64,000 bases of DNA from an uncultured Verrucomicrobiae bacterium (lineage in GTDB: Bacteria > Verrucomicrobiota > Verrucomicrobiia > Chthoniobacterales > UBA10450): positions 13,684-77,683 of the forward strand of contig CAVTUV010000011.1 of the NCBI GenBank assembly GCA_963737995.1. The letters run 5' to 3'. How positions within the stretch are numbered: position 1 is the stretch's first letter; each line of letters starts with the position of its first letter. The notes below the pieces were generated by a model. It had not been told where the DNA came from, ran no database searches, and saw only the letters and a program-made list of their open reading frames with translations. Below are positions 1-64,000 of this stretch, piece after piece. The position numbers and the translations under genes were made by a program.

Positions 1-46
1 AAGCCTGACGAACGCGCGCGGCCCAACGGAGCCACTCTTTCTTTCT

Positions 47-168
47 TGTCATCCCGAGCCGCCTCGACTGCGAGGGACTCTCCAATTGCAATCTGCGGGT
101 TCTCGTTAGGGAAAACGTCCCTTGCCATGGCGAGCTCCTTCGCTGCGTTTTGCCGTATCAGGACGACA
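47..168. repeat. Intergenic inverted-repeat element, GTCATCC(C/T)GAGC...GCTCAGGATGAC family, copy 1 (diverged arms)
   Basis: Left arm TGTCATCCCGAGCCGCCTCGACTGCGAGGGACTC (47-80) pairs imperfectly with right arm GAGCTCCTTCGCTGCG...TATCAGGACGACA (132-168). Same termini and inner ATTGCAAT box as the copies at 3521, 26497 and 34384. Confidence 0.6.
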
Positions 169-226
169 AAATTGGAGGCAACTCGCCCTTGCTTGACCCT
201 GTCGCTGCAACACGGAAACTGCGTCG

Positions 227-1050
227 ATGGATCCAACTCCCGCGCCGCTCATCCCGCAGGATGGCTGGCATTGCCTGCATCTCTTTTACCGGATCGAGTA
301 CGGCCAATGGCAACTGCTCAACCCGACCGAGCAGCGCACAGCGAAGATCGCCCTCTCCACTCTGGTGCAGGAAACGCGCGCGCTCCCCTCGACGCAGCTG
401 CTCACCCTCAGCCAGGTGACGCCGAAAGCGGATCTCGGTTTCATGCTCATCACCCCGGATTTGCACGCCGCGAACCGGATCGAGAAACAGCTCACCCTGT
501 CGTTAGGCGCAGATGTCCTCGTGCCGGTTTACAGCTATCTTTCCCTCACCGAGGAGAGCGAATACACCACCAGCGACGAGCAATACGCGCAGACCCTTGC
601 GACCGAGCAGAAGCTCAAGCCTGCCACCCCGGAGTTCGAGGCCGCGATGCAGGATTTCCGCGAGCGGATGAAAAAATACCGGCAGGACCGGGTTTACCCG
701 ACGCTGCCCGATTGGCCGGTCGTTTGTTTCTACAACATGACCAAACGCCGCGGCGAAGAACACAACTGGTATTCCCTGCCCTTCGAAGAACGCCGCGACG
801 CTGATGGGCGGACACGCGCGCGTTGGCCGCCAATACGCCGGGAAAGTGAAACAGCTCATCACCGGCTCGACCGGTCTCGACGATGCCGAATGGGGCGTGA
901 CGCTTTTCGCGCACGACACCTTTCAGATCAAAGCGATCGTTTACCAGATGCGCTTCGACGAGGTGAGCGCGGCCTACGCCGACTTCGGCGAATTTTACAT
1001 TGGCATTCAGCTGCCCGCTCGACGAACTGTTCCGCCGCCTGCAGTTGTAG
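227..1050 (+). CDS. Chlorite dismutase-family haem protein (HemQ/ChdC-like coproheme decarboxylase); frame broken twice
   Basis: ORFs 227..1123 and 804..1148 join as ...[11 protein letters not shown] / [39 protein letters not shown]...[11 protein letters not shown] / [10 protein letters not shown]. One extra base near 799-800 and one in the CCC run 1014-1016. Corrected stop TAG 1048-1050. Confidence 0.75.
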
Positions 1051-1125
1051 CGTCGTGCTCGGTGATCGAATCGACCGTCGACGGTCGAGCAGGACGCCGA
1101 CTGCAGAGAAGGAGCGCGAGTAACA

Positions 1126-1210
1126 GGATGGGTGGCAGAGTGGTCTAATGCGCACGCCTGGAAAGCGTGTTTGCCGCAAGGCAACCAGGGTTCGAATCCC
1201 TGCCCATCCG
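1126..1210 (+). tRNA. tRNA-Ser (anticodon GGA)
   Basis: Cloverleaf read by eye. Acceptor GGATGGG/CCCATCC, anticodon stem CACGC/GCGTG with loop CTGGAAA (GGA), long variable arm TTTGCCGCAAGGCAA, T-arm CAGGG-TTCGAAT-CCCTG. CCA is not encoded. Confidence 0.85.
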
Positions 1211-1403
1211 CCGGGGCGCATTTTCGCCCCTTGGATTCCGCCCCCGCCAAACTCGATCGGCGCGACAGGGTGAAAGGGAAAAGGCGCGAAAGCCCCGATC
1301 TCCGCGGCTCGATTGCGCTCGACAAGTGAATCTGGAGGCGCGCAAGACTTTCACTGAGGCGCATCAACTCTCGAGCCCGCTCTCGTTCGGTACTGGTTAG
1401 GGC

Positions 1404-2075
1404 CTAACGACGACTCAGGATCTGGGTGGTTTGCCGCACCTTGACGATGCTGTCGCCGGCAGGACCCCCGAAAATTTGTCCCCGGATAAATGATGCAGTC
1501 GCGCCCGATGATCGAGCCGGGATTGATCACGGCGTTGCAGCCGATCTCCGTGCGATCGCCGACGATCGCGCCGAATTTCCTCAGACCGGTCGCGATCATT
1601 CCATCGGTCGCGAGCACGGAGATCTCGGCGTGATCGAGCTTCACGTTGGAAAGATCACGCCCGCGCCGAGATGCGCTTTGTAGCCGAGAATCGAATCGCC
1701 GACGTAGCTGAAATGCGGAATCTGCGCGTCGTCGAAAATGATGCAGTTCTTGAACTCGCAGGAGTTCCCCATGACCACGCCGTTGCCGACAATGACGTTT
1801 TCGCGCACGTAGCAGCCGCTGCGGATGTGGCAATTTTCGCCGATCCAGGCCGGGCCTTTCAGCATCGCGCCTTGTTCGACAATCGTGCCGCTGCCGATAA
1901 AAACGGAGTCGCTGATGAACGGCTTGCCGACCAACTCGCCGAGAACCGCCGGCTTGAGCCGAAACTGCAGATAGCTCGGGATCTGCTTGAGCGCGTCCCA
2001 GACGTATTTGTCCGTCTCGAAAAGTTTCGAATGCGCGGTGTGCTCGAGCTCGAAAAATTCGGAGGCGCTAAACAT
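1404..2075 (-). CDS. Hexapeptide-repeat (left-handed beta-helix) acyl/nucleotidyl-transferase family protein; frame broken
   Basis: ORFs 1641..2075 and 1351..1833 join as ...VIVGNGVVMGNSCEFKNCIIFDDAQIPHFSYVGDSILGYKAHLGAGVI / LSNVKLDHAEISV...GAIVGDRTEIGCNAVINPGSIIGRDCIIYPGTNFRG. Breaks near 1665 and in the C5 run 1465-1469. The corrected frame stops at TAG 1404-1406, but the 3' end is uncertain. Confidence 0.6.
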
Positions 2076-2093
2076 ATCGTTAGGTAACTCCGT

Positions 2094-3510
2094 CTAGGCG
2101 CCGGCGCGCCGCGTGACGAGCTGTCCGTCCTTCGTGTCGCGCACATCCCAGCCCCGCGCTTGCAGCGCGTCGCGCAATTCATCACTTTTTTGCCAGTCTC
2201 TGTCAATCCGCGCCTGCGCTCGTTCCTCCGCCATGCGCACGATTTCCTCGGACGGTTTCGCTTCCCCCGCCTCCAGCGCGAGGACGCTGGTTGATCCGTT
2301 CCCACCATTTCAACCAGGCGAGCGCGCGCGCCGAATCGATCCCGCCATCCAGCTCGCGGTTGCTCTCGCGGATCTGCTCGAACAGATGGCCGAGCGCCGC
2401 GGAGATGTTGAGATCGTCATCGAGCGCCTCGGCAAACTTGTCGTCTTCGATCGCGATCGGCGCGTGCCGTTGCAAATTTCCCGCTCGCGCCGCTTCCCAG
2501 AGCCGGCGCAGCCATTCGTCGATCCGGGCGAGCGCCTGGCGCGCTTCTTCCAAGCCTTCCCAGGTGAAATTGAGCGGCGCGCGATAATGCACCCGGAGGA
2601 GCGCGTAACGAATTTCCCGGCCGCTGTAGCCTTTCGTCGAGCAGATCGCGCAGCGTATAAAAATTGCCTAACGACTTCGACATCTTCTGTCCGTCGACGA
2701 GGAGATGCGCGCAATGCAGCCAGTAGCGCACGAATGGCGCTCGCCGCTGCAGCCTTCCGATTGCGCGATCTCCGCTTCGTGATGCGGGAAAATATTGTCC
2801 ACCCCGCCGCAATGAATATCGATCTGTTCGCCTAACAATGACGTCGCCATCGCGCTGCACTCGATGTGCCAGCCGGGCCGGCCGCGTCCCCACGGGCTCT
2901 CCCACGCGACCTCGCCATCCTCTTCGTCCCACGCTTTCCAGAGCGCGAAATCGCCGACGTGTTCCTTGTCGTATTCGTCGCTTTTCACCCGGCCGGTCGA
3001 GCGCAATTCCGCGAGATCGAAATGCGCGAGGTGTCCGTAGTTCGGGAAGCGGTTGATCCGAAAATAAACCGACTTGTCTTCCGCCTGATAGGCGAGCTCG
3101 CGCTCGATCAAGGTCGCGATCATCGCGATCATCGCCTGGATGTAACGCTCCTCCGTCGCCGCGGGAAAAGCGTTGGCCGGCTTGATCTGGAGCGTGTCCA
3201 GATCCTCGAAAAACGCTTCCTTGAACGGCGCGGTGAATTCGCGCAGCGGAAGATTTGCCGCCCGGCTGCCGCGGATCGTCTTGTCATCCACGTCGGTCAG
3301 ATTCATCACCCGCTGCACCGTGAAGCCGCGCAGCTTCGAGATGCCGCTGCAGCAAATCCTCGAAAACGTAGGCGCGAAAATTTCCGATGTGCGCGCGGCT
3401 GTAAACCGTCGGGCCGCAGGTGTACATCTTCACCTCGCGCCCGGCTCGGATCGAGCGGGCGGAATTCTTCCAGCTCGCGCGAGTAGGTATTAAAAAATCG
3501 CAATCGCCAT
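2094..3510 (-). CDS. cysS: Cysteine--tRNA ligase; at least 4 one-base frame breaks
   Basis: ORF pieces 3306..3689, 2668..3318, 2417..2932 and 2203..2592 carry CysRS hallmarks in the right order: [66 protein letters not shown]-terminal tail ends ...[19 protein letters not shown]...* at TAG 2094-2096. The start is ATG 3508-3510 if one T of the T6 run is spurious, otherwise TTG 3503. Confidence 0.85.
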
Positions 3511-3520
3511 CTTCCTATTT

Positions 3521-3644
3521 TGTCATCCTGATCCGCCGCAGGACGGCGAAGGACCTCCCACGGGAATCTGCGTTTTCTGATGACAGGAAGGCGCGCATTG
3601 CAATTGTGAGATCCTTCTCCGCGCTGCGCCGGCTCAGGATGACA
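3521..3644. repeat. Intergenic inverted-repeat element, GTCATCCTGA... family, copy 2
   Basis: TGTCATCCTGATCCGCCGCAGGACGGCGAAGGACCTC ... GAGATCCTTCTCCGCGCTGCGCCGGCTCAGGATGACA, with ATTGCAAT in the loop. Lies between the cysS start and the ispF stop. Confidence 0.75.
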
Positions 3645-3685
3645 AGCCTGGCAACCGTGCGCCTCGTTAGGCTGGACAAGTTCAT

Positions 3686-4166
3686 TCATTCTGCCTCCAC
3701 ACTCGCCACCGCCATCGCCGCCATTCCTTCGCCCCGCCCGATCGCGCCCATGCCTTCATTGGTCGTCGCTTTGATCCCGACCTGCGGTGACCTCGATCCC
3801 CAACGCGGTCGCGATCTTGTTCCCGCATCGCGTCGAGATGCGGGCCGATCTTCGGCGCTTCCGCGATCAGGGTCGCGTCGACATTGGCGACGCGGCAATT
3901 TTTCGCCGCCAGAATTTCCCCGACCCGGCGCAGAATCTCGAGGCTGCTGATGCCGCGAATCGATTCGTCGGTATTCGGAAAATGATGGCCGATGTCGCGC
4001 TCGCCGATCGCGCCTAACAATGCATCGGCGATCGCGTGACTGAAGCACATCGGCGTCGGAATGCCCTTCCAGGCCGCGCTCGTGCGGAATCTCGACCCCG
4101 CCGAGGACGAGCTTGCGGCCGGCTTGCAAAACGATGGGCGTCGTACCCGATTCCGGAGCGATACAT
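3686..4166 (-). CDS. ispF: 2-C-methyl-D-erythritol 2,4-cyclodiphosphate synthase; 2 frame breaks
   Basis: [13 protein letters not shown]..., [64 protein letters not shown], spread over ORFs 3686..4129 and 3682..4740. One extra base near 4040-4044. Confidence 0.85.
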
Positions 4167-4177
4167 CGTTCGTTAGG

Positions 4178-4931
4178 CTAGATTTGCAGATCGAGCAGAC
4201 CATTCGAGGCGACGATGCTGAATTTGTCCGGCGCGATCGCTGCGCGCCTGCATCTCGACTTTGCCGCCGGCGCTTTCCACGAGGAGCCAACCGGCGGCGA
4301 TATCCCAGAGGCTGATCCCCTGTTCGATGTAAGCGTCGAGCCGGCCGCAGGCGACGTAGGCCATGTCGAGCGCGGCGCTGCCTAACATTCGGCATTTGCG
4401 CACCCGATGCACCATCTTCTCGAGCAGCGGAAGCCCGGCCTCGATCGTCGCGCTCGTTTTGGAGAGGCCGACCGAGACGATTGCTTCCGCGAGATCGGCG
4501 CGCGCGCTGACGTGAAATTGCCTTGCCGTTCAAAAGCGGCGGCTGGCCTTTTTCGCCGCTCCAAAGTTCGTCGCGAATCGGATCGTAGATCACGCCGACG
4601 AATGATCTCGCCGCGAAAACGAAGCGCGATCGAGACGCAAAAATGCGGGATGCCGTAGAAGTAATTGACCGTCCCATCGAGCGGATCGACGACCCATTGA
4701 TGATCGCTCGACTGGTCGCCGACGATGCCTTCTTCGCCATAGAGCGCGTGCTCCGGAAAACGCCCTAACAAGATGCTCGGTGATCAGATTCTGCGCGAGA
4801 ACATCGACCTCGAGTTTGATGTCGTGCGCCGGTCGTGGCGTTGACCGTGAGCGGTTTCTGCGAAATGCGCGCGGAGCAGATTCGCCGGCGGCGCGGGCCG
4901 CTTCCTTGGCGGCGTCGAGATAATGCATCAC
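4178..4931 (-). CDS. Inositol monophosphatase family protein (SuhB-like); at least 3 frame breaks
   Basis: HLVRAFPEHALYGEEG, WVVDPLDGTVNYFYGIPHFCVSIAL, GSAALDMAYVACGRLDAYIEQGISLWDIAAGWLLVESAGGKV. The corrected C-terminus is ...FSIVASNGLLDLQI*, stopping at TAG 4178-4180. Confidence 0.8.
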
Positions 4932-4977
4932 GCGCTGAACCTAACCGATTCTCCGAGCTGCCGCGAAATTTTTCCGC

Positions 4978-5013
4978 AAAAAAAACGGGAGGAGAAAATA
5001 AATTCTCCTCCCG
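4978..5013 (-). terminator. Rho-independent terminator (minus strand)
   Basis: 9-bp stem CGGGAGGAG / CTCCTCCCG (4986-4994 / 5005-5013) followed on the minus strand by a T8 run (A8 on the plus strand, 4978-4985). Lies downstream of the small basic-protein gene. Confidence 0.75.
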
Positions 5014-5021
5014 GGTTGAAG

Positions 5022-5169
5022 TTAAGTTGAGGAAGAACGGAAAACTGTCACCGCTCTTCTGTGGATGATCCGGACTAGTGTTTTTTCTTTTTGCCGGTGC
5101 TTTTTTCTTAGTCGCCATTTTTTTCTTGGCGGGTGCCTTTTTCTTGGCGGCCTTTTTCTTCGCTGGCAT
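5022..5169 (-). CDS. Small lysine/alanine-rich basic protein (histone H1-like); 3' end uncertain
   Basis: ATG 5167-5169 is preceded by a G-rich Shine-Dalgarno (AAGGGGGG, 5177-5184). The N-terminus is MPAKKKAAKKKAPAKKKMATKKKAPAKRK. The literal frame runs through the terminator, so a length error in one of the A-runs is likely. Candidate stops are TAG (cactag) or TAA 5022-5024. Confidence 0.5.
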
Positions 5170-5184
5170 AGGGAATCCCCCCTT

Positions 5185-6465
5185 TCAATCCGCAGAAGCG
5201 GTCTGTGAACAGTTTGTGAATAACTTCACTTTCATCGAGTCACTAATCGTCACGTTTTTTTTGTCAAACATTTTTCGCGCGACATCCAAAATTATTTTAA
5301 GCAATGCGCGCGCCAGCTCCGTTTTTTTTTCGCGCGGAAGTTTTTCGCGTCGCGCCGCTTTTGACAAAAATGACGCAGCTCGTTCTCGTCGGAATCCATT
5401 CCGATGTCGGCGCGACTGACATCATTCGCGACCAGGAGGTCGCAATTTTTCTCCGCTTAGCTTGCGTTGCGCGTTCGTTTCCAGCGCTCCGGTTTCCGCG
5501 GCGAAGCCGACCACAAAACAGTCGTGCGGCTGACTCGTTAGGCTGGCGAGAATGTCGCGCGTCGGGACGAGCTCGAGCGAAAAACGAGTGCGCTGCTTTT
5601 TCATTTTCTGCGGCGCGTAATGCGCCGGTTTGTAATCGCAAACCGCCGCGCACATGACGAAGACATCGCAGATCGGCGAATTGCGCTCGCGACGGCGTCG
5701 AACATCTCCTCGCCGCGTCGTGACGCGGACGATTTCCGCGCCGGCGGCGCGTGCGAGCGCGACCGGTCCGGAGATGAGGGTGACTTCGTGTTTTGCCTCC
5801 AGAGCGGCGGCCGCGATGGCGTAGCCCATTTTGCCGGAGGAGCGATTGCTCAGGTAACGCACCGGATCGAGCGGCTCGCGCGTCGGTCCGGCCGTGATGA
5901 GAAATTTCACGCGATCAGATTGTCCTGGCTGGCGAGGAGGAACTCGGCGCGGAAGGCGATCTCATCGACTTTCCACAGGCGGCCGATGCCTTCATAGCCG
6001 CAGGCGAGCATGCCGGCTTCCGGTCCGATGAATTCGACGCCGCGCGCGCCTAACGTCGCCACATTTTCCTTCGTCGCGGGGTGCTCCCACATTTTTCCGT
6101 TCATGGCCGGCGCGAGCAGAATCGGCGCGCGGGTGGCGAGCGCGATCGCGGCCAGCGGATGACCGGCCAGACCGTGCGCGAGCTCGGCGATGATGTGCGC
6201 GGTGGCGGGCGCGATGACGAGCAAGATCGGCGCGGTCGGCCAGCGCGATGTGTCCCGGATGCCAGCTTTGTTTTTCGTCGTAGAAACTGGTCGTGACCGG
6301 ATTCTTGGAGAGCGTCTGCAGAGTCAGCGGGGTGATGAACTCGGTCGCGTCCTTCGTCATCACGACAAAGACGTCGTGTCCTTGCTTGACGAGCAGGCTG
6401 GCCAGTTCGGCCGCTTTGTAGGCGGCGATCGAGCCGGTCACGCCGAGGACGACGCTTCTTTTCAT
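5185..6465 (-). CDS. coaBC: Phosphopantothenoylcysteine decarboxylase / phosphopantothenate--cysteine ligase (fused CoaBC, or adjacent coaC+coaB); frame broken
   Basis: CoaC part: VVLGVTGSIAAYKAAELASLL, LVIAPATAHIIAELAHGLA, APAMNGKMWEHPAT. CoaB part: KFLITAGPTREPLDPVRYLSNRSSGKMGYAIA, CAAVCDYKP, VGFAAETG, LLVANDVSRADIG, KLPREKKTELARALLKIIL. The junction at 5907-5910 reads GTGA. Further breaks near 6221, 5455 and 5370. Confidence 0.8.
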
Positions 6466-6477
6466 TTCGTCTCAAAC

Positions 6478-6556
6478 TGTCATCCTGAGCGAGCGAGGAC
6501 CTCACCTTTCCGTTCACGCTGGGGTATCGTGTCCTTCGCTTCGCTCAGGATGACAA
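6478..6556. repeat. Intergenic inverted-repeat element, GTCATCCTGAGC family, copy 3 (compact)
   Basis: TGTCATCCTGAGCGAGCGAGGAC ... GTCCTTCGCTTCGCTCAGGATGACA, between the coaBC start and the gmk stop. Confidence 0.8.
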
Positions 6557-6567
6557 ATCGTATCTCG

Positions 6568-7183
6568 TTAGGCCAAAACCATCCGGCTGCTCAGATAACG
6601 TTCCGCGCCCATGATGTGGCGAAACTTGAGCAGATCCTCCTCCACCGAACGGCTGATGATGGTGTAGCGATAATCGCGCCAGAGTTCCATCTCCCGCGCC
6701 GCGGTCTGCAGACGCACTTCGATTTGTTCCTCCGTTTCCGTGCCGCGTTTCGTGAGGCGGCGGCGCAATTCCTCGAGATCGGGCGGCATGATGAAAACAT
6801 CGGCCAGCGCCTGGCGAACAAAAGCATCGTCAAAATCGCGGATCGCGGCCGCGCCCTGCGTGTCGATGTCGATCAGGACGTCGACGCCTTCCTGCAGATT
6901 GCTGACGATCGGTTCGCGCAAGGTGCCGTAATATTTTCCGTGCACGTTGGCGTGTTCGAGAAAATCTCCCGGCCGCGACGCGCGCGGCGAGAAAGTCGGC
7001 CTCGGAAAGAAAATGATAATCCTCGCCGTCGATCTCGCCGGCGCGCGGCGGGCGGGTCGTGCAGGAAACCGAGTAGACAAAATCGGGCGTCTGGCGGAGC
7101 GCGTCGCAGAGGGTGGACTTTCCCGCGCCGGAAGGCGCGGAGACGACGAAGAGAATTCCGTAGCGGCTGAATTGCTTACTCAA
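6568..7183 (-). CDS. gmk: Guanylate kinase; one frame break near 6960
   Basis: P-loop [58 protein letters not shown] start 7181-7183 overlaps the yicC stop. The TAA stop 6568-6570 lies inside a GCCTAACGA motif. Confidence 0.85.
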
Positions 7184-8056
7184 GATTTTGGATTTGCTCG
7201 CGAATCTTCTCCACCTCCGACTTGCAGGCCACGACGTGCCGCGAAATTTCCGCGTCGCCCGCTTTCGCGCCTAACGTATTCAATTCGCGCGAAATTTCCT
7301 GGGTGATAAATTCGAGGGTGCGCCCGACCGGCTCGTCTTTGCGCAGGTGATGGGCGAATTGCGCGAGATGGCTTTCGAGCCGGGTCAGCTCTTCGGAAAC
7401 ATCGGAGCGATCGGCAAAAAAGGCGACTTCCTTGAGCAGACGATCGTCGTTAGGCGCAAGCTCGAGCCCGGCCTTGTTGATCCGCTCGAGCAGAGCTGTC
7501 GCGATATTTCTCCGCCACCGCCGGATGCATTTTGCGCACTTCCTTGAGCGATTGGCGGACGACCTTGAGCCGATGAATCAAATCTTTGGCGAGATGTTTT
7601 CCTTCGCGCGTCCGCATTTTGATCAGCTCGTCGAGGGCGACGCCTGAGCGCTTCCTCGAGCGCGGGCCAGAGCTTCGTCGGGCTGCGAGGCCGTCCTCGG
7701 CGAAGCGCATCACGCCCGGCGCCTGCAGGATCATCCCGATGGTGATCTCGCCGGTCGACGCCCAGTTCCTCCTGCAAGGCGCGCATGCCTCGTGATAGGA
7801 ACGGGCCAGCGCGCGTGTCGAGCGCGAGCTTGCGCGCGCTGGCGCGCTCGCGTCGCAGGTCGACGACGACGTTGGTGCGTCCGCGCGTCAAGCGATCGCT
7901 CACCACCTGCCGGACGCGCGGCTCGAGCGCGCTCAGCTCGCGCGGCAGATTGATCACGATCGTCGCTCTGCTTGCGGTTGACCGAATTGACCTCGACGCT
8001 GATTTTCGCGCCGCCGCGCTCGCTTCGCCGCGGCCATAACCGGTCATGCTTCTCAT
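7177..8056 (-). CDS. yicC: YicC-family stress-induced protein; at least 3 frame breaks
   Basis: N-terminus [42 protein letters not shown]-terminal [19 protein letters not shown]...[24 protein letters not shown]...IQNLE*. Confidence 0.8.
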
Positions 8057-8111
8057 CGGGTTGCAGCTTCGAAAGATAGCGCCGGAATAACAAATGGAAA
8101 CGCGCGGCTTG

Positions 8112-10503
8112 TCAGGGAGGGTTGGCTGCGCCGCGACCATGAGTCGGGTCCCGCAGCGGAATGCCCTGCCGATAGAGAGAAAGATCGATCTGCAAAAGCT
8201 GAGCGATCGACGACTGGCCTGCCGCCTCCGCTCGTTGCGCGCCTTCCTGGGCGGCCCTGGTCGCCTCCTGGAATTGTCCGGCCTCCGCATAGGCCGCCGC
8301 GAGCACGCGATAGATCATCAGGTTGCGACCGGCGGAAGTTTGTGAAGCGTGTTGCGCGAGATCGAGGGCGCGACCGCCATCGCGGAGCGCGTCCTCGGGC
8401 GCGGTCGAGAGAATCCAGGCGAGGGTGATTTCGGTGGCGATCCTGTCGGGCTGGAGGCGAAGCGTTTCCCGCCATTCGGCCATGGCGTCCGCAATTCGCC
8501 CTTGCTTGAGGAGGGCGAGCGCGAGGTTGTCGTGCATCTCCGCGTTGCCGGGCGCGATCTGCAATGCCGCCTGCCATTCTGCGATCGCCTCCTTCGTCAG
8601 GCCTTTCTTGAGGAGAGTGATGGCAAGGTTGTTCCGCGCGTCGGCATTTCGCGGATCGAGCCGAATCGTTTCCTGGAACTCCGCCATCGCGGGGTCAAGC
8701 TGACCGCTTCGCTGGAGCGCGATACCGAGGTTGTAATGCATCGCGATGTTGTTCCGATCCGCGTCGCGCGCTTTGCGAAAATACGGGATCGCCGCCGCGG
8801 CCTCGCCTTTTTGCAGCGAGCGCATTGCCGAGACCGGAGGCGGCATCGGAATCGTTAGGCCGGATCCGCAATGCTGCGCGGAATTCGGCGATGCTCAGAG
8901 GGAGCGCGCCCGTCCGGAAAAGCGCTTTGCCGAGGTTGCGACGCGTTTCACTGTCGTTAGGCCGAAAGCGAACCACTTCGCGGAAATGCTCGATCGCTTC
9001 TGGCAGCTCGCCCTTCTGCAAGAGGGCGTTGGCGAGATTGGTCAGGCCATTCGCGTCCCCGGGGCGAATCCGAAGGGCGGCGCGATCATGGGCGATGGCT
9101 TCGTCGAGGCGACCGATTTTTAGCAAAGCCGTTCCCAGACCGCGCTCCGCCACATCGTTCTCCTTCGTCACGGCGAGCGTGTGCCGCCAAAGGGCAACAG
9201 AGCTCGACCAATAATCCACTTGTCGCCATGCGAGTATCATCAATGCGACCACAACCAATGTTGCCGCGGCCATGAGGGGCGGTTGTCGCCGGCGCCAACC
9301 GGTGGTCAGATCAGCGACGCCCCAACTGATCATCAAATAGAGTCCGATTTGCGGCAGATAGGTGTAACGATCGGCGTGCGCCTGCCCTCCCACCTGCACG
9401 AGACCGATGACCGGCACGAGCATGCCGAGATACCAAAGCCAGCCGGTCACCAGATAGGGATAGCTCTTGCGAACTCTGACCGCCGCCACCGTGACCATGA
9501 GCAAGGCGAGCGAGGACGCGCCAGCCAGCCAGAGAGGAAGACTTCCGCGCGGGTGCGGATAAAAGACGGCCAGATCATGTGGCCAGACCATTTGCCGCAG
9601 GTAAACCCAGACGGTGACGAGCGCGTTTTCAATCCGCCATCGGAGTGGCAAATCGGTGACACCCTTGAGCGCGGGCTCCTGGGCAAAAACCGTTGCAACC
9701 GAAATTGCGGCTGTGAGCAGGAGAAGGGGCAGCTTTTCCAGAATCAGCCAGGAGAGCTTGATCGGCCTGCTCCCCTCGCTTTGGTGAGTTTCACCTGGTG
9801 GAGCAGAAGCGAAACGCCCGAGAGGCCAGTAATCCAAAAGTATGAGTAAGAAGGGAAGGGTTACCAGCATCGCCTTTGCGAGGAGACCGAGTGTGAGGGC
9901 GAGAACGACCAGGAGGTATCTACCGAGCGCGGGCGGCTTCCGCGCATAGCGGGAGTAAGCCCAGAGACCGAGGAGGAAGAAAACGCCGCTGAGCACGTCC
10001 TTCCTTTCCGAGATCCAGACGACCGACTCGGCGCGCAAGGGATGAATGGCGAAAAGGGCGGCAACGAATGCACTCCGCCAAAGCGCGCCGGTCATCGTTC
10101 TTAGAACAAGAAAAAGGAGCAGAACCGCCGAGGCGTGCAGAAGCACATTCACGAGATGGTAACCGCCGGCGCGCAGGCCGGACCACTGCGCATCCAGCAT
10201 GAGGGAGATCGAGGTCAGCGGATGCCAGTTGGCAACCAGCGGATGGGTGAAAGCCCTAACGAGTCCCGCCCGGGTCAACCCGTTGCTGATGAAAGGGTTT
10301 TGATAGACATAGAAGCTATCGTCGTAGTTGAAAAAATTGAAGCGGACCGTCCGGCCAAAGACGGCCAGGGTTATCACCACTAAGGCGAAACAGATAGCCG
10401 GAACCAGCCAGCGCGTGCTTCGACGGGGCGGAGGAGTCGGTGGTAGGTTAATTTTGGCCGCGGACCTGTCGCGCCGCCGGCGCTTCCCCGCCTTCTTCTT
10501 CAC
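8112..10503 (-). CDS. Multi-pass membrane GT-C-like protein (PMT_2/TMTC-like) with a long C-terminal TPR array; one frame break near 8818
   Basis: ORFs 8695..10569 and 8112..8846 join at ...GLGNAL / LQKGEAAAAIPYF. About 11 hydrophobic segments follow FFNYDDSFYVYQNPF, then at least 9 TPR units. The likely start is GTG 10501-10503, overlapping the upstream stop as GTGA. Confidence 0.65.
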
Positions 10504-11243
10504 GGCTGATTGTTGTGTGCCGTGCCCGCGAGCACTCGCCGGCGCCAGCGCAACGCGGTCAACAAACAACCCAGGCCATAGCGCACGCTGGCGGCAAAGC
10601 CAATCGAAGATGCCTCCGGAAAATACTTCGTCGGGCAGCTGATCTCTCCGACGGGATAACCCAGCGCGATAACCTGGACGAGAATCTGGTTATCGAAAAT
10701 GAAGTCATCTGAGTTCTCCTCCAAGGGAAGGCGCTCGAGCAGGGAGCGGGAGAAGGCCCGGTAACCGGTATGATACTCAGAGAGCTTGGCCCCGAGGAGC
10801 AGGTTTTCGATCAGAGTAAGGAACCGATTGGAGACGTACTTCCACCAGGGCATTCCGCCGCGCAACGCGCCCCCACCGAGAATGCGTGACCCGAGAACGC
10901 AGGGATAGAGTCCACTTGCCACGAGGGACGCCATCGCCGGGATCAAGGCCGGGGTGTATTGATAATCAGGATGGATCATGATCACGATATCGGCGCCGGC
11001 GGCGAGGGCGAGGCGGTAGCAGGTCTTCTGGTTGCCGCCATAGCCGCGATTTTGCGGATGGACTTCCACTTGCACGTGCGGTAGCGAGCGCGCCATGGCC
11101 GCGGTCTCATCTTTGCTGGCGTCGTCGACCAGAATGACCCGGTCGACAATTCCGTGCGCCATCACTTCGTCGTAGGTCTGACGCAGAGTCTGGGCGGCAT
11201 TGTAAGCCGGCATCACCACCACGAGTTTCTGGTCTTTTATCAT
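10500..11243 (-). CDS. Glycosyltransferase family 2 (polyprenyl-phosphate sugar synthase-like, DPM1/GtrB type)
   Basis: Intact 247-aa ORF: VVVMPAYNAAQTL, ILVDDASKDET, NRGYGGNQKT, IVIMIHPDYQY, LGSRILGGG. Confidence 0.8.
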   Translation of the reverse strand: MIKDQKLVVVMPAYNAAQTLRQTYDEVMAHGIVDRVILVDDASKDETAAMARSLPHVQVEVHPQNRGYGGNQKTCYRLALAAGADIVIMIHPDYQYTPALIPAMASLVASGLYPCVLGSRILGGGALRGGMPWWKYVSNRFLTLIENLLLGAKLSEYHTGYRAFSRSLLERLPLEENSDDFIFDNQILVQVIALGYPVGEISCPTKYFPEASSIGFAASVRYGLGCLLTALRWRRRVLAGTAHNNQP

Positions 11244-12244
11244 CGTTTCGAAAGAGCGCTTCGCTGGGCCGGTAGTAGTTGCCCAAGCGCGCGGCGGTGG
11301 GGCGAGGGAACCGGCAGGTCAGCCAGCGCATGGAGCGGGAACCACTTTTGATGTTCGTTAGGCATACTTGCGTCGGACCGGGCGAACACGGCCAGCGTGA
11401 TGCGATGGCGGGTGAACGGGAATTCAAACTGCAGGAGCGGGCGACGCCGGGGCCTGGCCGCGAGGCGCGGGAGGATCCACATCCCGCGCCAGCGAGCGCG
11501 GGATTGCTCGAGGAGAATCCGGTTCCGCTGCAAGGTAAAGGCGTGTTGCTCGGTCAGACGAACGATCGACGCTCGCTTTCTTTTTCGTGGCAGCAATTCT
11601 GGTTGTTCGGCGCGGCAGAGTTTGCGGACCGGACAAGCTCCGCAACGTGGTTGGCGCGGCCGACAAATCATCGCGCCGAGGTCCATCAAAGCGGCGTTAT
11701 GGTAACGCCCGCCCGTGGCCGGAAGGAGAGCCTCGGCTGTGGTCCACAGATGCGCCTGGCCGGCGGCGGTATCGATCGGGGTTTTCCAATTCGTTAGGCG
11801 AGCGAGCAGGCGCGCGATGTTTGCGTCAACCACCGGCTCGGGCCGGTCGAAGGCAAAGCTGGCCAGCGCGCCGGCCGTGTAGCGCCCGATGCCGGGCAGT
11901 TGCGCGAGCTGCTCGGGAGCGTCCGGGAGTTTGCCGTCAAGATTCCGCGCCACAAAACGCGCGACCGCCCGGAGATTCCGGGCCCGGGCGTAATAGCCCA
12001 GGCCCTGCCAGGCGTGCAGCACATCGGGTTCATCGGCCCGAGCGAGCGCATTGAAATCGGGAAAACGCGCCAGCCAGCGCTCATAATACGGAAGGACGGT
12101 CGCGACCGTCGTTTGCTGGAGCATGAACTCCGAGACAAGAATCGCATACGGATCGCGACTCCGCCGCCACGGCAGGTCGCGCCCCTGAACCGCAAACCAG
12201 CGCTGCAAAGCAGATCGAAAAGCGCGGCGGTTGATCATTTCCAA
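11240..12244 (-). CDS. mutY: A/G-specific adenine DNA glycosylase
   Basis: Intact 334-aa ORF. HhH-GPD LPGIGRYTAGALASFAF, Fe-S cluster CRPRQPRCGACPVRKLC (C-x6-C-x2-C-x5-C), NUDIX-like C-terminal domain. Its stop overlaps the GT2 start as ATGA. Confidence 0.9.
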   Translation of the reverse strand: MEMINRRAFRSALQRWFAVQGRDLPWRRSRDPYAILVSEFMLQQTTVATVLPYYERWLARFPDFNALARADEPDVLHAWQGLGYYARARNLRAVARFVARNLDGKLPDAPEQLAQLPGIGRYTAGALASFAFDRPEPVVDANIARLLARLTNWKTPIDTAAGQAHLWTTAEALLPATGGRYHNAALMDLGAMICRPRQPRCGACPVRKLCRAEQPELLPRKRKRASIVRLTEQHAFTLQRNRILLEQSRARWRGMWILPRLAARPRRRPLLQFEFPFTRHRITLAVFARSDASMPNEHQKWFPLHALADLPVPSPHRRALGQLLPAQRSALSKR

Positions 12245-12307
12245 GATGGCGTTGCCCCGTTATGGAAGAAGTGTCTCGCGCAAGGCAGCCATTAAATTCC
12301 CGGCAAA

Positions 12308-13255
12308 GTGAATTCGTATACCGCTCCTCTAACCCTGCAGCAAGCATCGGCGCTGCAAGCGCTCCTGCGCGAGCTGGGTTTCGAGTTTTCGCCCAAACCT
12401 TACACGCTCTTCTTTGCGCAGAAGAATAAACTAAGCGTGGCGGTTTACGAGAAAGGCCCCAAGGTGCTTTTGCAAGGCCGGGGGATCGAGGACTTCGTCA
12501 GCTTTGAGCTGGAACCCAAGATCCTCGGCGAAGCGCGGCTCGGTTATGAGGAAGTGCATTCTCCGGAAATGTTCGAGCCGCATTTCGGGATCGACGAAAG
12601 CGGCAAGGGTGATTTCTTCGGCCCGCTCGTCATCGCGGGCGCGTTTACCGATCGCGCGATCGCGCGGCAATTTCTGGAGAACGGAATTCAGGACAGCAAA
12701 CGCATCGGTTCCGATGCGAAAATCCGGGCGCTGGCGAAGGTGATCCGGCAAACGCCCGGGATTGCGTTCGACGTCGTCCTGATCGGGCCGGAACGCTACA
12801 ACATTCTCTACGAAAAGTTTGGCAATCTCAACAGCCTGCTCGGCTGGGGCCACGCCCGCGTGATCGAAAATCTGCTCGCGAAACGCCCGGATTGTCCGCG
12901 CGCCTTGTCGGACAAGTTTGCCGACGCGCGGGTGATCGACAAAGCGCTCCTGCAACACGGCCAGCAAATTCAACTAGAGCAACGGACAAAGGCGGAATCC
13001 GATTTTGCGGTCGCGGCGGCGTCGATCCTGGCTCGCGAGGCATTTATCGACTGGCTGGAACGCCAGGGCAAACACGCTGGTCTGACGCTTGGTCGGGGTG
13101 TTTCCGCCGCGATCAAGGAGACGGCACGCAAGATTGTGGAGAAAGAAGGGCCGGAGGCGCTGCGCCGCTATGCGAAGATCCACTTCCGCACCGCGCACGA
13201 GATCGCGCCGGATCATTACGCCGCCCCGCCACCGCGCCGGGAGTGGCGGCGGTAG
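12308..13255 (+). CDS. rnhC: Ribonuclease HIII
   Basis: Intact 315-aa ORF. N-terminal substrate-binding domain followed by an RNase HII/HIII fold with GIDESGKGDFFGPLVIAG and DSKR. Confidence 0.8.
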   Translation: MNSYTAPLTLQQASALQALLRELGFEFSPKPYTLFFAQKNKLSVAVYEKGPKVLLQGRGIEDFVSFELEPKILGEARLGYEEVHSPEMFEPHFGIDESGKGDFFGPLVIAGAFTDRAIARQFLENGIQDSKRIGSDAKIRALAKVIRQTPGIAFDVVLIGPERYNILYEKFGNLNSLLGWGHARVIENLLAKRPDCPRALSDKFADARVIDKALLQHGQQIQLEQRTKAESDFAVAAASILAREAFIDWLERQGKHAGLTLGRGVSAAIKETARKIVEKEGPEALRRYAKIHFRTAHEIAPDHYAAPPPRREWRR

Positions 13256-13288
13256 CGAGCAGAATTATCAGCAAGACGGACGGGCCGT

Positions 13289-14879
13289 GTGCGCGAAAAG
13301 TGGTTTCTCGCTCCCGGGGCACGATGCTTGCGCACCGGTGATCTTGTGCCCGCTATCCGACCCGCAGTGTTCCACCTGGGAAGTGTCCTTCGCTGCGCCC
13401 TATATTTGACGCTCGCGAGCGGCGCGGCGCTTGCCGCGCAGACTGCCGTGCTCTCCTCCGACGCGCTGCGGGAGTTCATGATGCGCCGTGAGGGGCCGCC
13501 CTCCCCCGAAGCAATCCCCGTCGCGCAGACGATACTTTCCTCCTACCCATTGGAGGGTCCAGGCGCGCGCGCCGCAAGCGTCCTGCGGGAGAAAGCGTTG
13601 GCCACCCTGAAAGAAAATCACGTCCTGGACGGATACATTATCGATCTGGAAGCGCGCTCGCGCGAAGACCCCGATGATCGGCAAATCACATTGGCTCTGG
13701 CCGAAGCTGTTTCGACAATCGATCCGGGCAAGGCAGCGCCCTACTACGAAAAAGCGGGGCAAATTCCACCGATCAGCGTCGACCTTAATCTCAGACTCGC
13801 TTCCGGGCTGGCCGGTAACGGGCAAGACAAGGGAGCGATGGAATTGTACCGACCAGCTCCTCGAACAACACCTCGACCGGACACTACAGATCGCGAAAGA
13901 CGAACTCGTGCCGCTTTATTCGCGGCAAAACGCGCTCGATCACCTGGCGAAAGAAATCGCGCGCGGGTTCGATGTTCGAGTAACGGATCTGCGAGCCTCT
14001 GTTTCCACTCAGTTCACGGTGACTAGCCTGGCGGATCGGTTGCTCGCGGCGGGTGGCGAAAACGCGACCATCGTGCTCCTTCAGGCCGCGAAGCTGGGGC
14101 CGACTCTACCCCAACGAGGCCAATTCCAGGAGGAGATGCGGCAAAAACTGAAGTTGATCGACCTCCTGATCAAACAACACCGTGACGCGGAAGCTCTGGC
14201 CACGATGATCGCTCTCTTCGCGCCGCGTCCTTACGATCCCGGCTCCTATGGTTCGGGGCGGCCATGGGAATTCTCGATCGATCTCATCACTGAGCAGCCA
14301 GATTCATCGGGCCTTCCGAAATACCCCGCGCGCATCCTGGTGAGCAAAGCCGTTGCGCTCGGCGTGCTTCCGCAATTGGTCGACGCGATCGAGGAAGAAC
14401 TGGCAAAGCACCCGGCCGCGGTCGAACAACAAACCATCTACGCGGTCGTCGTCGTCTGGGGCCGAGTGGAGAAAGCAAGGCCATTTCTCTCCCGCTACTT
14501 CGAGCGCATTTGCGGGCTACCCCCAGCACAAGCGTTCGATCTCGCCCTGCACGGAAGCGTTCCGGGCCAAGGCTCCGGCACACCCGGTTCGGGCGCGCCA
14601 GCCGGGGTCGCTCCCGAATTGCTCCTCGCGATGGCCTCTCAACTTCGCCAATGGCCGGCCGCGCGCTCCCTCGCCTTCCCGGCTTTGGTCGCGGCTCAGG
14701 CAGAATATCTCCGCAACGAAACAGAGGAACGACGCTTCCTGGGTTTGTGGCCCGTGATCGCCGCCGCCACGCTCGCGCTGAACGATCTGCCGAAAGCGCA
14801 ACAGGTTCTGCGCAAGGTCATGGAACTCGCAGAGGCCGATTCCCATAGCCGAAGGTGGTATCGACCGGAACGCTGCTGA
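13289..14879 (+). CDS. Hypothetical alpha-helical repeat protein with a probable signal peptide; one frame break near 13850; possibly continuous with the next ORF
   Basis: ORFs 13289..14026 and 13674..14879 join around ...GNGQDKGAMELY / ..DQLLEQHLDRTL. The N-terminal LRCALYLTLASGAALAAQ looks like a signal peptide. I recognise no family. Confidence 0.45.
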
Positions 14880-17029
14880 AATTTTTCGAATTGATGCTCC
14901 GCGCTCGAATGAAGTCGGAAGCCGCCCGTATTCTGGGAATGATTACGGATCAGAATCGCTCCGACGCGGCCTTCGACGCAACGCGGGAGGCGGCATTGCT
15001 CCGGCGGGCCGCGCGGCTCGCGCTCGAAGCGGGCGCAATCGACCTCGCGACTGCGGCGGCCAGCGTTTTGCCAAAGACCCTCACTGGAGGCGCGACCGAC
15101 GAATACCTGCGGACCGATGACCTCACAGCGAGCGTCCAACTGCTCCTGCAACTACACCGGAACACCGAGGCTCGATCGCTCATCGACAGCTTTCGTGAAG
15201 CCAGAGCGGAAGACAAAAACTTCGCGTCCACCATCGAGCAATGCGATCGGATGTGGCGCCTTTTCACGGGCGATGAGCGGGACCTGACACCAACGATCTT
15301 CCTCTCCGCTGCGCCGCCGGAAGGTGGAAAGAGCGCCATCTATTGGGACCTGGCCGGTTTGACGGGCAACCCATACGCTCGCCGAGACGCGTCGACCATT
15401 TCTGCCGTGGAAGGTGTGCCACCCCCGTTCTCTCGCCCGCGCCGGCTGACCATTCTCGCGGGCGAGTCCGAAACCCATCTCATCCGAGCAGCTGAGATCC
15501 GAACTCGCGAATGGCGGGGCCAGCTGCGCGTTGCGCTGCCGCGGAACGCCCACTTTGGGCGAGTCATCGTCAGCAGCGAAAACGGGGACGAAATTGTCGG
15601 CGCGGCAATCCCGCTCAACCTGACTCCGAATTTGATCTTCAACAGCACTTTTGATGGGGTCGCGGGACTGGGCGAGCTCGACCAGAGCGCGCGCGCGATC
15701 CCCGGTTGGGGAGAATTGCCTGAGGGCGACTGGAGTGTGGCCAAAAGCGATTTTCCAAGGCGAGCAATCCGGTATCGATCGACAAAGGAGCGGCAAGTCT
15801 CCATTGCCGGCCAGAGGATTCCGGTCTCGCCTAACGACGAGTTTTTCCAAAGCGCATGGATCAGGCTGCAACCGCGCGAGGGCCGATTGCGGATTGGCCG
15901 GCGTTATCTGAATCACGACGGGGTCGAGTTGGGAGTCTCCTATTTTCCGGTGACGGAAGCCAGCGGAACCTGGCAGCTTCTGCAACAAAAGCTGCTGCGT
16001 GTACCGGACGGCGGGAGCGATAGAATTCCAGGCGGCTGCGTCTTCCTCGAGCCGGTGCTTCAGGTAACAACGAACAGTCCTGAGTACGATATGATCAGAG
16101 AACCCGCCGTTTGGGCGGAAATGTATCTGGGTCGATTGCCGCGTTCCGCAGAGGAAGAGCCGCCTTCCCCTAATGAGTCTGTCTTTTTCAGCGCCAAAGA
16201 GCGACCGGCTGTGATCGTAGTCGCGGGTGATTCCCGTTTCATCGCGCTCGGTTACGCCAGTGGCGCCATCCGCCTTCTCGACCGTCATGGAAAACAGCAA
16301 GCGGAAACATCGGTCGGGAGCAGCCCAATCATCTCGCTTTACTTTCTGCGCGATAGTTCGGCGCTGATCGGATTCGGCGCACACGGAGAAATTTTCCGCC
16401 TGACACTTGCGCCTCCCTTCCAAACGACAACCCTGATGCCGGCAGCTGGCGATATCCGAGAGGCCGGGATCACGCCCGACGGCGCGACGGCGGTTGTCTT
16501 TCGCATCGGCCGATCAAAAACTTCCGAGGGTGAGAGCGGACGTTTCGAGATTATTGATCTCGGCACCGGTAAAGTGGTTCGGACGCTCGAGGTGGGCTGG
16601 AATGACGTCATCAATTTTGTGATCTCAGAAGATGGGACCCGTTTCTTCGCGATCAGCAATTCGGCGATCCGATTCACGCTTCCCAGAAAACTCTGGCTGC
16701 TGCCCTCGGGCGAAGAGGTGCCCCTGACCGCCGCGCAACTCGAGGGCAAAATGGATTACTTCGAGGTCCTCGGGAAGCCATCTCCGAGTCTGCTCGAGGG
16801 CAACCACGTAGGCCAGAAGATACACGCGCTCGCCCATGACCCGGCACGGCATCGTGCGATTTACGCGGGTGAGGGCAAGCTTTTCGTTTATGATCGCATC
16901 GCGCACCGCGATCTATGGGTCTTTCCGGACCGGGATGAAGTCCGACGACTGGCGGTTATTCCCGACGACGGCACTGTCCTTGGCATCGGCGCCGACGGCG
17001 CAATTCGACAGTGGAAGTTGCCAAAATAG
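14855..17029 (+). CDS. Hypothetical 724-aa protein: helical N-terminus, jelly-roll/CBM-like middle, WD40-like beta-propeller C-terminus
   Basis: Intact ORF. The middle (LIFNSTFDGVAGLGE...IPGWGELPEGDWSV...GTWQLLQQKLL) looks like a CBM4_9/galactose-binding fold. The C-terminus carries propeller-like repeats (AIRLLDRHGK, FEIIDLGTGKVV, GAIRQWKLPK). Confidence 0.5.
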   Translation: MVSTGTLLKFFELMLRARMKSEAARILGMITDQNRSDAAFDATREAALLRRAARLALEAGAIDLATAAASVLPKTLTGGATDEYLRTDDLTASVQLLLQLHRNTEARSLIDSFREARAEDKNFASTIEQCDRMWRLFTGDERDLTPTIFLSAAPPEGGKSAIYWDLAGLTGNPYARRDASTISAVEGVPPPFSRPRRLTILAGESETHLIRAAEIRTREWRGQLRVALPRNAHFGRVIVSSENGDEIVGAAIPLNLTPNLIFNSTFDGVAGLGELDQSARAIPGWGELPEGDWSVAKSDFPRRAIRYRSTKERQVSIAGQRIPVSPNDEFFQSAWIRLQPREGRLRIGRRYLNHDGVELGVSYFPVTEASGTWQLLQQKLLRVPDGGSDRIPGGCVFLEPVLQVTTNSPEYDMIREPAVWAEMYLGRLPRSAEEEPPSPNESVFFSAKERPAVIVVAGDSRFIALGYASGAIRLLDRHGKQQAETSVGSSPIISLYFLRDSSALIGFGAHGEIFRLTLAPPFQTTTLMPAAGDIREAGITPDGATAVVFRIGRSKTSEGESGRFEIIDLGTGKVVRTLEVGWNDVINFVISEDGTRFFAISNSAIRFTLPRKLWLLPSGEEVPLTAAQLEGKMDYFEVLGKPSPSLLEGNHVGQKIHALAHDPARHRAIYAGEGKLFVYDRIAHRDLWVFPDRDEVRRLAVIPDDGTVLGIGADGAIRQWKLPK

Positions 17030-17238
17030 ATACCTGACCGCGGGTCCGGTCGCGCAACACAGCAACGGGCTCCCCGAATCGACCTGCCCCAAACCCCAGC
17101 TCCCTGACCTCGTCTTCGATCGCATCCCACGGCTCATTCTCTCCGGGTTAGGGGTGCCATTTTCACGGGGCAGCTTCCAACGGTCGGGGGGAATCGCGGC
17201 AAGGTTCCTGCTCTTTCCAAGCCGCGCTTTAGCCTGCC

Positions 17239-17979
17239 GTGGAAACCAGACTGCTCATCCTCAACGCCGATCCCGTTTTCGAGGATCGCGCGCTGGCCAT
17301 GTTCGACGCCATGCGGAAAGTCGAAACCCGCATCGTCCGCACTCTCTCGGAAGCCGTTTACATCCTGATGCGCGAAAATTTCGATCTTTTCGTGGTGGAA
17401 GGCGAACCCAGGGTCGCGATCGGGCAGGCGATCAATACGCGCCAGCATTTTCCATCGCTCGAGGTCATGTGCCTAACGGAAGAGCCGAACGATGCCGAGC
17501 TGCTGCAAGAAGCCGACCAGCAAAATATCGAGTTGGTCGCGACCAACTGCAGCGATCGACAGCTGCGCAGCCGGTTGCGGCGCATCGTGTCGGCTTTTGA
17601 AAGACAATCCGGCACACCCGCCGAAGGCATCGATCCCTGCCACTCGCTCGTCGGCAACCTCAACCAATTTTCCGCCGCCGAGATTCTGCAAATGAGCTGC
17701 ATGAGCCAGCGCAGCGGGCGCTTCACCTTTAAATCGAGCCGCGGCAACAGCGAAATTTATCTGCACCACGGGATGGTGCGGCACGCGGTCTACAGCTCGC
17801 TCGAAGGCGAAGGCGCGGTGGCTGAGATCTTCCGCTGGCGCCAGGGCCGATTCTATTTTGAAGAAGGCATCATTAGCCAGGTGCAGACGGTCAATCGGCC
17901 GTGGACGCACCTGTTAATCGATAATCTGCAAAAACTCGACGAGACCATGCAATTAACCAGCGTCCCAGGAAAACGATGA
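17239..17979 (+). CDS. Receiver-like domain protein with a C-terminal DUF4388-type domain
   Basis: Intact 246-aa ORF. N-terminal CheY-like layout (LLILNADP...FDLFVVE). C-terminal GNLNQFSAAEILQMSCMSQRSGRFTF...GEGAVAEIFRWRQGRFYFEEG. Confidence 0.6.
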   Translation: METRLLILNADPVFEDRALAMFDAMRKVETRIVRTLSEAVYILMRENFDLFVVEGEPRVAIGQAINTRQHFPSLEVMCLTEEPNDAELLQEADQQNIELVATNCSDRQLRSRLRRIVSAFERQSGTPAEGIDPCHSLVGNLNQFSAAEILQMSCMSQRSGRFTFKSSRGNSEIYLHHGMVRHAVYSSLEGEGAVAEIFRWRQGRFYFEEGIISQVQTVNRPWTHLLIDNLQKLDETMQLTSVPGKR

Positions 17980-18404
17980 GAGACACCGTCCTTGAAACGC
18001 AAATCCGGCTCCTCACCCTTCAGGTGGAAAACTGGAAAAAGCTCCACGATTTTATCACCTACGCGCTCGACAAGTCGAAACCGATCGTCTCCTCCGACCA
18101 GGAGCGCCAGTTCACCGAGATCCGCGGCCTCCTTCTCCAGGAGAGCGAGCACGTTTTCAGTGAAGTCAATCTCATCGCGGAACTTTCCGGAAAAGCGATG
18201 AACGTCATGCAGCGAGCGACGTCAATTCGAGGGGTCCGCGAGCTCTCCGCGGACGAAACGAGGCGCCTGGAGTCGGATTGGAACGCGGTCTTCACCAAGA
18301 TCGGCGTCGTCCAGGGCCAGCTCAAAGCCCGCCGCCGGGAATTACTCAGCCGAAACCTCCTTACTGTCTCGCTCGCCCGGCTCTTCGGCCGCAAAGCCGC
18401 TTGA
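17976..18404 (+). CDS. Hypothetical coiled-coil protein (142 aa)
   Basis: Intact ORF whose ATG overlaps the upstream stop as ATGA, indicating translational coupling. I recognise no family. Confidence 0.45.
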   Translation: MRDTVLETQIRLLTLQVENWKKLHDFITYALDKSKPIVSSDQERQFTEIRGLLLQESEHVFSEVNLIAELSGKAMNVMQRATSIRGVRELSADETRRLESDWNAVFTKIGVVQGQLKARRRELLSRNLLTVSLARLFGRKAA

Positions 18405-18534
18405 CGTTTCGCAACCCGGCGGAGTTCTTATCCTGAGAGGACCGGGTGCCCGCGACTTATCGACGGGAGATCCGGCAAAAAATTTGCTAAATTGATCCGC
18501 TCACCCGATGGTCGACAGACGAATCTGTTATACC

Positions 18535-18903
18535 ATGAGTAAGCTCACAAAACGCGACATCGTTGTGTCGATCAGCAATCAAACTGGTATGGTGCAACAC
18601 CAGGTCTTTGAAGTCGTGCAGCGAACATTAGATCAAATTACCGACAGCCTGGCGCGCAATGTTGCCGTGGAGCTGCGCAATTTCGGCGTTTTTCAGCCGC
18701 GGCTGACCAAACCGCGCGTCGGTCGAAATCCCAATCAACCCGGCAGCAGTTTTGTCATTCCGCCACGGGCCACGGTCAAGTTCAAGGCCGGCAAGATCAT
18801 GCGCCAACGCGTCGAAAAACTCTCGCGGGAGATGAAGGAAGCTGCGGATCGACGCGCGAATGGCTCTGACAGCGGCGCGTCCTCTCATGGCGGACGCAAC
18901 TGA
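18535..18903 (+). CDS. HU/IHF-family DNA-binding protein
   Basis: MSKLTKRDIVVSISNQTGMVQHQVFEVVQRTLDQITDSLARNVAVELRNFGVFQPRLTKPRVGRNPNQPGSSFVIPPRATVKFKAGK. This is the typical HU/IHF fold with the R-N-P arm, followed by an acidic/basic tail. Confidence 0.8.
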   Translation: MSKLTKRDIVVSISNQTGMVQHQVFEVVQRTLDQITDSLARNVAVELRNFGVFQPRLTKPRVGRNPNQPGSSFVIPPRATVKFKAGKIMRQRVEKLSREMKEAADRRANGSDSGASSHGGRN

Positions 18904-19061
18904 AGCGGGTCGCCCCTTGCCGTAGAAGAGGCTGGCCTACGAATACCGCCCCTGACTGGGAAAAAACGGGGTCATCGCCCTGGCCGCTGCAGAAGAAAAT
19001 TCTCATCCGACGCCAGTCTACTTCGCGGCAAAAGGACGATTGAGCTAAGAAAGCCAACTCT

Positions 19062-19976
19062 ATGAAAACCCTGTTCTCCGTGCTCGTCGGCTTCGTTTTT
19101 TTTACCGCTTCCTTTAGCCGAGGCGGAACGGAGATCGATAACAAGACCGCCGCGGCGTCAAACGAAACCACGGCTGACGCCGTTTCGCTCGATCTTTTCA
19201 GAATCCAATCGAGCTACATTTTTGAAAGTGATCTCAACCATGGCGGCAGCTTTGGAAAGCAGGACGAGATCCAGAACGAAATCGAGTACGGCCATCGCTT
19301 CCACCTCACTGGCGATGCCTATTTGCACGTCGGTTTTGCCTACGAGCGTTATGATTTCGGAAGCTCCAGTGCACCTGTGCCCAACCACCTCCAGTCCCTT
19401 GCCGGCGTGGTCGGGGTCGACATCATGCACGGCAATGATGTCGGCGCTTTCATCGAGTTCCGGCCCGGCTTTTACGCCGAGAACGACTTTGGGATTTCGT
19501 CCTTCGATGTGCCGATCACGTTAGGCCGCATCTTCGTCCTGCAACCAGACAAGCTTTACCTTTTTGGCGGCGCCTACACGAGCTTCCTCCGCGGCGGCTA
19601 TCCAGTTATTCCCCTCGGTGGCGTCATCTGGATTCCAAGCGACAAGGTGCGCCTGATGGGCGTCCTGCCGGACCCGAAACTGATTTATTCCCCGACGGAC
19701 AAGCTCGATCTTTGGATCGGCGGCGAAGTCGCCGGCGGCGCTTACCGGACCGATCGCAACGATGGCGTCCGGCCGTCGAAACTTAACGGCACGCAAGTTG
19801 ATTTCACCGACTATCGGACGGGCGTGGGCCTGACCTACGAGTTCGCGAAAAACTGCACGGTGGATCTCTCCGGCGGCTACTCGATCCAGCGGCACTTCGC
19901 CTTTCATCGCGCGGGCGAAAACTATCGCACCGATCCGTCGCCCTACCTGAGCCTGCAATTGAAAGTGGCTTTTTGA
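19062..19976 (+). CDS. Outer-membrane beta-barrel protein, unknown family (paralogue of 25519-26466)
   Basis: Intact 304-aa ORF. Signal peptide MKTLFSVLVGFVFFTASFS, alternating beta-strand pattern, and a C-terminal ...LSLQLKVAF ending in Phe. Confidence 0.6.
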   Translation: MKTLFSVLVGFVFFTASFSRGGTEIDNKTAAASNETTADAVSLDLFRIQSSYIFESDLNHGGSFGKQDEIQNEIEYGHRFHLTGDAYLHVGFAYERYDFGSSSAPVPNHLQSLAGVVGVDIMHGNDVGAFIEFRPGFYAENDFGISSFDVPITLGRIFVLQPDKLYLFGGAYTSFLRGGYPVIPLGGVIWIPSDKVRLMGVLPDPKLIYSPTDKLDLWIGGEVAGGAYRTDRNDGVRPSKLNGTQVDFTDYRTGVGLTYEFAKNCTVDLSGGYSIQRHFAFHRAGENYRTDPSPYLSLQLKVAF

Positions 19977-19977
19977 G

Positions 19978-20994
19978 TTGCGCTTTCCAACCTTCTCGAA
20001 GATTGGACATCGCTCGTTAGGCGCAATCTGCGGCCTGCTCGTGCTGGCGACGGGCACCGCCCTTGGCGGACCTCTCGACGAACTGCGCGCACATGCCCAG
20101 CTTCCCGCGGTAGACCTGGCCACGCTCAAGCGCGGCCAGATCATCGTAGAAAAGGGAACCGCAAGCGGGTTCTCGCGCGGGATCCATCTCGAGTCGTGTT
20201 ATTTCGTACACGCTCCGATGAATGTCGTGGGCGATAAGCTGCTGCATTGGAATCCGATCCCGCACAAAGAGCTGGAAGTGCATTCCTACCGTGAGTTCTC
20301 GCTCCCCCCCGCAGCCGATGCCTTCCAGGCGCTGCGACTGAATCCGGCCGTCCCGGATGATAACTGGCTGCTTCAGCAAACGGCCAAAGTCACTCCGGGC
20401 GCCACGCCCAACACTCTTCACCTAACGAATGAAGAAGCGGAGGTGCTGCGGCAAAAAGCAGCCAGCCCGAGCGCGGCCTGGCAGGAGATCCTGCGCCGGC
20501 GAGCGACCGCGCTGGCGCGCGGTGGAATGGCCGCGGTCGGTCCTTACACAGCCGGCAGTTCCATCTCGCCCGCCACCGAATTGCGTGGACTGCTCACGCT
20601 CGCCCCGAAAGCGGCACGTCATTTTCAATCAGTTACCCGGTCTCACCCGATCGTGGCCAGCGGCAAGCCCGCGAGCGAGGCGGTCGGTTATTGGGAGACG
20701 ACCAGGGTGCGCGACCACACCACCTTGCAGTTGGGTATTTTCGCGGCGCAGAAGTCACCCGAATCCTGGCAATTGATCGACTGCGTTTATTATCCGACGG
20801 ACACCTATTTCATGGCGCTCGATCTCTTCCAGCTCTGGCCGGTGGACGGCGGCACCCTCGTCTGGCAGGTCGGCTTCGTCTCCGCGCCGTTCCGCAGTTA
20901 TCTTGGCGGGATTGATCGTTACATCGCGGGCAAACAGATGATGCAGGAAACGATCGACACGATCCAAGCTTTCCGGTCCGACGTCGGAAAATAG
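19978..20994 (+). CDS. Secreted hypothetical protein (paralogue of 24527-25522)
   Basis: Intact 338-aa ORF with signal peptide ...LGAICGLLVLATGTALG. The C-terminal LFQLWPVDGGTLVWQVGFVSAPF block is shared with the second copy. Confidence 0.5.
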   Translation: MRFPTFSKIGHRSLGAICGLLVLATGTALGGPLDELRAHAQLPAVDLATLKRGQIIVEKGTASGFSRGIHLESCYFVHAPMNVVGDKLLHWNPIPHKELEVHSYREFSLPPAADAFQALRLNPAVPDDNWLLQQTAKVTPGATPNTLHLTNEEAEVLRQKAASPSAAWQEILRRRATALARGGMAAVGPYTAGSSISPATELRGLLTLAPKAARHFQSVTRSHPIVASGKPASEAVGYWETTRVRDHTTLQLGIFAAQKSPESWQLIDCVYYPTDTYFMALDLFQLWPVDGGTLVWQVGFVSAPFRSYLGGIDRYIAGKQMMQETIDTIQAFRSDVGK

Positions 20995-21004
20995 GGCTGG
21001 GGGT

Positions 21005-21694
21005 CTAGAGGACCCGATAGACGCGAAGATCTTCGCGACGGATCGCCGGAGTCGAACGCGGCAAAAGTTGCAACCAGTCTGGCGGAGAGGGAGTCGGCGC
21101 CGCCAAACGATAAGCGAGCGTTTCTCGAATCCGTGGAGCGCTCTTGTTGCCCTGCCACATGTAATGATAGGCGATGACGTTGCCGCCGCTCGGCGTCACA
21201 ACCACATAGTTGATCTCTCTCGCGCGCGCGATGCGGTGCGCAGCATCCTCGTCATAGGTGGCCAGAAATTCCGCTTCGTCGCGGGTCCCACTCGGGTTAT
21301 CCCAATAGAGCGAGCCCACGCTGCGGATCCCGGTGGCATAATTGATCCAGGCTTGTCGCTCCTTTTGGCCGCAAAAGAGCGCGACTGGATTTGGAACTTT
21401 GGAATCCGTTTGCAGAATGCTCGCAACCTCCATCGTCGCGAGGCGATCAATCACCTCGGCGCGAACTCGCGCTGGGTCGTCCCGGTTGCTGCTCAGATTC
21501 CAGATCGCGATCAAGCCTAACGAGAGGCAGATGGAGGTTGCGTGCAAAAGGGGAATTGGTTTCAGGCGTCCTGCGGATGGCGGGCTGGCGCTGCCCGTTG
21601 CGACGGGATTTCGGTCATGCCCAAGGTCAGCAAAAAGAACGGAGGCCAACGCCGCAGCGCTTGCGCCCGCAATTCCGGCCCAGCGAAGCTGCAC
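21005..21694 (-). CDS. Membrane-anchored protein resembling only the last TM helix and C-terminal domain of an STT3/PglB-type oligosaccharyltransferase (probable 5'-truncated relic)
   Basis: The 229-aa ORF has one clear TM helix (LLHATSICLSLGLIAIWNL). Then AWINYATGIRSVGSLYWDNPSG...DEDAAHRIARAREINYVVVTPSGG recalls WWDYG...DNNTWNN...AYEIMRELDVxYVLVxFGG of STT3. This match is from memory and has not been searched. Confidence 0.4.
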   Translation of the reverse strand: MQLRWAGIAGASAAALASVLFADLGHDRNPVATGSASPPSAGRLKPIPLLHATSICLSLGLIAIWNLSSNRDDPARVRAEVIDRLATMEVASILQTDSKVPNPVALFCGQKERQAWINYATGIRSVGSLYWDNPSGTRDEAEFLATYDEDAAHRIARAREINYVVVTPSGGNVIAYHYMWQGNKSAPRIRETLAYRLAAPTPSPPDWLQLLPRSTPAIRREDLRVYRVL

Positions 21695-21714
21695 AAAGCT
21701 GAGGCCAATCGCCA

Positions 21715-22209
21715 GTGCCGTCGGACAAGCGCAACCAGGAGCTCCTCGAGCCGATTTTTTCGGGTAAAGCCGACGCCGTTTTCGGTTCGCGCTTTGTCGG
21801 GGCGCGCCCGCATCGCGTCGTCTATTTCTGGCACATGGTCGGAAACAAGTTCCTCACCCTGCTTTCCAACATGTGTACGAATCTCAATCTTACGGACATG
21901 GAGACGTGCTACAAAGCGTTTAGATCATCCGTCATCCAGGGGATGGATTTTCGCGAAGATCGGTTCGGCTTTGAAGCGGAGATCACGGCCAAGCTGGCAC
22001 GCGCGCGCGGCCGGATTTACGAAGTGGGCATCTCCTACGACGGCCGCACCTATCAGGAAGGAAAGAAGGTCAGTTGGCGGGATGGAGTGCGGGCCATCTA
22101 CGCGATCTTGAAGTATAACTTTTTCGCTTTGCCCGCGGCGCGGCCGCCCGGGCGGGCGGCGGCGGTCAAGCCGCCGCCGCGCTTCGCGCGCGTGGTTCCG
22201 ATTCCTTGA
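21715..22209 (+). pseudogene. 5'-truncated GT2 glycosyltransferase (C-terminal half only)
   Basis: Begins inside the conserved ...[61 protein letters not shown]...[19 protein letters not shown] block. The N-terminal DDGS/DxD half (about 90 aa) is absent, and an in-frame stop lies at 21700-21702. Confidence 0.7.
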
Positions 22210-22240
22210 TGCTAGCGGTGCGGAGCAGTCCGGCGGGACG

Positions 22241-23430
22241 CTATTCCTGAATACGCTTCAAGAGGAAGGCCGCGCCCACAAAGGTCGCGATCGCTCCGAT
22301 GAAGAGGAAGATAAGATCGCCGCTGTAGAAGGATGGTCCGGCCCGATAGAGATTCACCAGCCGGAACGCGCGGCAAAAATGGGTTAGCGGAAAAAATTCC
22401 GAAAGATAGCGAATGGCAGGCGGGAGTTGTTCGAGCGGTGCGAAAGCGCCGGAGAGAACAAAAATCGGGAGAAGGAAGAAAACCGAAAGCTGGATCGCCT
22501 GCGTCTGGGTGCGGGAAAAGGCCGAGATGAGCAGACCCAGCCCTAACGAGCAAAGGAGGAAGAGCAAACAGATCAGCGCGAGCATGTGGAACTGATGGAA
22601 TTGCACGTGAAAATGCAATCCCGCGACCACGATGATGACAAGAATGAGCAGAATCGAGATCGCGAGATAGGGCAGAATTTTCCCGATCACGATTTCGTTC
22701 CGCCGCAGCGAGGTCACCATCAGTTGATAAAGCGTGCCTGATTCGCGCTCGCGCGCGATCGTGCAGGCGGTCAGCGTGACGGTGAGGAGCTGGAGGATGA
22801 TCCCGATCACCCCGGGGATGACGTACTGGATAAAACGCTGCTCCGGGTTGTAGAGCACCTGCGTTTTCAGTCCCCACTGGCTCATGGCGGAGACGAATTC
22901 CTTTCGCACGTCGACCGGCAGTTGTTTGCCGAGCTCGATGACCTCCTCGGGCAGCGTATCGACCGTGGTCTCAAGCGAATTCTTTCTGGAATTCGCCGAG
23001 GCTTTCCTGGATCCGGCCTTCCAGTTCGCTCGCCGTGTTCGTGTCGCTGCCGTCGAGATAAAGCGGGAGCGGAATCGGATCGCCGTTCTTCAAGCTCGCG
23101 CCCCAGCCGGGTGGAATAATGAGCGCCGCCTGCACATGTTCGCGCAACAGATCGGGGCGGCCGCTGATTTTCCGCGCCATTTTCCATTGGAAAGTGGTTT
23201 CGGCGCTTCAGTTGCCTGACGAATTGAGCGCTCTGCGGCGATTGATCGCGATCTTCTAGCAGGGCGGGCACATTACTCGATCCGGTGGATTCAAAAGCGT
23301 GCCCGAAAATGAGCGTGAAAACCGGCGGCAGAATGAGGAGCAGAACGAGAATGCGCCAGTCGCGATAGATATGGATGAATTCCTTCTCCGCCACGCTGTT
23401 GATCGCCTGCAGGGAAGCACGGAGTCTCAC
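22241..23430 (-). CDS. ABC-2 type transporter permease; at least 2 frame breaks
   Basis: The N-terminus (INSVAEKEFIHIYRDWRILVLLLILPPVFTLIFGHAF), the periplasmic loop pieces (ORF 22971..3180 frame) and the intact C-terminal 222 aa (ARERESGTLYQLMVTSLRR..., 5 TM helices) lie in three frames. Confidence 0.75.
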
Positions 23431-24386
23431 GGCAGTTCTCCCTTCGATTCAACATGGCGTCGTAGCCTTGCGAGTAGGCGGTAAAGACGTCTTCCATGTC
23501 CGGCTCCGCCCAGCGGTGGGCGAGCAACTCAATCTCGGGATACGGCCACTGCTGTTGCCACTCGGCGAGCAGCCGATCCGCTTCCGGCGCGTAGATGCGC
23601 AAACTCCCGCTCCGCAGCGAGACGCCGAGGATGCCGGACGCTTCGCGCAGCCTAACGAGCGCATCCATGACCGGCCTGGCGTCGAGTTCGAGCAGCCTGG
23701 CCTTGAAAGTCTCCTTCAGGACGCGCGGCGAAGCCTTCGCCAACAAGCCGGCCTTCATGCAGGAAACCGACCTCGGTGCAGCGCTCCGCTTCGTCCATGT
23801 AATGGGTCGTGACGAAAATGGTGATGCCGTTGTGGCTCAGATCGTAGAGCAGATCCCACATCTGCTGGCGATGCACCGGGTCGAGGCCGGAGGTCGGTTC
23901 GTCGAGAAAAAGAAGCGGCGGCTCATGCACCAGCGCGCAGCCGAGCGCGAGCAATTGCCGCATCCCGCCGGAGAGACTGCCGGCGGCCGTGTCGCGTTTC
24001 GCGACAGGTCCATCTGGCGCGAGGAGCGTCTTGATCCGGCGCTCCAGTTGGTGCCGGCGGCACGCCGTAGGCGCCGGCAAAAAAACGCATGTTCTCCAGC
24101 ACGGTCAGATCCGGATAAAGACTGAACTTTTGCGCCATGTAACCAAACTTCGCCCGCACCGCATAACGATCGCGCCAGACGTCGCCGCCCATCGATCGTC
24201 GCGCTGCCCGCGGTCGGACGCAGCAGCCCGCAGAGCATCCGCATCGTCGTCGTCTTGCCCGCGCCGTTCGCGCCGAGGAATCCAAAAATCTCGCCGCGCT
24301 TGATCCGGAGCGAGAGATCGCGCACCGCCGTGAAATCGCCGTAGGATTTTCGTTAGGCCGTTGATGGCAATAATTGGTTCACTCAT
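23427..24386 (-). CDS. ABC transporter ATP-binding protein; at least 4 frame breaks
   Basis: Walker [11 protein letters not shown], signature [12 protein letters not shown], Walker [15 protein letters not shown]-loop [10 protein letters not shown]. The stop overlaps the permease GTG start as GTGA at 23427-23430. Confidence 0.8.
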
Positions 24387-24526
24387 CTGAGAAGAAACGC
24401 GCCGGTGCGTCCCGATCTCTCCCTAGGGAAAGCGCAGCTCTGTTTCAAGGCGCAAACCGCGCGCCAGCCGCGTTGACAGTCGCGCATTCGCCCAAGACTG
24501 AAAACCATTCGCCACGATTCCATTTT

Positions 24527-25522
24527 ATGAAAACATTCCCGATCTCGTCCTTCTCCTCCTTCTCGTCCTGCTCCGCCGATCTGCTCGCGCGCCGATCCCG
24601 TCAGCGAGCTGGCCAGTTTCTCCGTCTTCGGAAAAGTCGACCTCGCCGAGCTGGCCAAGGGCGACATCAAAACCGCCGCGGGCCGCCCATGAGCACGCCG
24701 CGTTATCTTTCGGTGCAGAGTTGTTTCGTCGTTCCCGCAGCCGCCCGGCAGGTGATCGAGGCGATGAAGCACTTCGACCCCACCGCGCATCGCGAGTTGA
24801 AGGTTTACCTGCACTCCGATCTGCCGGCTGCGCCTTCCGCCGCTAATTTTTCCAAGCTGAACAATCCGCCTGACAACTCTGCGGTCAAGACGCTCAGCGA
24901 GCGCGACCGAAAAAGATGTCGCCCGAGCTGCAGATCAGCCGGGCCGAAGCGCAGAAATTCTCCGCCGGCCAATCGGTCTTCGCTTTCTGGAGCGATCTCC
25001 TCGCGAAACGCGCGCAGGATTTCGTCGCCGGCGGCGCGGCGCGCCGAGGCGCCCTACGATCACACGCGGGACCGCGATCCAGCCGGGCAAGGAATTCGGC
25101 CGGACTCGTTAGGCAACAGGGCAAGGTCAATCAACAGTTCGGCGGCTTTCTCGGCGCGACCGGCCTGCTCGGCGGCAAAGGCTCGCTCAAGCCCGATCTC
25201 TATTGGGAATTGCTCGAGGTGGAAGACGAAGGCGTTCTCACCCTCGGCGCATCCTACACTCGCGCGCATCGCCGGCGGCGGCATCAGGTGGCCGACGGCC
25301 TCTACTACGCGAGCGGCGGCTACAACGTCGCGCTCACCCTTTACCAGCTCTGGCCGGTCGAGGTCGGCGGTCGCGCTTCCACCCTCGTCTGGCGGGGCGA
25401 TTTCATTTCCGCGCAATTCGTTAGGCGAACTGCACGGGATCGAGCGGCTCGCCTCGGAATCGGCCATGCGAAAAGATATTTTGAAGGCGGCCACGATCTT
25501 TCAGCGCGAAGCTGGCCGATGA
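24527..25522 (+). CDS. Secreted hypothetical protein, second copy of the 19978-20994 family; at least 4 frame breaks
   Basis: The pieces VDLAELAKGDIKTAAG..YLSVQSCFVVPAAARQVIEAMKHFDPTAHRELKVYLHSDL, LYQLWPVEVGGRASTLVWRGDFISAQ and ...ILKAATIFQREAGR* align with the intact paralogue. Confidence 0.55.
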   Translation: MKTFPISSFSSFSSCSADLLARRSRQRAGQFLRLRKSRPRRAGQGRHQNRRGPPMSTPRYLSVQSCFVVPAAARQVIEAMKHFDPTAHRELKVYLHSDLPAAPSAANFSKLNNPPDNSAVKTLSERDRKRCRPSCRSAGPKRRNSPPANRSSLSGAISSRNARRISSPAARRAEAPYDHTRDRDPAGQGIRPDSLGNRARSINSSAAFSARPACSAAKARSSPISIGNCSRWKTKAFSPSAHPTLARIAGGGIRWPTASTTRAAATTSRSPFTSSGRSRSAVALPPSSGGAISFPRNSLGELHGIERLASESAMRKDILKAATIFQREAGR

Positions 25523-26466
25523 ATTCCCGCACCTTTCTCCTCGCTCGGCCTGGTCTTCAGCGCGCTCACCGCTCTCGCTCTTCGCCGGCGACGGCAAGGA
25601 AATCTGTTCACGCGCCTACCGACGCGGTCGTGGAGGAGCCGTTTCGATTCTCCGCCGAGTTCACGATCGAACAGGCCTACATCGGCGGCGCCGACGTGCA
25701 GCGCGCCAACCTGCGACGTCAACGATTTCGACGAGTATTATTCCAACCTCGTCTTCGTTTACACCCCGCGGAGTCAAATTCGGCATCCTCCGCCTCGGCG
25801 CGCAGTGGGAGCGTTACTCCTTTGGCTTTTCCGACACGGCGGTCAGCAATTGCCTAACACGCCTCCAGGCGGTCAACTCGATCGTCGGGCTCGACACCAA
25901 GTTCTCCGATTCTATTCCTCATTCGGCTCGAAGCGCAGCCCGGTTTTTACGGCACCACTTTCGGTCACTTCGATGGCGATTACTTCAACGTCCCCTTCAT
26001 CCTCGGCGGCACCTACATTTACACCCCGGAATTGCAGTTCGTCTTCGGCGTCGGGGTCAATATCCAAGGGCGCTATCCCGGTCTTCCCGGGCGGCGGCAT
26101 TCGCTGGAAATTTGCTCCGCAATGGGTCCTCAACGCCGTCCTCCCGACGCCGCGGCTCGAGTATCGAGCTCAGTCGCAATCTCACCCTTTTCGCCGGCGC
26201 CGACCTCAAGGCCAACACCTTTCGCGTCGACGATCAATTTCGGCAACAGCCACGGCGACACCAGCCTGAACAGCGCCTGGCTGAGCTACGAAGAAGTGCG
26301 CGCCGGCGTCGGGCGCGGAATGGAAAATCAACTCCTCGCTCTCCTTCGCCTCGAGGGCGGCTACGTCCCTTATCGCGCAGTTCGATTACCATCGCACCGA
26401 AGTCCGCTATCACGACGAAAGCGGCGCGCCCTACGGCGCGCTTCATGCTTCCGCGGCGAGTTCTAG
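25519..26466 (+). CDS. Outer-membrane beta-barrel protein, second copy of the 19062-19976 family; at least 4 frame breaks
   Basis: The ATG overlaps the upstream stop as ATGA. GAQWERYSFG, AQPGFYGTT, NVPFILGGTY and PVFPGGGIRWKFAPQWVLNAVLPTPRLEY align with GFAYERYDFG, FRPGFYAEN, DVPITLG and PVIPLGGVIWIPSDKVRLMGVLPDPKLIY of the first copy. The likely end is ...FRGEF* at 26464-26466. Confidence 0.55.
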
Positions 26467-26496
26467 GGCCGAGCATCCGGCGCTCCATCCGCGCTT

Positions 26497-26647
26497 TGTC
26501 ATCCCGAGCCGCGCAGACGGCGAGGGACCTCTCATTGCTCGTAAGTTCTAAACTGACCTAACAACCCAGCCATCCGGGCGATTTCAGGCCGGGCGCAAGC
26601 CGCCCGACGCTCGTGAGGTCCTTCGCGTCTGCGCGCTCAGGATGACA
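26497..26647. repeat. Intergenic inverted-repeat element, GTCATCCCGAGC family, copy 4
   Basis: TGTCATCCCGAGCCGCGCAGACGGCGAGGGACCTC ... GAGGTCCTTCGCGTCTGCGCGCTCAGGATGACA. Confidence 0.75.
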
Positions 26648-26672
26648 AAATTGGGAAGCGCGCCGTCTCTCG

Positions 26673-28050
26673 TTAGGCGAGCGTCTTGTCCAGCGCGCCG
26701 ATCTTGCGCGTCTCCGGCCATTCAGGGCCACGGCGAAGACGACCAGGATTGTCCCGATGCCGCCCGCCGATGACGGATACGACCGGGCCGAATACGGCCG
26801 CGGTCAGGCCTGATTCCAGCGCGCCAAACTCATTCGAGGTGCCGATGAAAATATTGTTCATCGCCGAGACCCGCCCGCGCATTTCATCCGGGGTGAGCAA
26901 CTGCACGAGCGTTTGCCTGACGACCATGCTGACACTGTCGAAGACCCCGGTGAGGAAGAGCATCGCGAGCGAGAGCCAAAACCAGTGCGACGCGCCGAAA
27001 ACAATCGTCGCCACGCCGAATCCGCTCACGCACCAGAGCAGGGTCCGCCCGCCTGCCGCATCGGCGGCAGGTAGGCGATCAGCACCGCCATGACGAAGGC
27101 GCCGATCGCCGGCGCGGCTCGCAGCCAGCCGAGCCCGATCGGTCCGCAATGCAAAATCTGATCGGCGAAAATCGGGAGCAGCGCCGTCGCGCCGCCGAGC
27201 AGGACCGCGAAAAGATCGAGCGTGATCGTGGCCAGGATCATTTTCTGGCTGAGGACAAAGCGAATTCCCTCGGCCAGACTGCTCCACGGCTCGCCCACCA
27301 CCCGCCGTGCTTCGCGGATTTTTTCGATCGGCAGGACGAGCAGAGAAAAAGACAAGGCGCAGACCGCATCGAGCGCATAGATGAACGGAAATCCCAGCCT
27401 CACGATAAGAAATCCGCCCGACCGCCGGGCCGAGCACCGCGACTGATTTGAAAAATGCTGCTATTCCAGGTGACGGCGTTGGCGAAATTTTCGCGCGGCA
27501 CCAGGGTCGGGAGAAAAGCGAGCTGCGCGCGGCCCAGCCAAAAGTGCGGATCGAAGCCGAGATGAGCATGACGAGATAGATCAGCGGCGAGCGAGAGATC
27601 GTCGAAATGATAAGCCGGATGGCGCTCGAAGACAGTCGCGATCGAGCGCAGAAAATCATTCGCCCGCAGGAGGATCGGAGAGCGCGGAGATCCGAGATGA
27701 TTCCAGGAAATGAGCGCGAGACAGATCGAGCAGAGCGCGCTCGCGGCCTGTGACCAAAGAATGATCGATTTGCGGCGGAACCGATCGGCCAGATGTCCGG
27801 CCGGGAGGGAGAGCGCCACGATCGGGACGGCGGCGACGAGGCCGACCAGCCCGAGCGCGGTGGCGGAGTGGGTGCGGGCATAGACTTCCCATTCGATCGC
27901 GATCGTCAGCATCTGACGGCCGGTGATCGAGATGAAGTTCCCGAAGGCGTAAAAGGCGAAGCCGCGAAAACGAAAGGCGGCGTAGGGATCGCGCAACGCC
28001 GGCGCGCCTCCGGTGGTGGGGGGCGGCGCGTACGGTTTTCGCTCGGGCAT
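26673..28050 (-). CDS. MFS transporter (EntS/MFS_3-like); at least 3 frame breaks
   Basis: ORFs 27400..28050, 27026..27403 and 26673..27881 give 12 TM-like segments (GHLADRFRRK motif, ...LFLTGVFDSVSMVVRQTLVQLLTPDEMRGRVSAMNNIF). The TAA stop lies inside a GCCTAACGA motif. Confidence 0.7.
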
Positions 28051-28219
28051 CGTCGCGCGCGGCTACATCCCGGGCGCACGAGATTGTAGAGTTCGGCCCG
28101 CGCACCGCAACCTCACGCAGTCGGAACTTTCGCGGACCCGCTCCGCGCAAATATGTGCTTAACAAAGTCTTCGACCTCGAAGCGACGCGACCGAGCGCGA
28201 GGAACGGGAAAGCGCTGGA

Positions 28220-28298
28220 GGGCAACGCTCCGTCGTTGCCGTGTTTGATCGACCCCAGGCGTCAGACCCGGAAACACGGCAACGACGGAGCGTTGCCC
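28220..28298. repeat. Perfect 27-bp inverted repeat (long hairpin)
   Basis: GGGCAACGCTCCGTCGTTGCCGTGTTT (28220-28246), a 25-nt loop, then AAACACGGCAACGACGGAGCGTTGCCC (28272-28298). Intergenic between the MFS and PDZ genes. Confidence 0.85.
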
Positions 28299-28328
28299 GC
28301 CAGGGTCGCCTCGCCATGAGCGAGGCGT

Positions 28329-29394
28329 TTACAGAATTACGCTGCTGCGCCGCCAGCCGGTGCGTTCGTTAGGCGAAAAGGCGGCTCGCTCGTAATGCCG
28401 ATTGAGCAGCCGCGCTGATTCATTTCCGTCCTCCGGCGCGCGCGGCGGTTCCGGCGCGGGCGGAATCTCGGGCAGCTCTTGGTTTTCCAACTTCTCGAAA
28501 CGCTCCCGCACCTTCGCCGGAATCTTAGCCCGCTGCTCCGCGGTCTCGATCGGGCCGTTGAAGAGCACCTTTCCTTGTGCGTCCTTCGCAGTCAGCATTT
28601 TTTTGCCATCCACCCGCTCCAGTTTGAGCTCGCCCTGGTCATCCGAGAAAGTGACGGTCGCTTTGCCGAGATCGATCCTGGTTGACTTTGTCGCGTCGTC
28701 GTCGGTCGAGACGATGCGCAGGCTGCGCGCGGCCCGGCGCGCCTCGTCACCCGCGCGCATCGCCTGAGCTTTGGCCCGCGCGACCGCTTCGCGCACGGCC
28801 GTCATGTCAGGCATCTGGAAATCAAAATTCATTTTATCCAGGTCATCGAAGTTCCACTCTTTCTCGAACCCGAACGGCCCGCGGCCCATCGAGGTCTCGT
28901 GCTTCTTCAATTTCACCGTCACTTTCATCTCCTTGCCCTTGCGCAGGAGGGTGAGGTTGACCGTGGCGCCATCGGGGAAACTGCGCACCAGCTTCCCGAG
29001 CTGGCCGGGCTCGACGATGATCTGGTCGTTTAGCATCCGGATGATGTCGCTCTGTTGCAGGCCGGCGGCGGCCGCGGCGCTATCCGGCACAACATGGTCC
29101 ACCACCACGCCGAAGCCGCGCGGCAATCCCATTTGCTCCGACAGGACGCGCGGCACATCGGAGGTCTCGACGCCGAGAAAGGTGACCGGTTCCTTCGGGC
29201 CCATGTCGTGTTCGTGAAAATGCCCGCGAGGCGGGGGAACGGGCGGGACGGCGGCGACGGGCGGCGCAGGTGACGCCGGCCGCGAGTAATAATCCGGCGC
29301 CGGTTGCGAGGCAGTTGGCGTGGGCGACTGGGCAAAGGCAACCAGCGGCAGCAACCGCGGCCAGGGCCGTCGTTAGGATCAGCTGTTTTTTCAT
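28329..29394 (-). CDS. Periplasmic PDZ-domain protein; one frame break near 29350
   Basis: Signal peptide MKKQLILTTALAAVAAAG. PDZ region FLGVETSDVPRVLSEQMGLPRGFGVVVDHVVPDSAAAAAGLQQSDIIRMLNDQII, then a charged C-terminal half. Confidence 0.7.
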
Positions 29395-29413
29395 AGGTTG
29401 ATTTGGTTAAGGC

Positions 29414-29916
29414 TCACTGAAAGGAAACCGGCGTGAGGACAACCTGCTCCGCCGGATAGGAGACGCGCAGCGAGGCGCCGGTCTGCGGGTTGCGCCATCG
29501 CATCGTCTCGCGGGTGTCGTAGCGGACCCGCCGGAGCAAACGCTCCGATTCGTTAGGCGAGAAAACCAGACCTTCGTCGCGCTGGCGATAGACGACCTGG
29601 GTCAGCGCGGAAGGTTTGAAACCAGTCGTTAGGGAGGGCGGCGCAGGGACGGCCTTTCGCGCGACCGTGGGTGCCATCCGCGACGGCTCGGCAAAAAATG
29701 TCAGTCCGAGCAAGACAGCGCGGTTGCCCCCGCGAGACCAAGCCCGAGCGACCACCAAATGTGGCGAGCGCGGCGCCGGGCGCGGGAGGAATCCCGCCGT
29801 TGGCCGTCGCCTCCGGCTGCGCCAGCGCGCGTTCGATCCGCCAGAACAAGTTCAGGGGCGAGCGGGCGCGGGGCGCAGCTTTTCAGATCGGCTTCGAGTT
29901 CGGAAAAATCATTCAT
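29414..29916 (-). CDS. Putative anti-sigma factor (single TM helix); 2-3 frame breaks
   Basis: Starts with an ATGAATGA overlap on the sigma-factor stop. The pieces MNDFSELEADLK..., a TM helix (WWSLGLGLAGATAL) and the C-terminal domain (ORF 29414..29758) lie in three frames. Confidence 0.5.
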
Positions 29917-30406
29917 GGGGCTGCAATGTTTTCTTGAGCGCGCCGAGCGCGTAGCGATAGCGCGAGGCGGCGGTGTTCTGTGAGATCTCGAGAATACCCG
30001 CGATCTCGGCGAAGGTGAGTTCGTTCCAGATTTTCAAAATCACGACCTCCCGTTGTTCGTTAGGCAAACGTTCGACCGCGGCGGCGAGCATCTGCTGGCC
30101 TTCGTCGTCGGTCGTAAACTGCGGTTCGAAATGGTCGGCCCCGTCGCGCGCAACGGCGGCTTCGCGCCGGGACGCGGCGCTGCTCGCTGCGCAAGCGATC
30201 GAGCGCGGTCGGAGCGGACGGTCGCGTAAAGGAGGGCGCGGTTTTCGATCGAACGTTCGCTCCGCCAGAAACGGACGAACGCTTCCTGCACGATATCCTC
30301 GGCATCGGCCCGGCAAGTTCGTCCAGCGGCGCGCGAAGAGAAGCAGGGCCGGGCTCAGCTGTGCGAAACAGGTTTTCCAATCTTCATCGGTGCGATCGCT
30401 CTCCAT
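29909..30406 (-). CDS. ECF-type RNA polymerase sigma-70 family factor; 2-3 frame breaks
   Basis: Region 2 is ...DAEDIVQEAFVRFWRS (ORF 30040..30291 frame). Region 4 is LPNEQREVVILKIWNELTFAEIAGILEISQNTAASRYRYALGALKK. Confidence 0.8.
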   Translation of the reverse strand: MESDRTDEDWKTCFAQLSPALLLFARRWTNLPGRCRGYRAGSVRPFLAERTFDRKPRPPLRDRPLRPRSIACAASSAASRREAAVARDGADHFEPQFTTDDEGQQMLAAAVERLPNEQREVVILKIWNELTFAEIAGILEISQNTAASRYRYALGALKKTLQPHE

Positions 30407-30509
30407 GACCTCTTCACGGTCTTTTATGATTGAGACGCCGCCAAATGCGGGTTTTGTCTATCTGGCGTGAAACTTCTTTTCGGAGCCGGAGCGGCCCTCC
30501 TCCCGTTTT

Positions 30510-31322
30510 TTGCAGCCTCAGGCGAGGCTGGCAGAGGTGCCGGCCTCGGATGGCAATGCGCGCTCTCTCGCGGCCGCTGAAGCAGCTTTCGCGCACGAAT
30601 CAGAAACGAGCGGAACCCGCACTGCCTTTATCCATGCCCTCTCCAGCGACGGAATTATCTTTCGGCCCGATCCGGAGAATGGTCAGAAGTCGTGGGAGAC
30701 GAAGAAGGGCTCGGGCGGTCTCCTGCAATGGCAACCGGTCCTGGCGGTCGTGGCCGCGAGCGGCGATTTCGGTTACACGACCGGCCCGTGGACTTTCCGG
30801 AAATCCGAGGAGGAAAAAGCCGAGGCCTTCGGGCATTTCGTTTCCATTTGGCGGCGGGAGGCCGGAAGATGGAAATTGCTTTTCGATCTTGGCACGAACC
30901 ATCCCGCGCCGGCCACCGCAACTCCGGCGCTGCAATTGGTCGAAAATCATGCGCCTAACGAATCGGCGGCGGCGGCGCGCGCAACCCTTTTCCAGCAAGA
31001 CCACGCCTACGCCGCTGCTCCGGCGGCGAAGATCTCGAACGTCGCGGCAGACGCGATTCGGCTCTATCGGCCGGAAAAGTTTCCGGTGATTGGAAAAGAA
31101 GCGGCGCAAGCCGCGCTCCAGTCCGGATTGAAGACGATCACCTTTGATGAACCGAAGGGAGAGGTGGCGGCGAGCGGTGATCTCGGTTTCGCCTGGGGAA
31201 AATATTCCGCCAAGGAAAAAATCGGAGCGGCCGGGGAAGAGATCGGGTACTACCTGCGGATCTGGCGCAAGAATGAGGCGGGCCAATGGCAGCTCGCCCT
31301 CGATTTGCTCCACCCTCGTTAG
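30510..31322 (+). CDS. Tandem NTF2-like (SnoaL/DUF4440-type) domain protein
   Basis: Intact ORF with two repeats of about 125 aa, each ending G(D)xG(Y/F)xxGxW...(I/S)WR(R/K)xxxGxW(K/Q)L..DL. The start codon is uncertain (TTG 30510). The TAG stop lies inside a CGTTAGGC motif. Confidence 0.5.
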   Translation: MQPQARLAEVPASDGNARSLAAAEAAFAHESETSGTRTAFIHALSSDGIIFRPDPENGQKSWETKKGSGGLLQWQPVLAVVAASGDFGYTTGPWTFRKSEEEKAEAFGHFVSIWRREAGRWKLLFDLGTNHPAPATATPALQLVENHAPNESAAAARATLFQQDHAYAAAPAAKISNVAADAIRLYRPEKFPVIGKEAAQAALQSGLKTITFDEPKGEVAASGDLGFAWGKYSAKEKIGAAGEEIGYYLRIWRKNEAGQWQLALDLLHPR

Positions 31323-31335
31323 GCAAGATCGCGCC

Positions 31336-32082
31336 GTGGAATCGAGTCTCCCTCTGCCGTCGGTCTCGATCATTGTCCCGACGCTGAACGAAGTGGAGAA
31401 CGTCGAGCCGCTGACCCGCCGGATCATGGCGAGCGGGATGGAGCCGCTCGAGATCATCTTCGTCGACGACGGCTCGAGCGATGGAACCCCAGATCGAATC
31501 CGCGCCCTGGCGGCGGAATTTCCCGTCCGGCTGGTGCTGCGCGAAAATCCCACCCTTGGTCTCTCTGGCGCGGTCGTGGCCGGCGCGGGTGCGGCGACGG
31601 GGGATTTGCTCGTCGTGATGGATGCCGACCTCAGCCATCCGCCGGGCCGCATTCCTGATCTGGTGAGGCCGCTGCGTGCCGGCACCTGCGACATGGTGAT
31701 TGGGAGCCGCTACGTGCGCGGCGGCACCACGCCGGGCTGGCCGCTTTGGCGCAGGATCCTTTCGCGCGCCGCATCCGCCTTCGCCTACCCGCTCACCCGC
31801 GTGCACGATTCGATGTGCGGCTTTTTCGCCATCCCGCGGTCGCTCCTGCTCGAGCGCGCGCCGGCCGCGACCGGTTTCAAGATTGCTTTCGAGATCATCG
31901 TGCACAGCCATCACCAAATAAGGGTGCAGGAAATCCCCATCGCTTTTCGCGATCGAGCCCGGGGCGCATCGAAGATGACCTTTCGGGTCGCCTCGGTTTT
32001 CTTTTTCCGCTGGCTCGCCGCTATTATCAGGCGACGACCGGGGCCCGCCGCAGCCGGCGCAGCTCGAGCGCGAGTCCGATAA
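31336..32082 (+). CDS. GT2 polyprenol-phosphate mannosyl/glycosyl-transferase (Ppm1/DPM1-like)
   Basis: GTG start. VSIIVPTLNEVENV, IFVDDGSSDGT, LVVMDADLSHPP, MVIGSRYVRGG, GFKIAFEI. No frame break. Confidence 0.8.
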   Translation: MESSLPLPSVSIIVPTLNEVENVEPLTRRIMASGMEPLEIIFVDDGSSDGTPDRIRALAAEFPVRLVLRENPTLGLSGAVVAGAGAATGDLLVVMDADLSHPPGRIPDLVRPLRAGTCDMVIGSRYVRGGTTPGWPLWRRILSRAASAFAYPLTRVHDSMCGFFAIPRSLLLERAPAATGFKIAFEIIVHSHHQIRVQEIPIAFRDRARGASKMTFRVASVFFFRWLAAIIRRRPGPAAAGAARARVR

Positions 32083-33294
32083 AGAGCAGCAGAGTGGCGA
32101 AAAGGGTATTGCCGCAACGCTGCGACCAACGCTGGAAGGGAAGGGTGAGGAAGAGGAGCAGGACGGCGGCCAGCGCCCACCAGCGCAGCGATGACTCCGG
32201 CCGGACGAGCCAGATGCGGGTGCAGATGACGAAGGGAAAGAGAAGGAAAGCGAAGAGATAGCCAAAGGCGAGGGGCGAGGCGATGAGCATGAGGAGAAGA
32301 AGCATCGAACACTCGATCGCATCCGTCTCCCTCGTGCGCTGCGCGGTCGGCGGCATGGCGACGAGATAAATCAGCCCGAGCAGGAGCGCGATGCCGGCGA
32401 TGATGGCGTTGACCGCTTTAAAAGGAAGATCGGCAAAGTTGATGTAAACCGGTTTGTCGGGCGGCCGGGTCGCATCGACGTCCACCTTGCGCAGAAACCG
32501 GTTCACGACTCCGGCGAGCGACTGGTTTTTCCAGGCGACACTGCGCTCCGGGCGCTGTGCGATTCCTCTCTCGTCTGGTACTGGAAGAGCATGCCGTTGC
32601 TCCAATGCTTCAGATCGTCCTGCGCGCCGGACCAGCCGCGAAAGCTGGCGGGCAGGATGAGGAGCAGGAGCAGGAGCGAGAGCAGAAGGGAAATGGTCGC
32701 GATCCAATAACGCCGCCAAATCAGGTAGGCGATGGCGGTGATGGGGAATGCCTTGATCACCGCGGCGAGCGCAAAGAGACCGCCCGCAGTCCAGGAACGT
32801 TTGGCGCGGAGAGCGAGAAAGCCAGCGAGGAGCAACCCGAGCAGGAGCAGGGTCGGTTGCCCGAGAAGGTAACAACTCCAGACGTAAGCGAGGATAATGA
32901 GATTGGGGACGAGGTAGAGCAGCGCGTGAGGGCGTTCGCCCGCCGGAGTCGTTAGGCAAATCGAGCAGGCGATGCAACCCCACCAGGCGAAGGAGTTGAG
33001 AAGAGCAAGGATCGCAATCAGTCCGGCCTGGCCAAACCAGCTGACCGGCGCGAGCATCTCCGCCGCGGGCGGCGGATACATGAAAGGGAAACGCTCTTTC
33101 GGTCCCGGGTAAATCGCGCCGCCGTGCAGAACCGTCTGTCCAATGCTGAACCAAAGTTTGTAATCTTTCGCTCCTCGCCCGGCGGCCAGGTTGATCAGTG
33201 GCACGATCGAGAAGACGAGCGCGGTCAGCAGGAAGAGAAAAAGGAGAAGGCGCCGGCCGTCGCGGCGATTCAGTCGCTCAAGAAATTTTTGCAT
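32027..33294 (-). CDS. Multi-pass membrane glycosyltransferase, GT87/DUF2029-like; one frame break near 32520
   Basis: ORFs 32503..33294 and 32027..33154 join. About 10 TM helices, FPFMYPPPAAEMLAP loop, KAFPITAIAYLIWRR. The 3' end overlaps the convergent GT2 gene by 56 nt. Confidence 0.55.
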
Positions 33295-33297
33295 GAT

Positions 33298-34389
33298 CTA
33301 TTTCGCCGGTCCCTGCGGCCGAAGAATCAAATTGCCTAACCAATAGGGATCCGCCACTCCCTCCCGGTAGGCGGCGAGCGCTTCCGGCGAAGAATTGATG
33401 TGCAGATTGCTGTAGGTCTGGTCTTCATTTTGCCAGCGCTCATGCCAGTAAACGGCCGCTTTCAGACGGGGCAGTTTCGTTCGCATCACCTCGAAAGCTT
33501 CGCGAATCCACTTCGCCTTGTCGCCCGAATCGGCAAACTCGCCCACCCCCCATTCCGTGATCATAATCGGCTTCTTCGGGTCGAGCGCGGCCATTTCCTG
33601 GTAAGGCCATTCGATCAGAGGGGAGAAATCCGACCACGGTTCGTCATCAAATTGCTTGCCGTAAACGCTCATCCCAAGCCAGTCGACATAAGCGGAACCG
33701 GGATAATAGGCCGGCGCAGAATTCCATTTATCGACCGGAAACGAATAATTGTTCGTCTGGAATACCCACTGGATGTGGTGCGCGCCGCGGGCCCGGACGC
33801 GCTCGACGACGTAACGGAAAGCGCGTTTGAAAAGCTCCGGGCCTTCCCACTCGTTAGGCCGACCTGGGATCGGCTTTGACCCGCCGTAGTAGGTGCCGGA
33901 CCAGGGAAACCAATCGCCATTCATCTCGTCACCGAAGGAAACGATGAGCGGTTTCCCGAAGGCGCGCGCTGAGTCGGCCCAATCATCGATATAACGGTTC
34001 CAGGTGCCGGCGAGAATGGCGTTGAGACTGAATCGATCGGGCCCCTTGTGTTGTTCGTAGGGGCGGTCCCAGGGCGACCAGAAAACGAGCGGGAGCGAGC
34101 CGTGTCGCCAGATCATCTGCAAATTCGCGCTGGGAAAACTTTGTTCTCCCCAATAGCTGGAGGAAGCGATGATGCCCTGATGTTTGCCGACCATCTGCTC
34201 GAAATCCTCGATTGTCTCGAGCGCGACGGCATCCTCGGCGTCGCCGAAATCGATGAAGGCTCCGGTGTAAGCGCCCTTTTCCGGCAGCACCACCTCGACC
34301 GGCGCGTTCGGGTGCACCTTTGTAGCGACCGCCGCGTGCCTCTCGCAGCCTAACGAAAAGCAAAAGAGCGCGAGCACAACAATTGTCAT
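33298..34389 (-). CDS. GH26-like glycoside hydrolase lipoprotein
   Basis: Probable start MTIVVLALFCFSLGCE (lipobox LGC). Catalytic-region motifs LIVSFGDEMNGDWFPWSG and IMITEWGV. The upstream part of ORF 33298..34509 is repeat-derived. Confidence 0.65.
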   Translation of the reverse strand: MTIVVLALFCFSLGCERHAAVATKVHPNAPVEVVLPEKGAYTGAFIDFGDAEDAVALETIEDFEQMVGKHQGIIASSSYWGEQSFPSANLQMIWRHGSLPLVFWSPWDRPYEQHKGPDRFSLNAILAGTWNRYIDDWADSARAFGKPLIVSFGDEMNGDWFPWSGTYYGGSKPIPGRPNEWEGPELFKRAFRYVVERVRARGAHHIQWVFQTNNYSFPVDKWNSAPAYYPGSAYVDWLGMSVYGKQFDDEPWSDFSPLIEWPYQEMAALDPKKPIMITEWGVGEFADSGDKAKWIREAFEVMRTKLPRLKAAVYWHERWQNEDQTYSNLHINSSPEALAAYREGVADPYWLGNLILRPQGPAK

Positions 34390-34508
34390 CCCGAGGTCGC
34401 CGCGGCGACCGAGGGACCTCACAGTTGCAATGGACGGCTTCATTTGTCGGGAGACGCCAGTTTCCAGATGCGAGGTCCCTCTCCGTCCTGCGGCGGATCG
34501 GGATGACA
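34384..34508. repeat. Intergenic inverted-repeat element, GTCATCCCGAG family, copy 5
   Basis: TGTCATCCCGAGGTCGCCGCGGCGACCGAGGGACCTC ... GAGGTCCCTCTCCGTCCTGCGGCGGATCGGGATGACA, with an inner GTTGCAAT. Confidence 0.75.
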
Positions 34509-34562
34509 AACATGGGAGAGCGGCGGCATCATCGACGGCGTCTTATCCTGCAGGTTCCAACT

Positions 34563-37500
34563 TCAGACCCGCACCGGCACGGAAGCAGTCCGCTCCAGTT
34601 TTCCCCAACCAACCCAGGCGCCCTTGATCGCGCGCAGGATTGCTTTCCAGATCACGTAACTGAGGAGCGGCCGGTAAATCAGGCGCATCGGGATGATCCG
34701 CCAGGCTTTTAGAATCGACTCGCGTTCGATCACACAGGCGAGGGTGGCGAGGATCACATCCATCGCGACAAAGATGATGACGAAAGGGAGCACCGCGCGC
34801 CAGGCGCCGAAGGGAAGCGAAGCGACAAGAAAAAAGTCGACCAGCGGGGTGAGCGCGACGAGCAGGATTTGGAAAAACCAGACGCTCGGCAGACTGAACC
34901 AGCCGAGCGCGTGGTAGCGCCAGTTGAAGACTTTCTCCCGATGCTTCCAGAGGCATTGCAACGTCCCGTAGGCCCAGCGGAAACGTTGCCGCGCGAGCGT
35001 ACGCAAGGTTTCAGGCGCTTCCGTCCAGGCGATCGCGTCGGGCGTGTAAACGATGCGTCCTTTGCTCTTATGCAAGGCGAGGGTGAGATCGGTGTCTTCC
35101 GCCAGAGTATCGAGGCTGAGCCCGCCGACCCGCTCAATGGCGGAGCGGCGCAGCGCGCTGATCGCGCCGGGCACGACCGTGATGCAATCCCAGCGATCGT
35201 AAGCGCGCCGGTCGAGGTTGAAGCCGCACGTGTATTCGAGCGCCTGGCAACGCGCGATGAAGCTGCGCAGGTTCCCGACCTTGGCATGACCGGAAACCGC
35301 CACCACCGTCTCGTTGTGCAGCGGCCTGACGAGCAGGCGGAGGGTGTCGCTTTGCAGATGGGTATCGGCATCGAGGAAAACAACCAGCTCATGCCGGACT
35401 AATGACAAACCGCGTTGCAAGGCGACCGCTTTGCCGCGGTTCGGTTGCCTGACGAGCCGGACGCGCGCATCGGTCCGCGCGATTTTCTCGACTTCGACCG
35501 CCGTGCCATCACGCGAACCATCGTCTACCACCAGCACCTCGATTACGCCCAGATAGTCGTTCGTCAGGACGGCGCGCAGGGTCGCAGCCATCACCTTCTC
35601 CTCGTTAAAGGCGGCAATCAGAACACTGACCGGCGGCGCGAAATCCGCCGGCGGCGGGGCAGCGCGGCGGAAGCGGGCGGCCAGAAAAATCACGACCAGA
35701 GTGCGAATGACGATCAACGCGGTCGCGACGATCATGAACGCCCAGAGAAATTCCTCGGTCGCGTGAAAGACGCGGAAACCTGCGCTGCTCACAAACCGTG
35801 GAAGGCTTTGCCCCTTGCCGACCGGCGGCATGACCGCATCACGCGAGCTGCCGATGAGCGCGCTCAACGGCACGATCGTGTCACCGCGCGTCTGCAACCA
35901 ATCGATGATCTGCGGAAGCGCGGCGACCGTCTGGGAGCGGTCGCCGCCGGCATCGTGCAGGAGGATGATGCTGCCGTCGTGGCGCTGTTGTTTGATGCGC
36001 TGCAGAATGACATCTGCACCGGGTCGCGCCCAATCCTGCGGATCAATGTTTTCGAGCACGACGAGATAATTCATTTCGTCCGCAATTCGCAAGGAGGCGA
36101 GATCGGCTAAAGACGAAGGGCTGGTGTCGGCCGCATACGGCGGGCGAAAAAGGGTGGTCGAGCGGCCAGTGATAGTCTCGAGCAGAAGTTGGGTGGCGTT
36201 CAACTCCAGCCGGATGTGCTCCGGCCAGCAGACCGCGAGGTTGGGATGATAGTAAGTGTGGTTGCCCATCTCGTGCCCCTCCGCGACGATCCGCCTGACG
36301 AGATCGGGATATTTTTCCGCGTTCACTCCGACGAAAAAAAAGGCGGCTTTGACACCGCTCGCTTTCAGGATGTCGAGGACCTGCGGCGTCCATTTCGGAT
36401 CGGGTCCGTCATCAAAGGTGAGGGCGACCTGATGTTCGCCGCCGGCGCCCTGATGATAGAGGGTCGGGAACTCCGGAAAGCTGAGATAAGTCGCGCTGAG
36501 ATAACCGGCGCGATCGACTTCGATCTTGCGCGCGCCATTGGTGCGCGCTTCGTCGACACTGACGATCTCGCCTTCGCCCACATCGGTGATGGTTTCATCT
36601 CCTTGCAAAGTCTCGAGCTCGGATTTCACCGTGCTGTTCATCGGCATTTGGCGCGGAAGATTGATTGCGCTCCAGATCGCGGAGTCTTCCGAACCCAGGC
36701 GGTAGATCGCGAATCCGCCCGCCTGCTGATCGCGCAAGGTGTGGAGCTGGTTCAGGAAACTCACGACATCGAGGAACCAAACGGAGTGCTCCTTGTCCGC
36801 GTCTTCGTAATAAAAATCGGAACTGTGCTCCGGCGCCGCGACCGTGCCCGATTCCACCCCCGCGTTGCTCGCGCGGCTCATGGCCTCGGGAAAACTGATC
36901 GTCTCCGCGCGATGCTCGCCATTCGTCCAATCGTAGCCATAGCTGCCGAGCGCGATGATCCATTGTTTCGGGTCCGCGTCTTTCAAGAGCGCGTGCAGCC
37001 ACGATTCAAACCACTGCCGCGAAGCGAGCGGCCCCGGAGGATCGGTGTCGGAGGTTTCGTCAAAGAGAAGCGCGACAAAGCGGTCGACGGTCTCGGAAAG
37101 ACTGTCGAAGTCGATGTAATCCAGGTCCTGCCCGGGTTGCACGCAGAGCCAGAGTTGCCGGCCGGCCGCGTGGAGCGCGTCCGCCAGCTTGTTGAGCAAT
37201 TTCGTGATGTCGTCCTGATAGGCGGGATCGACCTGTTCCCAGTCGACCACCACGCCGGCCGCCTTCGCCTCCTGCAAATGGGCGAGCAGTTTTTGAATGA
37301 AACGATCCTGCCGATCGGCCGGGCCGTGCGCCAGATTCTCGACCGCTTCGGGTTGCCAGGTATCGCCGACGAGATTGGTCAGGAGCGGCATCAGCGCGAT
37401 GCCTTTGGCGGCGGCGAGTTTTGGGAGACGGCTATCGGCGTCGATCTGGAGATTGCCCAGGCCATCGACGAGCGCGAACCACTCCGGGCAGACATGGGTC

Positions 37501-37919
37501 AGGAGCGCGGCATGTTGCTCGAGCGATTTGTAGCTGTAGGGATCGCCATTGGTATAAAAGCCCATCCGCACTTCGCCACCGGCCGATTTCCTCGCCGGGG
37601 GGGGCGGCGTGGAGGGCGAAGGTGGTTTTTTTGCCGCGGCGCGCGCGGCGATGAATTTCTCCCAAAGCGGAACGTTAGGCGCGAGTTGACCGGCCGGATT
37701 CTTTTTCTGGACCGATTTCAACTGGCCCTTCAACTGCCGCAAGCTGAATGGCAGCTGCAGTTGCGGGGTGACAAAAAGCGTCTGGACAAAAAAGACGGCG
37801 GCGATGAAAGCCGCGATGCCGGTGAAAAGAAGAGTCAGGCGCAGACGTGGCCACCGCTTTCCGGCAGGGTCGGAAAAAATGAATGCAGTGCGCTCTTCCG
37901 GGAAATCGGCGTCCATCAA
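34563..37919 (-). CDS. Three-domain exopolysaccharide synthase: GH18-like domain + CE4 (NodB) polysaccharide deacetylase + processive GT2 synthase with flanking TM helices
   Basis: Intact 1118-aa ORF. N-terminal TM helix. Residues ~117-415 are GH18-like (GVVVDWEQ, GSYGYDW). Residues ~495-690 are CE4 (VALTFDDGPD, HEMGNHTYYH, LLHD). Residues ~763-985 are GT2 (VSVLIAAFNEE, VVDDGSRDGT, FLDADT, QRFRWAYG). Four or five C-terminal TM helices follow. Confidence 0.85.
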   Translation of the reverse strand: MMDADFPEERTAFIFSDPAGKRWPRLRLTLLFTGIAAFIAAVFFVQTLFVTPQLQLPFSLRQLKGQLKSVQKKNPAGQLAPNVPLWEKFIAARAAAKKPPSPSTPPPPARKSAGGEVRMGFYTNGDPYSYKSLEQHAALLTHVCPEWFALVDGLGNLQIDADSRLPKLAAAKGIALMPLLTNLVGDTWQPEAVENLAHGPADRQDRFIQKLLAHLQEAKAAGVVVDWEQVDPAYQDDITKLLNKLADALHAAGRQLWLCVQPGQDLDYIDFDSLSETVDRFVALLFDETSDTDPPGPLASRQWFESWLHALLKDADPKQWIIALGSYGYDWTNGEHRAETISFPEAMSRASNAGVESGTVAAPEHSSDFYYEDADKEHSVWFLDVVSFLNQLHTLRDQQAGGFAIYRLGSEDSAIWSAINLPRQMPMNSTVKSELETLQGDETITDVGEGEIVSVDEARTNGARKIEVDRAGYLSATYLSFPEFPTLYHQGAGGEHQVALTFDDGPDPKWTPQVLDILKASGVKAAFFFVGVNAEKYPDLVRRIVAEGHEMGNHTYYHPNLAVCWPEHIRLELNATQLLLETITGRSTTLFRPPYAADTSPSSLADLASLRIADEMNYLVVLENIDPQDWARPGADVILQRIKQQRHDGSIILLHDAGGDRSQTVAALPQIIDWLQTRGDTIVPLSALIGSSRDAVMPPVGKGQSLPRFVSSAGFRVFHATEEFLWAFMIVATALIVIRTLVVIFLAARFRRAAPPPADFAPPVSVLIAAFNEEKVMAATLRAVLTNDYLGVIEVLVVDDGSRDGTAVEVEKIARTDARVRLVRQPNRGKAVALQRGLSLVRHELVVFLDADTHLQSDTLRLLVRPLHNETVVAVSGHAKVGNLRSFIARCQALEYTCGFNLDRRAYDRWDCITVVPGAISALRRSAIERVGGLSLDTLAEDTDLTLALHKSKGRIVYTPDAIAWTEAPETLRTLARQRFRWAYGTLQCLWKHREKVFNWRYHALGWFSLPSVWFFQILLVALTPLVDFFLVASLPFGAWRAVLPFVIIFVAMDVILATLACVIERESILKAWRIIPMRLIYRPLLSYVIWKAILRAIKGAWVGWGKLERTASVPVRV

Positions 37920-38479
37920 GTCCTAAGGGGCGCTTATCCTAATCGGAAGCGCGCCAAATGCCAAAACTCGATTTGGGAAGAGAAATGAGGCTCGGCGCCC
38001 GCCGCCATAACCTCAAAGGACGGAAGGCGCCGACCTGAAATTACCCAAGGGCAACGAAACCGATGAGGCGCAAGACTCGCAATCGGAGCGGATTCCGGTC
38101 TTGGAAGAATTCTCATCACCAAAACGCGGCCGGCAGTCTTAACCGCCATCGCCGATTCATCGGAAACCTGACCGATCCCGCCGCGACGGATGCGACGGCG
38201 CTCGCAAACGCCGCGACCCTAACGAACCGACTGCCGTGGTCGGACCCGGCGCTTCCGCCGGCAGAGTCGGGGCGCCTCCAGCATTTTTTCGCCGGGATGG
38301 CGCCGGAGAGTGGGCTGGCCTTCGTCGTCGCCATGTCGAGCCCACCGCGCCAACATCAAGGAAAGCTCGCTGTCCCGAGCGCGCGCGAAGTTGTGCGCTA
38401 CGCGAGGCAGTGGGTCGGCCAGGAACGTTAGGCGCGCCAGTCCTCCCGCGCGGGCGCGAGGGTTAACGCCGCGCAGCAG

Positions 38480-39679
38480 TTATTGCGGATTATAAATCTC
38501 GAGCAAAGCGACGCCCGTGGTGTCACCGGCGCCTCGGACAATCGCAGTGTAGCTCCCGCTGGGCAGGGTGGCGAGGATGACCGACTCTTTCGGATCGGCC
38601 GGCGCAAAGCCGCTCGCGGTGATCTGCGCTTCCTCCGTGTCCTGCCAGTTATCGTTCGTCGCGATCAGAGCGCCGCTGCCATCGTGCAGTTCGAGCAACG
38701 GATCCGGGAGCGGCTCGGTCACGCCGGCGGCCGCAAGCGACGGGCCAATCGCCCGCACGACCACGGCATTGTTAGGCAGGGCGCTCCCTCCGAGAATGAA
38801 ACCTCCGATCAGGACGTTATCGCCGGTTTGAACAAAGCCGCGCGCACTGACGTTGCGAAATTTCTCCGAGATCGGCTCGAAGGCGATGAAGGTCGGCGTG
38901 TTCAAGCCCGAAGCGAAGGTACTCATGATTCCATCAGGAGTGAACTTTAGGATCACGCTGCTGGTGTTGTCCCCCGCGAAAAGATTGCCCGAGCCATCAA
39001 AGGCGAGGCCGGCCGGTCCGCTCAGCCCAGAGGCAAAAGTGCTCTGAGTTCCATCGGGGGCGAACTTGTAGATGGCGCCGCCAGCGAGATCGGAGACAAA
39101 AAGATTGCCGGCCGCGTCAAAAGCCAGACCTGCCGGGTTGACCAGGCCCGCGGCAAAACTGCTCGTCACGCCTGTCGTGGTGACTTTGAAAACGGCGCCG
39201 CCGCCAAGATCGGCGACGAAGAGGTTGCCGGTGCGGTCAAACGCCAGACCCGTCGGATTGGTCAGGCCGGAAACGAAGATGCTCTTGCTTCCGTCGGAAG
39301 TGAATTTGTAAACCGTGCCGCTGTTAAATTCCCCGACGAAGAGATTGCCCGCCGCGTCAAAGGCCAAACCTGTCGGGCCGGCCATGACTTCGGAAGCGAA
39401 AGTGATCTGCGCGCCGGCGGGAGTGAATTCCAAGATTGAGCCCGTGCCCGTATCCGAGACGAAAAGATTGCCGGCGCGATCAAACACCATCCCGACCGGC
39501 ATGTTCAAGCCGGTGGCGAAAGTGGTTTGCGTTCCGTTGGCCGCGAATCGGAGAATCGTCCCACTGCCAAAATCCGCTTCCAACAAATCACCTTCGGCCG
39601 CCCCGACATGAGTCGCAAGGAAGCAGGCTGCGCAAGTCGTTAGGCAAAGGAACGAATGAAGGAGAATGTGCTTTTTCAT
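38480..39679 (-). CDS. Secreted NHL-repeat beta-propeller protein with a C-terminal beta-sandwich domain
   Basis: Intact ORF with a signal peptide after MKKH. Six units of about 42 aa of the type G(L)xxPxGLAFDxxGNLFVxDxxxGxIxKFxxxG. The C-terminus is NVSARGFVQTGDNVLIGGFILGG...LELHDGSGALIATNDNWQD... Confidence 0.75.
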   Translation of the reverse strand: MKKHILLHSFLCLTTCAACFLATHVGAAEGDLLEADFGSGTILRFAANGTQTTFATGLNMPVGMVFDRAGNLFVSDTGTGSILEFTPAGAQITFASEVMAGPTGLAFDAAGNLFVGEFNSGTVYKFTSDGSKSIFVSGLTNPTGLAFDRTGNLFVADLGGGAVFKVTTTGVTSSFAAGLVNPAGLAFDAAGNLFVSDLAGGAIYKFAPDGTQSTFASGLSGPAGLAFDGSGNLFAGDNTSSVILKFTPDGIMSTFASGLNTPTFIAFEPISEKFRNVSARGFVQTGDNVLIGGFILGGSALPNNAVVVRAIGPSLAAAGVTEPLPDPLLELHDGSGALIATNDNWQDTEEAQITASGFAPADPKESVILATLPSGSYTAIVRGAGDTTGVALLEIYNPQ

Positions 39680-39837
39680 AGGCGTGTGAAACATCGCGAG
39701 TGCCGCGATCAATCATTGTTAGTCGCGATGGACGAACGGTTTAGATTTCGCAAATGAGCAAGTCGCATGCCTCGCGCGCGCGACGCCGGCGGCGACCGGC
39801 AAACTGGCGTCCGGCGCGGGAGGGCTTAGTCTGGAAG

Positions 39838-41208
39838 ATGAGGTTTTACTTTCACGTTCTCTCCCTCTCGCTCGCGCTGACTGCGATCGCCTCCGCGGCG
39901 TCGTCCCGCGAAGCGAAGCGGAATCCGCAAATCGCGGGCGTCGTGAAAGAAATCTCGGCGCAGAAAATCGAGGCGAGCATTCGCAAGCTGGTCAGCTTCG
40001 GCACCCGCCACACGCTTTCCGACACGAAAAGCGACACCCACGGGATCGGCGCGGCGCGGCGCTGGATGCAGGCGGAGTTCGAGCGCTACGCGAAAGATTC
40101 AGGCGGCCGTCTGCAGGTGACGATGGACGAGTTCACCCAGCCGCCCGGCGAAACGAAATCCGCAACCGGTGCCAGGTCGTCAACGTCGTCGCCACGTTGC
40201 CGGGCGAGCAGCCGGAAGCGCGCGACCGGATCTATGTCGTGAGCGGCCATTACGATTCGCGCGTCACCGATGCGATGAACGCGACCGCCGACGCGCCGGG
40301 CGCGGATGACGACGCTTCCGGCGTCGCCGCGGTCCTCGAGATGGCGCGCGTGATGTCGCAGCAGAAATGGGACGCGACCCTCGTCTTCATGGCGGTCGCG
40401 GGCGAAGAGCAGGGGCTCTTCGGTTCCACCCACTGGGCGAAAATGGCGAAGGAAAAAAACTGGAACGTCGCCGGCATGATCACGAACGACATCATCGGCA
40501 GTTCCCACGCGGACGACGGCCACGTCGACAACACGCATGTGCGCCTCTTCGCCGAAGGCGTGCCGCCGATGAAGGAAATGTCGGAAGCGTGGCGCAGGCA
40601 GATCGCGACCGGCGGCGAAAACGACAGTCCGGCGCGCGAGCTGGCGCGCTTCATCAAGACGATGGGCGAGCGTTACGTCAGCGGCATGACGGTGAATATC
40701 ATCTATCGCAAGGATCGTTATCTGCGCGGCGGCGATCATTCGCCTTTCCTCGAAGCCGGTTATCCCGGCCGTGCGCATGACCGAGCCTAACGAGGACTTC
40801 CGCCACCAGCATCAGGACGTGCGCAAGGAAAACGGCGTGCAGTTTGGCGACCTGCCGGAGTTCGACGATTTCCACTACATCGCGCAGGTCGCGCGGATCA
40901 ACGCGGCGTCGTTAGGCGCGCTCGCCCTCGCCCCGGCCGCGCCCGCCGGGGTCGAGATGGAGACGAAGGAATTGACCAACGACACGACCCTGCACTGGCA
41001 GGCGAATCGCGAACCGGACCTGGCCGGCTACGAAGTGCTCTGGCGCGAAACGACTTCGCCCCTCTGGCAGCACGCCGTTTCCGCTGGTAACGTAACGCGT
41101 TTCACTGTCCCGAAAGTTTCCAAAGACAACTTCCTCTTCGGCGTCGCGGCGGTCGATCAGGAGGGAAATCGAAGCCCGGCAGTTTATCCCGCGCCTGCCG
41201 CCAAGTGA
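39838..41208 (+). CDS. M28-family metallopeptidase with a C-terminal fibronectin-III-like domain; 2 frame breaks
   Basis: Signal peptide MRFYFHVLSLSLALTAIASA. YVVSGHYDSR, APGADDDASGVAAVLEMARV, FMAVAGEEQGLFGS, RGGDHSPF. C-terminus ...DLAGYEVLWRETTSP...GVAAVDQEGNRSP. Breaks near 40160 and 40775. Confidence 0.75.
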
Positions 41209-41250
41209 AGTTTTACCCGCCCATCAACGTCCTACCGACCGAAATTTAAT

Positions 41251-41866
41251 ATGTCTAAACATGTAAACGGCATCATCCTGGCCCTGCTTCTCGTCGCCTC
41301 TGCGCTCGCCCTCTTGCCAGACGGCGCACGATGCTGCCGTCGCCACCTTCCGCGTGATCGATGCCCCGGCACCAATACATGCGCCGCAAACTCGGAGATC
41401 GACGACACGGAACCACACGACGACTTCGACGACGACCGTGCAACGGCCACCGCCACTGACAAACGCACGGCCGCTACCGATCAGCAGCCGCCTACCCTCC
41501 TGCGCAACTCTACCCGGTCCAGCCGACGCCGCCGGCTGCAGCCACCGCAGGTCCAGCCGCAGCGCCGAGTCATCGCCGATAACAGCAACCCAGAGCCGGC
41601 GCCCGAAGCGGCGGCGCGCCCGACCGCGACGCCGCCATGTCGTCCGAAACACAAGCGGACCGCGCACCCCGCCGGTGGCCCCATCGACTGCGGCCACCGC
41701 ATCGTCAGCAGAAATCGGATCTCCCTACGGCAAACCGGTCCCCGGGAAACCGGGATATGTTTTCAGCCCTTACGACAAGAACGGCGGTTACGTCGACGTG
41801 ACCGGCTTCGCCCCGGGACAAAGGTGAAGAGATCCCTACAGCGGCAAGATTTTCCTCGTGCCGTAG
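41251..41866 (+). CDS. Secreted Pro/Thr/Ala-rich low-complexity protein with a C-terminal SPY...PYSGKIFLVP motif; 2-3 frame breaks
   Basis: Signal/TM segment MSKHVNGIILALLLVASALALL. The C-terminus, reconstructed across frames, is GSPYGKPVPGKPGYVFSPYDKNGGYVDVTGFAPGQ / KVKDPYSGKIFLVP* (TAG 41864-41866). Confidence 0.45.
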
Positions 41867-41955
41867 CGGCACGGTCTGAACCGTCGCCCTGTGGCCGACG
41901 CGAGATAAGCCTTGCTGCTTTCCGCGCACAAACCGCGCTTCTCACAGCGAAGCGG

Positions 41956-42967
<1,012 letters not shown>

Positions 42968-42980
42968 CGCTCGAAGTTGT

Positions 42981-43046
42981 AGCCGGGATCGGTGATCCCG
43001 GCAAACGCCATGGTCCCGCACCCAGCCGGGATCACCGATCCCGGCT
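42981..43046. repeat. Pair of 22-nt palindromic elements in inverted orientation
   Basis: AGCCGGGATCGGTGATCCCGGC (42981-43002) and AGCCGGGATCACCGATCCCGGCT (43024-43046). Each is a 9-bp stem (GCCGGGATC/GATCCCGGC) with a 3-nt loop. Confidence 0.8.
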
Positions 43047-43173
43047 GTATTTAGCGTCCCTTTTTTGCCGCCGGTGAGTGGTGCTGGAAAGGCAGGGAAA
43101 TTCCTTGGCCAAACCAGATCGGGTGGGCATGGATCTAGCTATTTGTCTCGTGCGGCCGCGGCCGTCTGACCGC

Positions 43174-44834
43174 ATGGCAACAGGAACCCTTGATTTATCC
43201 CGGCAACCGCCAAAAAAAGGCACAAACAACGATGAATTGGGCGCGCAGAAGCAAAACAGTCCGCGCCTTGAAATTGATCCGGCAGCGGGCGCGGACTATT
43301 TTGAAATCATTGCCCGTGCGACGAATGATGCGGTTCGGGATTGGGATGTAAACACCGGCGCGCTCATCTGGCCGCGCGGTCTGGAAAGCTTGCTCGGGCA
43401 TACCCGTTGCGCCGCGAGCGAGAAGATCAGCTTCTGGTTCGGACACATTCACCCCGAAGATCTGGTCCGCATCCAGGACAGCTTGCGCAGCGCTTTCGCC
43501 GACTCCGCTGAAACCTGGAAGGGCGAATACCGGTTTCAGCGCGCGGATGGCGACTACGCCAACATCCTCGAGCGCGCTCTGATCCTGCGCGACACGGGCG
43601 GCGCGGCCGTGCGGCTGGTCGGGACGATGATGGACGTGACGACCCGGCGCCAATTGCAGGCGCAGGCCTGCCGCTCGCAACGCATGGAGGCCTTCGGGCA
43701 ACTGGCCGGCGGCGTGGCGCACGATTTCAATAATTTTCTCACCACCATTCTCGGCTACAGCGATCTGCTCTTGACCGAAAACGACGGTCAAAGGCCAGAT
43801 CGCAGAACAGATCAAAGAGATCCGCGATGCCGCCGGGCGCGCCTCTTCCCTCACGAATCAACTGCTCGCCTTCAGCCGCCGCCAGGCGCTCGAGCCCACC
43901 GTTCTCGAGGTCAACCGCCTCATCACCAATCTCGAGCGCTCGCTCCTCCGGCTCCTCGGCGACAACATCTCGATCGTCTGCCATCTCCATCATTTGCCCA
44001 GAGGGCGCGCACATCAAAGTCGATGCCGGCCAGTTCTCGCAGATCATTCTCAACCTGGCGGTCAACGCCCGCGACGCCATGCCGCAAAGGCGGCCGCCTA
44101 ACGATCGAGACCTCGACGCTCGCAGGTCGCGCCGGCCGGCGCGACCGGCGCACTCACCGGGGTGGAGCTTCCGCCCGGGGAATACGTCGTCATCTCGCTC
44201 AGCTGATAACGGCACCGGCATGAGCGACGAAGTGAAAGCGCGGCTCTTCGAGCCCTTCTTCACGACCAAGGACGAAGCGCACAGCAGCGGCCTCGGCCTC
44301 GCCACCAGTTACGGCATCGTGAGGCAAAGCGGCGGTCACATCTGCGCCGAGAGCGAACTGGGCCAAGGGCACCACCTTCCGCATTTTCCTGCCCGCGGGT
44401 CGCTGCGCCCCCGCCGCCCTCTACAAAAAGCCGCGGACGGCGCAAAAACGCTCACCGGCACCGAGACCATCCTCGTCCTCGAAGATGAAGTCAGCGTGCG
44501 CCATCTCTCCGTCCGCGTCCTGCGCAAACTCGGTTACGAAGTGCTGGAAGCGGCCCACGGCGACGACGCGAAGCGTCTCATCGCCCGCGACGCGGCGCGC
44601 CCAAGATCGACCTGCTCCTGGCCGACATGGTCATGCCGGAAATAAGCGGGCGCCATTTCGCCGACTGGCTGGCGCCAGACGAGTCCGGAGACCAAAGTCA
44701 TCTTCATCTCCGGTTATCTCGAAGAATCGCTGCACCCGCGCGACCGGCGCGAGCCGGGCATGAGTTTCCTCGCCAAACCGTTCAGCGCGGAGAGCTCGCG
44801 AGCAAAGTGCGCGAGCGTGCTGGATGGGGAATGA
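43174..44834 (+). CDS. Hybrid sensor histidine kinase (PAS-HisKA-HATPase-receiver); at least 5 frame breaks
   Basis: PAS (WKGEYRFQRADGDYANILERALILRD), H-box FGQLAGGVAHDFNNFLTTILGYSDLL, N-box QIILNLAVNARDAMP, G-boxes DNGTGMSDEVKARLFEPFFTTK and GLGLATSYGIV, receiver ETILVLEDE...IDLLLADMVMPE...FLAKPF. Confidence 0.8.
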
Positions 44835-44899
44835 TCGTTACATTCGCTAAAAGCTTGATGTGCGGCCTCAAGCATCTGGAAGTTGATGCTTACAGGTTG

Positions 44900-46174
44900 A
44901 TGGACGAAAAGATCGCAGCCTTTTCAGCGATTCACGATTCAACGATTCACCCTCCCTTGACCACTTTCCACGACATCGAAGACGCCGCCGCCCGCATCAA
45001 AGGCGCGGTCTACGAATCGCCCTGCCCGCGATCGATCCCCCTGAGCGAGCTCACCGGGATGGAGATTTATTGCAAGCTCGATAATCTCCAGCGCACCGGC
45101 AGCTTCAAGGAGCGCGGCGCGCGCAACGCCCTCGCCCAGCTCTCGCCCGAGCAAAAGAAAAAAGGCGTCATCGCCGCCTCCGCCGGCAATCACGCCCAGG
45201 CGCTGGCCTACCAGGGGCGATTGTTAGGCGTGCCCGCCACCGTCGTCATGCCGAAATTCGCGCCCCTCATCAAAATCAACAATTGCCAGAAACTTGGGCG
45301 CGACCGTCGTGCTGCACGGGAAGGATTTCGCCGAGGCGAAAGCGCGCGCTCACGAGATCGCGGCAGGAAAAGGGACTCGCCTACATCGACGGCTACGACG
45401 ACCCGCCATCATCGCCGGGCAGGGCACGCGCCGGCCTCGAAATCGTCGCGCAGGTGCCGGATCTCGACGCGGTCATCGTTCCGGTCGGCGGCGCGGGCTT
45501 GCTCGCCGGCGTCTCGCTCGCGGTCAAGACTTTGCGACCGCAGGCCAAGGTCATCGCGGTCGAAGCCGACCATGTCGCCAGTTTTTCCGCTGCCCTGCAG
45601 GCCGGGAAACCGGTTCGCATCGAGACGCGACCGACCCTGGCCGACGGCCTCGCCATTGCCCAGGTCGGAAGCAACGCTTTCGAGATCGCGCGCCGGCACA
45701 CCGACAAGATCGTGCTCGTGAACGAGGAACAGATCGCGCTCGCGATTCTGCGCGTCGTCGAACTGGAAAAAGGCGTTGTCGAAGGCGCCGCCGCCACTAC
45801 GCTCGCGGCCTGTCTTTCCGGGCAACTCCCCGAGCTCGCGGGAAAGCGCGTTGTCCTTCTCCTCTGCGGCGGCAACATCGATCCCAATGTCCTCAGCCGC
45901 GTGATCGAGCGCGGCCTCGTCGCGGACGGACGGCTCTCGCGTTTCACCGCCGTGATCAGCGATCGACCGGGCGGCCTGGCCGATCTGACCGCGCAAATCG
46001 CCGCCGCCGGCGCGAGCATCAAGCAGGTCGTGCACGACCGCGCCTTCGCCAGCTCCGACGTCTCGGCGGTCAACGTCCTTTGCACGGTCGAGACGCGCGA
46101 CCGCGCCCACCTCGACAGACCTGCGCATTGCAAGGCGCGGCGTCGAGACTCCGGGAATGAGCGGCGTGAAGTAA
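44900..46174 (+). CDS. ilvA: Threonine ammonia-lyase (threonine dehydratase) with an ACT-like C-terminus; at least 3 frame breaks; 3' end uncertain (46160-46174)
   Basis: PLP-lysine motif NLQRTGSFKERGA, GVIAASAGNHAQALAYQGRLLGVPATVVMP, VPVGGAGLLAG, C-terminal regulatory domain RLSRFTAVISDRPGGLADL... Confidence 0.8.
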
Positions 46175-46273
46175 CGGACGGCGAAGGTGGTCCCAGTTAC
46201 GCCGTCACCGTCCCGCGCATCATCCAATCCGGCTCTCACCTTGAATCGCGAGCGTTCCCCCGTAGGATGCGCA

Positions 46274-49229
<2,956 letters not shown>

Positions 49230-49347
49230 CGTTCTCGCGGCCGAGCTTGTCCGAGGCGCGACCGCTCCCGGAGCAGCATTGCGCCGCTGCGATCATGTTG
49301 GCGCGCTCAACCGGAAGCGAAAGGCGACGAGACCAGGTCTCGTTAGG

Positions 49348-50132
49348 CTAGACGAGCTGGATATTACCCTCGACGTAGGTGACGGCTTCGCCGCCGATCG
49401 AGACGCGCTCGCCGCGATCGCCGCAGAAGAGTTCGCCGCCGCGCGGGGAGATCTGGCGGGCGAAGAGTTCTTTCTTCCCGAGGCGTTGCGACCAGTAGGG
49501 AATCAGCGTGCAATGGGTCGAACCGGTCACCGGATCTTCCGGAATGCCGGCGGCAGGCGCGAAGTAGCGCGAGACGAAATCGCAATCGTCCCCGGCGCGG
49601 TCACGACGACGCCTTGCGCATCCAATTCCGCGACTCGCTGCAAGTCGGGTTTGATCGCGGCGACCTCCTGCTGCGACGGAAAGATCGCGATGTAATCGCG
49701 GCCTTGCAGAAGCTGTTCCGGGTCGCGCGCCGAGCGCCGCCGCCAATTCGTTAGGCAGGCTGACCGCCTCCGCCGGCAGCGAAGGGAAATCGAGCACCAA
49801 CCGTTCCCCGTCCCGCGTCACCGTCAGCTCGCCGCTCTTGCTTTGGAAACGCACCGACGTCCTCGGCGTAGCCGCGATGATGAAAAAGCACATGGGCCGA
49901 GGCGAGGGTGGCGTGTCCGCAAAGATCCACTTCCACCGTCGGCGTCATCCAGCGCAGGTCGAAATGCTCGCCGCGCGGGACGACGAAGGCCGTCTCCGCC
50001 AGATTGTTTTCCGCCGCGATCGCCTGCAGCCGCGCGTCCTCGCAGCCATTCCTCGAGGAGACAAACGCCGGCCGGATTGCCCGCGAAAGCGCGTTTGGCG
50101 AAAGCCGCGATTTCGAAATAGGGAATTTTCAT
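49348..50132 (-). CDS. PhzF-family isomerase/epimerase; at least 3 frame breaks
   Basis: [74 protein letters not shown]. Confidence 0.75.
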
Positions 50133-50161
50133 GTTTGTCGTTATCGGCCCACGTCGTCAGG

Positions 50162-51211
50162 CTAGCCTAACGACGCCAGGTCGATCACGAAACGATACTT
50201 CACGTCCTGCTTCAGCATCCGTTCATACGCTTCGTTGATCTGGTCCATCCGGATCATTTCGATGTCGGAGGTGATCCCGTGTTCGGCACAGAAATCGAGC
50301 ATCTCCTGCGTCTCGGCGACGCCGCCGATAAGCGATCCGGTGAGCTGACGGCGCGGTGCGATCAAGTTGAAGGCTGCGAGCGGCACCGGGTTCGGCGGGA
50401 TGCCGACGAGGGTCAAAGTGCCGTCACGTTTCAGAAGCGCCATGTAGGCGTTGAGGTCGTGTTGCGCGGAGACGGTATCGATAATGAAGTCGAAACTGCG
50501 GGCGTGCGCTTCCATCTGCGTTTCGTCCTTCGAGAGGATGACTTCGTCGGCACCGAGACGGAGCGCGTCTTTCGCTTTGTTGGGTGAAGTTGTGAAGAGC
50601 GCCACGTGCGCTCCAAAGGCGTGGCTAAATTTGACCGCCATATGTCCGAGCCCGCCGAGCCCGACGACTCCGATCTTGTGGCCTTTGCCGATCTTGCGCA
50701 AGCGCAGCGGCGAATAGGTCGTGATCCCGGCGCACAAGAGCGGCGCGCTGGCCGCCAGGTCGAGTTTGTCCGAGATTCGGAGGACGAAATTCTGGTCCAC
50801 CACGATGCTTTTCGAATAGCCGCCGTAGGTAATTCCGCCGGTGTGCGGGTCCGCACTGTTATAGGTCAAAGTCATTCCGTTCTCACAAAACTGCTCGAGA
50901 TCGTCTTTGCAGCTCGAACAGGTGCGACAGGAATCGACCAGGCATCCGACGGCCGCCCGATCGCCTTCGCGAAATTTCTTAACATCCTTCCCGACCTTGA
51001 CCACGCGCCCGACAATTTCATGTCCCGGCACACAGGGGTAAATGGTGCCGCCGCCCCATTCGTTGCGGGCGATGTGCAGGTCGGAATGGCAAACCCCGCA
51101 AAAAAGGATCCCAATCTGGACGTCGTTAGGTGCGGGATCGCGCCGTTCAAAGGAAAAAGGAGCGAGCGGCGTGCTCTGCGAGTGGGCAGCGTAGGCTTTG
51201 GTGGAATACAT
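50162..51211 (-). CDS. Zinc-dependent NAD(P) alcohol dehydrogenase (cinnamyl-ADH/YahK-like)
   Basis: Intact. GVCHSDLH, GHEIVGRV, structural zinc site CRTCSSCKDDLEQFC, Rossmann motif GVVGLGGLGHMAVK. The start is taken at MYSTKAY. Confidence 0.85.
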   Translation of the reverse strand: MYSTKAYAAHSQSTPLAPFSFERRDPAPNDVQIGILFCGVCHSDLHIARNEWGGGTIYPCVPGHEIVGRVVKVGKDVKKFREGDRAAVGCLVDSCRTCSSCKDDLEQFCENGMTLTYNSADPHTGGITYGGYSKSIVVDQNFVLRISDKLDLAASAPLLCAGITTYSPLRLRKIGKGHKIGVVGLGGLGHMAVKFSHAFGAHVALFTTSPNKAKDALRLGADEVILSKDETQMEAHARSFDFIIDTVSAQHDLNAYMALLKRDGTLTLVGIPPNPVPLAAFNLIAPRRQLTGSLIGGVAETQEMLDFCAEHGITSDIEMIRMDQINEAYERMLKQDVKYRFVIDLASLG

Positions 51212-51318
51212 CAAGAAATGAGAGTTGTGGCGTTCGTTGCCCGTTACCCTCAACGCGCGCAACGCCCGTCGCAAATTTCGCGGCTTCCGATTTTGGAATA
51301 GGAGGCGAGAATGGCGCG

Positions 51319-52446
51319 ATGCGGATTCTGATTGCGCCAGACAAATTCAAAGGCTCGTTAGGGGCGCGCGCCATCGGCGAAGCGATCGCGCGGGGATTAG
51401 AGGCAGCCTTGCCTGAAGCAGACCTCGAGATCGTCCCTCTGGCCGATGGCGGCGAAGGCACGGCCGAGGCCATCTGCCAGGCGCGCGGCGGGGAGTGGGT
51501 CAATTGCCCGGCGCATGACGCGCTCGGTCGCGTTCGGCCCGCTCGTTATGGGTGGCTGGCGGCACCCCGTCTCGCCGTTATGGAAATGAGCGCCGCCGCC
51601 GGGCTCGCACAGCTCGCGCCTGACGAACGTAATCCGCTGCGCGCCTCTACCTTCGGGGTGGGCGAGATGCTGGCCAGCGCCACGGCCCGGAGAGCAGTCG
51701 AAATCATCATCGGCCTCGGGGGCAGCGCAACTAATGACGGCGGTTTTGGCCTGGCCCGCGCCCTCGGTTTTCGCTTCCTCGGTGATGACGGCCGCGCCCT
51801 CACTGGTCCGGTCTCCGAGCTGGCGGATCTGGCCCAGATCATTTCCCCTAACGAATTGTCGCTTCCCCGCATCACGGCCGCTTGCGATGTGCGCAACCCG
51901 TTGCTCGGCGAGCACGGCGCAACCCGCACCTTCGGAGCGCAAAAAGGAGCAACCCCGGAACAAATCGAAATCCTTGAGCGCGCCTTGTCGCGTCTGGCGG
52001 AAGTTGCGGCGCTTACCTTTGCTCGCGATGACCGAGAGAGTCCCGGCGCTGGCGCGGCCGGCGGCCTCGGATTTGGGCTTCTCACCTTCTGCGGTGCGGC
52101 GGTGCAATCCGGTTTCGACGTGGTGGCCGAAGCGATCGATCTGCGCGCGAAAATCGAGCGGGCTGACATTGTCATTACCGGCGAAGGAAAACTCGATCGC
52201 CAGACGCTCGCGGGAAAAGCACCCGTCGGCCTGGCGCGGATGGCGCGCGAACTGCGAAAGCCTGTCTACGCGATCGTCGGCACGGCGACGGAGGATCCGG
52301 AGGTGCGACTGCTTTTCGACGACATCGCCACCGTGGATGACGCGAGCCCCGGTTACCGCAACACGGCGCAACTGCTGGAAATCCGAGCCCGCGCCCTGGC
52401 CCTTCGCTGGCATGGCCGCGAGTCGGGCGCCTCGCTCAGTAGTTGA
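51319..52446 (+). CDS. glxK: Glycerate kinase
   Basis: Intact 375-aa ORF: MRILIAPDKFKGSL, PLADGGEGT, IIGLGGSATNDGGFG, ITGEGKLDRQTLAGKAP. Confidence 0.85.
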   Translation: MRILIAPDKFKGSLGARAIGEAIARGLEAALPEADLEIVPLADGGEGTAEAICQARGGEWVNCPAHDALGRVRPARYGWLAAPRLAVMEMSAAAGLAQLAPDERNPLRASTFGVGEMLASATARRAVEIIIGLGGSATNDGGFGLARALGFRFLGDDGRALTGPVSELADLAQIISPNELSLPRITAACDVRNPLLGEHGATRTFGAQKGATPEQIEILERALSRLAEVAALTFARDDRESPGAGAAGGLGFGLLTFCGAAVQSGFDVVAEAIDLRAKIERADIVITGEGKLDRQTLAGKAPVGLARMARELRKPVYAIVGTATEDPEVRLLFDDIATVDDASPGYRNTAQLLEIRARALALRWHGRESGASLSS

Positions 52447-53707
52447 AGGATTGAAGGCTTTCCCCGGGGTGGGGCCCTTCAACGTAGCCGGTCCTTAGAG
52501 CTGGATTCAGCGCGATGCGTCCCGGGACCACCCGGGCGGGATTGGCGAAATTCAGATCATCAATCGACTCGACCAAATGGCCCGAGGTATCAAACACCTG
52601 AATGCTGCTTCCACTCGACCCCGTGCTCGTGAATTCCTGAGCGACGAGAAATAATTTGTTCACGGGGTCGAAGACGACCTCCTGTCCTCGGTTGAGGGAA
52701 TCTGACGCCTGGGGTAGCCTCACGCTGAAACCCTTGCGCGTGGCCAAATCGTAAAATTGCACGGTCGGGACGAACGAGACGGTCGTGCACAGGATGCCAT
52801 CCTCGGAATCAACCGCGATGCCGTTGATCAGGCCGAGGCCTTTGCCGGCGAACTTTGTGAACGCGCCCGTGGCGAGATCGAGAAAACCGATCTGGGGCGG
52901 GACAATGAACGGCGAACGCGCGTTGTGCCCCAGGATGGCCTGGTTCGTTTTGCTGTCGAATGCCATCACCGGAGGAAGCTCGAAGTTGAAATCAGGATCG
53001 ATCAGTTCGAAGGCTGGCCCGAAAGTGTTTGCCCCGACATCGGAGGTGAAGACGGTCGTGTTACCGTGACCGCTGAAATCGATCGCGAGGACGGCGACTT
53101 CCGAAGTTCCCGCGTCGGTCCTGACCTGGTCGATGTTCTGTTTCCGGCCAAGGGGCGGAGTCCAGCGGCCGGTAACCATGTTTGAGGAAAGGGGATCGAT
53201 AATAGAAAAAGTGCGCTGAACGTGAAAGAGTCCCAGCGGATGTTCGCGCTCGATCAGGCCGACGGCGTTGCCCACCACTCCGAGCGTGACGAAGTCGTCA
53301 TGCCGGCGCGTCGCCGACACCACCGCGAGAATCTGGCCCGTGGCTTGATCGAAGGTCTCGACCGCTGACAGGAGGGTGCCGTCCGGCATGAACTTGGACT
53401 CGCTTGAGACTCCCTCGGTGCCGTTTGGATCAATATCGAAACCGAAGATCGTCCCTCCAAACGCACCCTGCACGATGACGCCGGCCGGTCCGATGGCGGC
53501 CTTCGCCGGCACTACGTTCGCTTCCCATATCATGACGGCCAATCCGGCAAAGCTGAATGCGTAAAAGAACCTCAAGGGGATCAGGATAAGCCTGAGGGGC
53601 GCAGCCAGCGCCGAGAACCAAAAAAGATTGGTTCGCCTACGAACGTCCCGAGAATCGTTGGGAAAGAAAACGATACCTGGTCGACGACAAAATCCGGGAT
53701 TGGTCAT
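52436..53707 (-). CDS. Hypothetical membrane-anchored/secreted beta-propeller-like protein
   Basis: Intact 423-aa ORF. N-terminal hydrophobic anchor, then beta-rich repeats (YncE-like appearance). Convergent with glxK, with an 11-nt overlap. Confidence 0.45.
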   Translation of the reverse strand: MTNPGFCRRPGIVFFPNDSRDVRRRTNLFWFSALAAPLRLILIPLRFFYAFSFAGLAVMIWEANVVPAKAAIGPAGVIVQGAFGGTIFGFDIDPNGTEGVSSESKFMPDGTLLSAVETFDQATGQILAVVSATRRHDDFVTLGVVGNAVGLIEREHPLGLFHVQRTFSIIDPLSSNMVTGRWTPPLGRKQNIDQVRTDAGTSEVAVLAIDFSGHGNTTVFTSDVGANTFGPAFELIDPDFNFELPPVMAFDSKTNQAILGHNARSPFIVPPQIGFLDLATGAFTKFAGKGLGLINGIAVDSEDGILCTTVSFVPTVQFYDLATRKGFSVRLPQASDSLNRGQEVVFDPVNKLFLVAQEFTSTGSSGSSIQVFDTSGHLVESIDDLNFANPARVVPGRIALNPALRTGYVEGPHPGESLQSFNY

Positions 53708-53870
53708 GCCCTGATTCTGCTTGGACAGACCACAATTGCAAAGAGACTTCCGGTAACAGATCCGTTACCCCGAAGGTACCCTTCCACGCAATCATCGGCA
53801 ACTCGGGTAAAGCCGAAGGGCACCATCGGCACGGAGCGCGGCGGCTTTCGTCCGAGGATCGCTCTTCTTC

Positions 53871-54821
53871 CTAGGGTGAGAGTTCCCAGGTATCGTTCAT
53901 CGGCACCTCGTGATTTTGTCCGCCGAACAAGATGATGTGACCGAGCGCGGGATCATAGACCATACCGGCGCCTTCGCGCTTTGGCGGCGATTGCGAGGTG
54001 AATACTTGCTCCCAATTGGAACCGGTCCACGACCAGGTGGAGTTCTGATCGATGCCGCCGTTGGCTCCTCCGAAGAGAATCACGGTATTCAGATTAGGTT
54101 CGAACGCTGCGGAAGCTGCATAAACCGTGAGCGGTTGATTGGCGGGAGATTCCATCGTCCAGGTCGTGCCATCATAGGTCCAGGTGTTGATTGGGTTGAC
54201 ATCGCCCAGGCCGCCGTAGAGGACAATTTGCCTGGCCCGGTAATTCACTCCCACCGCGGACGACGATCGCGCGAAAGGCAACTCGGATAAACGCAACTTT
54301 CTCCAATCCGAACCACTCCATTGCCACATGGTTCCCTCGTAGAGGTTACCGGAGAATCCGCCAAACTCGTCCACGCGACCGCTGAGGTCGGTGAAGACCA
54401 TGGGACCCGTAACCGCCGCGGGAGAATGAGCCGGCGTGGCCTGTGTCCAGGTAGAGGTCCGGCTGTCCCAGAGCCACGTATCGCCCAAGTCATGGCTCCC
54501 GTCGTAGCCACCGAAGAGAACCACCTTCCGCGCGCGGCGGTCGTAGGCCATTTGCGCATTGGTGCGCGGGCCAGGCGCGCTGGCGGTCTCGACTTTCGTC
54601 CAGGTAGTGCCATCAAACGTCCAGGTATCGTTCAAATAGCCGCTGCCGCCAAAGCCCCCAAATAGCACCACCATGTTACTCGCCGGATCGTAGGTCATCG
54701 CCGGATAGGAGCGCACAGACGGCGAGGCGGCAGGGAAAAGCTGAATCCAAGTGGTGGCCGCCTGCGTCGTCGCGGCGGTGAGCAAGGTCAAAGCGAAGCC
54801 GACAAAAAGAAAACGTTTCAT
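53871..54821 (-). CDS. Secreted Kelch-repeat (galactose-oxidase-like) beta-propeller protein
   Basis: Signal peptide MKRFLFVGFALTLLTAATTQA, then six units of the type (V/I)(L/I)(F/Y)GG...(N/G)DTW(T/L/S)(F/W)D...W. Confidence 0.75.
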   Translation of the reverse strand: MKRFLFVGFALTLLTAATTQAATTWIQLFPAASPSVRSYPAMTYDPASNMVVLFGGFGGSGYLNDTWTFDGTTWTKVETASAPGPRTNAQMAYDRRARKVVLFGGYDGSHDLGDTWLWDSRTSTWTQATPAHSPAAVTGPMVFTDLSGRVDEFGGFSGNLYEGTMWQWSGSDWRKLRLSELPFARSSSAVGVNYRARQIVLYGGLGDVNPINTWTYDGTTWTMESPANQPLTVYAASAAFEPNLNTVILFGGANGGIDQNSTWSWTGSNWEQVFTSQSPPKREGAGMVYDPALGHIILFGGQNHEVPMNDTWELSP

Positions 54822-54938
54822 TTCACAGGGACTTTTCGATTGGTGTTCCAAAAGATAGAATGCCCAGCCCATAAGCAAATGCAATAACGGCGGCCGAAGA
54901 AGCTCATTCGTCTGCCACAAGAAATGACCGGGACGTCG

Positions 54939-55317
54939 TCACCGCTCCTCTCCCGCTGCGCGATATCGCTTCGCCGTCTCCACGTATTTCCTCGCCCAAT
55001 GCGCGATGCCGGCTTGTTCGGCGTGGCTCAGTTGCCGGACGATTTTTCCCGGTGAACCGAGCACGAGAGAACCTGACGGCACATTCATGCGCGCGGTCAC
55101 GAGCGCGTGGGCCCCAATGATCCTGAAGGTTGCTAAGCGGGCCGATCTCGATTCGATTGATGTCGCCTCGGAGCAGGGCGCCGTACCAGACACTTGCTTC
55201 CGCGCCTAACGACACCTCGCCGATGATCGTGGCGTTGGGCGCGACGTGCGCGGTGGGATCGACCCGCGGCCCCGCGCGCAGGCGCTGCTCGATTGTTTCC
55301 ACCCCGCCCCTCTCCAT
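54939..55317 (-). CDS. Gamma-carbonic-anhydrase-like hexapeptide protein (YrdA/PaaY family); frame break and apparently missing its central ~40 codons
   Basis: VDPTAHVAPNATIIGEVSLGAEASVWYGALLRGDINRIEIGPLSNLQD, then directly IIGAHALVTARMNVPSGSLVLGSPGKIVRQL. The usual His-containing middle turns are absent. Confidence 0.55.
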
Positions 55318-55348
55318 CGCGCGAAACCCAACCCGGATTGCAGGGAAG

Positions 55349-55423
<75 letters not shown>

Positions 55424-55567
55424 ATTTTCCCGCGTAAATTAGCTTCGAACCGGCGTTCGTAAATCCCCATTATGCATCCGGGCCAGGATCTTCAGGCATG
55501 GCCCGGATCATCGCCTTATTGGCCTCACGCTGGCTGCCAGTCCGTCGCATCGTGGTGATCTCCGCCT

Positions 55568-56560
55568 ATGAGTCCAATAGCAATCGGTCTGATTGGCTTC
55601 GATGGGGCAACGGCCACGCATCTTACCAGCGCAGCCGACGCCTTGGCGAGCGCCGCGTTGGATGACGGATTCGGTGGTCGTGTTTGCTGCTACAAAGTCT
55701 GGATCCTGGGCCTAACGAACGCGCCGTTCGTTTCTGAAGCTGGGATCACATTCCAGCCGCAGAAGTCCCTGGCGACCGCGCCTCCGCTCGATACGATCAT
55801 CGTCGCAGGCGGCGATGGAGTGCGCCGGCCTCAGGTGCAGGACCGGCTGGCGGAATGGATCCTGCAGCGCTTCTCCGAAACCCGGCGCATCGCTTCGATC
55901 TGTTCCGGCATTTATGCCCTCGCGCCAACCGGCCTGCTCGATGGCCGCGAGGTTACCACGCATTGGCGTTGCAGCCGGTTGCTGCAGGAACGTTACCCTG
56001 CGTTGCGCGTTGGTCACAAACGTTCGCTGGTCAAGGACGGTCCATTTTATACCTCCGCCGGGCTCACCGCCGGGATCGGTCTTGCTTCCGCGCTCATCGC
56101 TGAAGACTACGGCCAGCAGGTGGCACAATCGGTTGGTCGCAACCTCATGACCCATCTTCTCCCAGCGGCGCAGCCTAACGAATCGCCGGACCGGCTCGAC
56201 TGCGGGAGCCAGTCGACCGATCGCCTCGGCCACCTTGTTCCCTGGATCATGCGCAATCTCGATCAATCTCTGACGGTGGAGATGCTGGCGCGACGGGCCG
56301 GGATGTGTCCTTCGCATTTTACCCGGGCGTTCAAGAGTGTCTTTGGGGCGACCCCGGGCGATTTTGTCGAGAACCTGCGCCTGAACGAAGCCCAGCGCCG
56401 CCTTGCTTCGCGTCACAAGACGTTGCGGAGCGTGGCTGCCTCGGTCGGATTTACCGACGCCAACGCTTTTCGGCGCGCTTTTGCGCGACGTTTCGGAACC
56501 ACACCCAGACTCCGCCCCGACCGCTTAGCGACCAAAGACTTTGAATTAGTCGGACGCTAA
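55568..56560 (+). CDS. GlxA-family transcriptional regulator (DJ-1/PfpI domain + AraC-type HTH), copy 1
   Basis: Intact 330 aa. IASICSGIYALAPTGLLDGREVTTHW, then C-terminal AraC HTH (LARRAGMCPSHFTRAFKSVFG...VGFTDANAFRRAFARRFG). Confidence 0.8.
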   Translation: MSPIAIGLIGFDGATATHLTSAADALASAALDDGFGGRVCCYKVWILGLTNAPFVSEAGITFQPQKSLATAPPLDTIIVAGGDGVRRPQVQDRLAEWILQRFSETRRIASICSGIYALAPTGLLDGREVTTHWRCSRLLQERYPALRVGHKRSLVKDGPFYTSAGLTAGIGLASALIAEDYGQQVAQSVGRNLMTHLLPAAQPNESPDRLDCGSQSTDRLGHLVPWIMRNLDQSLTVEMLARRAGMCPSHFTRAFKSVFGATPGDFVENLRLNEAQRRLASRHKTLRSVAASVGFTDANAFRRAFARRFGTTPRLRPDRLATKDFELVGR

Positions 56561-56799
56561 TGTTCGTTAGGCGTTAGACTGGGGCGACAATCGGACGGCT
56601 GGTCGCGTTCAAAGATTATCGGCCTGATCTGGGCCCCAGTCACGGTTGAATCCGTTCCACAGCGGCGAATCACCTTGGCCGCGTTCGTAAGCAGAAAATC
56701 GCGCTGGCCGGAAAGATCGGATTTACGGCCTCACGCTCAATTGGCGTTGCCCCTATAGCTATGTCTCGAAACCTAACCAAACACCAAATGGAGAAACTA

Positions 56800-59700
56800 A
56801 TGATCAGAACCTTATTCAGCAGACCTGGATTCCGCCGTGCGGCCATCGTCGGCAGCATTGGATGCGCTTCCCTTCTTAGCACGAGCGTCTTTGCTCAAGC
56901 GCCCGGGACCGAATCAACCGCCGAACGCATCGTCGTCACCGGGTCGAATATTCCTACGGCCGAAGAGGTACTGGCTTCGCCTCTTGATACGGTCACGACT
57001 CAGGACATCAAAGTTTCGGGCGGTGTCCCCGACGTCCTACAAATCCTGCAAAAGCGAAATTCGGATTTTGTCGGGGCTGGCAACGTGGGTAGCTCAAATG
57101 CGAATATCGCGAGTGGCGCGACCCAAGGCGGGTCGGTTGTCTCGCTCCGAGGGTTGCCGACCTGGTCCTATTCGAAGGCCGGCGCATTGCCGACTCCGCC
57201 GCCATCGGCGCTGGTGGATTGGCCTTCACCGATGTCAGCATTTTCCCGACTTCATTGGTCAGCCGGATTGAAGTCTTGAAGGATGGCGCATCCGCTCTTT
57301 ACGGCTCGGAGGCGGTCGGTGGTGTCATCAACATCTTCCTCAAGAAAGACTTTGAAGGCGTGGAGATCGACGCTCGCTACGGGTTCACGCCTTCGAGCGC
57401 GGTCTCCGAACGAAGGATGAGCGCGATCGCGGGGGTCGGCAACGAGACCACGCACATCACGGTCGGCTTCCAGTATTTTGAGATTGATCCTCTTTTCCAA
57501 CGTGAGCGGGGCTATTCGCAGCCTTTCATTAACGCGACCACAACCTTTCCCGGCGGCGGCCGAGACAACCTGGGTGGCGGCGCCAATTTCTACATCCTCA
57601 AGCCGGGGTTGAATTCGCCCTTTGAGGCGCCGGGCGTTACGCCCGGGTCAATCGCACCGCCAATCCCTGGCACGGCCAATCAAGGCCAATATGCACAAAT
57701 TCCCCAGGCCTATGACAACGTCCCATTCTCTCCTACGTTCCTGGCCTTCGACTTGTCGAAGCTTCCTACGAGCACGCTGGATATTTCCAACACCGACGCC
57801 TACGCCTCCGTCGAACATCAGATCTTTGGCAAGCAACTGGAATTCTTTTCCAACTTCCTCTATGCCAAGAACCACAACGAGAGCTTTTTGAATGGTCAAC
57901 CGCTGAGCAACGGGACGGGAGTCATCATCCTGGGTTCGCAACGGGTTGATCCCAACACCGGAAACCTCATCCCGGAAGACCGGGGCGCGCCCGCTCCCTT
58001 TAACCCGTTCCAGCTCTCGATTGACTCTAATACCCTGGGCGGAGACTTCCGTCTCTTTGCCAATAATCGCTACCAAAACAAGCCTCGCAGGTTTACAAAT
58101 GACTCAAGCTTTTATCGAATCCTCGGCGGCTTGCGATCGCAGCTTGCGAAGGATTGGACGATCGAAGCAGCGGGCTACTATAGCAACGATCAGATCGACT
58201 TCGTTAACGCCAATCTGGTCGACGGCACGCAGCTCAACGCCCTGATCGCCGGCACGGCGGTGGATTTTAATGGCAATCCAATCCCGCCGCTGGACTTCTT
58301 CGCCCGCAACCCCGTCGGCACCGGCCCCGGGCAGCTCACCGGCGCTCAGTTTAACACGATCTTTAAGTCGAACATCCGGAGCCAGACGTCCTATCAGGAG
58401 GTCTTTGATGCAAAGGTCACTGGGTTTCCGTTCCATCTCCCGGGCGGCGATCTCGGTGTGTCCTTCGGCGGCGAATACCGCCAGGAAGGATTCAAGCTGC
58501 AAGACTCGCCCGAAATTTTCGTTGGCTCGGTGCCGGTACAGGACATCAATGCCGGCCGGGCCGTCAAGTCTGCCTACGCCGAAATTAGCGTCCCGATTAT
58601 TGGCCCGCAGATGAACATTCCCGGCGCCTACAGTCTGGACCTGGACCTGGCTGGGCGTTTTGACCACTACGACGGGGTCAGCGAAGACGCAAAAGTTCCG
58701 AAAGTGACGCTCCGTTATCAGCCAATCAAGGACCTGACTCTTCGTGCGACCTACTCAAATTCCTTTGTCGCTCCGACCTTGTTTCAACTTTTCGGGCCGA
58801 CCGCTACCGGCTTTTCTGCTCCCATTGGGAGTTTAGGAGGCGACCAGGCGCAGGTCCAGGCCCTGACCAATCCTAATCTGGTCCCATCCAAGGCCGAATC
58901 CTACACCGCCGGCAGTAGCGGACAGCCCGAGTTATATTCCAGGATTGACCGTTACAGCGGATTACTTCCGGACCCTGCAATTAGGAATTGTCGCCGCGCT
59001 GGGAGGGAACCTCATCCTGAACAGCGTGGACAACCTGGGAACGGCTTCGCCCTTCATCAATCAAGTGGCTTTCAACAACTTTCCGGGCCAGCCCGGGGCG
59101 GTTCCAGTGACGGGGCCGGGTCAGTTGAACGGCAATCTTGCCTCGGTCTTTTACAATGATCCGCTGCAAAACATCGGCGGCCAACATCTGGAGGGTTTTG
59201 ACTTTAGCGCGAACTACAACCTTGACCTGCACAAATACGGGCAAGCGGAATTCGGGGTCAACGCGGTTATGTTCACCTTAAATGAATTAAAGACTGCTCC
59301 GACCTCCGACTACTTTAACATCAATGGGCTCGACGGGGCGGAAGCAGTGGGGGCGACCCCGAACTACAGGATAACTGCTCTGAGCCGTTACTCCTATGAA
59401 GGAGCGAGCATTGCCGTAAACATGAACTATATCCCGGGGTTGGATAACGCAGCCGGCCGCGATCCAGAACGGGAAGATCAGTTTACGTTCCAGAAGATCG
59501 GCGATTACCTCACCTTCGACACCCGGCTGCAATATGAGTTCCGGGCAAAGCCTGCGGCCGTCCCACAGTCTTACTCGAAGAATGAGAAAGATTCCAAGGG
59601 TATGGTCGCGGGAGCAAGCAGTGTCGCAGCTCCCGAAAAGACCGTTGACTCCTTCAGCCGTCTGGTTGACGGATTGACCGTCGCGGTAGGATGCAACAAT

Positions 59701-59811
59701 ATCTTCGATCGCGTGCCGCCCACCGTGGATAATGCGAACAGCAACACGGACCTTTCGATTTACGATCCGTACGGTCGTTTCCTTTACTTCGAGGTCTCGA
59801 AGAAGTTCTGA
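56800..59811 (+). CDS. TonB-dependent outer-membrane receptor; 2 frame breaks (near 57160 and 58925)
   Basis: Signal peptide, plug domain (ERIVVTGSNIP...VSLRGLPT / LVLFEGRRIA...IEVLKDGASALYGSEAVGGVINI), long barrel, and terminal ...GRFLYFEVSKKF ending in Phe. Confidence 0.8.
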
Positions 59812-59842
59812 CCGTCAGGTCTGAGAAAATAGGTCAACTGAC

Positions 59843-59873
59843 GCGGCGGCCGAGTCTGAAAACTCGGCCGCCG
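59843..59873 (+). terminator. Possible hairpin terminator after the receptor gene
   Basis: GC-rich stem CGGCGGCCGAGT / ACTCGGCCGCCG with loop CTGAAA. The T-tract is weak (TGGTT), so confidence is low. Confidence 0.35.
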
Positions 59874-59977
59874 TGGTTGAATCGGCGAGGCACCAACATG
59901 AACACAGTCCCACAGGCGCTTGCAGCAGTCCTTCTCTCCGTTGGAAGGAGTTGCCTTAGAAGCCTGAAAGAGGGGAA

Positions 59978-60472
59978 ATGATGACCGACAACGTTCTTAT
60001 ACAAAGACAGCCCAGGCGCCCGCGCGCTTTGACCAGCATCCTCTACGGCGGGCTGGCGGCCGCCCTCGGAGATTTTCTCTTTGCGATTATCTTTTACGGG
60101 GAAATCCTGGGGGTCAAACAGTTGCGAATTTTTCAATCCGTTGCCTCCGGATTGATCGGGCGGGCCGCATTCAGCGGCGGCATTGCGACTTATTTGCTCG
60201 GCCTGCTCCTGCATTGTGTGATTGGATTGTGCATCGCAACCGTCTACTACCTGGCGAGCTTAAAATGGCCCGTCTTACTCAGGCGGCCGATCGTTTGCGG
60301 TTTGATCTTCGGCATGATCGCTTACCTCGGGATGAATTACATCGTCATCCCACTCTCGGCCGCTCGTTCCGGGACCTTTCGACTCTCTTATTTTCTGATC
60401 GAGATAACCGGGCACGCTTTCCTGGTTGGATTACCGATTGCGCTGGCGGCACGGAAATCAAGCTACCGCTAG
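59978..60472 (+). CDS. Hypothetical integral membrane protein (4 TM helices)
   Basis: Intact 164-aa ORF with four hydrophobic helices. I recognise no family. Confidence 0.5.
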   Translation: MMTDNVLIQRQPRRPRALTSILYGGLAAALGDFLFAIIFYGEILGVKQLRIFQSVASGLIGRAAFSGGIATYLLGLLLHCVIGLCIATVYYLASLKWPVLLRRPIVCGLIFGMIAYLGMNYIVIPLSAARSGTFRLSYFLIEITGHAFLVGLPIALAARKSSYR

Positions 60473-60658
60473 CTGGTCAAATCAGCCGTCGAGAGACGGG
60501 GCGCGTCAAGCGACATTGTTACGAGGTTCGCGAGGTCTGATCTTTTCATGAAACGGCGCCCAGGAGAATATTCAGTCTCCTGGCTCTTCCAAAGTGGGTC
60601 ATTGGTTTAGAGCAAGTGGGTCTGGCGCGCCGATCGGAGGTGTCGCATTACCTTGTGA

Positions 60659-61756
60659 ATGCGTGCCTGGAAAGAGTCTTCGAACACCCTGCCGGATCTG
60701 GAGACCGGCCCGGCTTGGCGCACGGTCGGCATTCTGGCATTTGACGGTCTTGCGACTCTCGATTTGACGGGCCCGGTCGAGGCGCTGGCCATGGCCCGCC
60801 ACTCGGGTCGACAAGGGGCGGACGCGCAGTGTTACAAGACCATCATCCTCGGATTAACGAGTAAGCGTGTTGTGACAGAGTCTGGCCTCTACTTCACGGC
60901 CGATGCCACGATCGACTCGGCGGGGCCTCTCGACACCATAATAGTTCCTGGTGGCCGGGGGTTGCTGCGGGGCGAAACGAACCGCCGCGCCGCCCTCTGG
61001 TTGGTCGAGCGAGCGGAACACACGCGCAGGATGGCCGCAGTCGCGACAGGTGTCTACGCTCTCGCGCAAAGCGGTTTGCTCGACGGCCGCCTCGTCGCCA
61101 CGCACTGGCGTTTCGCACCCGATCTGGCACAACGTTTTCCCAAGCTAAGGTTGAGTCAGAACGCCTCCTTCGTGAAGGATGACCGGTTTTACAGCTCTGC
61201 GGGGGGCACGGCCGGAATCGAAATGACCCTCGCGTTGATTCAGGAGGATTTCGGAAGTGTCATCGCGCAAAAGGTTGCACGCGAGCTGGTCATGCGATTG
61301 CGACCGCCGGGCGACCCAGATGAACCTTTCACAGACTCAGATTACCAATGCGGTCCATTCGAGCGACTTTCCGACCTTCCCGCCTGGATCGTTGCGCATC
61401 TGGACGAAGATCTTACCGTGGTAGCTCTGGCGGAGCGCACCGGTATGTCTCTGCGCCATTTCAGGCGACTCTTTCGGGAGGTCTTCAACTGCGCGCCGGC
61501 GGCCTTTGTGGAAGAAATGCGCCTGAGCGAGGCGCGGCGTCGACTCCTGGGTCTGTCCGCAACGATTGAGAGCGTCGCCGAAAGTGTTGGCTTCAAGAGT
61601 CCCGACGTATTTTGCCGCGCCTTCGAGCGGCGCGTCGGCATGACGCCGAGCGCCTTCCGCCACCGGGAACGCAAACACGACTTTGGTCAAGGTCCGTCGG
61701 CACCAGTGCTCCGCCGGACGCTTCGCCAATCCATGCGCCCGCTACGGGTCGGCTAG
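60659..61756 (+). CDS. GlxA-family transcriptional regulator (DJ-1/PfpI domain + AraC-type HTH), copy 2
   Basis: Intact. VGILAFDGLATLDLTGPVEAL, MAAVATGVYALAQSGLLDGRLVATHW, HTH LAERTGMSLRHFRRLFREVF...VGFKSPDVFCRAFERRVG. The exact start is uncertain. Confidence 0.8.
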   Translation: MRAWKESSNTLPDLETGPAWRTVGILAFDGLATLDLTGPVEALAMARHSGRQGADAQCYKTIILGLTSKRVVTESGLYFTADATIDSAGPLDTIIVPGGRGLLRGETNRRAALWLVERAEHTRRMAAVATGVYALAQSGLLDGRLVATHWRFAPDLAQRFPKLRLSQNASFVKDDRFYSSAGGTAGIEMTLALIQEDFGSVIAQKVARELVMRLRPPGDPDEPFTDSDYQCGPFERLSDLPAWIVAHLDEDLTVVALAERTGMSLRHFRRLFREVFNCAPAAFVEEMRLSEARRRLLGLSATIESVAESVGFKSPDVFCRAFERRVGMTPSAFRHRERKHDFGQGPSAPVLRRTLRQSMRPLRVG

Positions 61757-62136
61757 TGCTAGTGCACTGTAACAAAAGAAACTGGACGAGCGGCCTCTGG
61801 CTCTGTAGAGCCGACGGCTCGGAGAGAAGCTCGTCCCTCCGGAGGGGCTCGCCGCGGCGAGCCCAGGATCAAGAGAGCGACTCTGTATCACAACTTGAGG
61901 TTGCAGTGCCCTAATTGTGGCCAGCGCGAGGCTCGGCTAACTCACGATTCGAGTGTGACTTCGGGTTACCATTTGCGGACGCGACCTTCAGACCAAGTGG
62001 GGGCTGGCAGCAGTTTTTCTTTCCTATGGTAAGTTTATCGCACGGTATGAAGAATGGAGATGAGGTCGGGTCCGGAGCATCGCGGTTCAAACCGCGCACA
62101 CGCCGGATACGCCGACGGTTGATCATCGCCTTCGAT

Positions 62137-63615
62137 ATGATTCGGCTCGACCGCAGCGCAGCGGAACCGCTCCACCTTCAACTTTATCATCGAATTCGTG
62201 AAGAGCTGAGGATTGGTCGTTTCACTGGTAGCTCGGCGCGACTCCCGTCATCGCGCGCGCTTGCCGCCCAACTGGGAATTTCGCGGCTGGCGGTGAAGCT
62301 CGCTTTTTCCCGCCTTAATGCGGAAGGATACGTGCGGTCCAAAGTTGGTTCTGGGACCTTCGCGGCAAATCCTCTTCCCGAGAACTTTTTGTATGCGCCG
62401 AAGGCTGAGTTGTTTCCGCCACTGGAGCGGGCGCCTCGCCTTTCGAAGCGCGCCCTGGCCATACCCGACCACCGGCGCAGAGAACAACTCGCTGTCGGCG
62501 TCGCCGGACCACCGGGCGTTACGCTGATTCCGGGACAGCCGGCGTTCGACGAGTTTCCGATCGACACCTGGGAGAAATTGCGCGCGCAAATTCTCGCGAA
62601 AAAGGGCGCTCATCTCCTGCGCTACGCTTCGAGTCAGGGCGATGCGGACCTGCGCAAGGCGATAGCTACTTATTTGTGCGATTTTCGCGCGGCTCGCTGT
62701 CACCCTGATCAGGTGATCGTGGCCGCCGCCACTCAGCAGACGATGCTGATCAGTGCTCTGGCTCTGATTAATCAGGGCGAGGCGGTCTGGATCGAGGATC
62801 CGGCTTATCACCAGGCGCGCCGGACGTTCACCCTCGCCGGTGCCCGCCTCGTTCCGAAAGCGGTCGATGCGGAGGGGATCGTGCTGACTCGCTCGCCTAA
62901 CGAGCGCGCTCCTCGGCTCATCTACGTCACACCGTCTCACCAATTTCCTCTTGGTGTGACGATGAGCGTGGCGCGCCGTAAAGCGTTGATCGAATTTGCG
63001 CGCGCGAACAATTCCTACGTTTTCGAGGACGACTATGACTCAGAGTTCCGCTTCGCCGGACCGCCGCTACCCTGTCTCCAGGGACTCGATAATTCCGGAG
63101 CGGTGATTTATTCGGGCACGGTGAGCAAGATTCTCCATCCCGCTCTGCGCTTGGGATATCTGGTCGTTCCGGAGCAACTGGTCGAACCGATGACCAAGGT
63201 GCGAGCCGCGATCGACCAGCACTCGTCCCCGATCGATCAAGCGACCCTCGCTCGCTTTCTGAACGAGGGTTTTTTTCTCAGTCACGTTAAGCGCATGCGA
63301 AAACTCTATGCCGCGCGGCGAGACTTCTTCATCCAAGAATTTAACAAGTTACTCGGCCATTACTTCGAGCTTCAGATTCCGGAGACCGGGTTGCTCTTTG
63401 TCGCTTGGTTGCGGCGGGGCGAAGAGCTGGATTGGCTCCGCGAGGTCGGCGCTGAAGTTGGAATTACCCCGGTCTCGCTCTCTTACTTTTGTATCAAAGC
63501 TGAGCTAAAACCGGCACTCGTCTTCGGTTTCGCAGCCTGGACCCCGGCCCAGATTCGTGAAGGCCTGACAAGATTTGCGGGAGCGCTGAAAAGGAAAACG
63601 AAACGATCGCATTAG
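62137..63615 (+). CDS. MocR/PdxR-type regulator (GntR wHTH + fold-type-I aminotransferase domain)
   Basis: Start taken at MIRLDRSAAEPL. wHTH LPSSRALAAQLGISRLAVKLAFSRLNAEGYV. Aminotransferase-like body with SGTVSKILHPALRLGYLVVP (PLP-lysine context). Confidence 0.8.
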   Translation: MIRLDRSAAEPLHLQLYHRIREELRIGRFTGSSARLPSSRALAAQLGISRLAVKLAFSRLNAEGYVRSKVGSGTFAANPLPENFLYAPKAELFPPLERAPRLSKRALAIPDHRRREQLAVGVAGPPGVTLIPGQPAFDEFPIDTWEKLRAQILAKKGAHLLRYASSQGDADLRKAIATYLCDFRAARCHPDQVIVAAATQQTMLISALALINQGEAVWIEDPAYHQARRTFTLAGARLVPKAVDAEGIVLTRSPNERAPRLIYVTPSHQFPLGVTMSVARRKALIEFARANNSYVFEDDYDSEFRFAGPPLPCLQGLDNSGAVIYSGTVSKILHPALRLGYLVVPEQLVEPMTKVRAAIDQHSSPIDQATLARFLNEGFFLSHVKRMRKLYAARRDFFIQEFNKLLGHYFELQIPETGLLFVAWLRRGEELDWLREVGAEVGITPVSLSYFCIKAELKPALVFGFAAWTPAQIREGLTRFAGALKRKTKRSH

Positions 63616-63804
63616 CGGCCAGGCAATGCTGGACGCTTTGTTTGCGTGTGGGTAGCCGGCGTCGTGCGTTTCGGAAACTCGCGTGGGGCCTCGCTCGAAC
63701 TGAGGTGGAAAATGGCCGAGGCGGCCAAAACCTTCAGATGATCTGCCCTTGCCAGGTCGGGCCGCCCTTCTATGCTCGGCACGGAACTATTCCGTATCCC
63801 TTAA

Positions 63805-64000
63805 GTGACCATCCCGACCGAGCCGATTGGCAGTATTCCTCGGCCCCTTCGTTTGGTCGAAGCGCTCGCGCAAAGCGATTGCGATGATCCCGCCCTCGAC
63901 CCGCTTTACGAGGAAGCGATCCGCGACACGATTGCGCGCTTTGAAGAAACCGGCTCGCCTGTGGTCACCGATGGGGAACAGCGCAAGTATCATAACTTTG
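63805..64000 (+). CDS. Cobalamin-independent methionine synthase (MetE C-terminal domain)-like protein, 5' part only (runs off the window)
   Basis: A GTG start gives (M)TIPTEPIGSIPRPLRLVEAL...LYEEAIRDTIARFEETGSPVVTDGEQRKYHNF, the typical N-terminal signature of the short MetE-like family. Confidence 0.55.
   Translation, partial: MTIPTEPIGSIPRPLRLVEALAQSDCDDPALDPLYEEAIRDTIARFEETGSPVVTDGEQRKYHNF

Follow-up and report, generated by a model that had tools for sequence, protein, structure and literature searches.

The nine-nucleotide word TCGTTAGGC (GCCTAACGA when read from the other strand), hereafter word A, recurs at a density of about one copy per kilobase in the chromosomes of a group of uncultured soil Chthoniobacterales (Verrucomicrobiota) and is retained there; its genome-wide total is an extrapolation. 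In the window, the whole stretch of 64,000 nucleotides that was analysed, word A occurs 43 times (26 plus-strand and 17 minus-strand copies), and its abundance exceeds every composition or coding null. A second word, B (AAGATCGACA), is unrelated to word A in sequence and shows identical behaviour in sister lineages. The first-pass annotation of the window knew of no description of word A, and no description of either word was found in the literature searched.

Abundance and anatomy of word A in the window

The 8-mer core of word A is present in 50 copies, 30 as CGTTAGGC on the plus strand and 20 as GCCTAACG, against 2.4 expected, and T is the added first base in 43 of the 50 (26 plus, 17 minus). 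This recount agrees with the earlier tally of about 50 cores, 43 of them with the extra T, and with its chance expectation of 2–3. The 50 core coordinates given by the first-pass annotation were all in place save two that were off by one (30058, not 30057, and 32950, not 32951). Its 12 cited one-mismatch positions were likewise right, but their total had been put at about 24, and the window holds 54 single-mismatch copies of the 8-mer and 43 of the 9-mer.

Dinucleotide-preserving shuffles of the window yielded a mean of 0.27 and a maximum of 2 copies of the 9-mer, and an order-3 Markov model of the window predicted 0.79, compared with the 43 observed. Word A is the most frequent 9-mer of the window, the runner-up being a GC-rich, low-complexity sequence with 25 copies, and its over-representation (P about 1e-57) equals or exceeds that of HIP1 in cyanobacterial control loci. 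A codon-aware null, in which synonymous codons were shuffled while codon usage and protein sequence were held fixed, left the word far in excess in the window (33 coding copies observed versus about 0.1 expected) and in the relatives L001 (14 versus 0.2) and L066 (12 versus 0.24). Overall, the enrichment amounts to 50–150-fold. The rare codons TTA, CTA and AGG are recruited by the word, as had been proposed for TTA, and it accounts for 17% of TTA, 14% of CCT and 13% of CTA codons in the window. Peptide selection is excluded as the cause, in keeping with the original argument that selection acts on the DNA word.

Word A is a sharply delimited 9-mer, consistent with the proposed unit of at least 9 nt: across 289 copies the flanks carry no more than 0.15 bit, with a weak purine-rich extension on one side. 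Words A and B both differ from their own reverse complements and are therefore non-palindromic. Spacing of word A is Poisson-like (coefficient of variation, CV, 0.98). Plus-to-minus splits of word A are 26:17, 9:12, 7:8 and 7:5, a strand-runs test on its orientation was not significant, and, in metagenome contigs, further copies beyond the ascertained same-strand pair fell 57 times on the same and 76 times on the opposite strand. Relative to gene direction, 34 copies in the window, L001 and L066 are antisense and 25 sense, and clean gene calls gave 10 and 11, which bears out the balance claimed at first reading. In the reading preferred here, word A would be recognised as double-stranded DNA.

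About 80% of word A copies are coding and about 15–23% non-coding, and all four stop-free frames (S-L-G, xVRx, PN[DE] and xLTx) are used, as first noted. Sense copies read as S-L-G lie at 500..508 (+), 2666..2674 (−, in KMSKSLGN of CysRS), 20014..20022 (+), 21515..21523 (−), 40909..40917 (+), 42627..42635 (−, in LpxD; conserved in L001, L081 and L082) and 50165..50173 (−, close to the gene end). The valine–arginine frame is represented, also in sense, at 23650..23658 (−, L-V-R-L), 25106..25114 (+, L-V-R-Q), 25418..25426 (+, F-V-R-R) and 31316..31324 (+, L-V-R-Q, at a segment boundary); the xVRx call is doubtful at 3664..3672 (+) and, in a short segment, at 4170..4178 (+).

Antisense copies read through proline–asparagine as A-P-N-D at 7447..7455 (+), R-P-N-D at 8852..8860 (+), 8954..8962 (+) and 46949..46957 (−, in GcvP), M-P-N-E at 11355..11363 (+), S-P-N-D at 15829..15837 (−), S-P-N-E at 28366..28374 (+) and 62895..62903 (−), L-P-N-E at 30057..30065 (+) and 49748..49756 (+), A-P-N-E at 30953..30961 (−), R-P-N-E at 33851..33859 (+), E-P-N-E at 40785..40793 (−), P-P-N-D at 44096..44104 (−, conserved in L001 and L081) and Q-P-N-E at 56173..56181 (−). 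The remaining antisense frame gives S-L-T-S at 5535..5543 (+), R-L-T-N at 11791..11799 (+), C-L-T-T at 32949..32957 (+), G-L-T-K at 48652..48660 (−, in GcvP; conserved in L001, L066, L081 and L082) and G-L-T-N at 55710..55718 (−). The 8-mer core alone, with a first base other than T, occurs at 19519..19526, 37673..37680, 38426..38433 and 46905..46912 on the plus strand, and at 6048..6055 (GCCTAACG on the plus strand), 7269..7276 (in NTLGAK of YicC) and 17471..17478 on the minus strand. The peptide contexts named in the first-pass annotation, which also included DALLGA of IspF and KGSLGA of glycerate kinase, were all verified.

Non-coding copies are found at 1402..1410 (−, called non-coding), 6565..6573 (+), 24350..24358 (+), 26670..26678 (+), 29550..29558 (+), 34348..34356 (−, conserved in L082), 39637..39645 (+), 49340..49348 (+), 55204..55212 (−) and 56564..56572 (+). 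The window also contains a palindromic, REP/MITE-like repeat family, a separate entity that adjoins four word A copies, namely those starting at 3664, 6565, 26670 and 34348, which lie 19, 10, 23 and 28 nt outside an element terminus, respectively.

Recurrence among relatives and a second word

Word A ranks first among words in independently assembled short-read metagenome-assembled genomes (MAGs) of related Chthoniobacterales, at 0.6–1.2 per kb. Its density per kb is 1.19 in L001, 1.07 in L081, 0.67 in the window, 0.56 in L066 and 0.23 in L082; metagenome contigs totalling 193 kb give 0.69. The word is clade-restricted, its density grading from 1.2 to 0.05 per kb and weakening in more distant relatives, and it is missing from the 70+ control loci. 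Among metagenome contigs of different projects, at least 35 of the 120 matches listed are word-rich, whereas none of 27 viral contigs matching the same word-pair patterns is, a collection in which this clade's phages may be rare.

Exact conservation of word A sites among word-rich genomes reaches 51%, versus about 11% for control 9-mers (about 5-fold), while 0 of about 40 sites are conserved in word-poor relatives. Orthologue alignments reveal that the word is made by synonymous and non-synonymous changes, including the leucine codon replacements CTC to TTA and CTG to CTA, at positions where word-free relatives keep ordinary codons. At non-shared sites the commonest alternative is TCGTCAGGC, one C/T transition away from word A. 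Word A thus arises repeatedly by ordinary mutation, mostly C-to-T from this common GC-rich near-word, and enters any tolerant reading frame through silent and amino-acid changes. A copy, once present, persists in place among diverged genomes to a far greater extent than the sequence around it.

Word B is, like word A, positionally conserved above background, with plus-to-minus splits of 17:17, 19:11 and 16:14. It contains GATC and TCGA, which are typical methylation targets. Genomes are A-only, B-only or A+B in a patchy pattern, and L232 and L233 carry both words at full density.

Comparison with known genomic words

The DNA uptake sequences (DUS) of Neisseriaceae (GCCGTCTGAA and its dialects) and the uptake signal sequences (USS) of Pasteurellaceae (AAGTGCGGT / ACAAGCGGT) are jointly termed DUES. 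Word A resembles them in being a non-palindromic word of 9–10 nt, present about once per kb and making up 0.6–1.1% of the DNA, in both orientations, in genic and intergenic sequence and in every stop-free frame, at a cost in unusual codons and residues. As with DUS and USS, the word is common to related species, its positions are conserved, other words occur in related lineages, and the viral contigs sampled included no word-rich members, with the same proviso on phage representation. The sequences themselves are unrelated, TCGTTAGGC and AAGATCGACA sharing no core with GCCGTCTGAA-like DUS or with (A)AGTGCGGT / ACAAGCGGT-like USS, and the phylum is Verrucomicrobiota rather than Proteobacteria. 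Words A and B are also mutually unrelated, unlike dialects separated by 1–2 nt, and coexist at full density, for which we know of no precedent among DUS and USS. Furthermore, terminators are the location of about half of the DUES described, whereas inverted pairs and terminator association are absent for word A in the window, where only two pairs lie less than 200 nt apart and neither forms a hairpin. DUS and USS constitute a functional class with a receptor (ComP in Neisseria, predicted ComN in Pasteurellaceae), while word A is known by its statistics.

HIP1 (GCGATCGC) of cyanobacteria, compared side by side in L004 and L005, is similarly over-represented, and it too is scattered through genes, with conservation at orthologous positions. 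However, HIP1 is a palindrome with a Dam-type site, while neither word A nor word B is palindromic; an obvious methylation core is lacking in word A, though word B does contain GATC.

Explanations for the spread and retention of the words

'Uptake-sequence-like' is a statistical description of word A. It is proposed, with a probability of roughly 0.45, that a lineage-specific word is spread and kept by a sequence-specific process favouring word-bearing DNA. Competence machinery would preferentially take up fragments bearing the word, by way of a surface receptor (for instance a minor pilin) that binds it, and homologous recombination would swap word-less alleles for word-bearing ones. Word B would represent a second specificity, and A+B genomes would possess two. 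The accepted account of Neisseria DUS and of Pasteurellaceae USS is such a molecular drive, through biased uptake and recombination. The length, copy density, coding/non-coding mix and dialects of the words fit the published definition of uptake-enhancing sequences. These statistical hallmarks are not specific to uptake, because HIP1 has them without an established link to uptake, and the viral-contig result is weak, since the collection may just contain few phages of this clade. Natural transformation in this order was not documented in the literature searched, and the 64-kb window holds no competence, pilus or DNA-processing genes (PilQ, ComEA, ComEC, DprA).

More broadly, it is tentatively suggested, at somewhat below even odds, that Chthoniobacterales recognise such words by two or more systems that are independent of one another and can be combined. 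On one view these systems would mediate sequence-specific DNA uptake, for the first time beyond Proteobacteria, and two specificities could coexist within a cell. On the other they would represent a mechanism of a new type (sequence-directed gene conversion or self-marking, for example) by which arbitrary 9–10-bp words are written across a chromosome and maintained. To our knowledge, sequence-specific DNA uptake is known from two proteobacterial families only, and its rarity is an old question. Chthoniobacterales are among the most abundant soil bacteria. If uptake is the correct reading, a third and a fourth word, unrelated in sequence, in an uncultured, globally abundant soil phylum would point to repeated evolution of the phenomenon, and to frequent within-lineage recombination in soil Verrucomicrobiota. 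If it is not, the non-palindromic words would open a new approach to the unsolved question of HIP1-type words. The words are a ready marker for assigning metagenome contigs and flagging foreign DNA in these lineages, and may guide the design of DNA for uptake by these uncultured organisms. As the words form an A-only, B-only and A+B mosaic, the specificity factor should be findable by simple phylogenetic profiling.

An alternative that we consider unlikely, though deserving of weight, is that the words are HIP1-like, being kept by a system for sequence-specific modification or repair of DNA that has no link to uptake. Near-words would be converted to the word, or the word shielded from mutation, for example by a methyltransferase acting with a Vsr-like or nicking enzyme or through biased gene conversion, and separate mobile systems would specify words A and B. 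The statistical profile matches that of HIP1 in control loci, conservation by position is above background, and the single C/T transition separating TCGTCAGGC from word A is the type of change on which deamination and repair systems act. The patchy distribution is consistent with mobile modification modules having been gained and lost, and the methylation targets inside word B point the same way. However, non-palindromic words of 9–10 nt are unusual for methyltransferase or Vsr-type targets, methyltransferase, Vsr and restriction genes were not found in the 64-kb window, and a pure mutational sink cannot yield more than 50-fold enrichment because the precursor near-word is itself rare. A host-wide repair bias should also touch resident phage DNA, yet the viral contigs were not word-rich. 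Somewhat less probable again is an array of sites for an abundant DNA-binding protein, selected at thousands of positions for nucleoid organisation, chromosome segregation or as a self-DNA marker for a defence or recombination system. The strict 9-bp core, strand symmetry, random spacing and positional conservation agree with such an array, as does the one-sided purine-rich extension, typical of protein footprints, and lineage-specific words could follow paralogous binding proteins. The 5-fold density spread among close relatives (window, L082 and L001) is nevertheless difficult to square with an essential function in architecture, and no nucleoid or segregation protein known to us requires an exact 9-mer in coding sequence about once per kb at a cost in rare codons and amino-acid changes.

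Polar signals such as Chi (RecBCD/AddAB) or KOPS (FtsK) are also typically short, non-palindromic, over-represented chromosomal words, and the mild 26:17 strand excess in the window would suit them. They are strongly co-oriented with replication (about 75–90% on one strand per replichore) and few-fold enriched, whereas word A is non-polar, and 50–150-fold enrichment at about one copy per kb is far above known Chi or KOPS. A 75:25 polarity would give about 70% same-strand further copies, against the 57 same and 76 opposite observed, and the splits of both words are near balance. The missing polarity within contigs tells against a polar motif, leaving this explanation very improbable. The likelihood that the word is an artefact, whether adaptor or assembly error, or the remnant of a MITE/REP element is negligible. 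The window is indel-rich and the palindromic family adjoins four copies, but word A lies outside the element arms at variable distance. REP and MITE elements share its many dispersed copies, yet are longer and intergenic with conserved flanks, while word A is 9 nt, mostly genic and randomly flanked. Nor is the word confined to one contig: it recurs in the short-read MAGs, which are independent assemblies, and in dozens of contigs from metagenomes, its copies sit in frame within conserved protein motifs, and orthologues align across them. Independent assemblies, random flanks and orthologue alignments together refute an artefact or repeat origin.

Abundance and coding context of word A

An exhaustive k-mer count of the window gave 30 copies of the 8-mer core CGTTAGGC on the plus strand and 20 of its complement, 50 in total, of which 43 (26 plus, 17 minus) carry the additional 5′ T that completes word A, the 9-mer TCGTTAGGC. 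The copy numbers and positions counted by eye in the first-pass annotation thereby stand almost to the base. For one-mismatch copies, the 12 coordinates it listed are right and its number is too low (about 24, against 54 for the 8-mer). Word A is the top 9-mer of the window, far ahead of the rest, with an expectation of 0.27 copies (maximum 2) in dinucleotide-preserving shuffles and of 0.79 under an order-3 Markov model.

The annotation had also proposed a codon-aware null model and had claimed that selection acts on the DNA word, not on the encoded peptides. When synonymous codons were shuffled among positions of the same amino acid, with proteins and codon usage fixed and the word's own rare codons included, 33 coding copies were observed in the window where ~0.1 were expected, and enrichment likewise exceeded expectation in two related loci, L001 (14 observed, 0.2 expected) and L066 (12 observed, 0.24 expected). 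Word A exceeds anything that coding and composition predict, and the shuffle supports the claim of selection on the DNA word. The rare codons TTA, CTA and AGG each make up 0.2–0.4% of codons; 17% of TTA, 13% of CTA and 14% of CCT codons are owed to word A, which confirms the suspected recruitment of rare codons, and the four peptide contexts cited for the word (CysRS, IspF, YicC and glycerate kinase) were all verified.

All four stop-free readings are used, as first described: TCG TTA GGC (S-L-G), GTT AGG (V-R), CCT AAC GAx (P-N-D/E) and CTA ACG (L-T). Many mechanical ORFs end at word A because it has stops in the two other frames; a role for its TAA/TAG as a favoured stop codon or gene-end position was rejected. 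The intergenic excess is not significant with clean gene calls. An apparent gene-direction bias of 2:1, obtained by a crude local-frame method, fell to 34 antisense and 25 sense copies (11 non-coding) by Viterbi segmentation of the window, L001 and L066, and to 10 antisense and 11 sense in intact loci with database gene calls, in agreement with the independence from gene direction originally asserted.

Exact copies, first 70 and later 289, were aligned on the nine word positions, which by construction do not vary. The flanking positions contain no more than 0.15 bit, with a faint preference for A at −2 and for purines from +1 to +4; word A is therefore not a fragment of a longer repeat. Strand balance and spacing had been proposed as further checks. 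Spacing is Poisson-like (CV 0.98), and just two pairs in the window lie <200 nt apart, with no hairpins formed from close word pairs. An apparent strand switch in the window (plus before ~34 kb, minus after, at 34–40 kb) was not borne out by a runs test (P=0.16), and GC skew along the window has no clear switch. Coupling to a replication origin or terminus, or to gene direction, at which the switch hinted, was rejected, as pooled contigs lack polarity.

Distribution and evolution of word A sites

The comparison set comprised 80 gcvP-region loci from species representatives, together with loci obtained through exact-protein look-ups. Confinement to this contig, or to an adaptor or assembly artefact, had been named as grounds for dismissing the word; it proved abundant in L001 (Chthoniobacterales LS_FP_2_bin.102, a MEGAHIT assembly; 15 copies in 12.6 kb), L081 (JGI 3300044699; 21 in 19.7 kb) and L066 (Chthoniobacterales La5_metabat2.155; 12 in 21.6 kb). 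It is weaker yet significant in L082 (5 in 21.5 kb) and L083 (4 in 22 kb), and reaches 0–1 copies in L084, L002, L003 and 70+ loci of other phyla. In a uniform screen of 8–10-mers, the P value for word A was 1e-57 in the window, 1e-31 in L081, 1e-22 in L001 and 1e-15 in L066, compared with 1e-28 and 1e-17 for the palindrome HIP1 in two cyanobacterial control loci and 1e-6 to 1e-8 for the top word of typical loci. Other controls have strongly over-represented 9–10-mers of their own: ATTATTCACG (10–12 copies) in L073 (Pirellulaceae), CACTCCTCGC (12 copies) and AGGAGTGCGA in L031 and L029 (Myxococcales), and CCCGTAACCC (7 copies) in L050 (Pedobacter).

JGI metagenome contigs were also scanned for two copies of word A 80–110 nt apart, which matched at least 120 stretches. 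Among the matches listed, at least 35 contigs are word-rich (198 kb, 54–61% G+C), and the remainder are tandem duplications or chance pairs. Two same-strand-only contigs with atypical G+C were excluded. In the remaining 193 kb of listed contigs, copies additional to the ascertained pair number 0.69 per kb, 76 on the opposite strand and 57 on the same strand; a 75:25 polarity of the Chi or KOPS kind predicts ~70% on the same strand and is not matched. Word A is clade-restricted and is not an artefact. Its density varies up to 5-fold between close relatives, from 0.23 per kb in L082 (64.5% G+C) through 0.67 in the window (61% G+C) to 1.19 in L001.

Two of the word-rich contigs hold tandem heptamer clusters, (GAATGAC)n, at 1586–1700 and 3635–3740 of L159 and at 1827–1925 and 3375–3475 of L166; an apparent third word in both, GAATGACGAA, is really this local array. 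L166 is an inverted self-duplication with mirror-image word positions (791/4506, 2510/2787, 2615/2681), probably an assembly artefact.

Comparison of orthologues, another proposed check, showed that synonymous sites are recruited to make the word and that amino acids change as well. When the gcvP region of five genomes was aligned, word sites proved partly common to the word-rich genomes (one is common to the window, L001 and L066) and partly private. Leu CTC became TTA in L066 and CTG became CTA in L001, and P-N-D stands where word-free relatives have P-S-T/E. Over the full set of BLAST-aligned segments, word-rich genomes share 36 of 71 word sites (51%) without any change, and the rate for control 9-mers in these alignments is ~11%; from L001 to L081 the figures are 7/8 and 12%. 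None of ~40 word sites is conserved in word-poor relatives.

At non-shared sites the genome without word A most often has TCGTCAGGC, which differs from it by one C/T transition at position 5; TCGTTAGGG comes next. TCGTCAGGC is also the most frequent near-word of the window (11 copies), and at shared sites it often stands in L082 and the window where L001 and L081 carry word A, which suggests ongoing gain or decay of the word tied to G+C drift. Copies of word A appear to form from ordinary GC-rich near-words by the commonest type of mutation and, once formed, to persist. The abundance is more than a pure mutational sink can account for, because the precursor itself is expected just about once per 64 kb.

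None of the 27 viral contigs caught by word-pair patterns in IMG/VR, where the clade's phages may be rare, is word-rich; the matches are essentially all bare pairs or local duplicates, with at most 4 copies. The result favours, weakly because of that possible rarity, a process dependent on homologous recombination with the chromosome over a mutational bias acting throughout the host. One contig, L219 (IMGVR_UViG_3300010366_000067, 54% G+C), has four copies of word A on alternating strands within ~230 nt (3683–3910), and L215 and L224 have 4 copies each; these segments may be proviral or host-derived from the word-rich clade.

A second word and candidate mechanisms

Sister lineages maintain an unrelated word B, AAGATCGACA, found in L003, L191, L171 and L232–L235 at up to 1.3 per kb; its extended consensus, W-A-GATCGACA-W, contains GATC and TCGA. 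L003 (Verrucomicrobia AV79) lacks word A and has AGATCGACA as its top word. The word-A-rich metagenome contig L191 (8.7 kb) holds 17 copies of GATCGACA and 9 of word A; its phosphoglucomutase assigns the contig to the same Verrucomicrobiota/Spartobacteria group, and a 266-kb contig encodes an identical protein. A 22-kb piece of this longer contig, L232, has 29 copies of word B (0.3 expected, P=1e-46) and 13 of word A. The related L233 (80% identity) has 25 and 10, L234 (75%) 29 and 0, and L235 (74%) 11 and 0. Both words thus occur together in L191/L232 and L233, and word B alone in L234, L235 and L003. The window's clade has word A only, the word B 9-mer occurring once in 64 kb, so that there are three genome types: A-only, B-only and A+B.

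Word B resembles word A in its balanced strand splits (17:17, 19:11, 16:14 and 7:7) and its indifference to gene direction (39 sense, 41 antisense with clean gene calls). It is read in five frames; ~15% of copies are non-coding or at gene edges, and it is ~2.7-fold enriched in the small non-coding fraction. Its positions are conserved at 18/20, 8/11 and 8/9 sites, compared with 23%, 11% and 11% of controls. The word A sites of L232 and L233 are conserved between the two in 7/7 cases and in 0/7 in the relatives with word B alone, whose orthologous stretches look unrelated. The L232/L233 sub-lineage thus seems to have acquired word A on top of word B. Within a few kb of phosphoglucomutase, the word-B lineages share a conserved gene for an S1/P1-type nuclease (L232 14500–15900, L233 17412–18851, L234 16282–17742).

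The tests described rule out peptide selection, composition, artefact, repeat-element remnants and polar motifs, and leave a sequence-specific process that acts on double-stranded DNA and gives word-bearing alleles the advantage. The process proposed is biased uptake of DNA with subsequent homologous recombination, as in the case of the DUS of Neisseriaceae and the USS of Pasteurellaceae. This reading is tentatively ranked first, at a probability of about 0.45, because no other mechanism has an experimental precedent with this kind of profile: words of 9–10 nt, non-palindromic, at ~1 per kb, symmetric and in all frames, with conserved positions, lineage specificity and different words in relatives. 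According to a 2025 survey, uptake-enhancing sequences are known from just Neisseriaceae and Pasteurellaceae. The likeness to DUS, USS and HIP1 drawn in the first-pass annotation is one of statistics; a role in uptake is the proposed reading. Several points count against uptake. Terminator association was not found for the words here, two unrelated words at full density in one genome are without DUS or USS precedent, and no report of transformation in the order Chthoniobacterales turned up in the open-access literature. A further point against uptake is that no competence or pilus genes lie within the 64-kb window; methyltransferase and restriction genes were not found in it either.

Two rivals stay live because HIP1 shows the same statistics with no known link to uptake. 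A HIP1-like mechanism linked to DNA modification or repair is judged unlikely, and a protein-binding array or self-marker slightly less likely still; neither has the experimental precedent for this profile that uptake has. The A/B mosaic is compatible with every model that makes the specificity factor a gainable module, and offers a direct route to that factor.

Maintained hyper-abundant genomic words are known as a class; new here are the phylum, the sequences, the absence of terminator pairing and the co-residence of unrelated words. In open-access full text, which does not prove absence, either word appears just in primers and oligos, and uptake sequences or over-represented motifs are not described for Verrucomicrobia, Udaeobacter, Spartobacteria or Chthoniobacterales, consistent with the annotation's remark that it knew of no description.

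Sequence quality and neighbouring elements

The window encodes ordinary chromosomal housekeeping functions: CysRS, IspF, CoaBC, YicC, Gmk, a MutY-like glycosylase, RNase HII/III, LpxD, GcvP, glycerate kinase, glycosyltransferases and a TonB receptor. For the GcvP fragment, identity is 89% with a 'Chthoniobacterales bacterium' MAG and ~75% with sequences from Spartobacteria and Candidatus Udaeobacter, which places the source among uncultured, soil-type Verrucomicrobiota of the order Chthoniobacterales. Rfam and ARAGORN returned just tRNA-Ser(GGA) (1126–1212, plus) and tRNA-Thr(CGT) (55349–55423, minus), and no relevant Rfam family.

CysRS (1300–3500, minus) is split over three frames, and GcvP (46356–49224, plus) is also frameshifted. 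A frameshift-tolerant seven-state Viterbi segmentation called 61 same-strand frame switches in the window, or 9.5 per 10 kb, compared with 0.9–4 in short-read MAG loci. Noisy 80%-identity alignments of the window with L001 show a net excess of single-base insertions, mostly outside homopolymers. The frameshifts probably reflect an unpolished long-read assembly, with pseudogenisation as the alternative; the indels leave word counts unaffected, except that some near-words may be miscalled as true words. Gene calls are fragmented in L081 and L082 too. In the window, frameshifts lie closer to words than expected (median 302 vs 470 nt, P=0.015), those within 40 nt not significantly so (6 vs 3.4). 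The idea that such clustering points to base modification in long reads was rejected, the effect being weak and probably due to rare codons confusing the segmentation.

The longest intact ORF (34563–37919, minus; 1118 aa), with GH18-like, polysaccharide deacetylase and GT2 domains, has neither word copies nor frameshifts over 3.3 kb. It sits in the second-largest word-free gap (34348–39637). Because that gap fits Poisson expectation and the gene is syntenic in L082, it is probably not foreign DNA.

Intergenic palindromic elements of ~70–150 nt form a family distinct from word A, with termini TTGTCATCC[CT]GA... and ...TC[AG]GGATGACAA and inner arms GAGGTCCCTCGCC. Copies lie at 46–~110, 3520–3645, 6488–6556, 26496–26648 and 34383–34509 of the window, at 9305–9390 and 21546–21660 of L002, and at 12153 and 14823 of L083; none was found in other word-rich loci. 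One copy forms a long hairpin (−69.7 kcal/mol, z=−6.3) and has no Rfam match. The conserved arms of the family exclude word A, and an outward-facing exact copy of the word lies 10–28 nt outside 4 of 10 element termini (window positions 3664, 6565, 26670 and 34348).

Follow-up and report, generated by a model that had tools for sequence, protein, structure and literature searches.

One gene in the DNA analysed here (the window, 64,000 nucleotides from an uncultured Verrucomicrobiae bacterium) joins a GH18 fold, a CE4 deacetylase and a processive GT2 synthase in one polypeptide, and, as judged from sequence, its product is probably an all-in-one machine of the synthase-dependent MatAB/Pga/Ica type, making a partly de-N-acetylated GlcNAc polymer. 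Synthase-dependent exopolysaccharide systems, such as those for cellulose, PNAG, Pel and alginate, usually consist of several proteins. In the fusion, synthase, deacetylase, glycosidase fold and a MatA-like element share one chain, and the gene stands alone in several phyla, as fits a self-sufficient module; this make-up offers a minimal, portable model for the coupling of polymerisation, export and modification.

The gene is a single intact ORF of 1118 aa with a TTG start, confirming the initial annotation. The database model of the identical protein (P0001) begins at the next codon, ATG 37916, and has 1117 aa. That the gene is intact within an error-prone window was likewise borne out, as comparison with close relatives shows two neighbours, the GT87 and the M28 peptidase gene, to be broken up by 1-nt indels. 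The 9-mer over-represented in the window, GCCTAACGA (43 copies against 0.31 expected), has no exact copy in the gene. The single copy previously placed at the 5' end does lie close to that end (37672-37680), but matches at only 8 of the 9 positions. The resulting 5.3-kb gap free of the 9-mer is unexceptional, because other copy-free gaps reach 4-6.3 kb.

Features of the fusion gene and of its downstream neighbour in the window
Feature	Position	Strand	Basis
Fusion gene: MatA-like motif, TM1, GH18, small beta module, CE4, TM2, GT2, three C-terminal helices	34563..37919	-	ORF list, Pfam, P0001, AF2
Cytoplasmic juxtamembrane N-terminal motif, MatA-like, aa 12-26 (AFIFSDPAGKRWPRLR)	37842..37886	-	alignment conservation
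TM1, aa ~28-50, N-in/C-out	37770..37838	-	Kyte-Doolittle peak 2.21; four K/R immediately upstream; model helix 23-48
GH18 (beta/alpha)8 module, aa ~116-420, predicted periplasmic; D226-W-E228 = 37236-37244	36660..37574	-	Pfam PF00704, PDB, AF2, Foldseek
Small beta-strand module between GH18 and CE4, aa ~440-490	36450..36602	-	five strands, pLDDT ~80-88
CE4/NodB deacetylase, aa 493-693, predicted periplasmic, five CE4 motifs intact	35841..36443	-	Pfam, PDB
TM2, aa ~726-748, out-to-in, then ARFRR	35676..35744	-	Kyte-Doolittle peak 2.71; long model helix 701-747
Processive GT2 (GT-A), aa 762-985, cytoplasmic; DDG, DAD, ED, QRFRW	34965..35636	-	Pfam, NCBIfam, BLASTP, Foldseek
Three C-terminal membrane helices, aa ~1005-1111, presumed translocation channel	34587..34907	-	hydropathy, model, HAS/BcsA TM alignment
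GH26-family hydrolase, N-terminal signal/anchor, downstream of fusion gene	33298..34509	-	Pfam, CtLic26A

All three catalytic-fold domains exceed the curated Pfam cut-offs, and the Pfam boundaries agree with the nucleotide ranges given for them earlier. The proposed domain order, with intact CE4 and GT2 motifs, is supported both by Pfam and by the motifs read off the translation, which are VVVDWE (223-228) in GH18, then TFDDG (501-505), HTYYH (554-558), RPPY, DPQDW and LLHD as the five CE4 motifs with the Asp-His-His metal triad, and VVDDGS, LDADT, AEDTD and QRFRW on the GT2 side. GH18 and CE4 are predicted to face the periplasm and GT2 the cytoplasm; hydropathy and the positive-inside rule support this topology. 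Only the count of C-terminal TM helices had to be revised: instead of four or five, hydropathy and the AF2 model of the full-length protein (mean pLDDT 74) give three long helices (1010-1032, 1039-1063 and 1070-1111) plus interface helices.

The GT2 domain matches Glyco_tranf_2_3 (aa 762-985) at 116.2 bits, above the curated cut-off, and among the NCBIfam models it scores best with PgaC_IcaA (190 bits), followed by NodC (100) and CelA (67). It is 33% identical to E. coli PgaC (E 5e-41). The earlier description as a PgaC/IcaA-like synthase thus holds in the sense of a relative, but not of an orthologue, the score of 189.9 bits with the PgaC_IcaA equivalog TIGR03937 being under the cut-off of 422.3. 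In Foldseek the model of GT2 with its membrane helices aligns with hyaluronan synthase and BcsA over ~420-450 columns (for CvHAS, ~423 columns with a TM score of 0.64 normalised to the target). The GT2 motifs are near-invariant, and the catalytic residues of GT2 and CE4 are kept in 146-149 of ~150 family representatives.

For the CE4 module, Polysacc_deac_1 (aa 493-598) gives 121.5 bits, again above the curated cut-off; the PDB matches are 7Y51, 7FBW, Bc1960 and SpPgdA (E 1e-42 to 1e-33), and identity to GlcNAc deacetylases is ~40%. Its DD and HxxxH residues are found in 148/150 representatives. By these matches the module is of the NodB/PgdA/PdaB type. A PgaB-like identity was rejected: BLASTP against E. 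coli PgaB gave E 0.027 over 107 aa, the NCBIfam matches of the segment included no PgaB or IcaB model, and a GH153-like region was absent from it. The PgaB/IcaB-like deacetylase of the initial annotation is therefore replaced by MatB of Streptomyces as the closest characterised analogue, while the idea of one polypeptide joining a PgaC/IcaA-like synthase, a polymer deacetylase and an extra GH18 fold is supported.

The N-terminal motif and the adjoining TM helix are present in 114/139 full-length family representatives, with F15 and R22 invariant in a diverse alignment of 27 sequences. A CE4-GT2 protein of Kocuria has the same motif at its N-terminus. Two MatA-like proteins of Streptomyces have it too; what the fusion protein shares with these two is [VI]-F-x-D-x-[ST]-G-[RK]-R plus a TM helix, a short match with an hhalign probability of 10.8% (E 0.0028). 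This match suggests a function, open to testing, for a Streptomyces protein without a recognised domain. The small beta module has conserved glycines (G448, G450 and G462) and no match in Pfam or NCBIfam.

The GH18 module covers profile positions 3-315 of the 317 in Glyco_hydro_18 (PF00704; aa 119-409, 44.0 bits against a cut-off of 29.6), and AF2 models it as a (beta/alpha)8 barrel (pLDDT 84.9, pTM 0.85). The best matches in both sequence and structure are SleL/YaaH, YdhD and 5JH8: PDB sequence matches are 5JH8 (E 5e-16), YdhD and SleL, and Foldseek matches of the model are 5JH8 (E 8e-23, TM 0.85), SleL (E 2e-22) and also SI-CLP. These proteins and the module share G-x-x-x-D-[FW]-E, YGYDW and LG-x-ED. 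They are soluble or spore-associated, often carry LysM, and either have spore-cortex peptidoglycan as their substrate or have not been characterised. In contrast, the barrel described here lies inside a membrane synthase, and the Tyr of its 'xxYD' motif is replaced by Phe. Its acid motif reads A-G-V-V-V-D-W-E. The catalytic Glu was previously said to be kept and the preceding DxD lost. The Glu is indeed kept, but so is the D226-x-E228 pair; of DxxDxDxE only the first two Asp are missing, as is normal in the SleL/YdhD/5JH8 subgroup (G-x-x-x-D-F-E).

Conservation of this site bears on whether GH18 cuts the polymer or only holds it. D226 and E228 are retained in 118/118 cluster representatives of close relatives (72-100% identity), and the D-x-E pair in 102/145 (~70%) of the wider family, but D or E is lost in the remaining 43/145, ~30% of lineages, so that hydrolysis cannot be the universal role of the module. 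It is somewhat unlikely, though worth keeping as an alternative, that GH18 is a non-catalytic, lectin-like domain binding and guiding the nascent chain for CE4, or a scaffold, with trimming left to other enzymes such as the product of the neighbouring GH26 gene. Such a role would agree with the loss of D-x-E beside almost invariant CE4 and GT2 catalytic residues, with the lowest conservation among the three catalytic-fold domains (mean identity 31% vs 48%), with the presence of the non-catalytic chitinase-like proteins SI-CLP, YKL-39 and Ym1 among the structural matches, and with a conserved neighbour that looks, from its sequence, like an active hydrolase. Two active-site substitutions in the clade of the fusion protein point the same way, the 'xxYD' Tyr to Phe and a conserved Trp to Tyr; 5JH8, however, likewise has Tyr at the 'Trp' position. 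Against a purely binding role are also the full retention of the pair among close relatives and its presence in most of the wider family, and the fact that SleL and class V chitinases, the nearest structural relatives, carry this G-x-x-x-D-[FW]-E too and are active enzymes. That the GH18 pair has been lost repeatedly while the CE4 and GT2 sites stay invariant amounts to a natural experiment on the purpose of the glycosidase fold.

GH18 enzymes are known for acting on β-1,4 GlcNAc linkages but not on the β-1,6 linkage of PNAG, so that the product is either something other than PNAG or is not cut by GH18. A more novel reading is that the family is a single-polypeptide bacterial β-1,4 chitin/chitosan synthase, in which GT2 makes a chitin-like chain, CE4 converts it to chitosan during its emergence, GH18, a true β-1,4 GlcNAc-specific fold, releases or sizes it, and the MatA-like motif is an activator that is both built in and essential. 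We regard this as rather unlikely; if true, chitosan-like polymer in soil organic matter and biofilms would have an overlooked source in very abundant soil Verrucomicrobia (relatives of 'Ca. Udaeobacter') and in many other bacteria. Alternatively, periplasmic GH18 and CE4 might act on peptidoglycan, cutting and de-N-acetylating the sacculus locally so that the polymer can pass or anchor, which would reconcile a β-1,4-specific GH18 with a β-1,6 product. The nearest relatives of both modules lend some weight to this proposal, being the spore-cortex enzymes SleL/YaaH and YdhD for GH18 and peptidoglycan GlcNAc deacetylases (Bc1960, SpPgdA, PdaB/PdaA models) for CE4, and the 2015 MatAB paper considered that the system might be connected with peptidoglycan synthesis (PMC4391728). 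The same peptidoglycan/chitin-deacetylase-like affinities, however, are seen in the CE4 of MatB, although MatAB is linked to PNAG (PMC5972031). Moreover, tethering by two TM helices puts both modules at the inner-membrane face beside the emerging chain, and the LysM by which SleL-type enzymes bind peptidoglycan is absent here in Pfam. On balance, action on peptidoglycan is improbable.

Neighbours of the fusion gene encode the GH26 hydrolase, GT87, a DPM1-like GT2, DUF4440, an ECF sigma factor, PDZ and NHL-repeat proteins, the M28 peptidase and LpxD. Pfam searches of the neighbours found no outer-membrane porin, TPR scaffold or c-di-GMP receptor, and none of the Pga/Ica accessory genes pgaA, pgaD and icaD/icaC adjoins the fusion gene. 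Of the 70 Chthoniobacterales loci with room for it, 62 have the GH26 gene downstream of the fusion gene (directly adjacent in 52), and the linkage is also seen in a relative of 58% identity; the partner is absent from the loci examined in phyla other than Verrucomicrobia. The mechanical ORF has 403 aa, with the true start probably at M23 (34443) or M41 (34389), and the Pfam score is 48.6 bits against a cut-off of 20.2. The two catalytic Glu motifs are kept in 61/61 and 57/57 of the relatives in which the site is covered. GH26 genes occur in EPS clusters, WpsE of Actinoplanes being an example.

The GH26 product aligns over nearly its full length with CtLic26A (2BV9; E 1e-29), the GH26 lichenase of Clostridium thermocellum, with both catalytic Glu aligned, the nucleophile and the acid/base (EMNGDWFPW vs EANGDWYPW). 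Unlike CtLic26A, to which its identity is ~30%, the partner carries a signal/anchor and lies in an EPS-type locus. Synthase operons usually encode a hydrolase for their own polymer, as with BcsZ, PgaB, PelA and AlgL. The similarity to a β-1,3-1,4-glucanase could mean that the product is a β-glucan or mannan-type chain, with GH26 as the cognate endoglycanase and CE4 as an O-acetyl esterase; the CE4 family includes acetylxylan esterases, and one of the top structural matches, 7FBW, bears that title. We consider this very improbable, since the GT2 scores much higher with PgaC/IcaA and NodC than with cellulose synthase, most CE4 relatives are GlcNAc de-N-acetylases, and the GH26 partner is missing outside Verrucomicrobia. 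GH18 catalysis, in addition, needs an N-acetyl group on the substrate. The homologous MatB system also yields PNAG (PMC5972031).

The GH18-CE4-GT2 architecture is common across bacteria and not rare. The same domain order was found in 148/150 of the best representatives of 50%-identity clusters, and the fusion occurs in Chthoniobacterales/"Ca. Udaeobacter", Bryobacteraceae, Bacillus mycoides, sphingomonads, Deinococcus, Prevotella and Sulfitobacter. Members are annotated just as "glycosyltransferase", and a literature search found no paper on the fusion. The initial annotation had named a routinely annotated and well-studied architecture as grounds for its refutation, and half of this applies: the family is abundant and generically annotated across several phyla, but no study of it was found. 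In the Chthoniobacterales/'Ca. Udaeobacter'-type soil bacteria the gene is near-universal, so that its product may be relevant to soil aggregation and carbon. This group is soil-derived and known here from metagenome-assembled genomes alone.

For the synthesis of a partly de-N-acetylated GlcNAc polymer, which we favour, the following order of events can be proposed. By homology, the cytoplasmic GT2 would polymerise UDP-GlcNAc processively and thread the chain through the channel of the C-terminal helices, like hyaluronan and cellulose synthases. The chain would leave in the periplasm beside GH18 and CE4, both tethered between TM1 and TM2, and CE4 would strip part of the N-acetyl groups, giving a cationic, adhesive polymer. 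GH18, whose D-x-E is kept in this clade, may bind the GlcNAc chain and probably cuts it for release or length control, by analogy with the hydrolase domains of PgaB and PelA. The N-terminal motif with TM1 would be a fused MatA equivalent, probably supporting synthase activity like PgaD and IcaD, and in Chthoniobacterales a GH26 hydrolase, presumably co-transcribed and periplasmic, may add a second trimming activity. Several observations speak against the scheme: the PgaC_IcaA score far under the equivalog cut-off, the linkage specificity of GH18 enzymes, the loss of D or E in ~30% of lineages, the two active-site substitutions in this clade, the lack of a porin, TPR scaffold or c-di-GMP receptor among the neighbours, and the shortness of the MatA match. 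In this scheme we only infer the substrate, the linkage (β-1,6 or β-1,4), the GH18 activity and the route across the outer membrane.

By sequence comparison, the closest characterised system is MatA/MatB (SCO2963/SCO2962), by which Streptomyces makes PNAG for mycelial aggregation; PNAG production depends on MatAB (PMC5972031; PMC4391728). MatB consists of an extracellular CE4, one TM helix and an intracellular GT2, the same Pfam order as in the C-terminal part of the fusion, and aa 480-1118 are collinear with a MatB-type protein of Streptomyces viridifaciens (annotated 'bifunctional polysaccharide deacetylase/glycosyltransferase family 2') at 39.7% identity over 97%. The P-V-F-x-D-x-S-G-R-R and TM helix of MatA-like proteins match aa 12-50, and neither locus has PgaA, PgaD or IcaD homologues nearby. 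MatA and MatB, however, are two proteins, both without GH18 in Pfam, whereas the fusion is one chain, in which a 300-aa GH18 barrel and the small beta module are inserted between the MatA-like TM helix and CE4, and its host is a diderm Verrucomicrobium with a GH26 partner gene.

In 2020, Bundalovic-Torma et al. (PMC7112194) described divergent pgaB clades whose deacetylase is joined to a GT domain and whose operons have neither pgaA nor pgaD. These clades follow the same logic as the fusion protein, but were described as being without a hydrolase domain; neither 'GH18' nor 'glycosyl hydrolase 18' occurs in that paper, and Verrucomicrobia are not mentioned in it. PgaABCD of E. coli and IcaADBC of staphylococci resemble the fusion in combining a processive GT2 with a metal-dependent CE4, and, by the logic of PgaB (CE4 plus GH153), in bringing a glycoside-hydrolase fold to the same polymer. 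In contrast to PgaB, the hydrolase fold of the fusion protein is GH18 instead of GH153, is placed before CE4 and is anchored in the inner membrane.

The fusion gene was read as a single unbroken frame from a TTG start, and the identical database protein P0001 begins one codon later, at the ATG at 37916, to give 1117 aa. The initial annotation had proposed an intact gene with the domain order GH18-CE4-GT2, and both proposals were confirmed: Glyco_hydro_18, Polysacc_deac_1 and Glyco_tranf_2_3 were detected in this order, all three above the curated Pfam cut-offs and the last accompanied by related GT2 and Chitin_synth_2 matches, and every motif quoted there was found in the translation. Based on hydropathy and charge distribution, with GKRWPRLR just before the first transmembrane helix (TM1) and ARFRR after the second (TM2), a periplasmic location is predicted for GH18 and CE4 and a cytoplasmic one for GT2. 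In the full-length AF2 model, in which the relative placement of domains is unreliable (pTM 0.47), the C-terminus forms three long helices instead of the four or five transmembrane helices proposed at first. For the small beta module, which carries the conserved residues G448, G450 and G462, no family was found in Pfam or NCBIfam; its role could be that of a hinge, or it could bind carbohydrate.

Features of the fusion gene and its surroundings (nucleotide positions in the window; aa, residues of the fusion protein)
Feature	Position	Strand	Remarks
Fusion ORF	34563-37919	-	1118 aa, TTG start, uninterrupted
TM1	aa ~28-50
Glyco_hydro_18	aa 119-409		44.0 bits (cut-off 29.6), nearly whole profile spanned
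Small beta module	36450-36602; aa ~440-490	-	five strands, confidently predicted; joins GH18 barrel to CE4
Polysacc_deac_1	aa 493-598		121.5 bits
TM2	aa ~726-748
Glyco_tranf_2_3	aa 762-985		116.2 bits
GH26-family gene	33298-34509	-	directly downstream of fusion gene; N-terminal hydrophobic signal or anchor
GT87 gene	32027-33294	-	two overlapping frames
DPM1-like GT2 gene	31144-32082	+	polyprenyl-phosphate sugar synthase type
NHL-repeat/SGL beta-propeller gene	38480-39712	-	upstream of fusion gene; 410 aa, secreted, C-terminal extension
M28 peptidase gene	39754-41208	+	C-terminal fn3-like region; three ORF pieces
9-mer, example copies	28366, 29550, 30057, 31316, 33851, 34348, 40785, 42627

To determine the spread of this architecture, 1.84 billion cluster representatives were scanned exhaustively with HMMER, and the best 150 matches, down to E 1e-158, were taken. 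Nearly all of these were about 1100 aa long and aligned end to end with the window protein at 29-59% identity, and the order GH18-CE4-GT2 was detected in 148 of the 150, using domain HMMs built from the alignment in this study. A species-level genome scan gave 261 relatives, the best 80 of which were all from Chthoniobacterales, Spartobacteria or 'Ca. Udaeobacter' MAGs, a result that places the window in this lineage. The breadth across phyla is drawn from tblastn searches of plasmids and megaplasmids together with cluster look-ups. The translated search detected the three-domain protein, at a query coverage of at least 88%, in Bacillus mycoides, B. nitratireducens, Sphingomonas, Sphingobium, Novosphingobium, Deinococcus, Prevotella nigrescens, Sulfitobacter and Limimaricola, in each case under the bare annotation 'glycosyltransferase', while a member from Bryobacteraceae (Acidobacteriota) was identified by cluster look-up. 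JGI names for the protein are 'cellulose synthase/PNAG synthase-like glycosyltransferase/peptidoglycan…' or 'peptidoglycan-N-acetylglucosamine deacetylase'. The architecture is thus very common. The initial annotation had allowed for a routinely annotated and well-studied protein; the annotation is indeed generic, and a full-text literature search returned no description of a GH18-CE4-GT2 protein, so that the family is widespread yet unstudied. On B. mycoides plasmid p322 (5229-12613, locus L086), the gene lies between two IS6-family transposase genes, suggesting that this single-gene module is horizontally mobile.

For the GT2 module, the best NCBIfam model was PgaC_IcaA (190 bits, far under its equivalog cut-off of 422 bits), followed by NodC (100 bits) and CelA (67 bits), and E. 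coli PgaC was aligned at 33% identity over 287 aa (E 5e-41). In the full-length AF2 model, the GT2 module and the C-terminal helices superpose, over some 420-450 columns, on BcsA and on the hyaluronan synthases of Chlorella virus and Xenopus, and as modelled they would look as a polymerising and translocating synthase should. The GT2 motifs are nearly invariant among the representatives (DxD in 149/150, ED in 147/147 and QRxRW in 146/147). A polymer that is not built of GlcNAc is an unlikely rival reading, against which the higher scores for PgaC_IcaA and NodC than for CelA count.

All five CE4 motifs are intact in the window protein, and both the Asp-Asp pair and the His…His pair are kept in 148 of the 150 representatives. 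Among solved structures, this module is closest to GlcNAc deacetylases that act on chitin or peptidoglycan, Bc1960 and SpPgdA among them (E 1e-42 to 1e-33), and its top NCBIfam models are PdaB, PgdA and NodB. The PgaB/IcaB-like deacetylase named in the initial annotation was not supported, since E. coli PgaB gave no meaningful similarity (BLASTP E 0.027); orthology with PgaB was ruled out.

The GH18 segment, for which no NCBIfam model matched, was compared with solved structures. The 'probable chitinase' 5JH8 was matched at E 5e-16, together with two spore-cortex enzymes of Bacillus, YdhD and SleL/YaaH, and with SI-CLP, which is non-catalytic, and the same proteins were the top Foldseek matches (5JH8, TM 0.85; SleL, E 2e-22) of a confident AF2 model of aa 105-492 (pLDDT 84.9, pTM 0.85). 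Peptidoglycan as the periplasmic target of the two modules is a rival suggested by these spore-cortex enzymes and by the PgdA-type relatives of the CE4 module; the tethering of both modules to the synthase stands on the side of the exported polymer. The acid motif had been described as keeping the Glu with loss of the preceding DxD. The upstream Asp residues are indeed absent, but the catalytic D-x-E pair (D226, E228) is kept, and since 5JH8, YdhD and SleL likewise carry G-x-x-x-D-F-E, the absence is a trait of this subgroup and not decay.

Of the three catalytic-fold domains, GH18 has diverged most, with a mean identity to the window protein of 31% versus 48% for CE4 and GT2. D-x-E is retained in 102 of 145 representatives, and in the other 43 the D and/or the E is replaced by many different residues. 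Judging from these losses, the barrel must have a role that outlives catalysis, for instance binding, guiding or scaffolding. A non-catalytic GH18 module, as these 43 sequences and SI-CLP would have it, may also be considered for the window protein itself. Within its own clade (72-100% identity), however, none of the 118 cluster representatives has lost D226 or E228, from which retention of a catalytic role is likely here. Phe286 and Tyr406, which are specific to this clade, are also kept in the 118; most GH18 enzymes have Tyr and Trp, respectively, at these positions.

An alignment of the GH26 partner with the Clostridium thermocellum lichenase CtLic26A (E 1e-29) spans almost all of the catalytic domain and has both catalytic Glu residues in register; no relative in which the site is covered lacks either Glu motif. 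Among 70 Chthoniobacterales loci with enough downstream sequence, a GH26 gene was found within 6 kb in 62 and directly adjacent in 52; in a 58%-identity relative with another genomic context, it lies 5 nt downstream of the fusion gene. All other neighbours vary between the loci compared, and therefore the conserved unit consists of two genes. Beyond Verrucomicrobia, the fusion gene is solitary (Bacillus, Sphingomonas, Prevotella, Bryobacteraceae and one metagenome lineage). No porin, PgaD-like or c-di-GMP-binding gene was found near the fusion gene of the window. Two distant members lie in other contexts: P0260 (L085, 8574-15590) has a separate 423-aa GH18 gene upstream and TPR and GGDEF proteins downstream, and P0140 (L091), a 1541-aa variant with an N-terminal extension of about 430 aa, adjoins flagellar genes and a PilZ protein. 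These contexts hint at c-di-GMP control in some lineages.

Among the varying neighbours, the gene upstream of the fusion gene encodes a beta-propeller protein in the window and differs in the three relatives compared by gene calls (L001, L002/L003 and L090). The DPM1-like GT2 gene and the GT87 gene are convergent and inserted between the GH26 and ECF sigma genes. GT87 is a GT-C family dependent on polyprenyl-phosphate sugars, and the two form a pair of donor-maker and GT-C user that might add sugars to the polymer or to a different glycan of the envelope. GT87 follows GH26 in only three of 83 fetched loci (L005, L011 and L012, 84-91% identical), and the convergent DPM1-like gene was seen only in L005 among the relatives. 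In L005 (86% identity), GT87 is one 421-aa ORF (10789-12054), and its frame split in the window probably reflects a 1-nt error of assembly, not a pseudogene. Alignment with L005 also revealed that a short C-run near 40770, within the M28 peptidase gene, differs by 1 nt and that three more 1-nt indels lie near 42590-42660, a pattern typical of long-read homopolymer errors. The window is thus error-prone, as had been supposed.

The 9-mer GCCTAACGA (reverse complement TCGTTAGGC) is present in 43 copies in the whole window against 0.31 expected. Related genomes carry the copies at matching positions, also where the flanks have diverged, and therefore it is a native, selected word; is it uptake-signal-like or architecture-imparting? 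Its strand polarity flips around 34-40 kb, with 21 copies on the minus and 6 on the plus strand ahead of this region and 5 and 11, respectively, beyond it. Near-absence from the fusion gene, mentioned in the initial annotation, was dismissed as a signal, because the window often shows copy-free gaps of 4-6 kb.

A Streptomyces protein of the MatB type, annotated 'bifunctional polysaccharide deacetylase/glycosyltransferase family 2', is collinear with the CE4-TM-GT2 part (aa 480-1118) and shares 39.7% identity with it over 97%. MatB consists of an extracellular CE4 and an intracellular GT2 with one transmembrane helix between them, both MatA and MatB are required for PNAG and pellet formation in S. 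lividans, and MatA was described as having 'no known protein domains' (PMC5972031; PMC4391728). The N-terminal end of the window protein (AFIFSDPAGKRWPRLR, then TM1) shows an unexpected degree of conservation. F15 and R22 do not vary across an alignment of 27 sequences (30-58% identity), and [VI]-F-x-D-P-[ST]-G-[RK]-R-W plus a transmembrane helix occurs in 114 of 139 full-length representatives, with variants in most others. A CE4-GT2 protein of Kocuria rosea opens with the same motif (VFYDPSGKRWYR plus TM). In Streptomyces, it is the MatA-like protein encoded just upstream, and not MatB, that carries the motif (PPPPVFVDASGRRQRR plus TM in one, PVFVDSSGRRQR plus TM in another). Profile comparison with MatA aligned exactly this segment, weakly (E 0.0028, probability 10.8%). 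No Pfam domain was detected in the MatA-like proteins, and with only the short motif and helix aligning, MatA was rejected as a homologue of the GH18 barrel. The Kocuria 'chitinase' gene beside the CE4-GT2 gene was likewise rejected as a split-off GH18 (no BLASTP similarity; GH18 at a sub-threshold 22.9 bits). From these alignments, we infer that the window protein combines a MatA element, GH18 and MatB; by analogy, the MatA element would be an accessory piece of the synthase, comparable in role to PgaD or IcaD.

Taken together, the protein fits a self-contained synthase-dependent exopolysaccharide machine. UDP-GlcNAc would be polymerised in the cytoplasm with coupled translocation, the tethered CE4 would partly de-N-acetylate the chain on the periplasmic side of the inner membrane, the GH18 barrel would handle it and, in this lineage, GH26 would act as a second periplasmic hydrolase. 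Homology to PgaC and MatB points to a putative β-1,6 linkage (PNAG). Known substrates of the GH18 fold and of NodB/PgdA-type CE4 have β-1,4 linkages. The CE4 of MatB has the same β-1,4-type bias, yet MatAB is reported to make PNAG (PMC5972031). We consider a β-1,6 product an even call and a β-1,4 product possible at best, the full chitosan-synthase scenario within the latter being improbable; the rest falls to a product of some other kind. The kind of machine proposed in the initial annotation, with synthase, deacetylase and GH18, thus stands, and its main interest lies in the link to MatA, the relaxed active site of GH18 and the conservation of the GH26 partner. As its closest characterised system, MatAB fits better than PgaB/IcaB.
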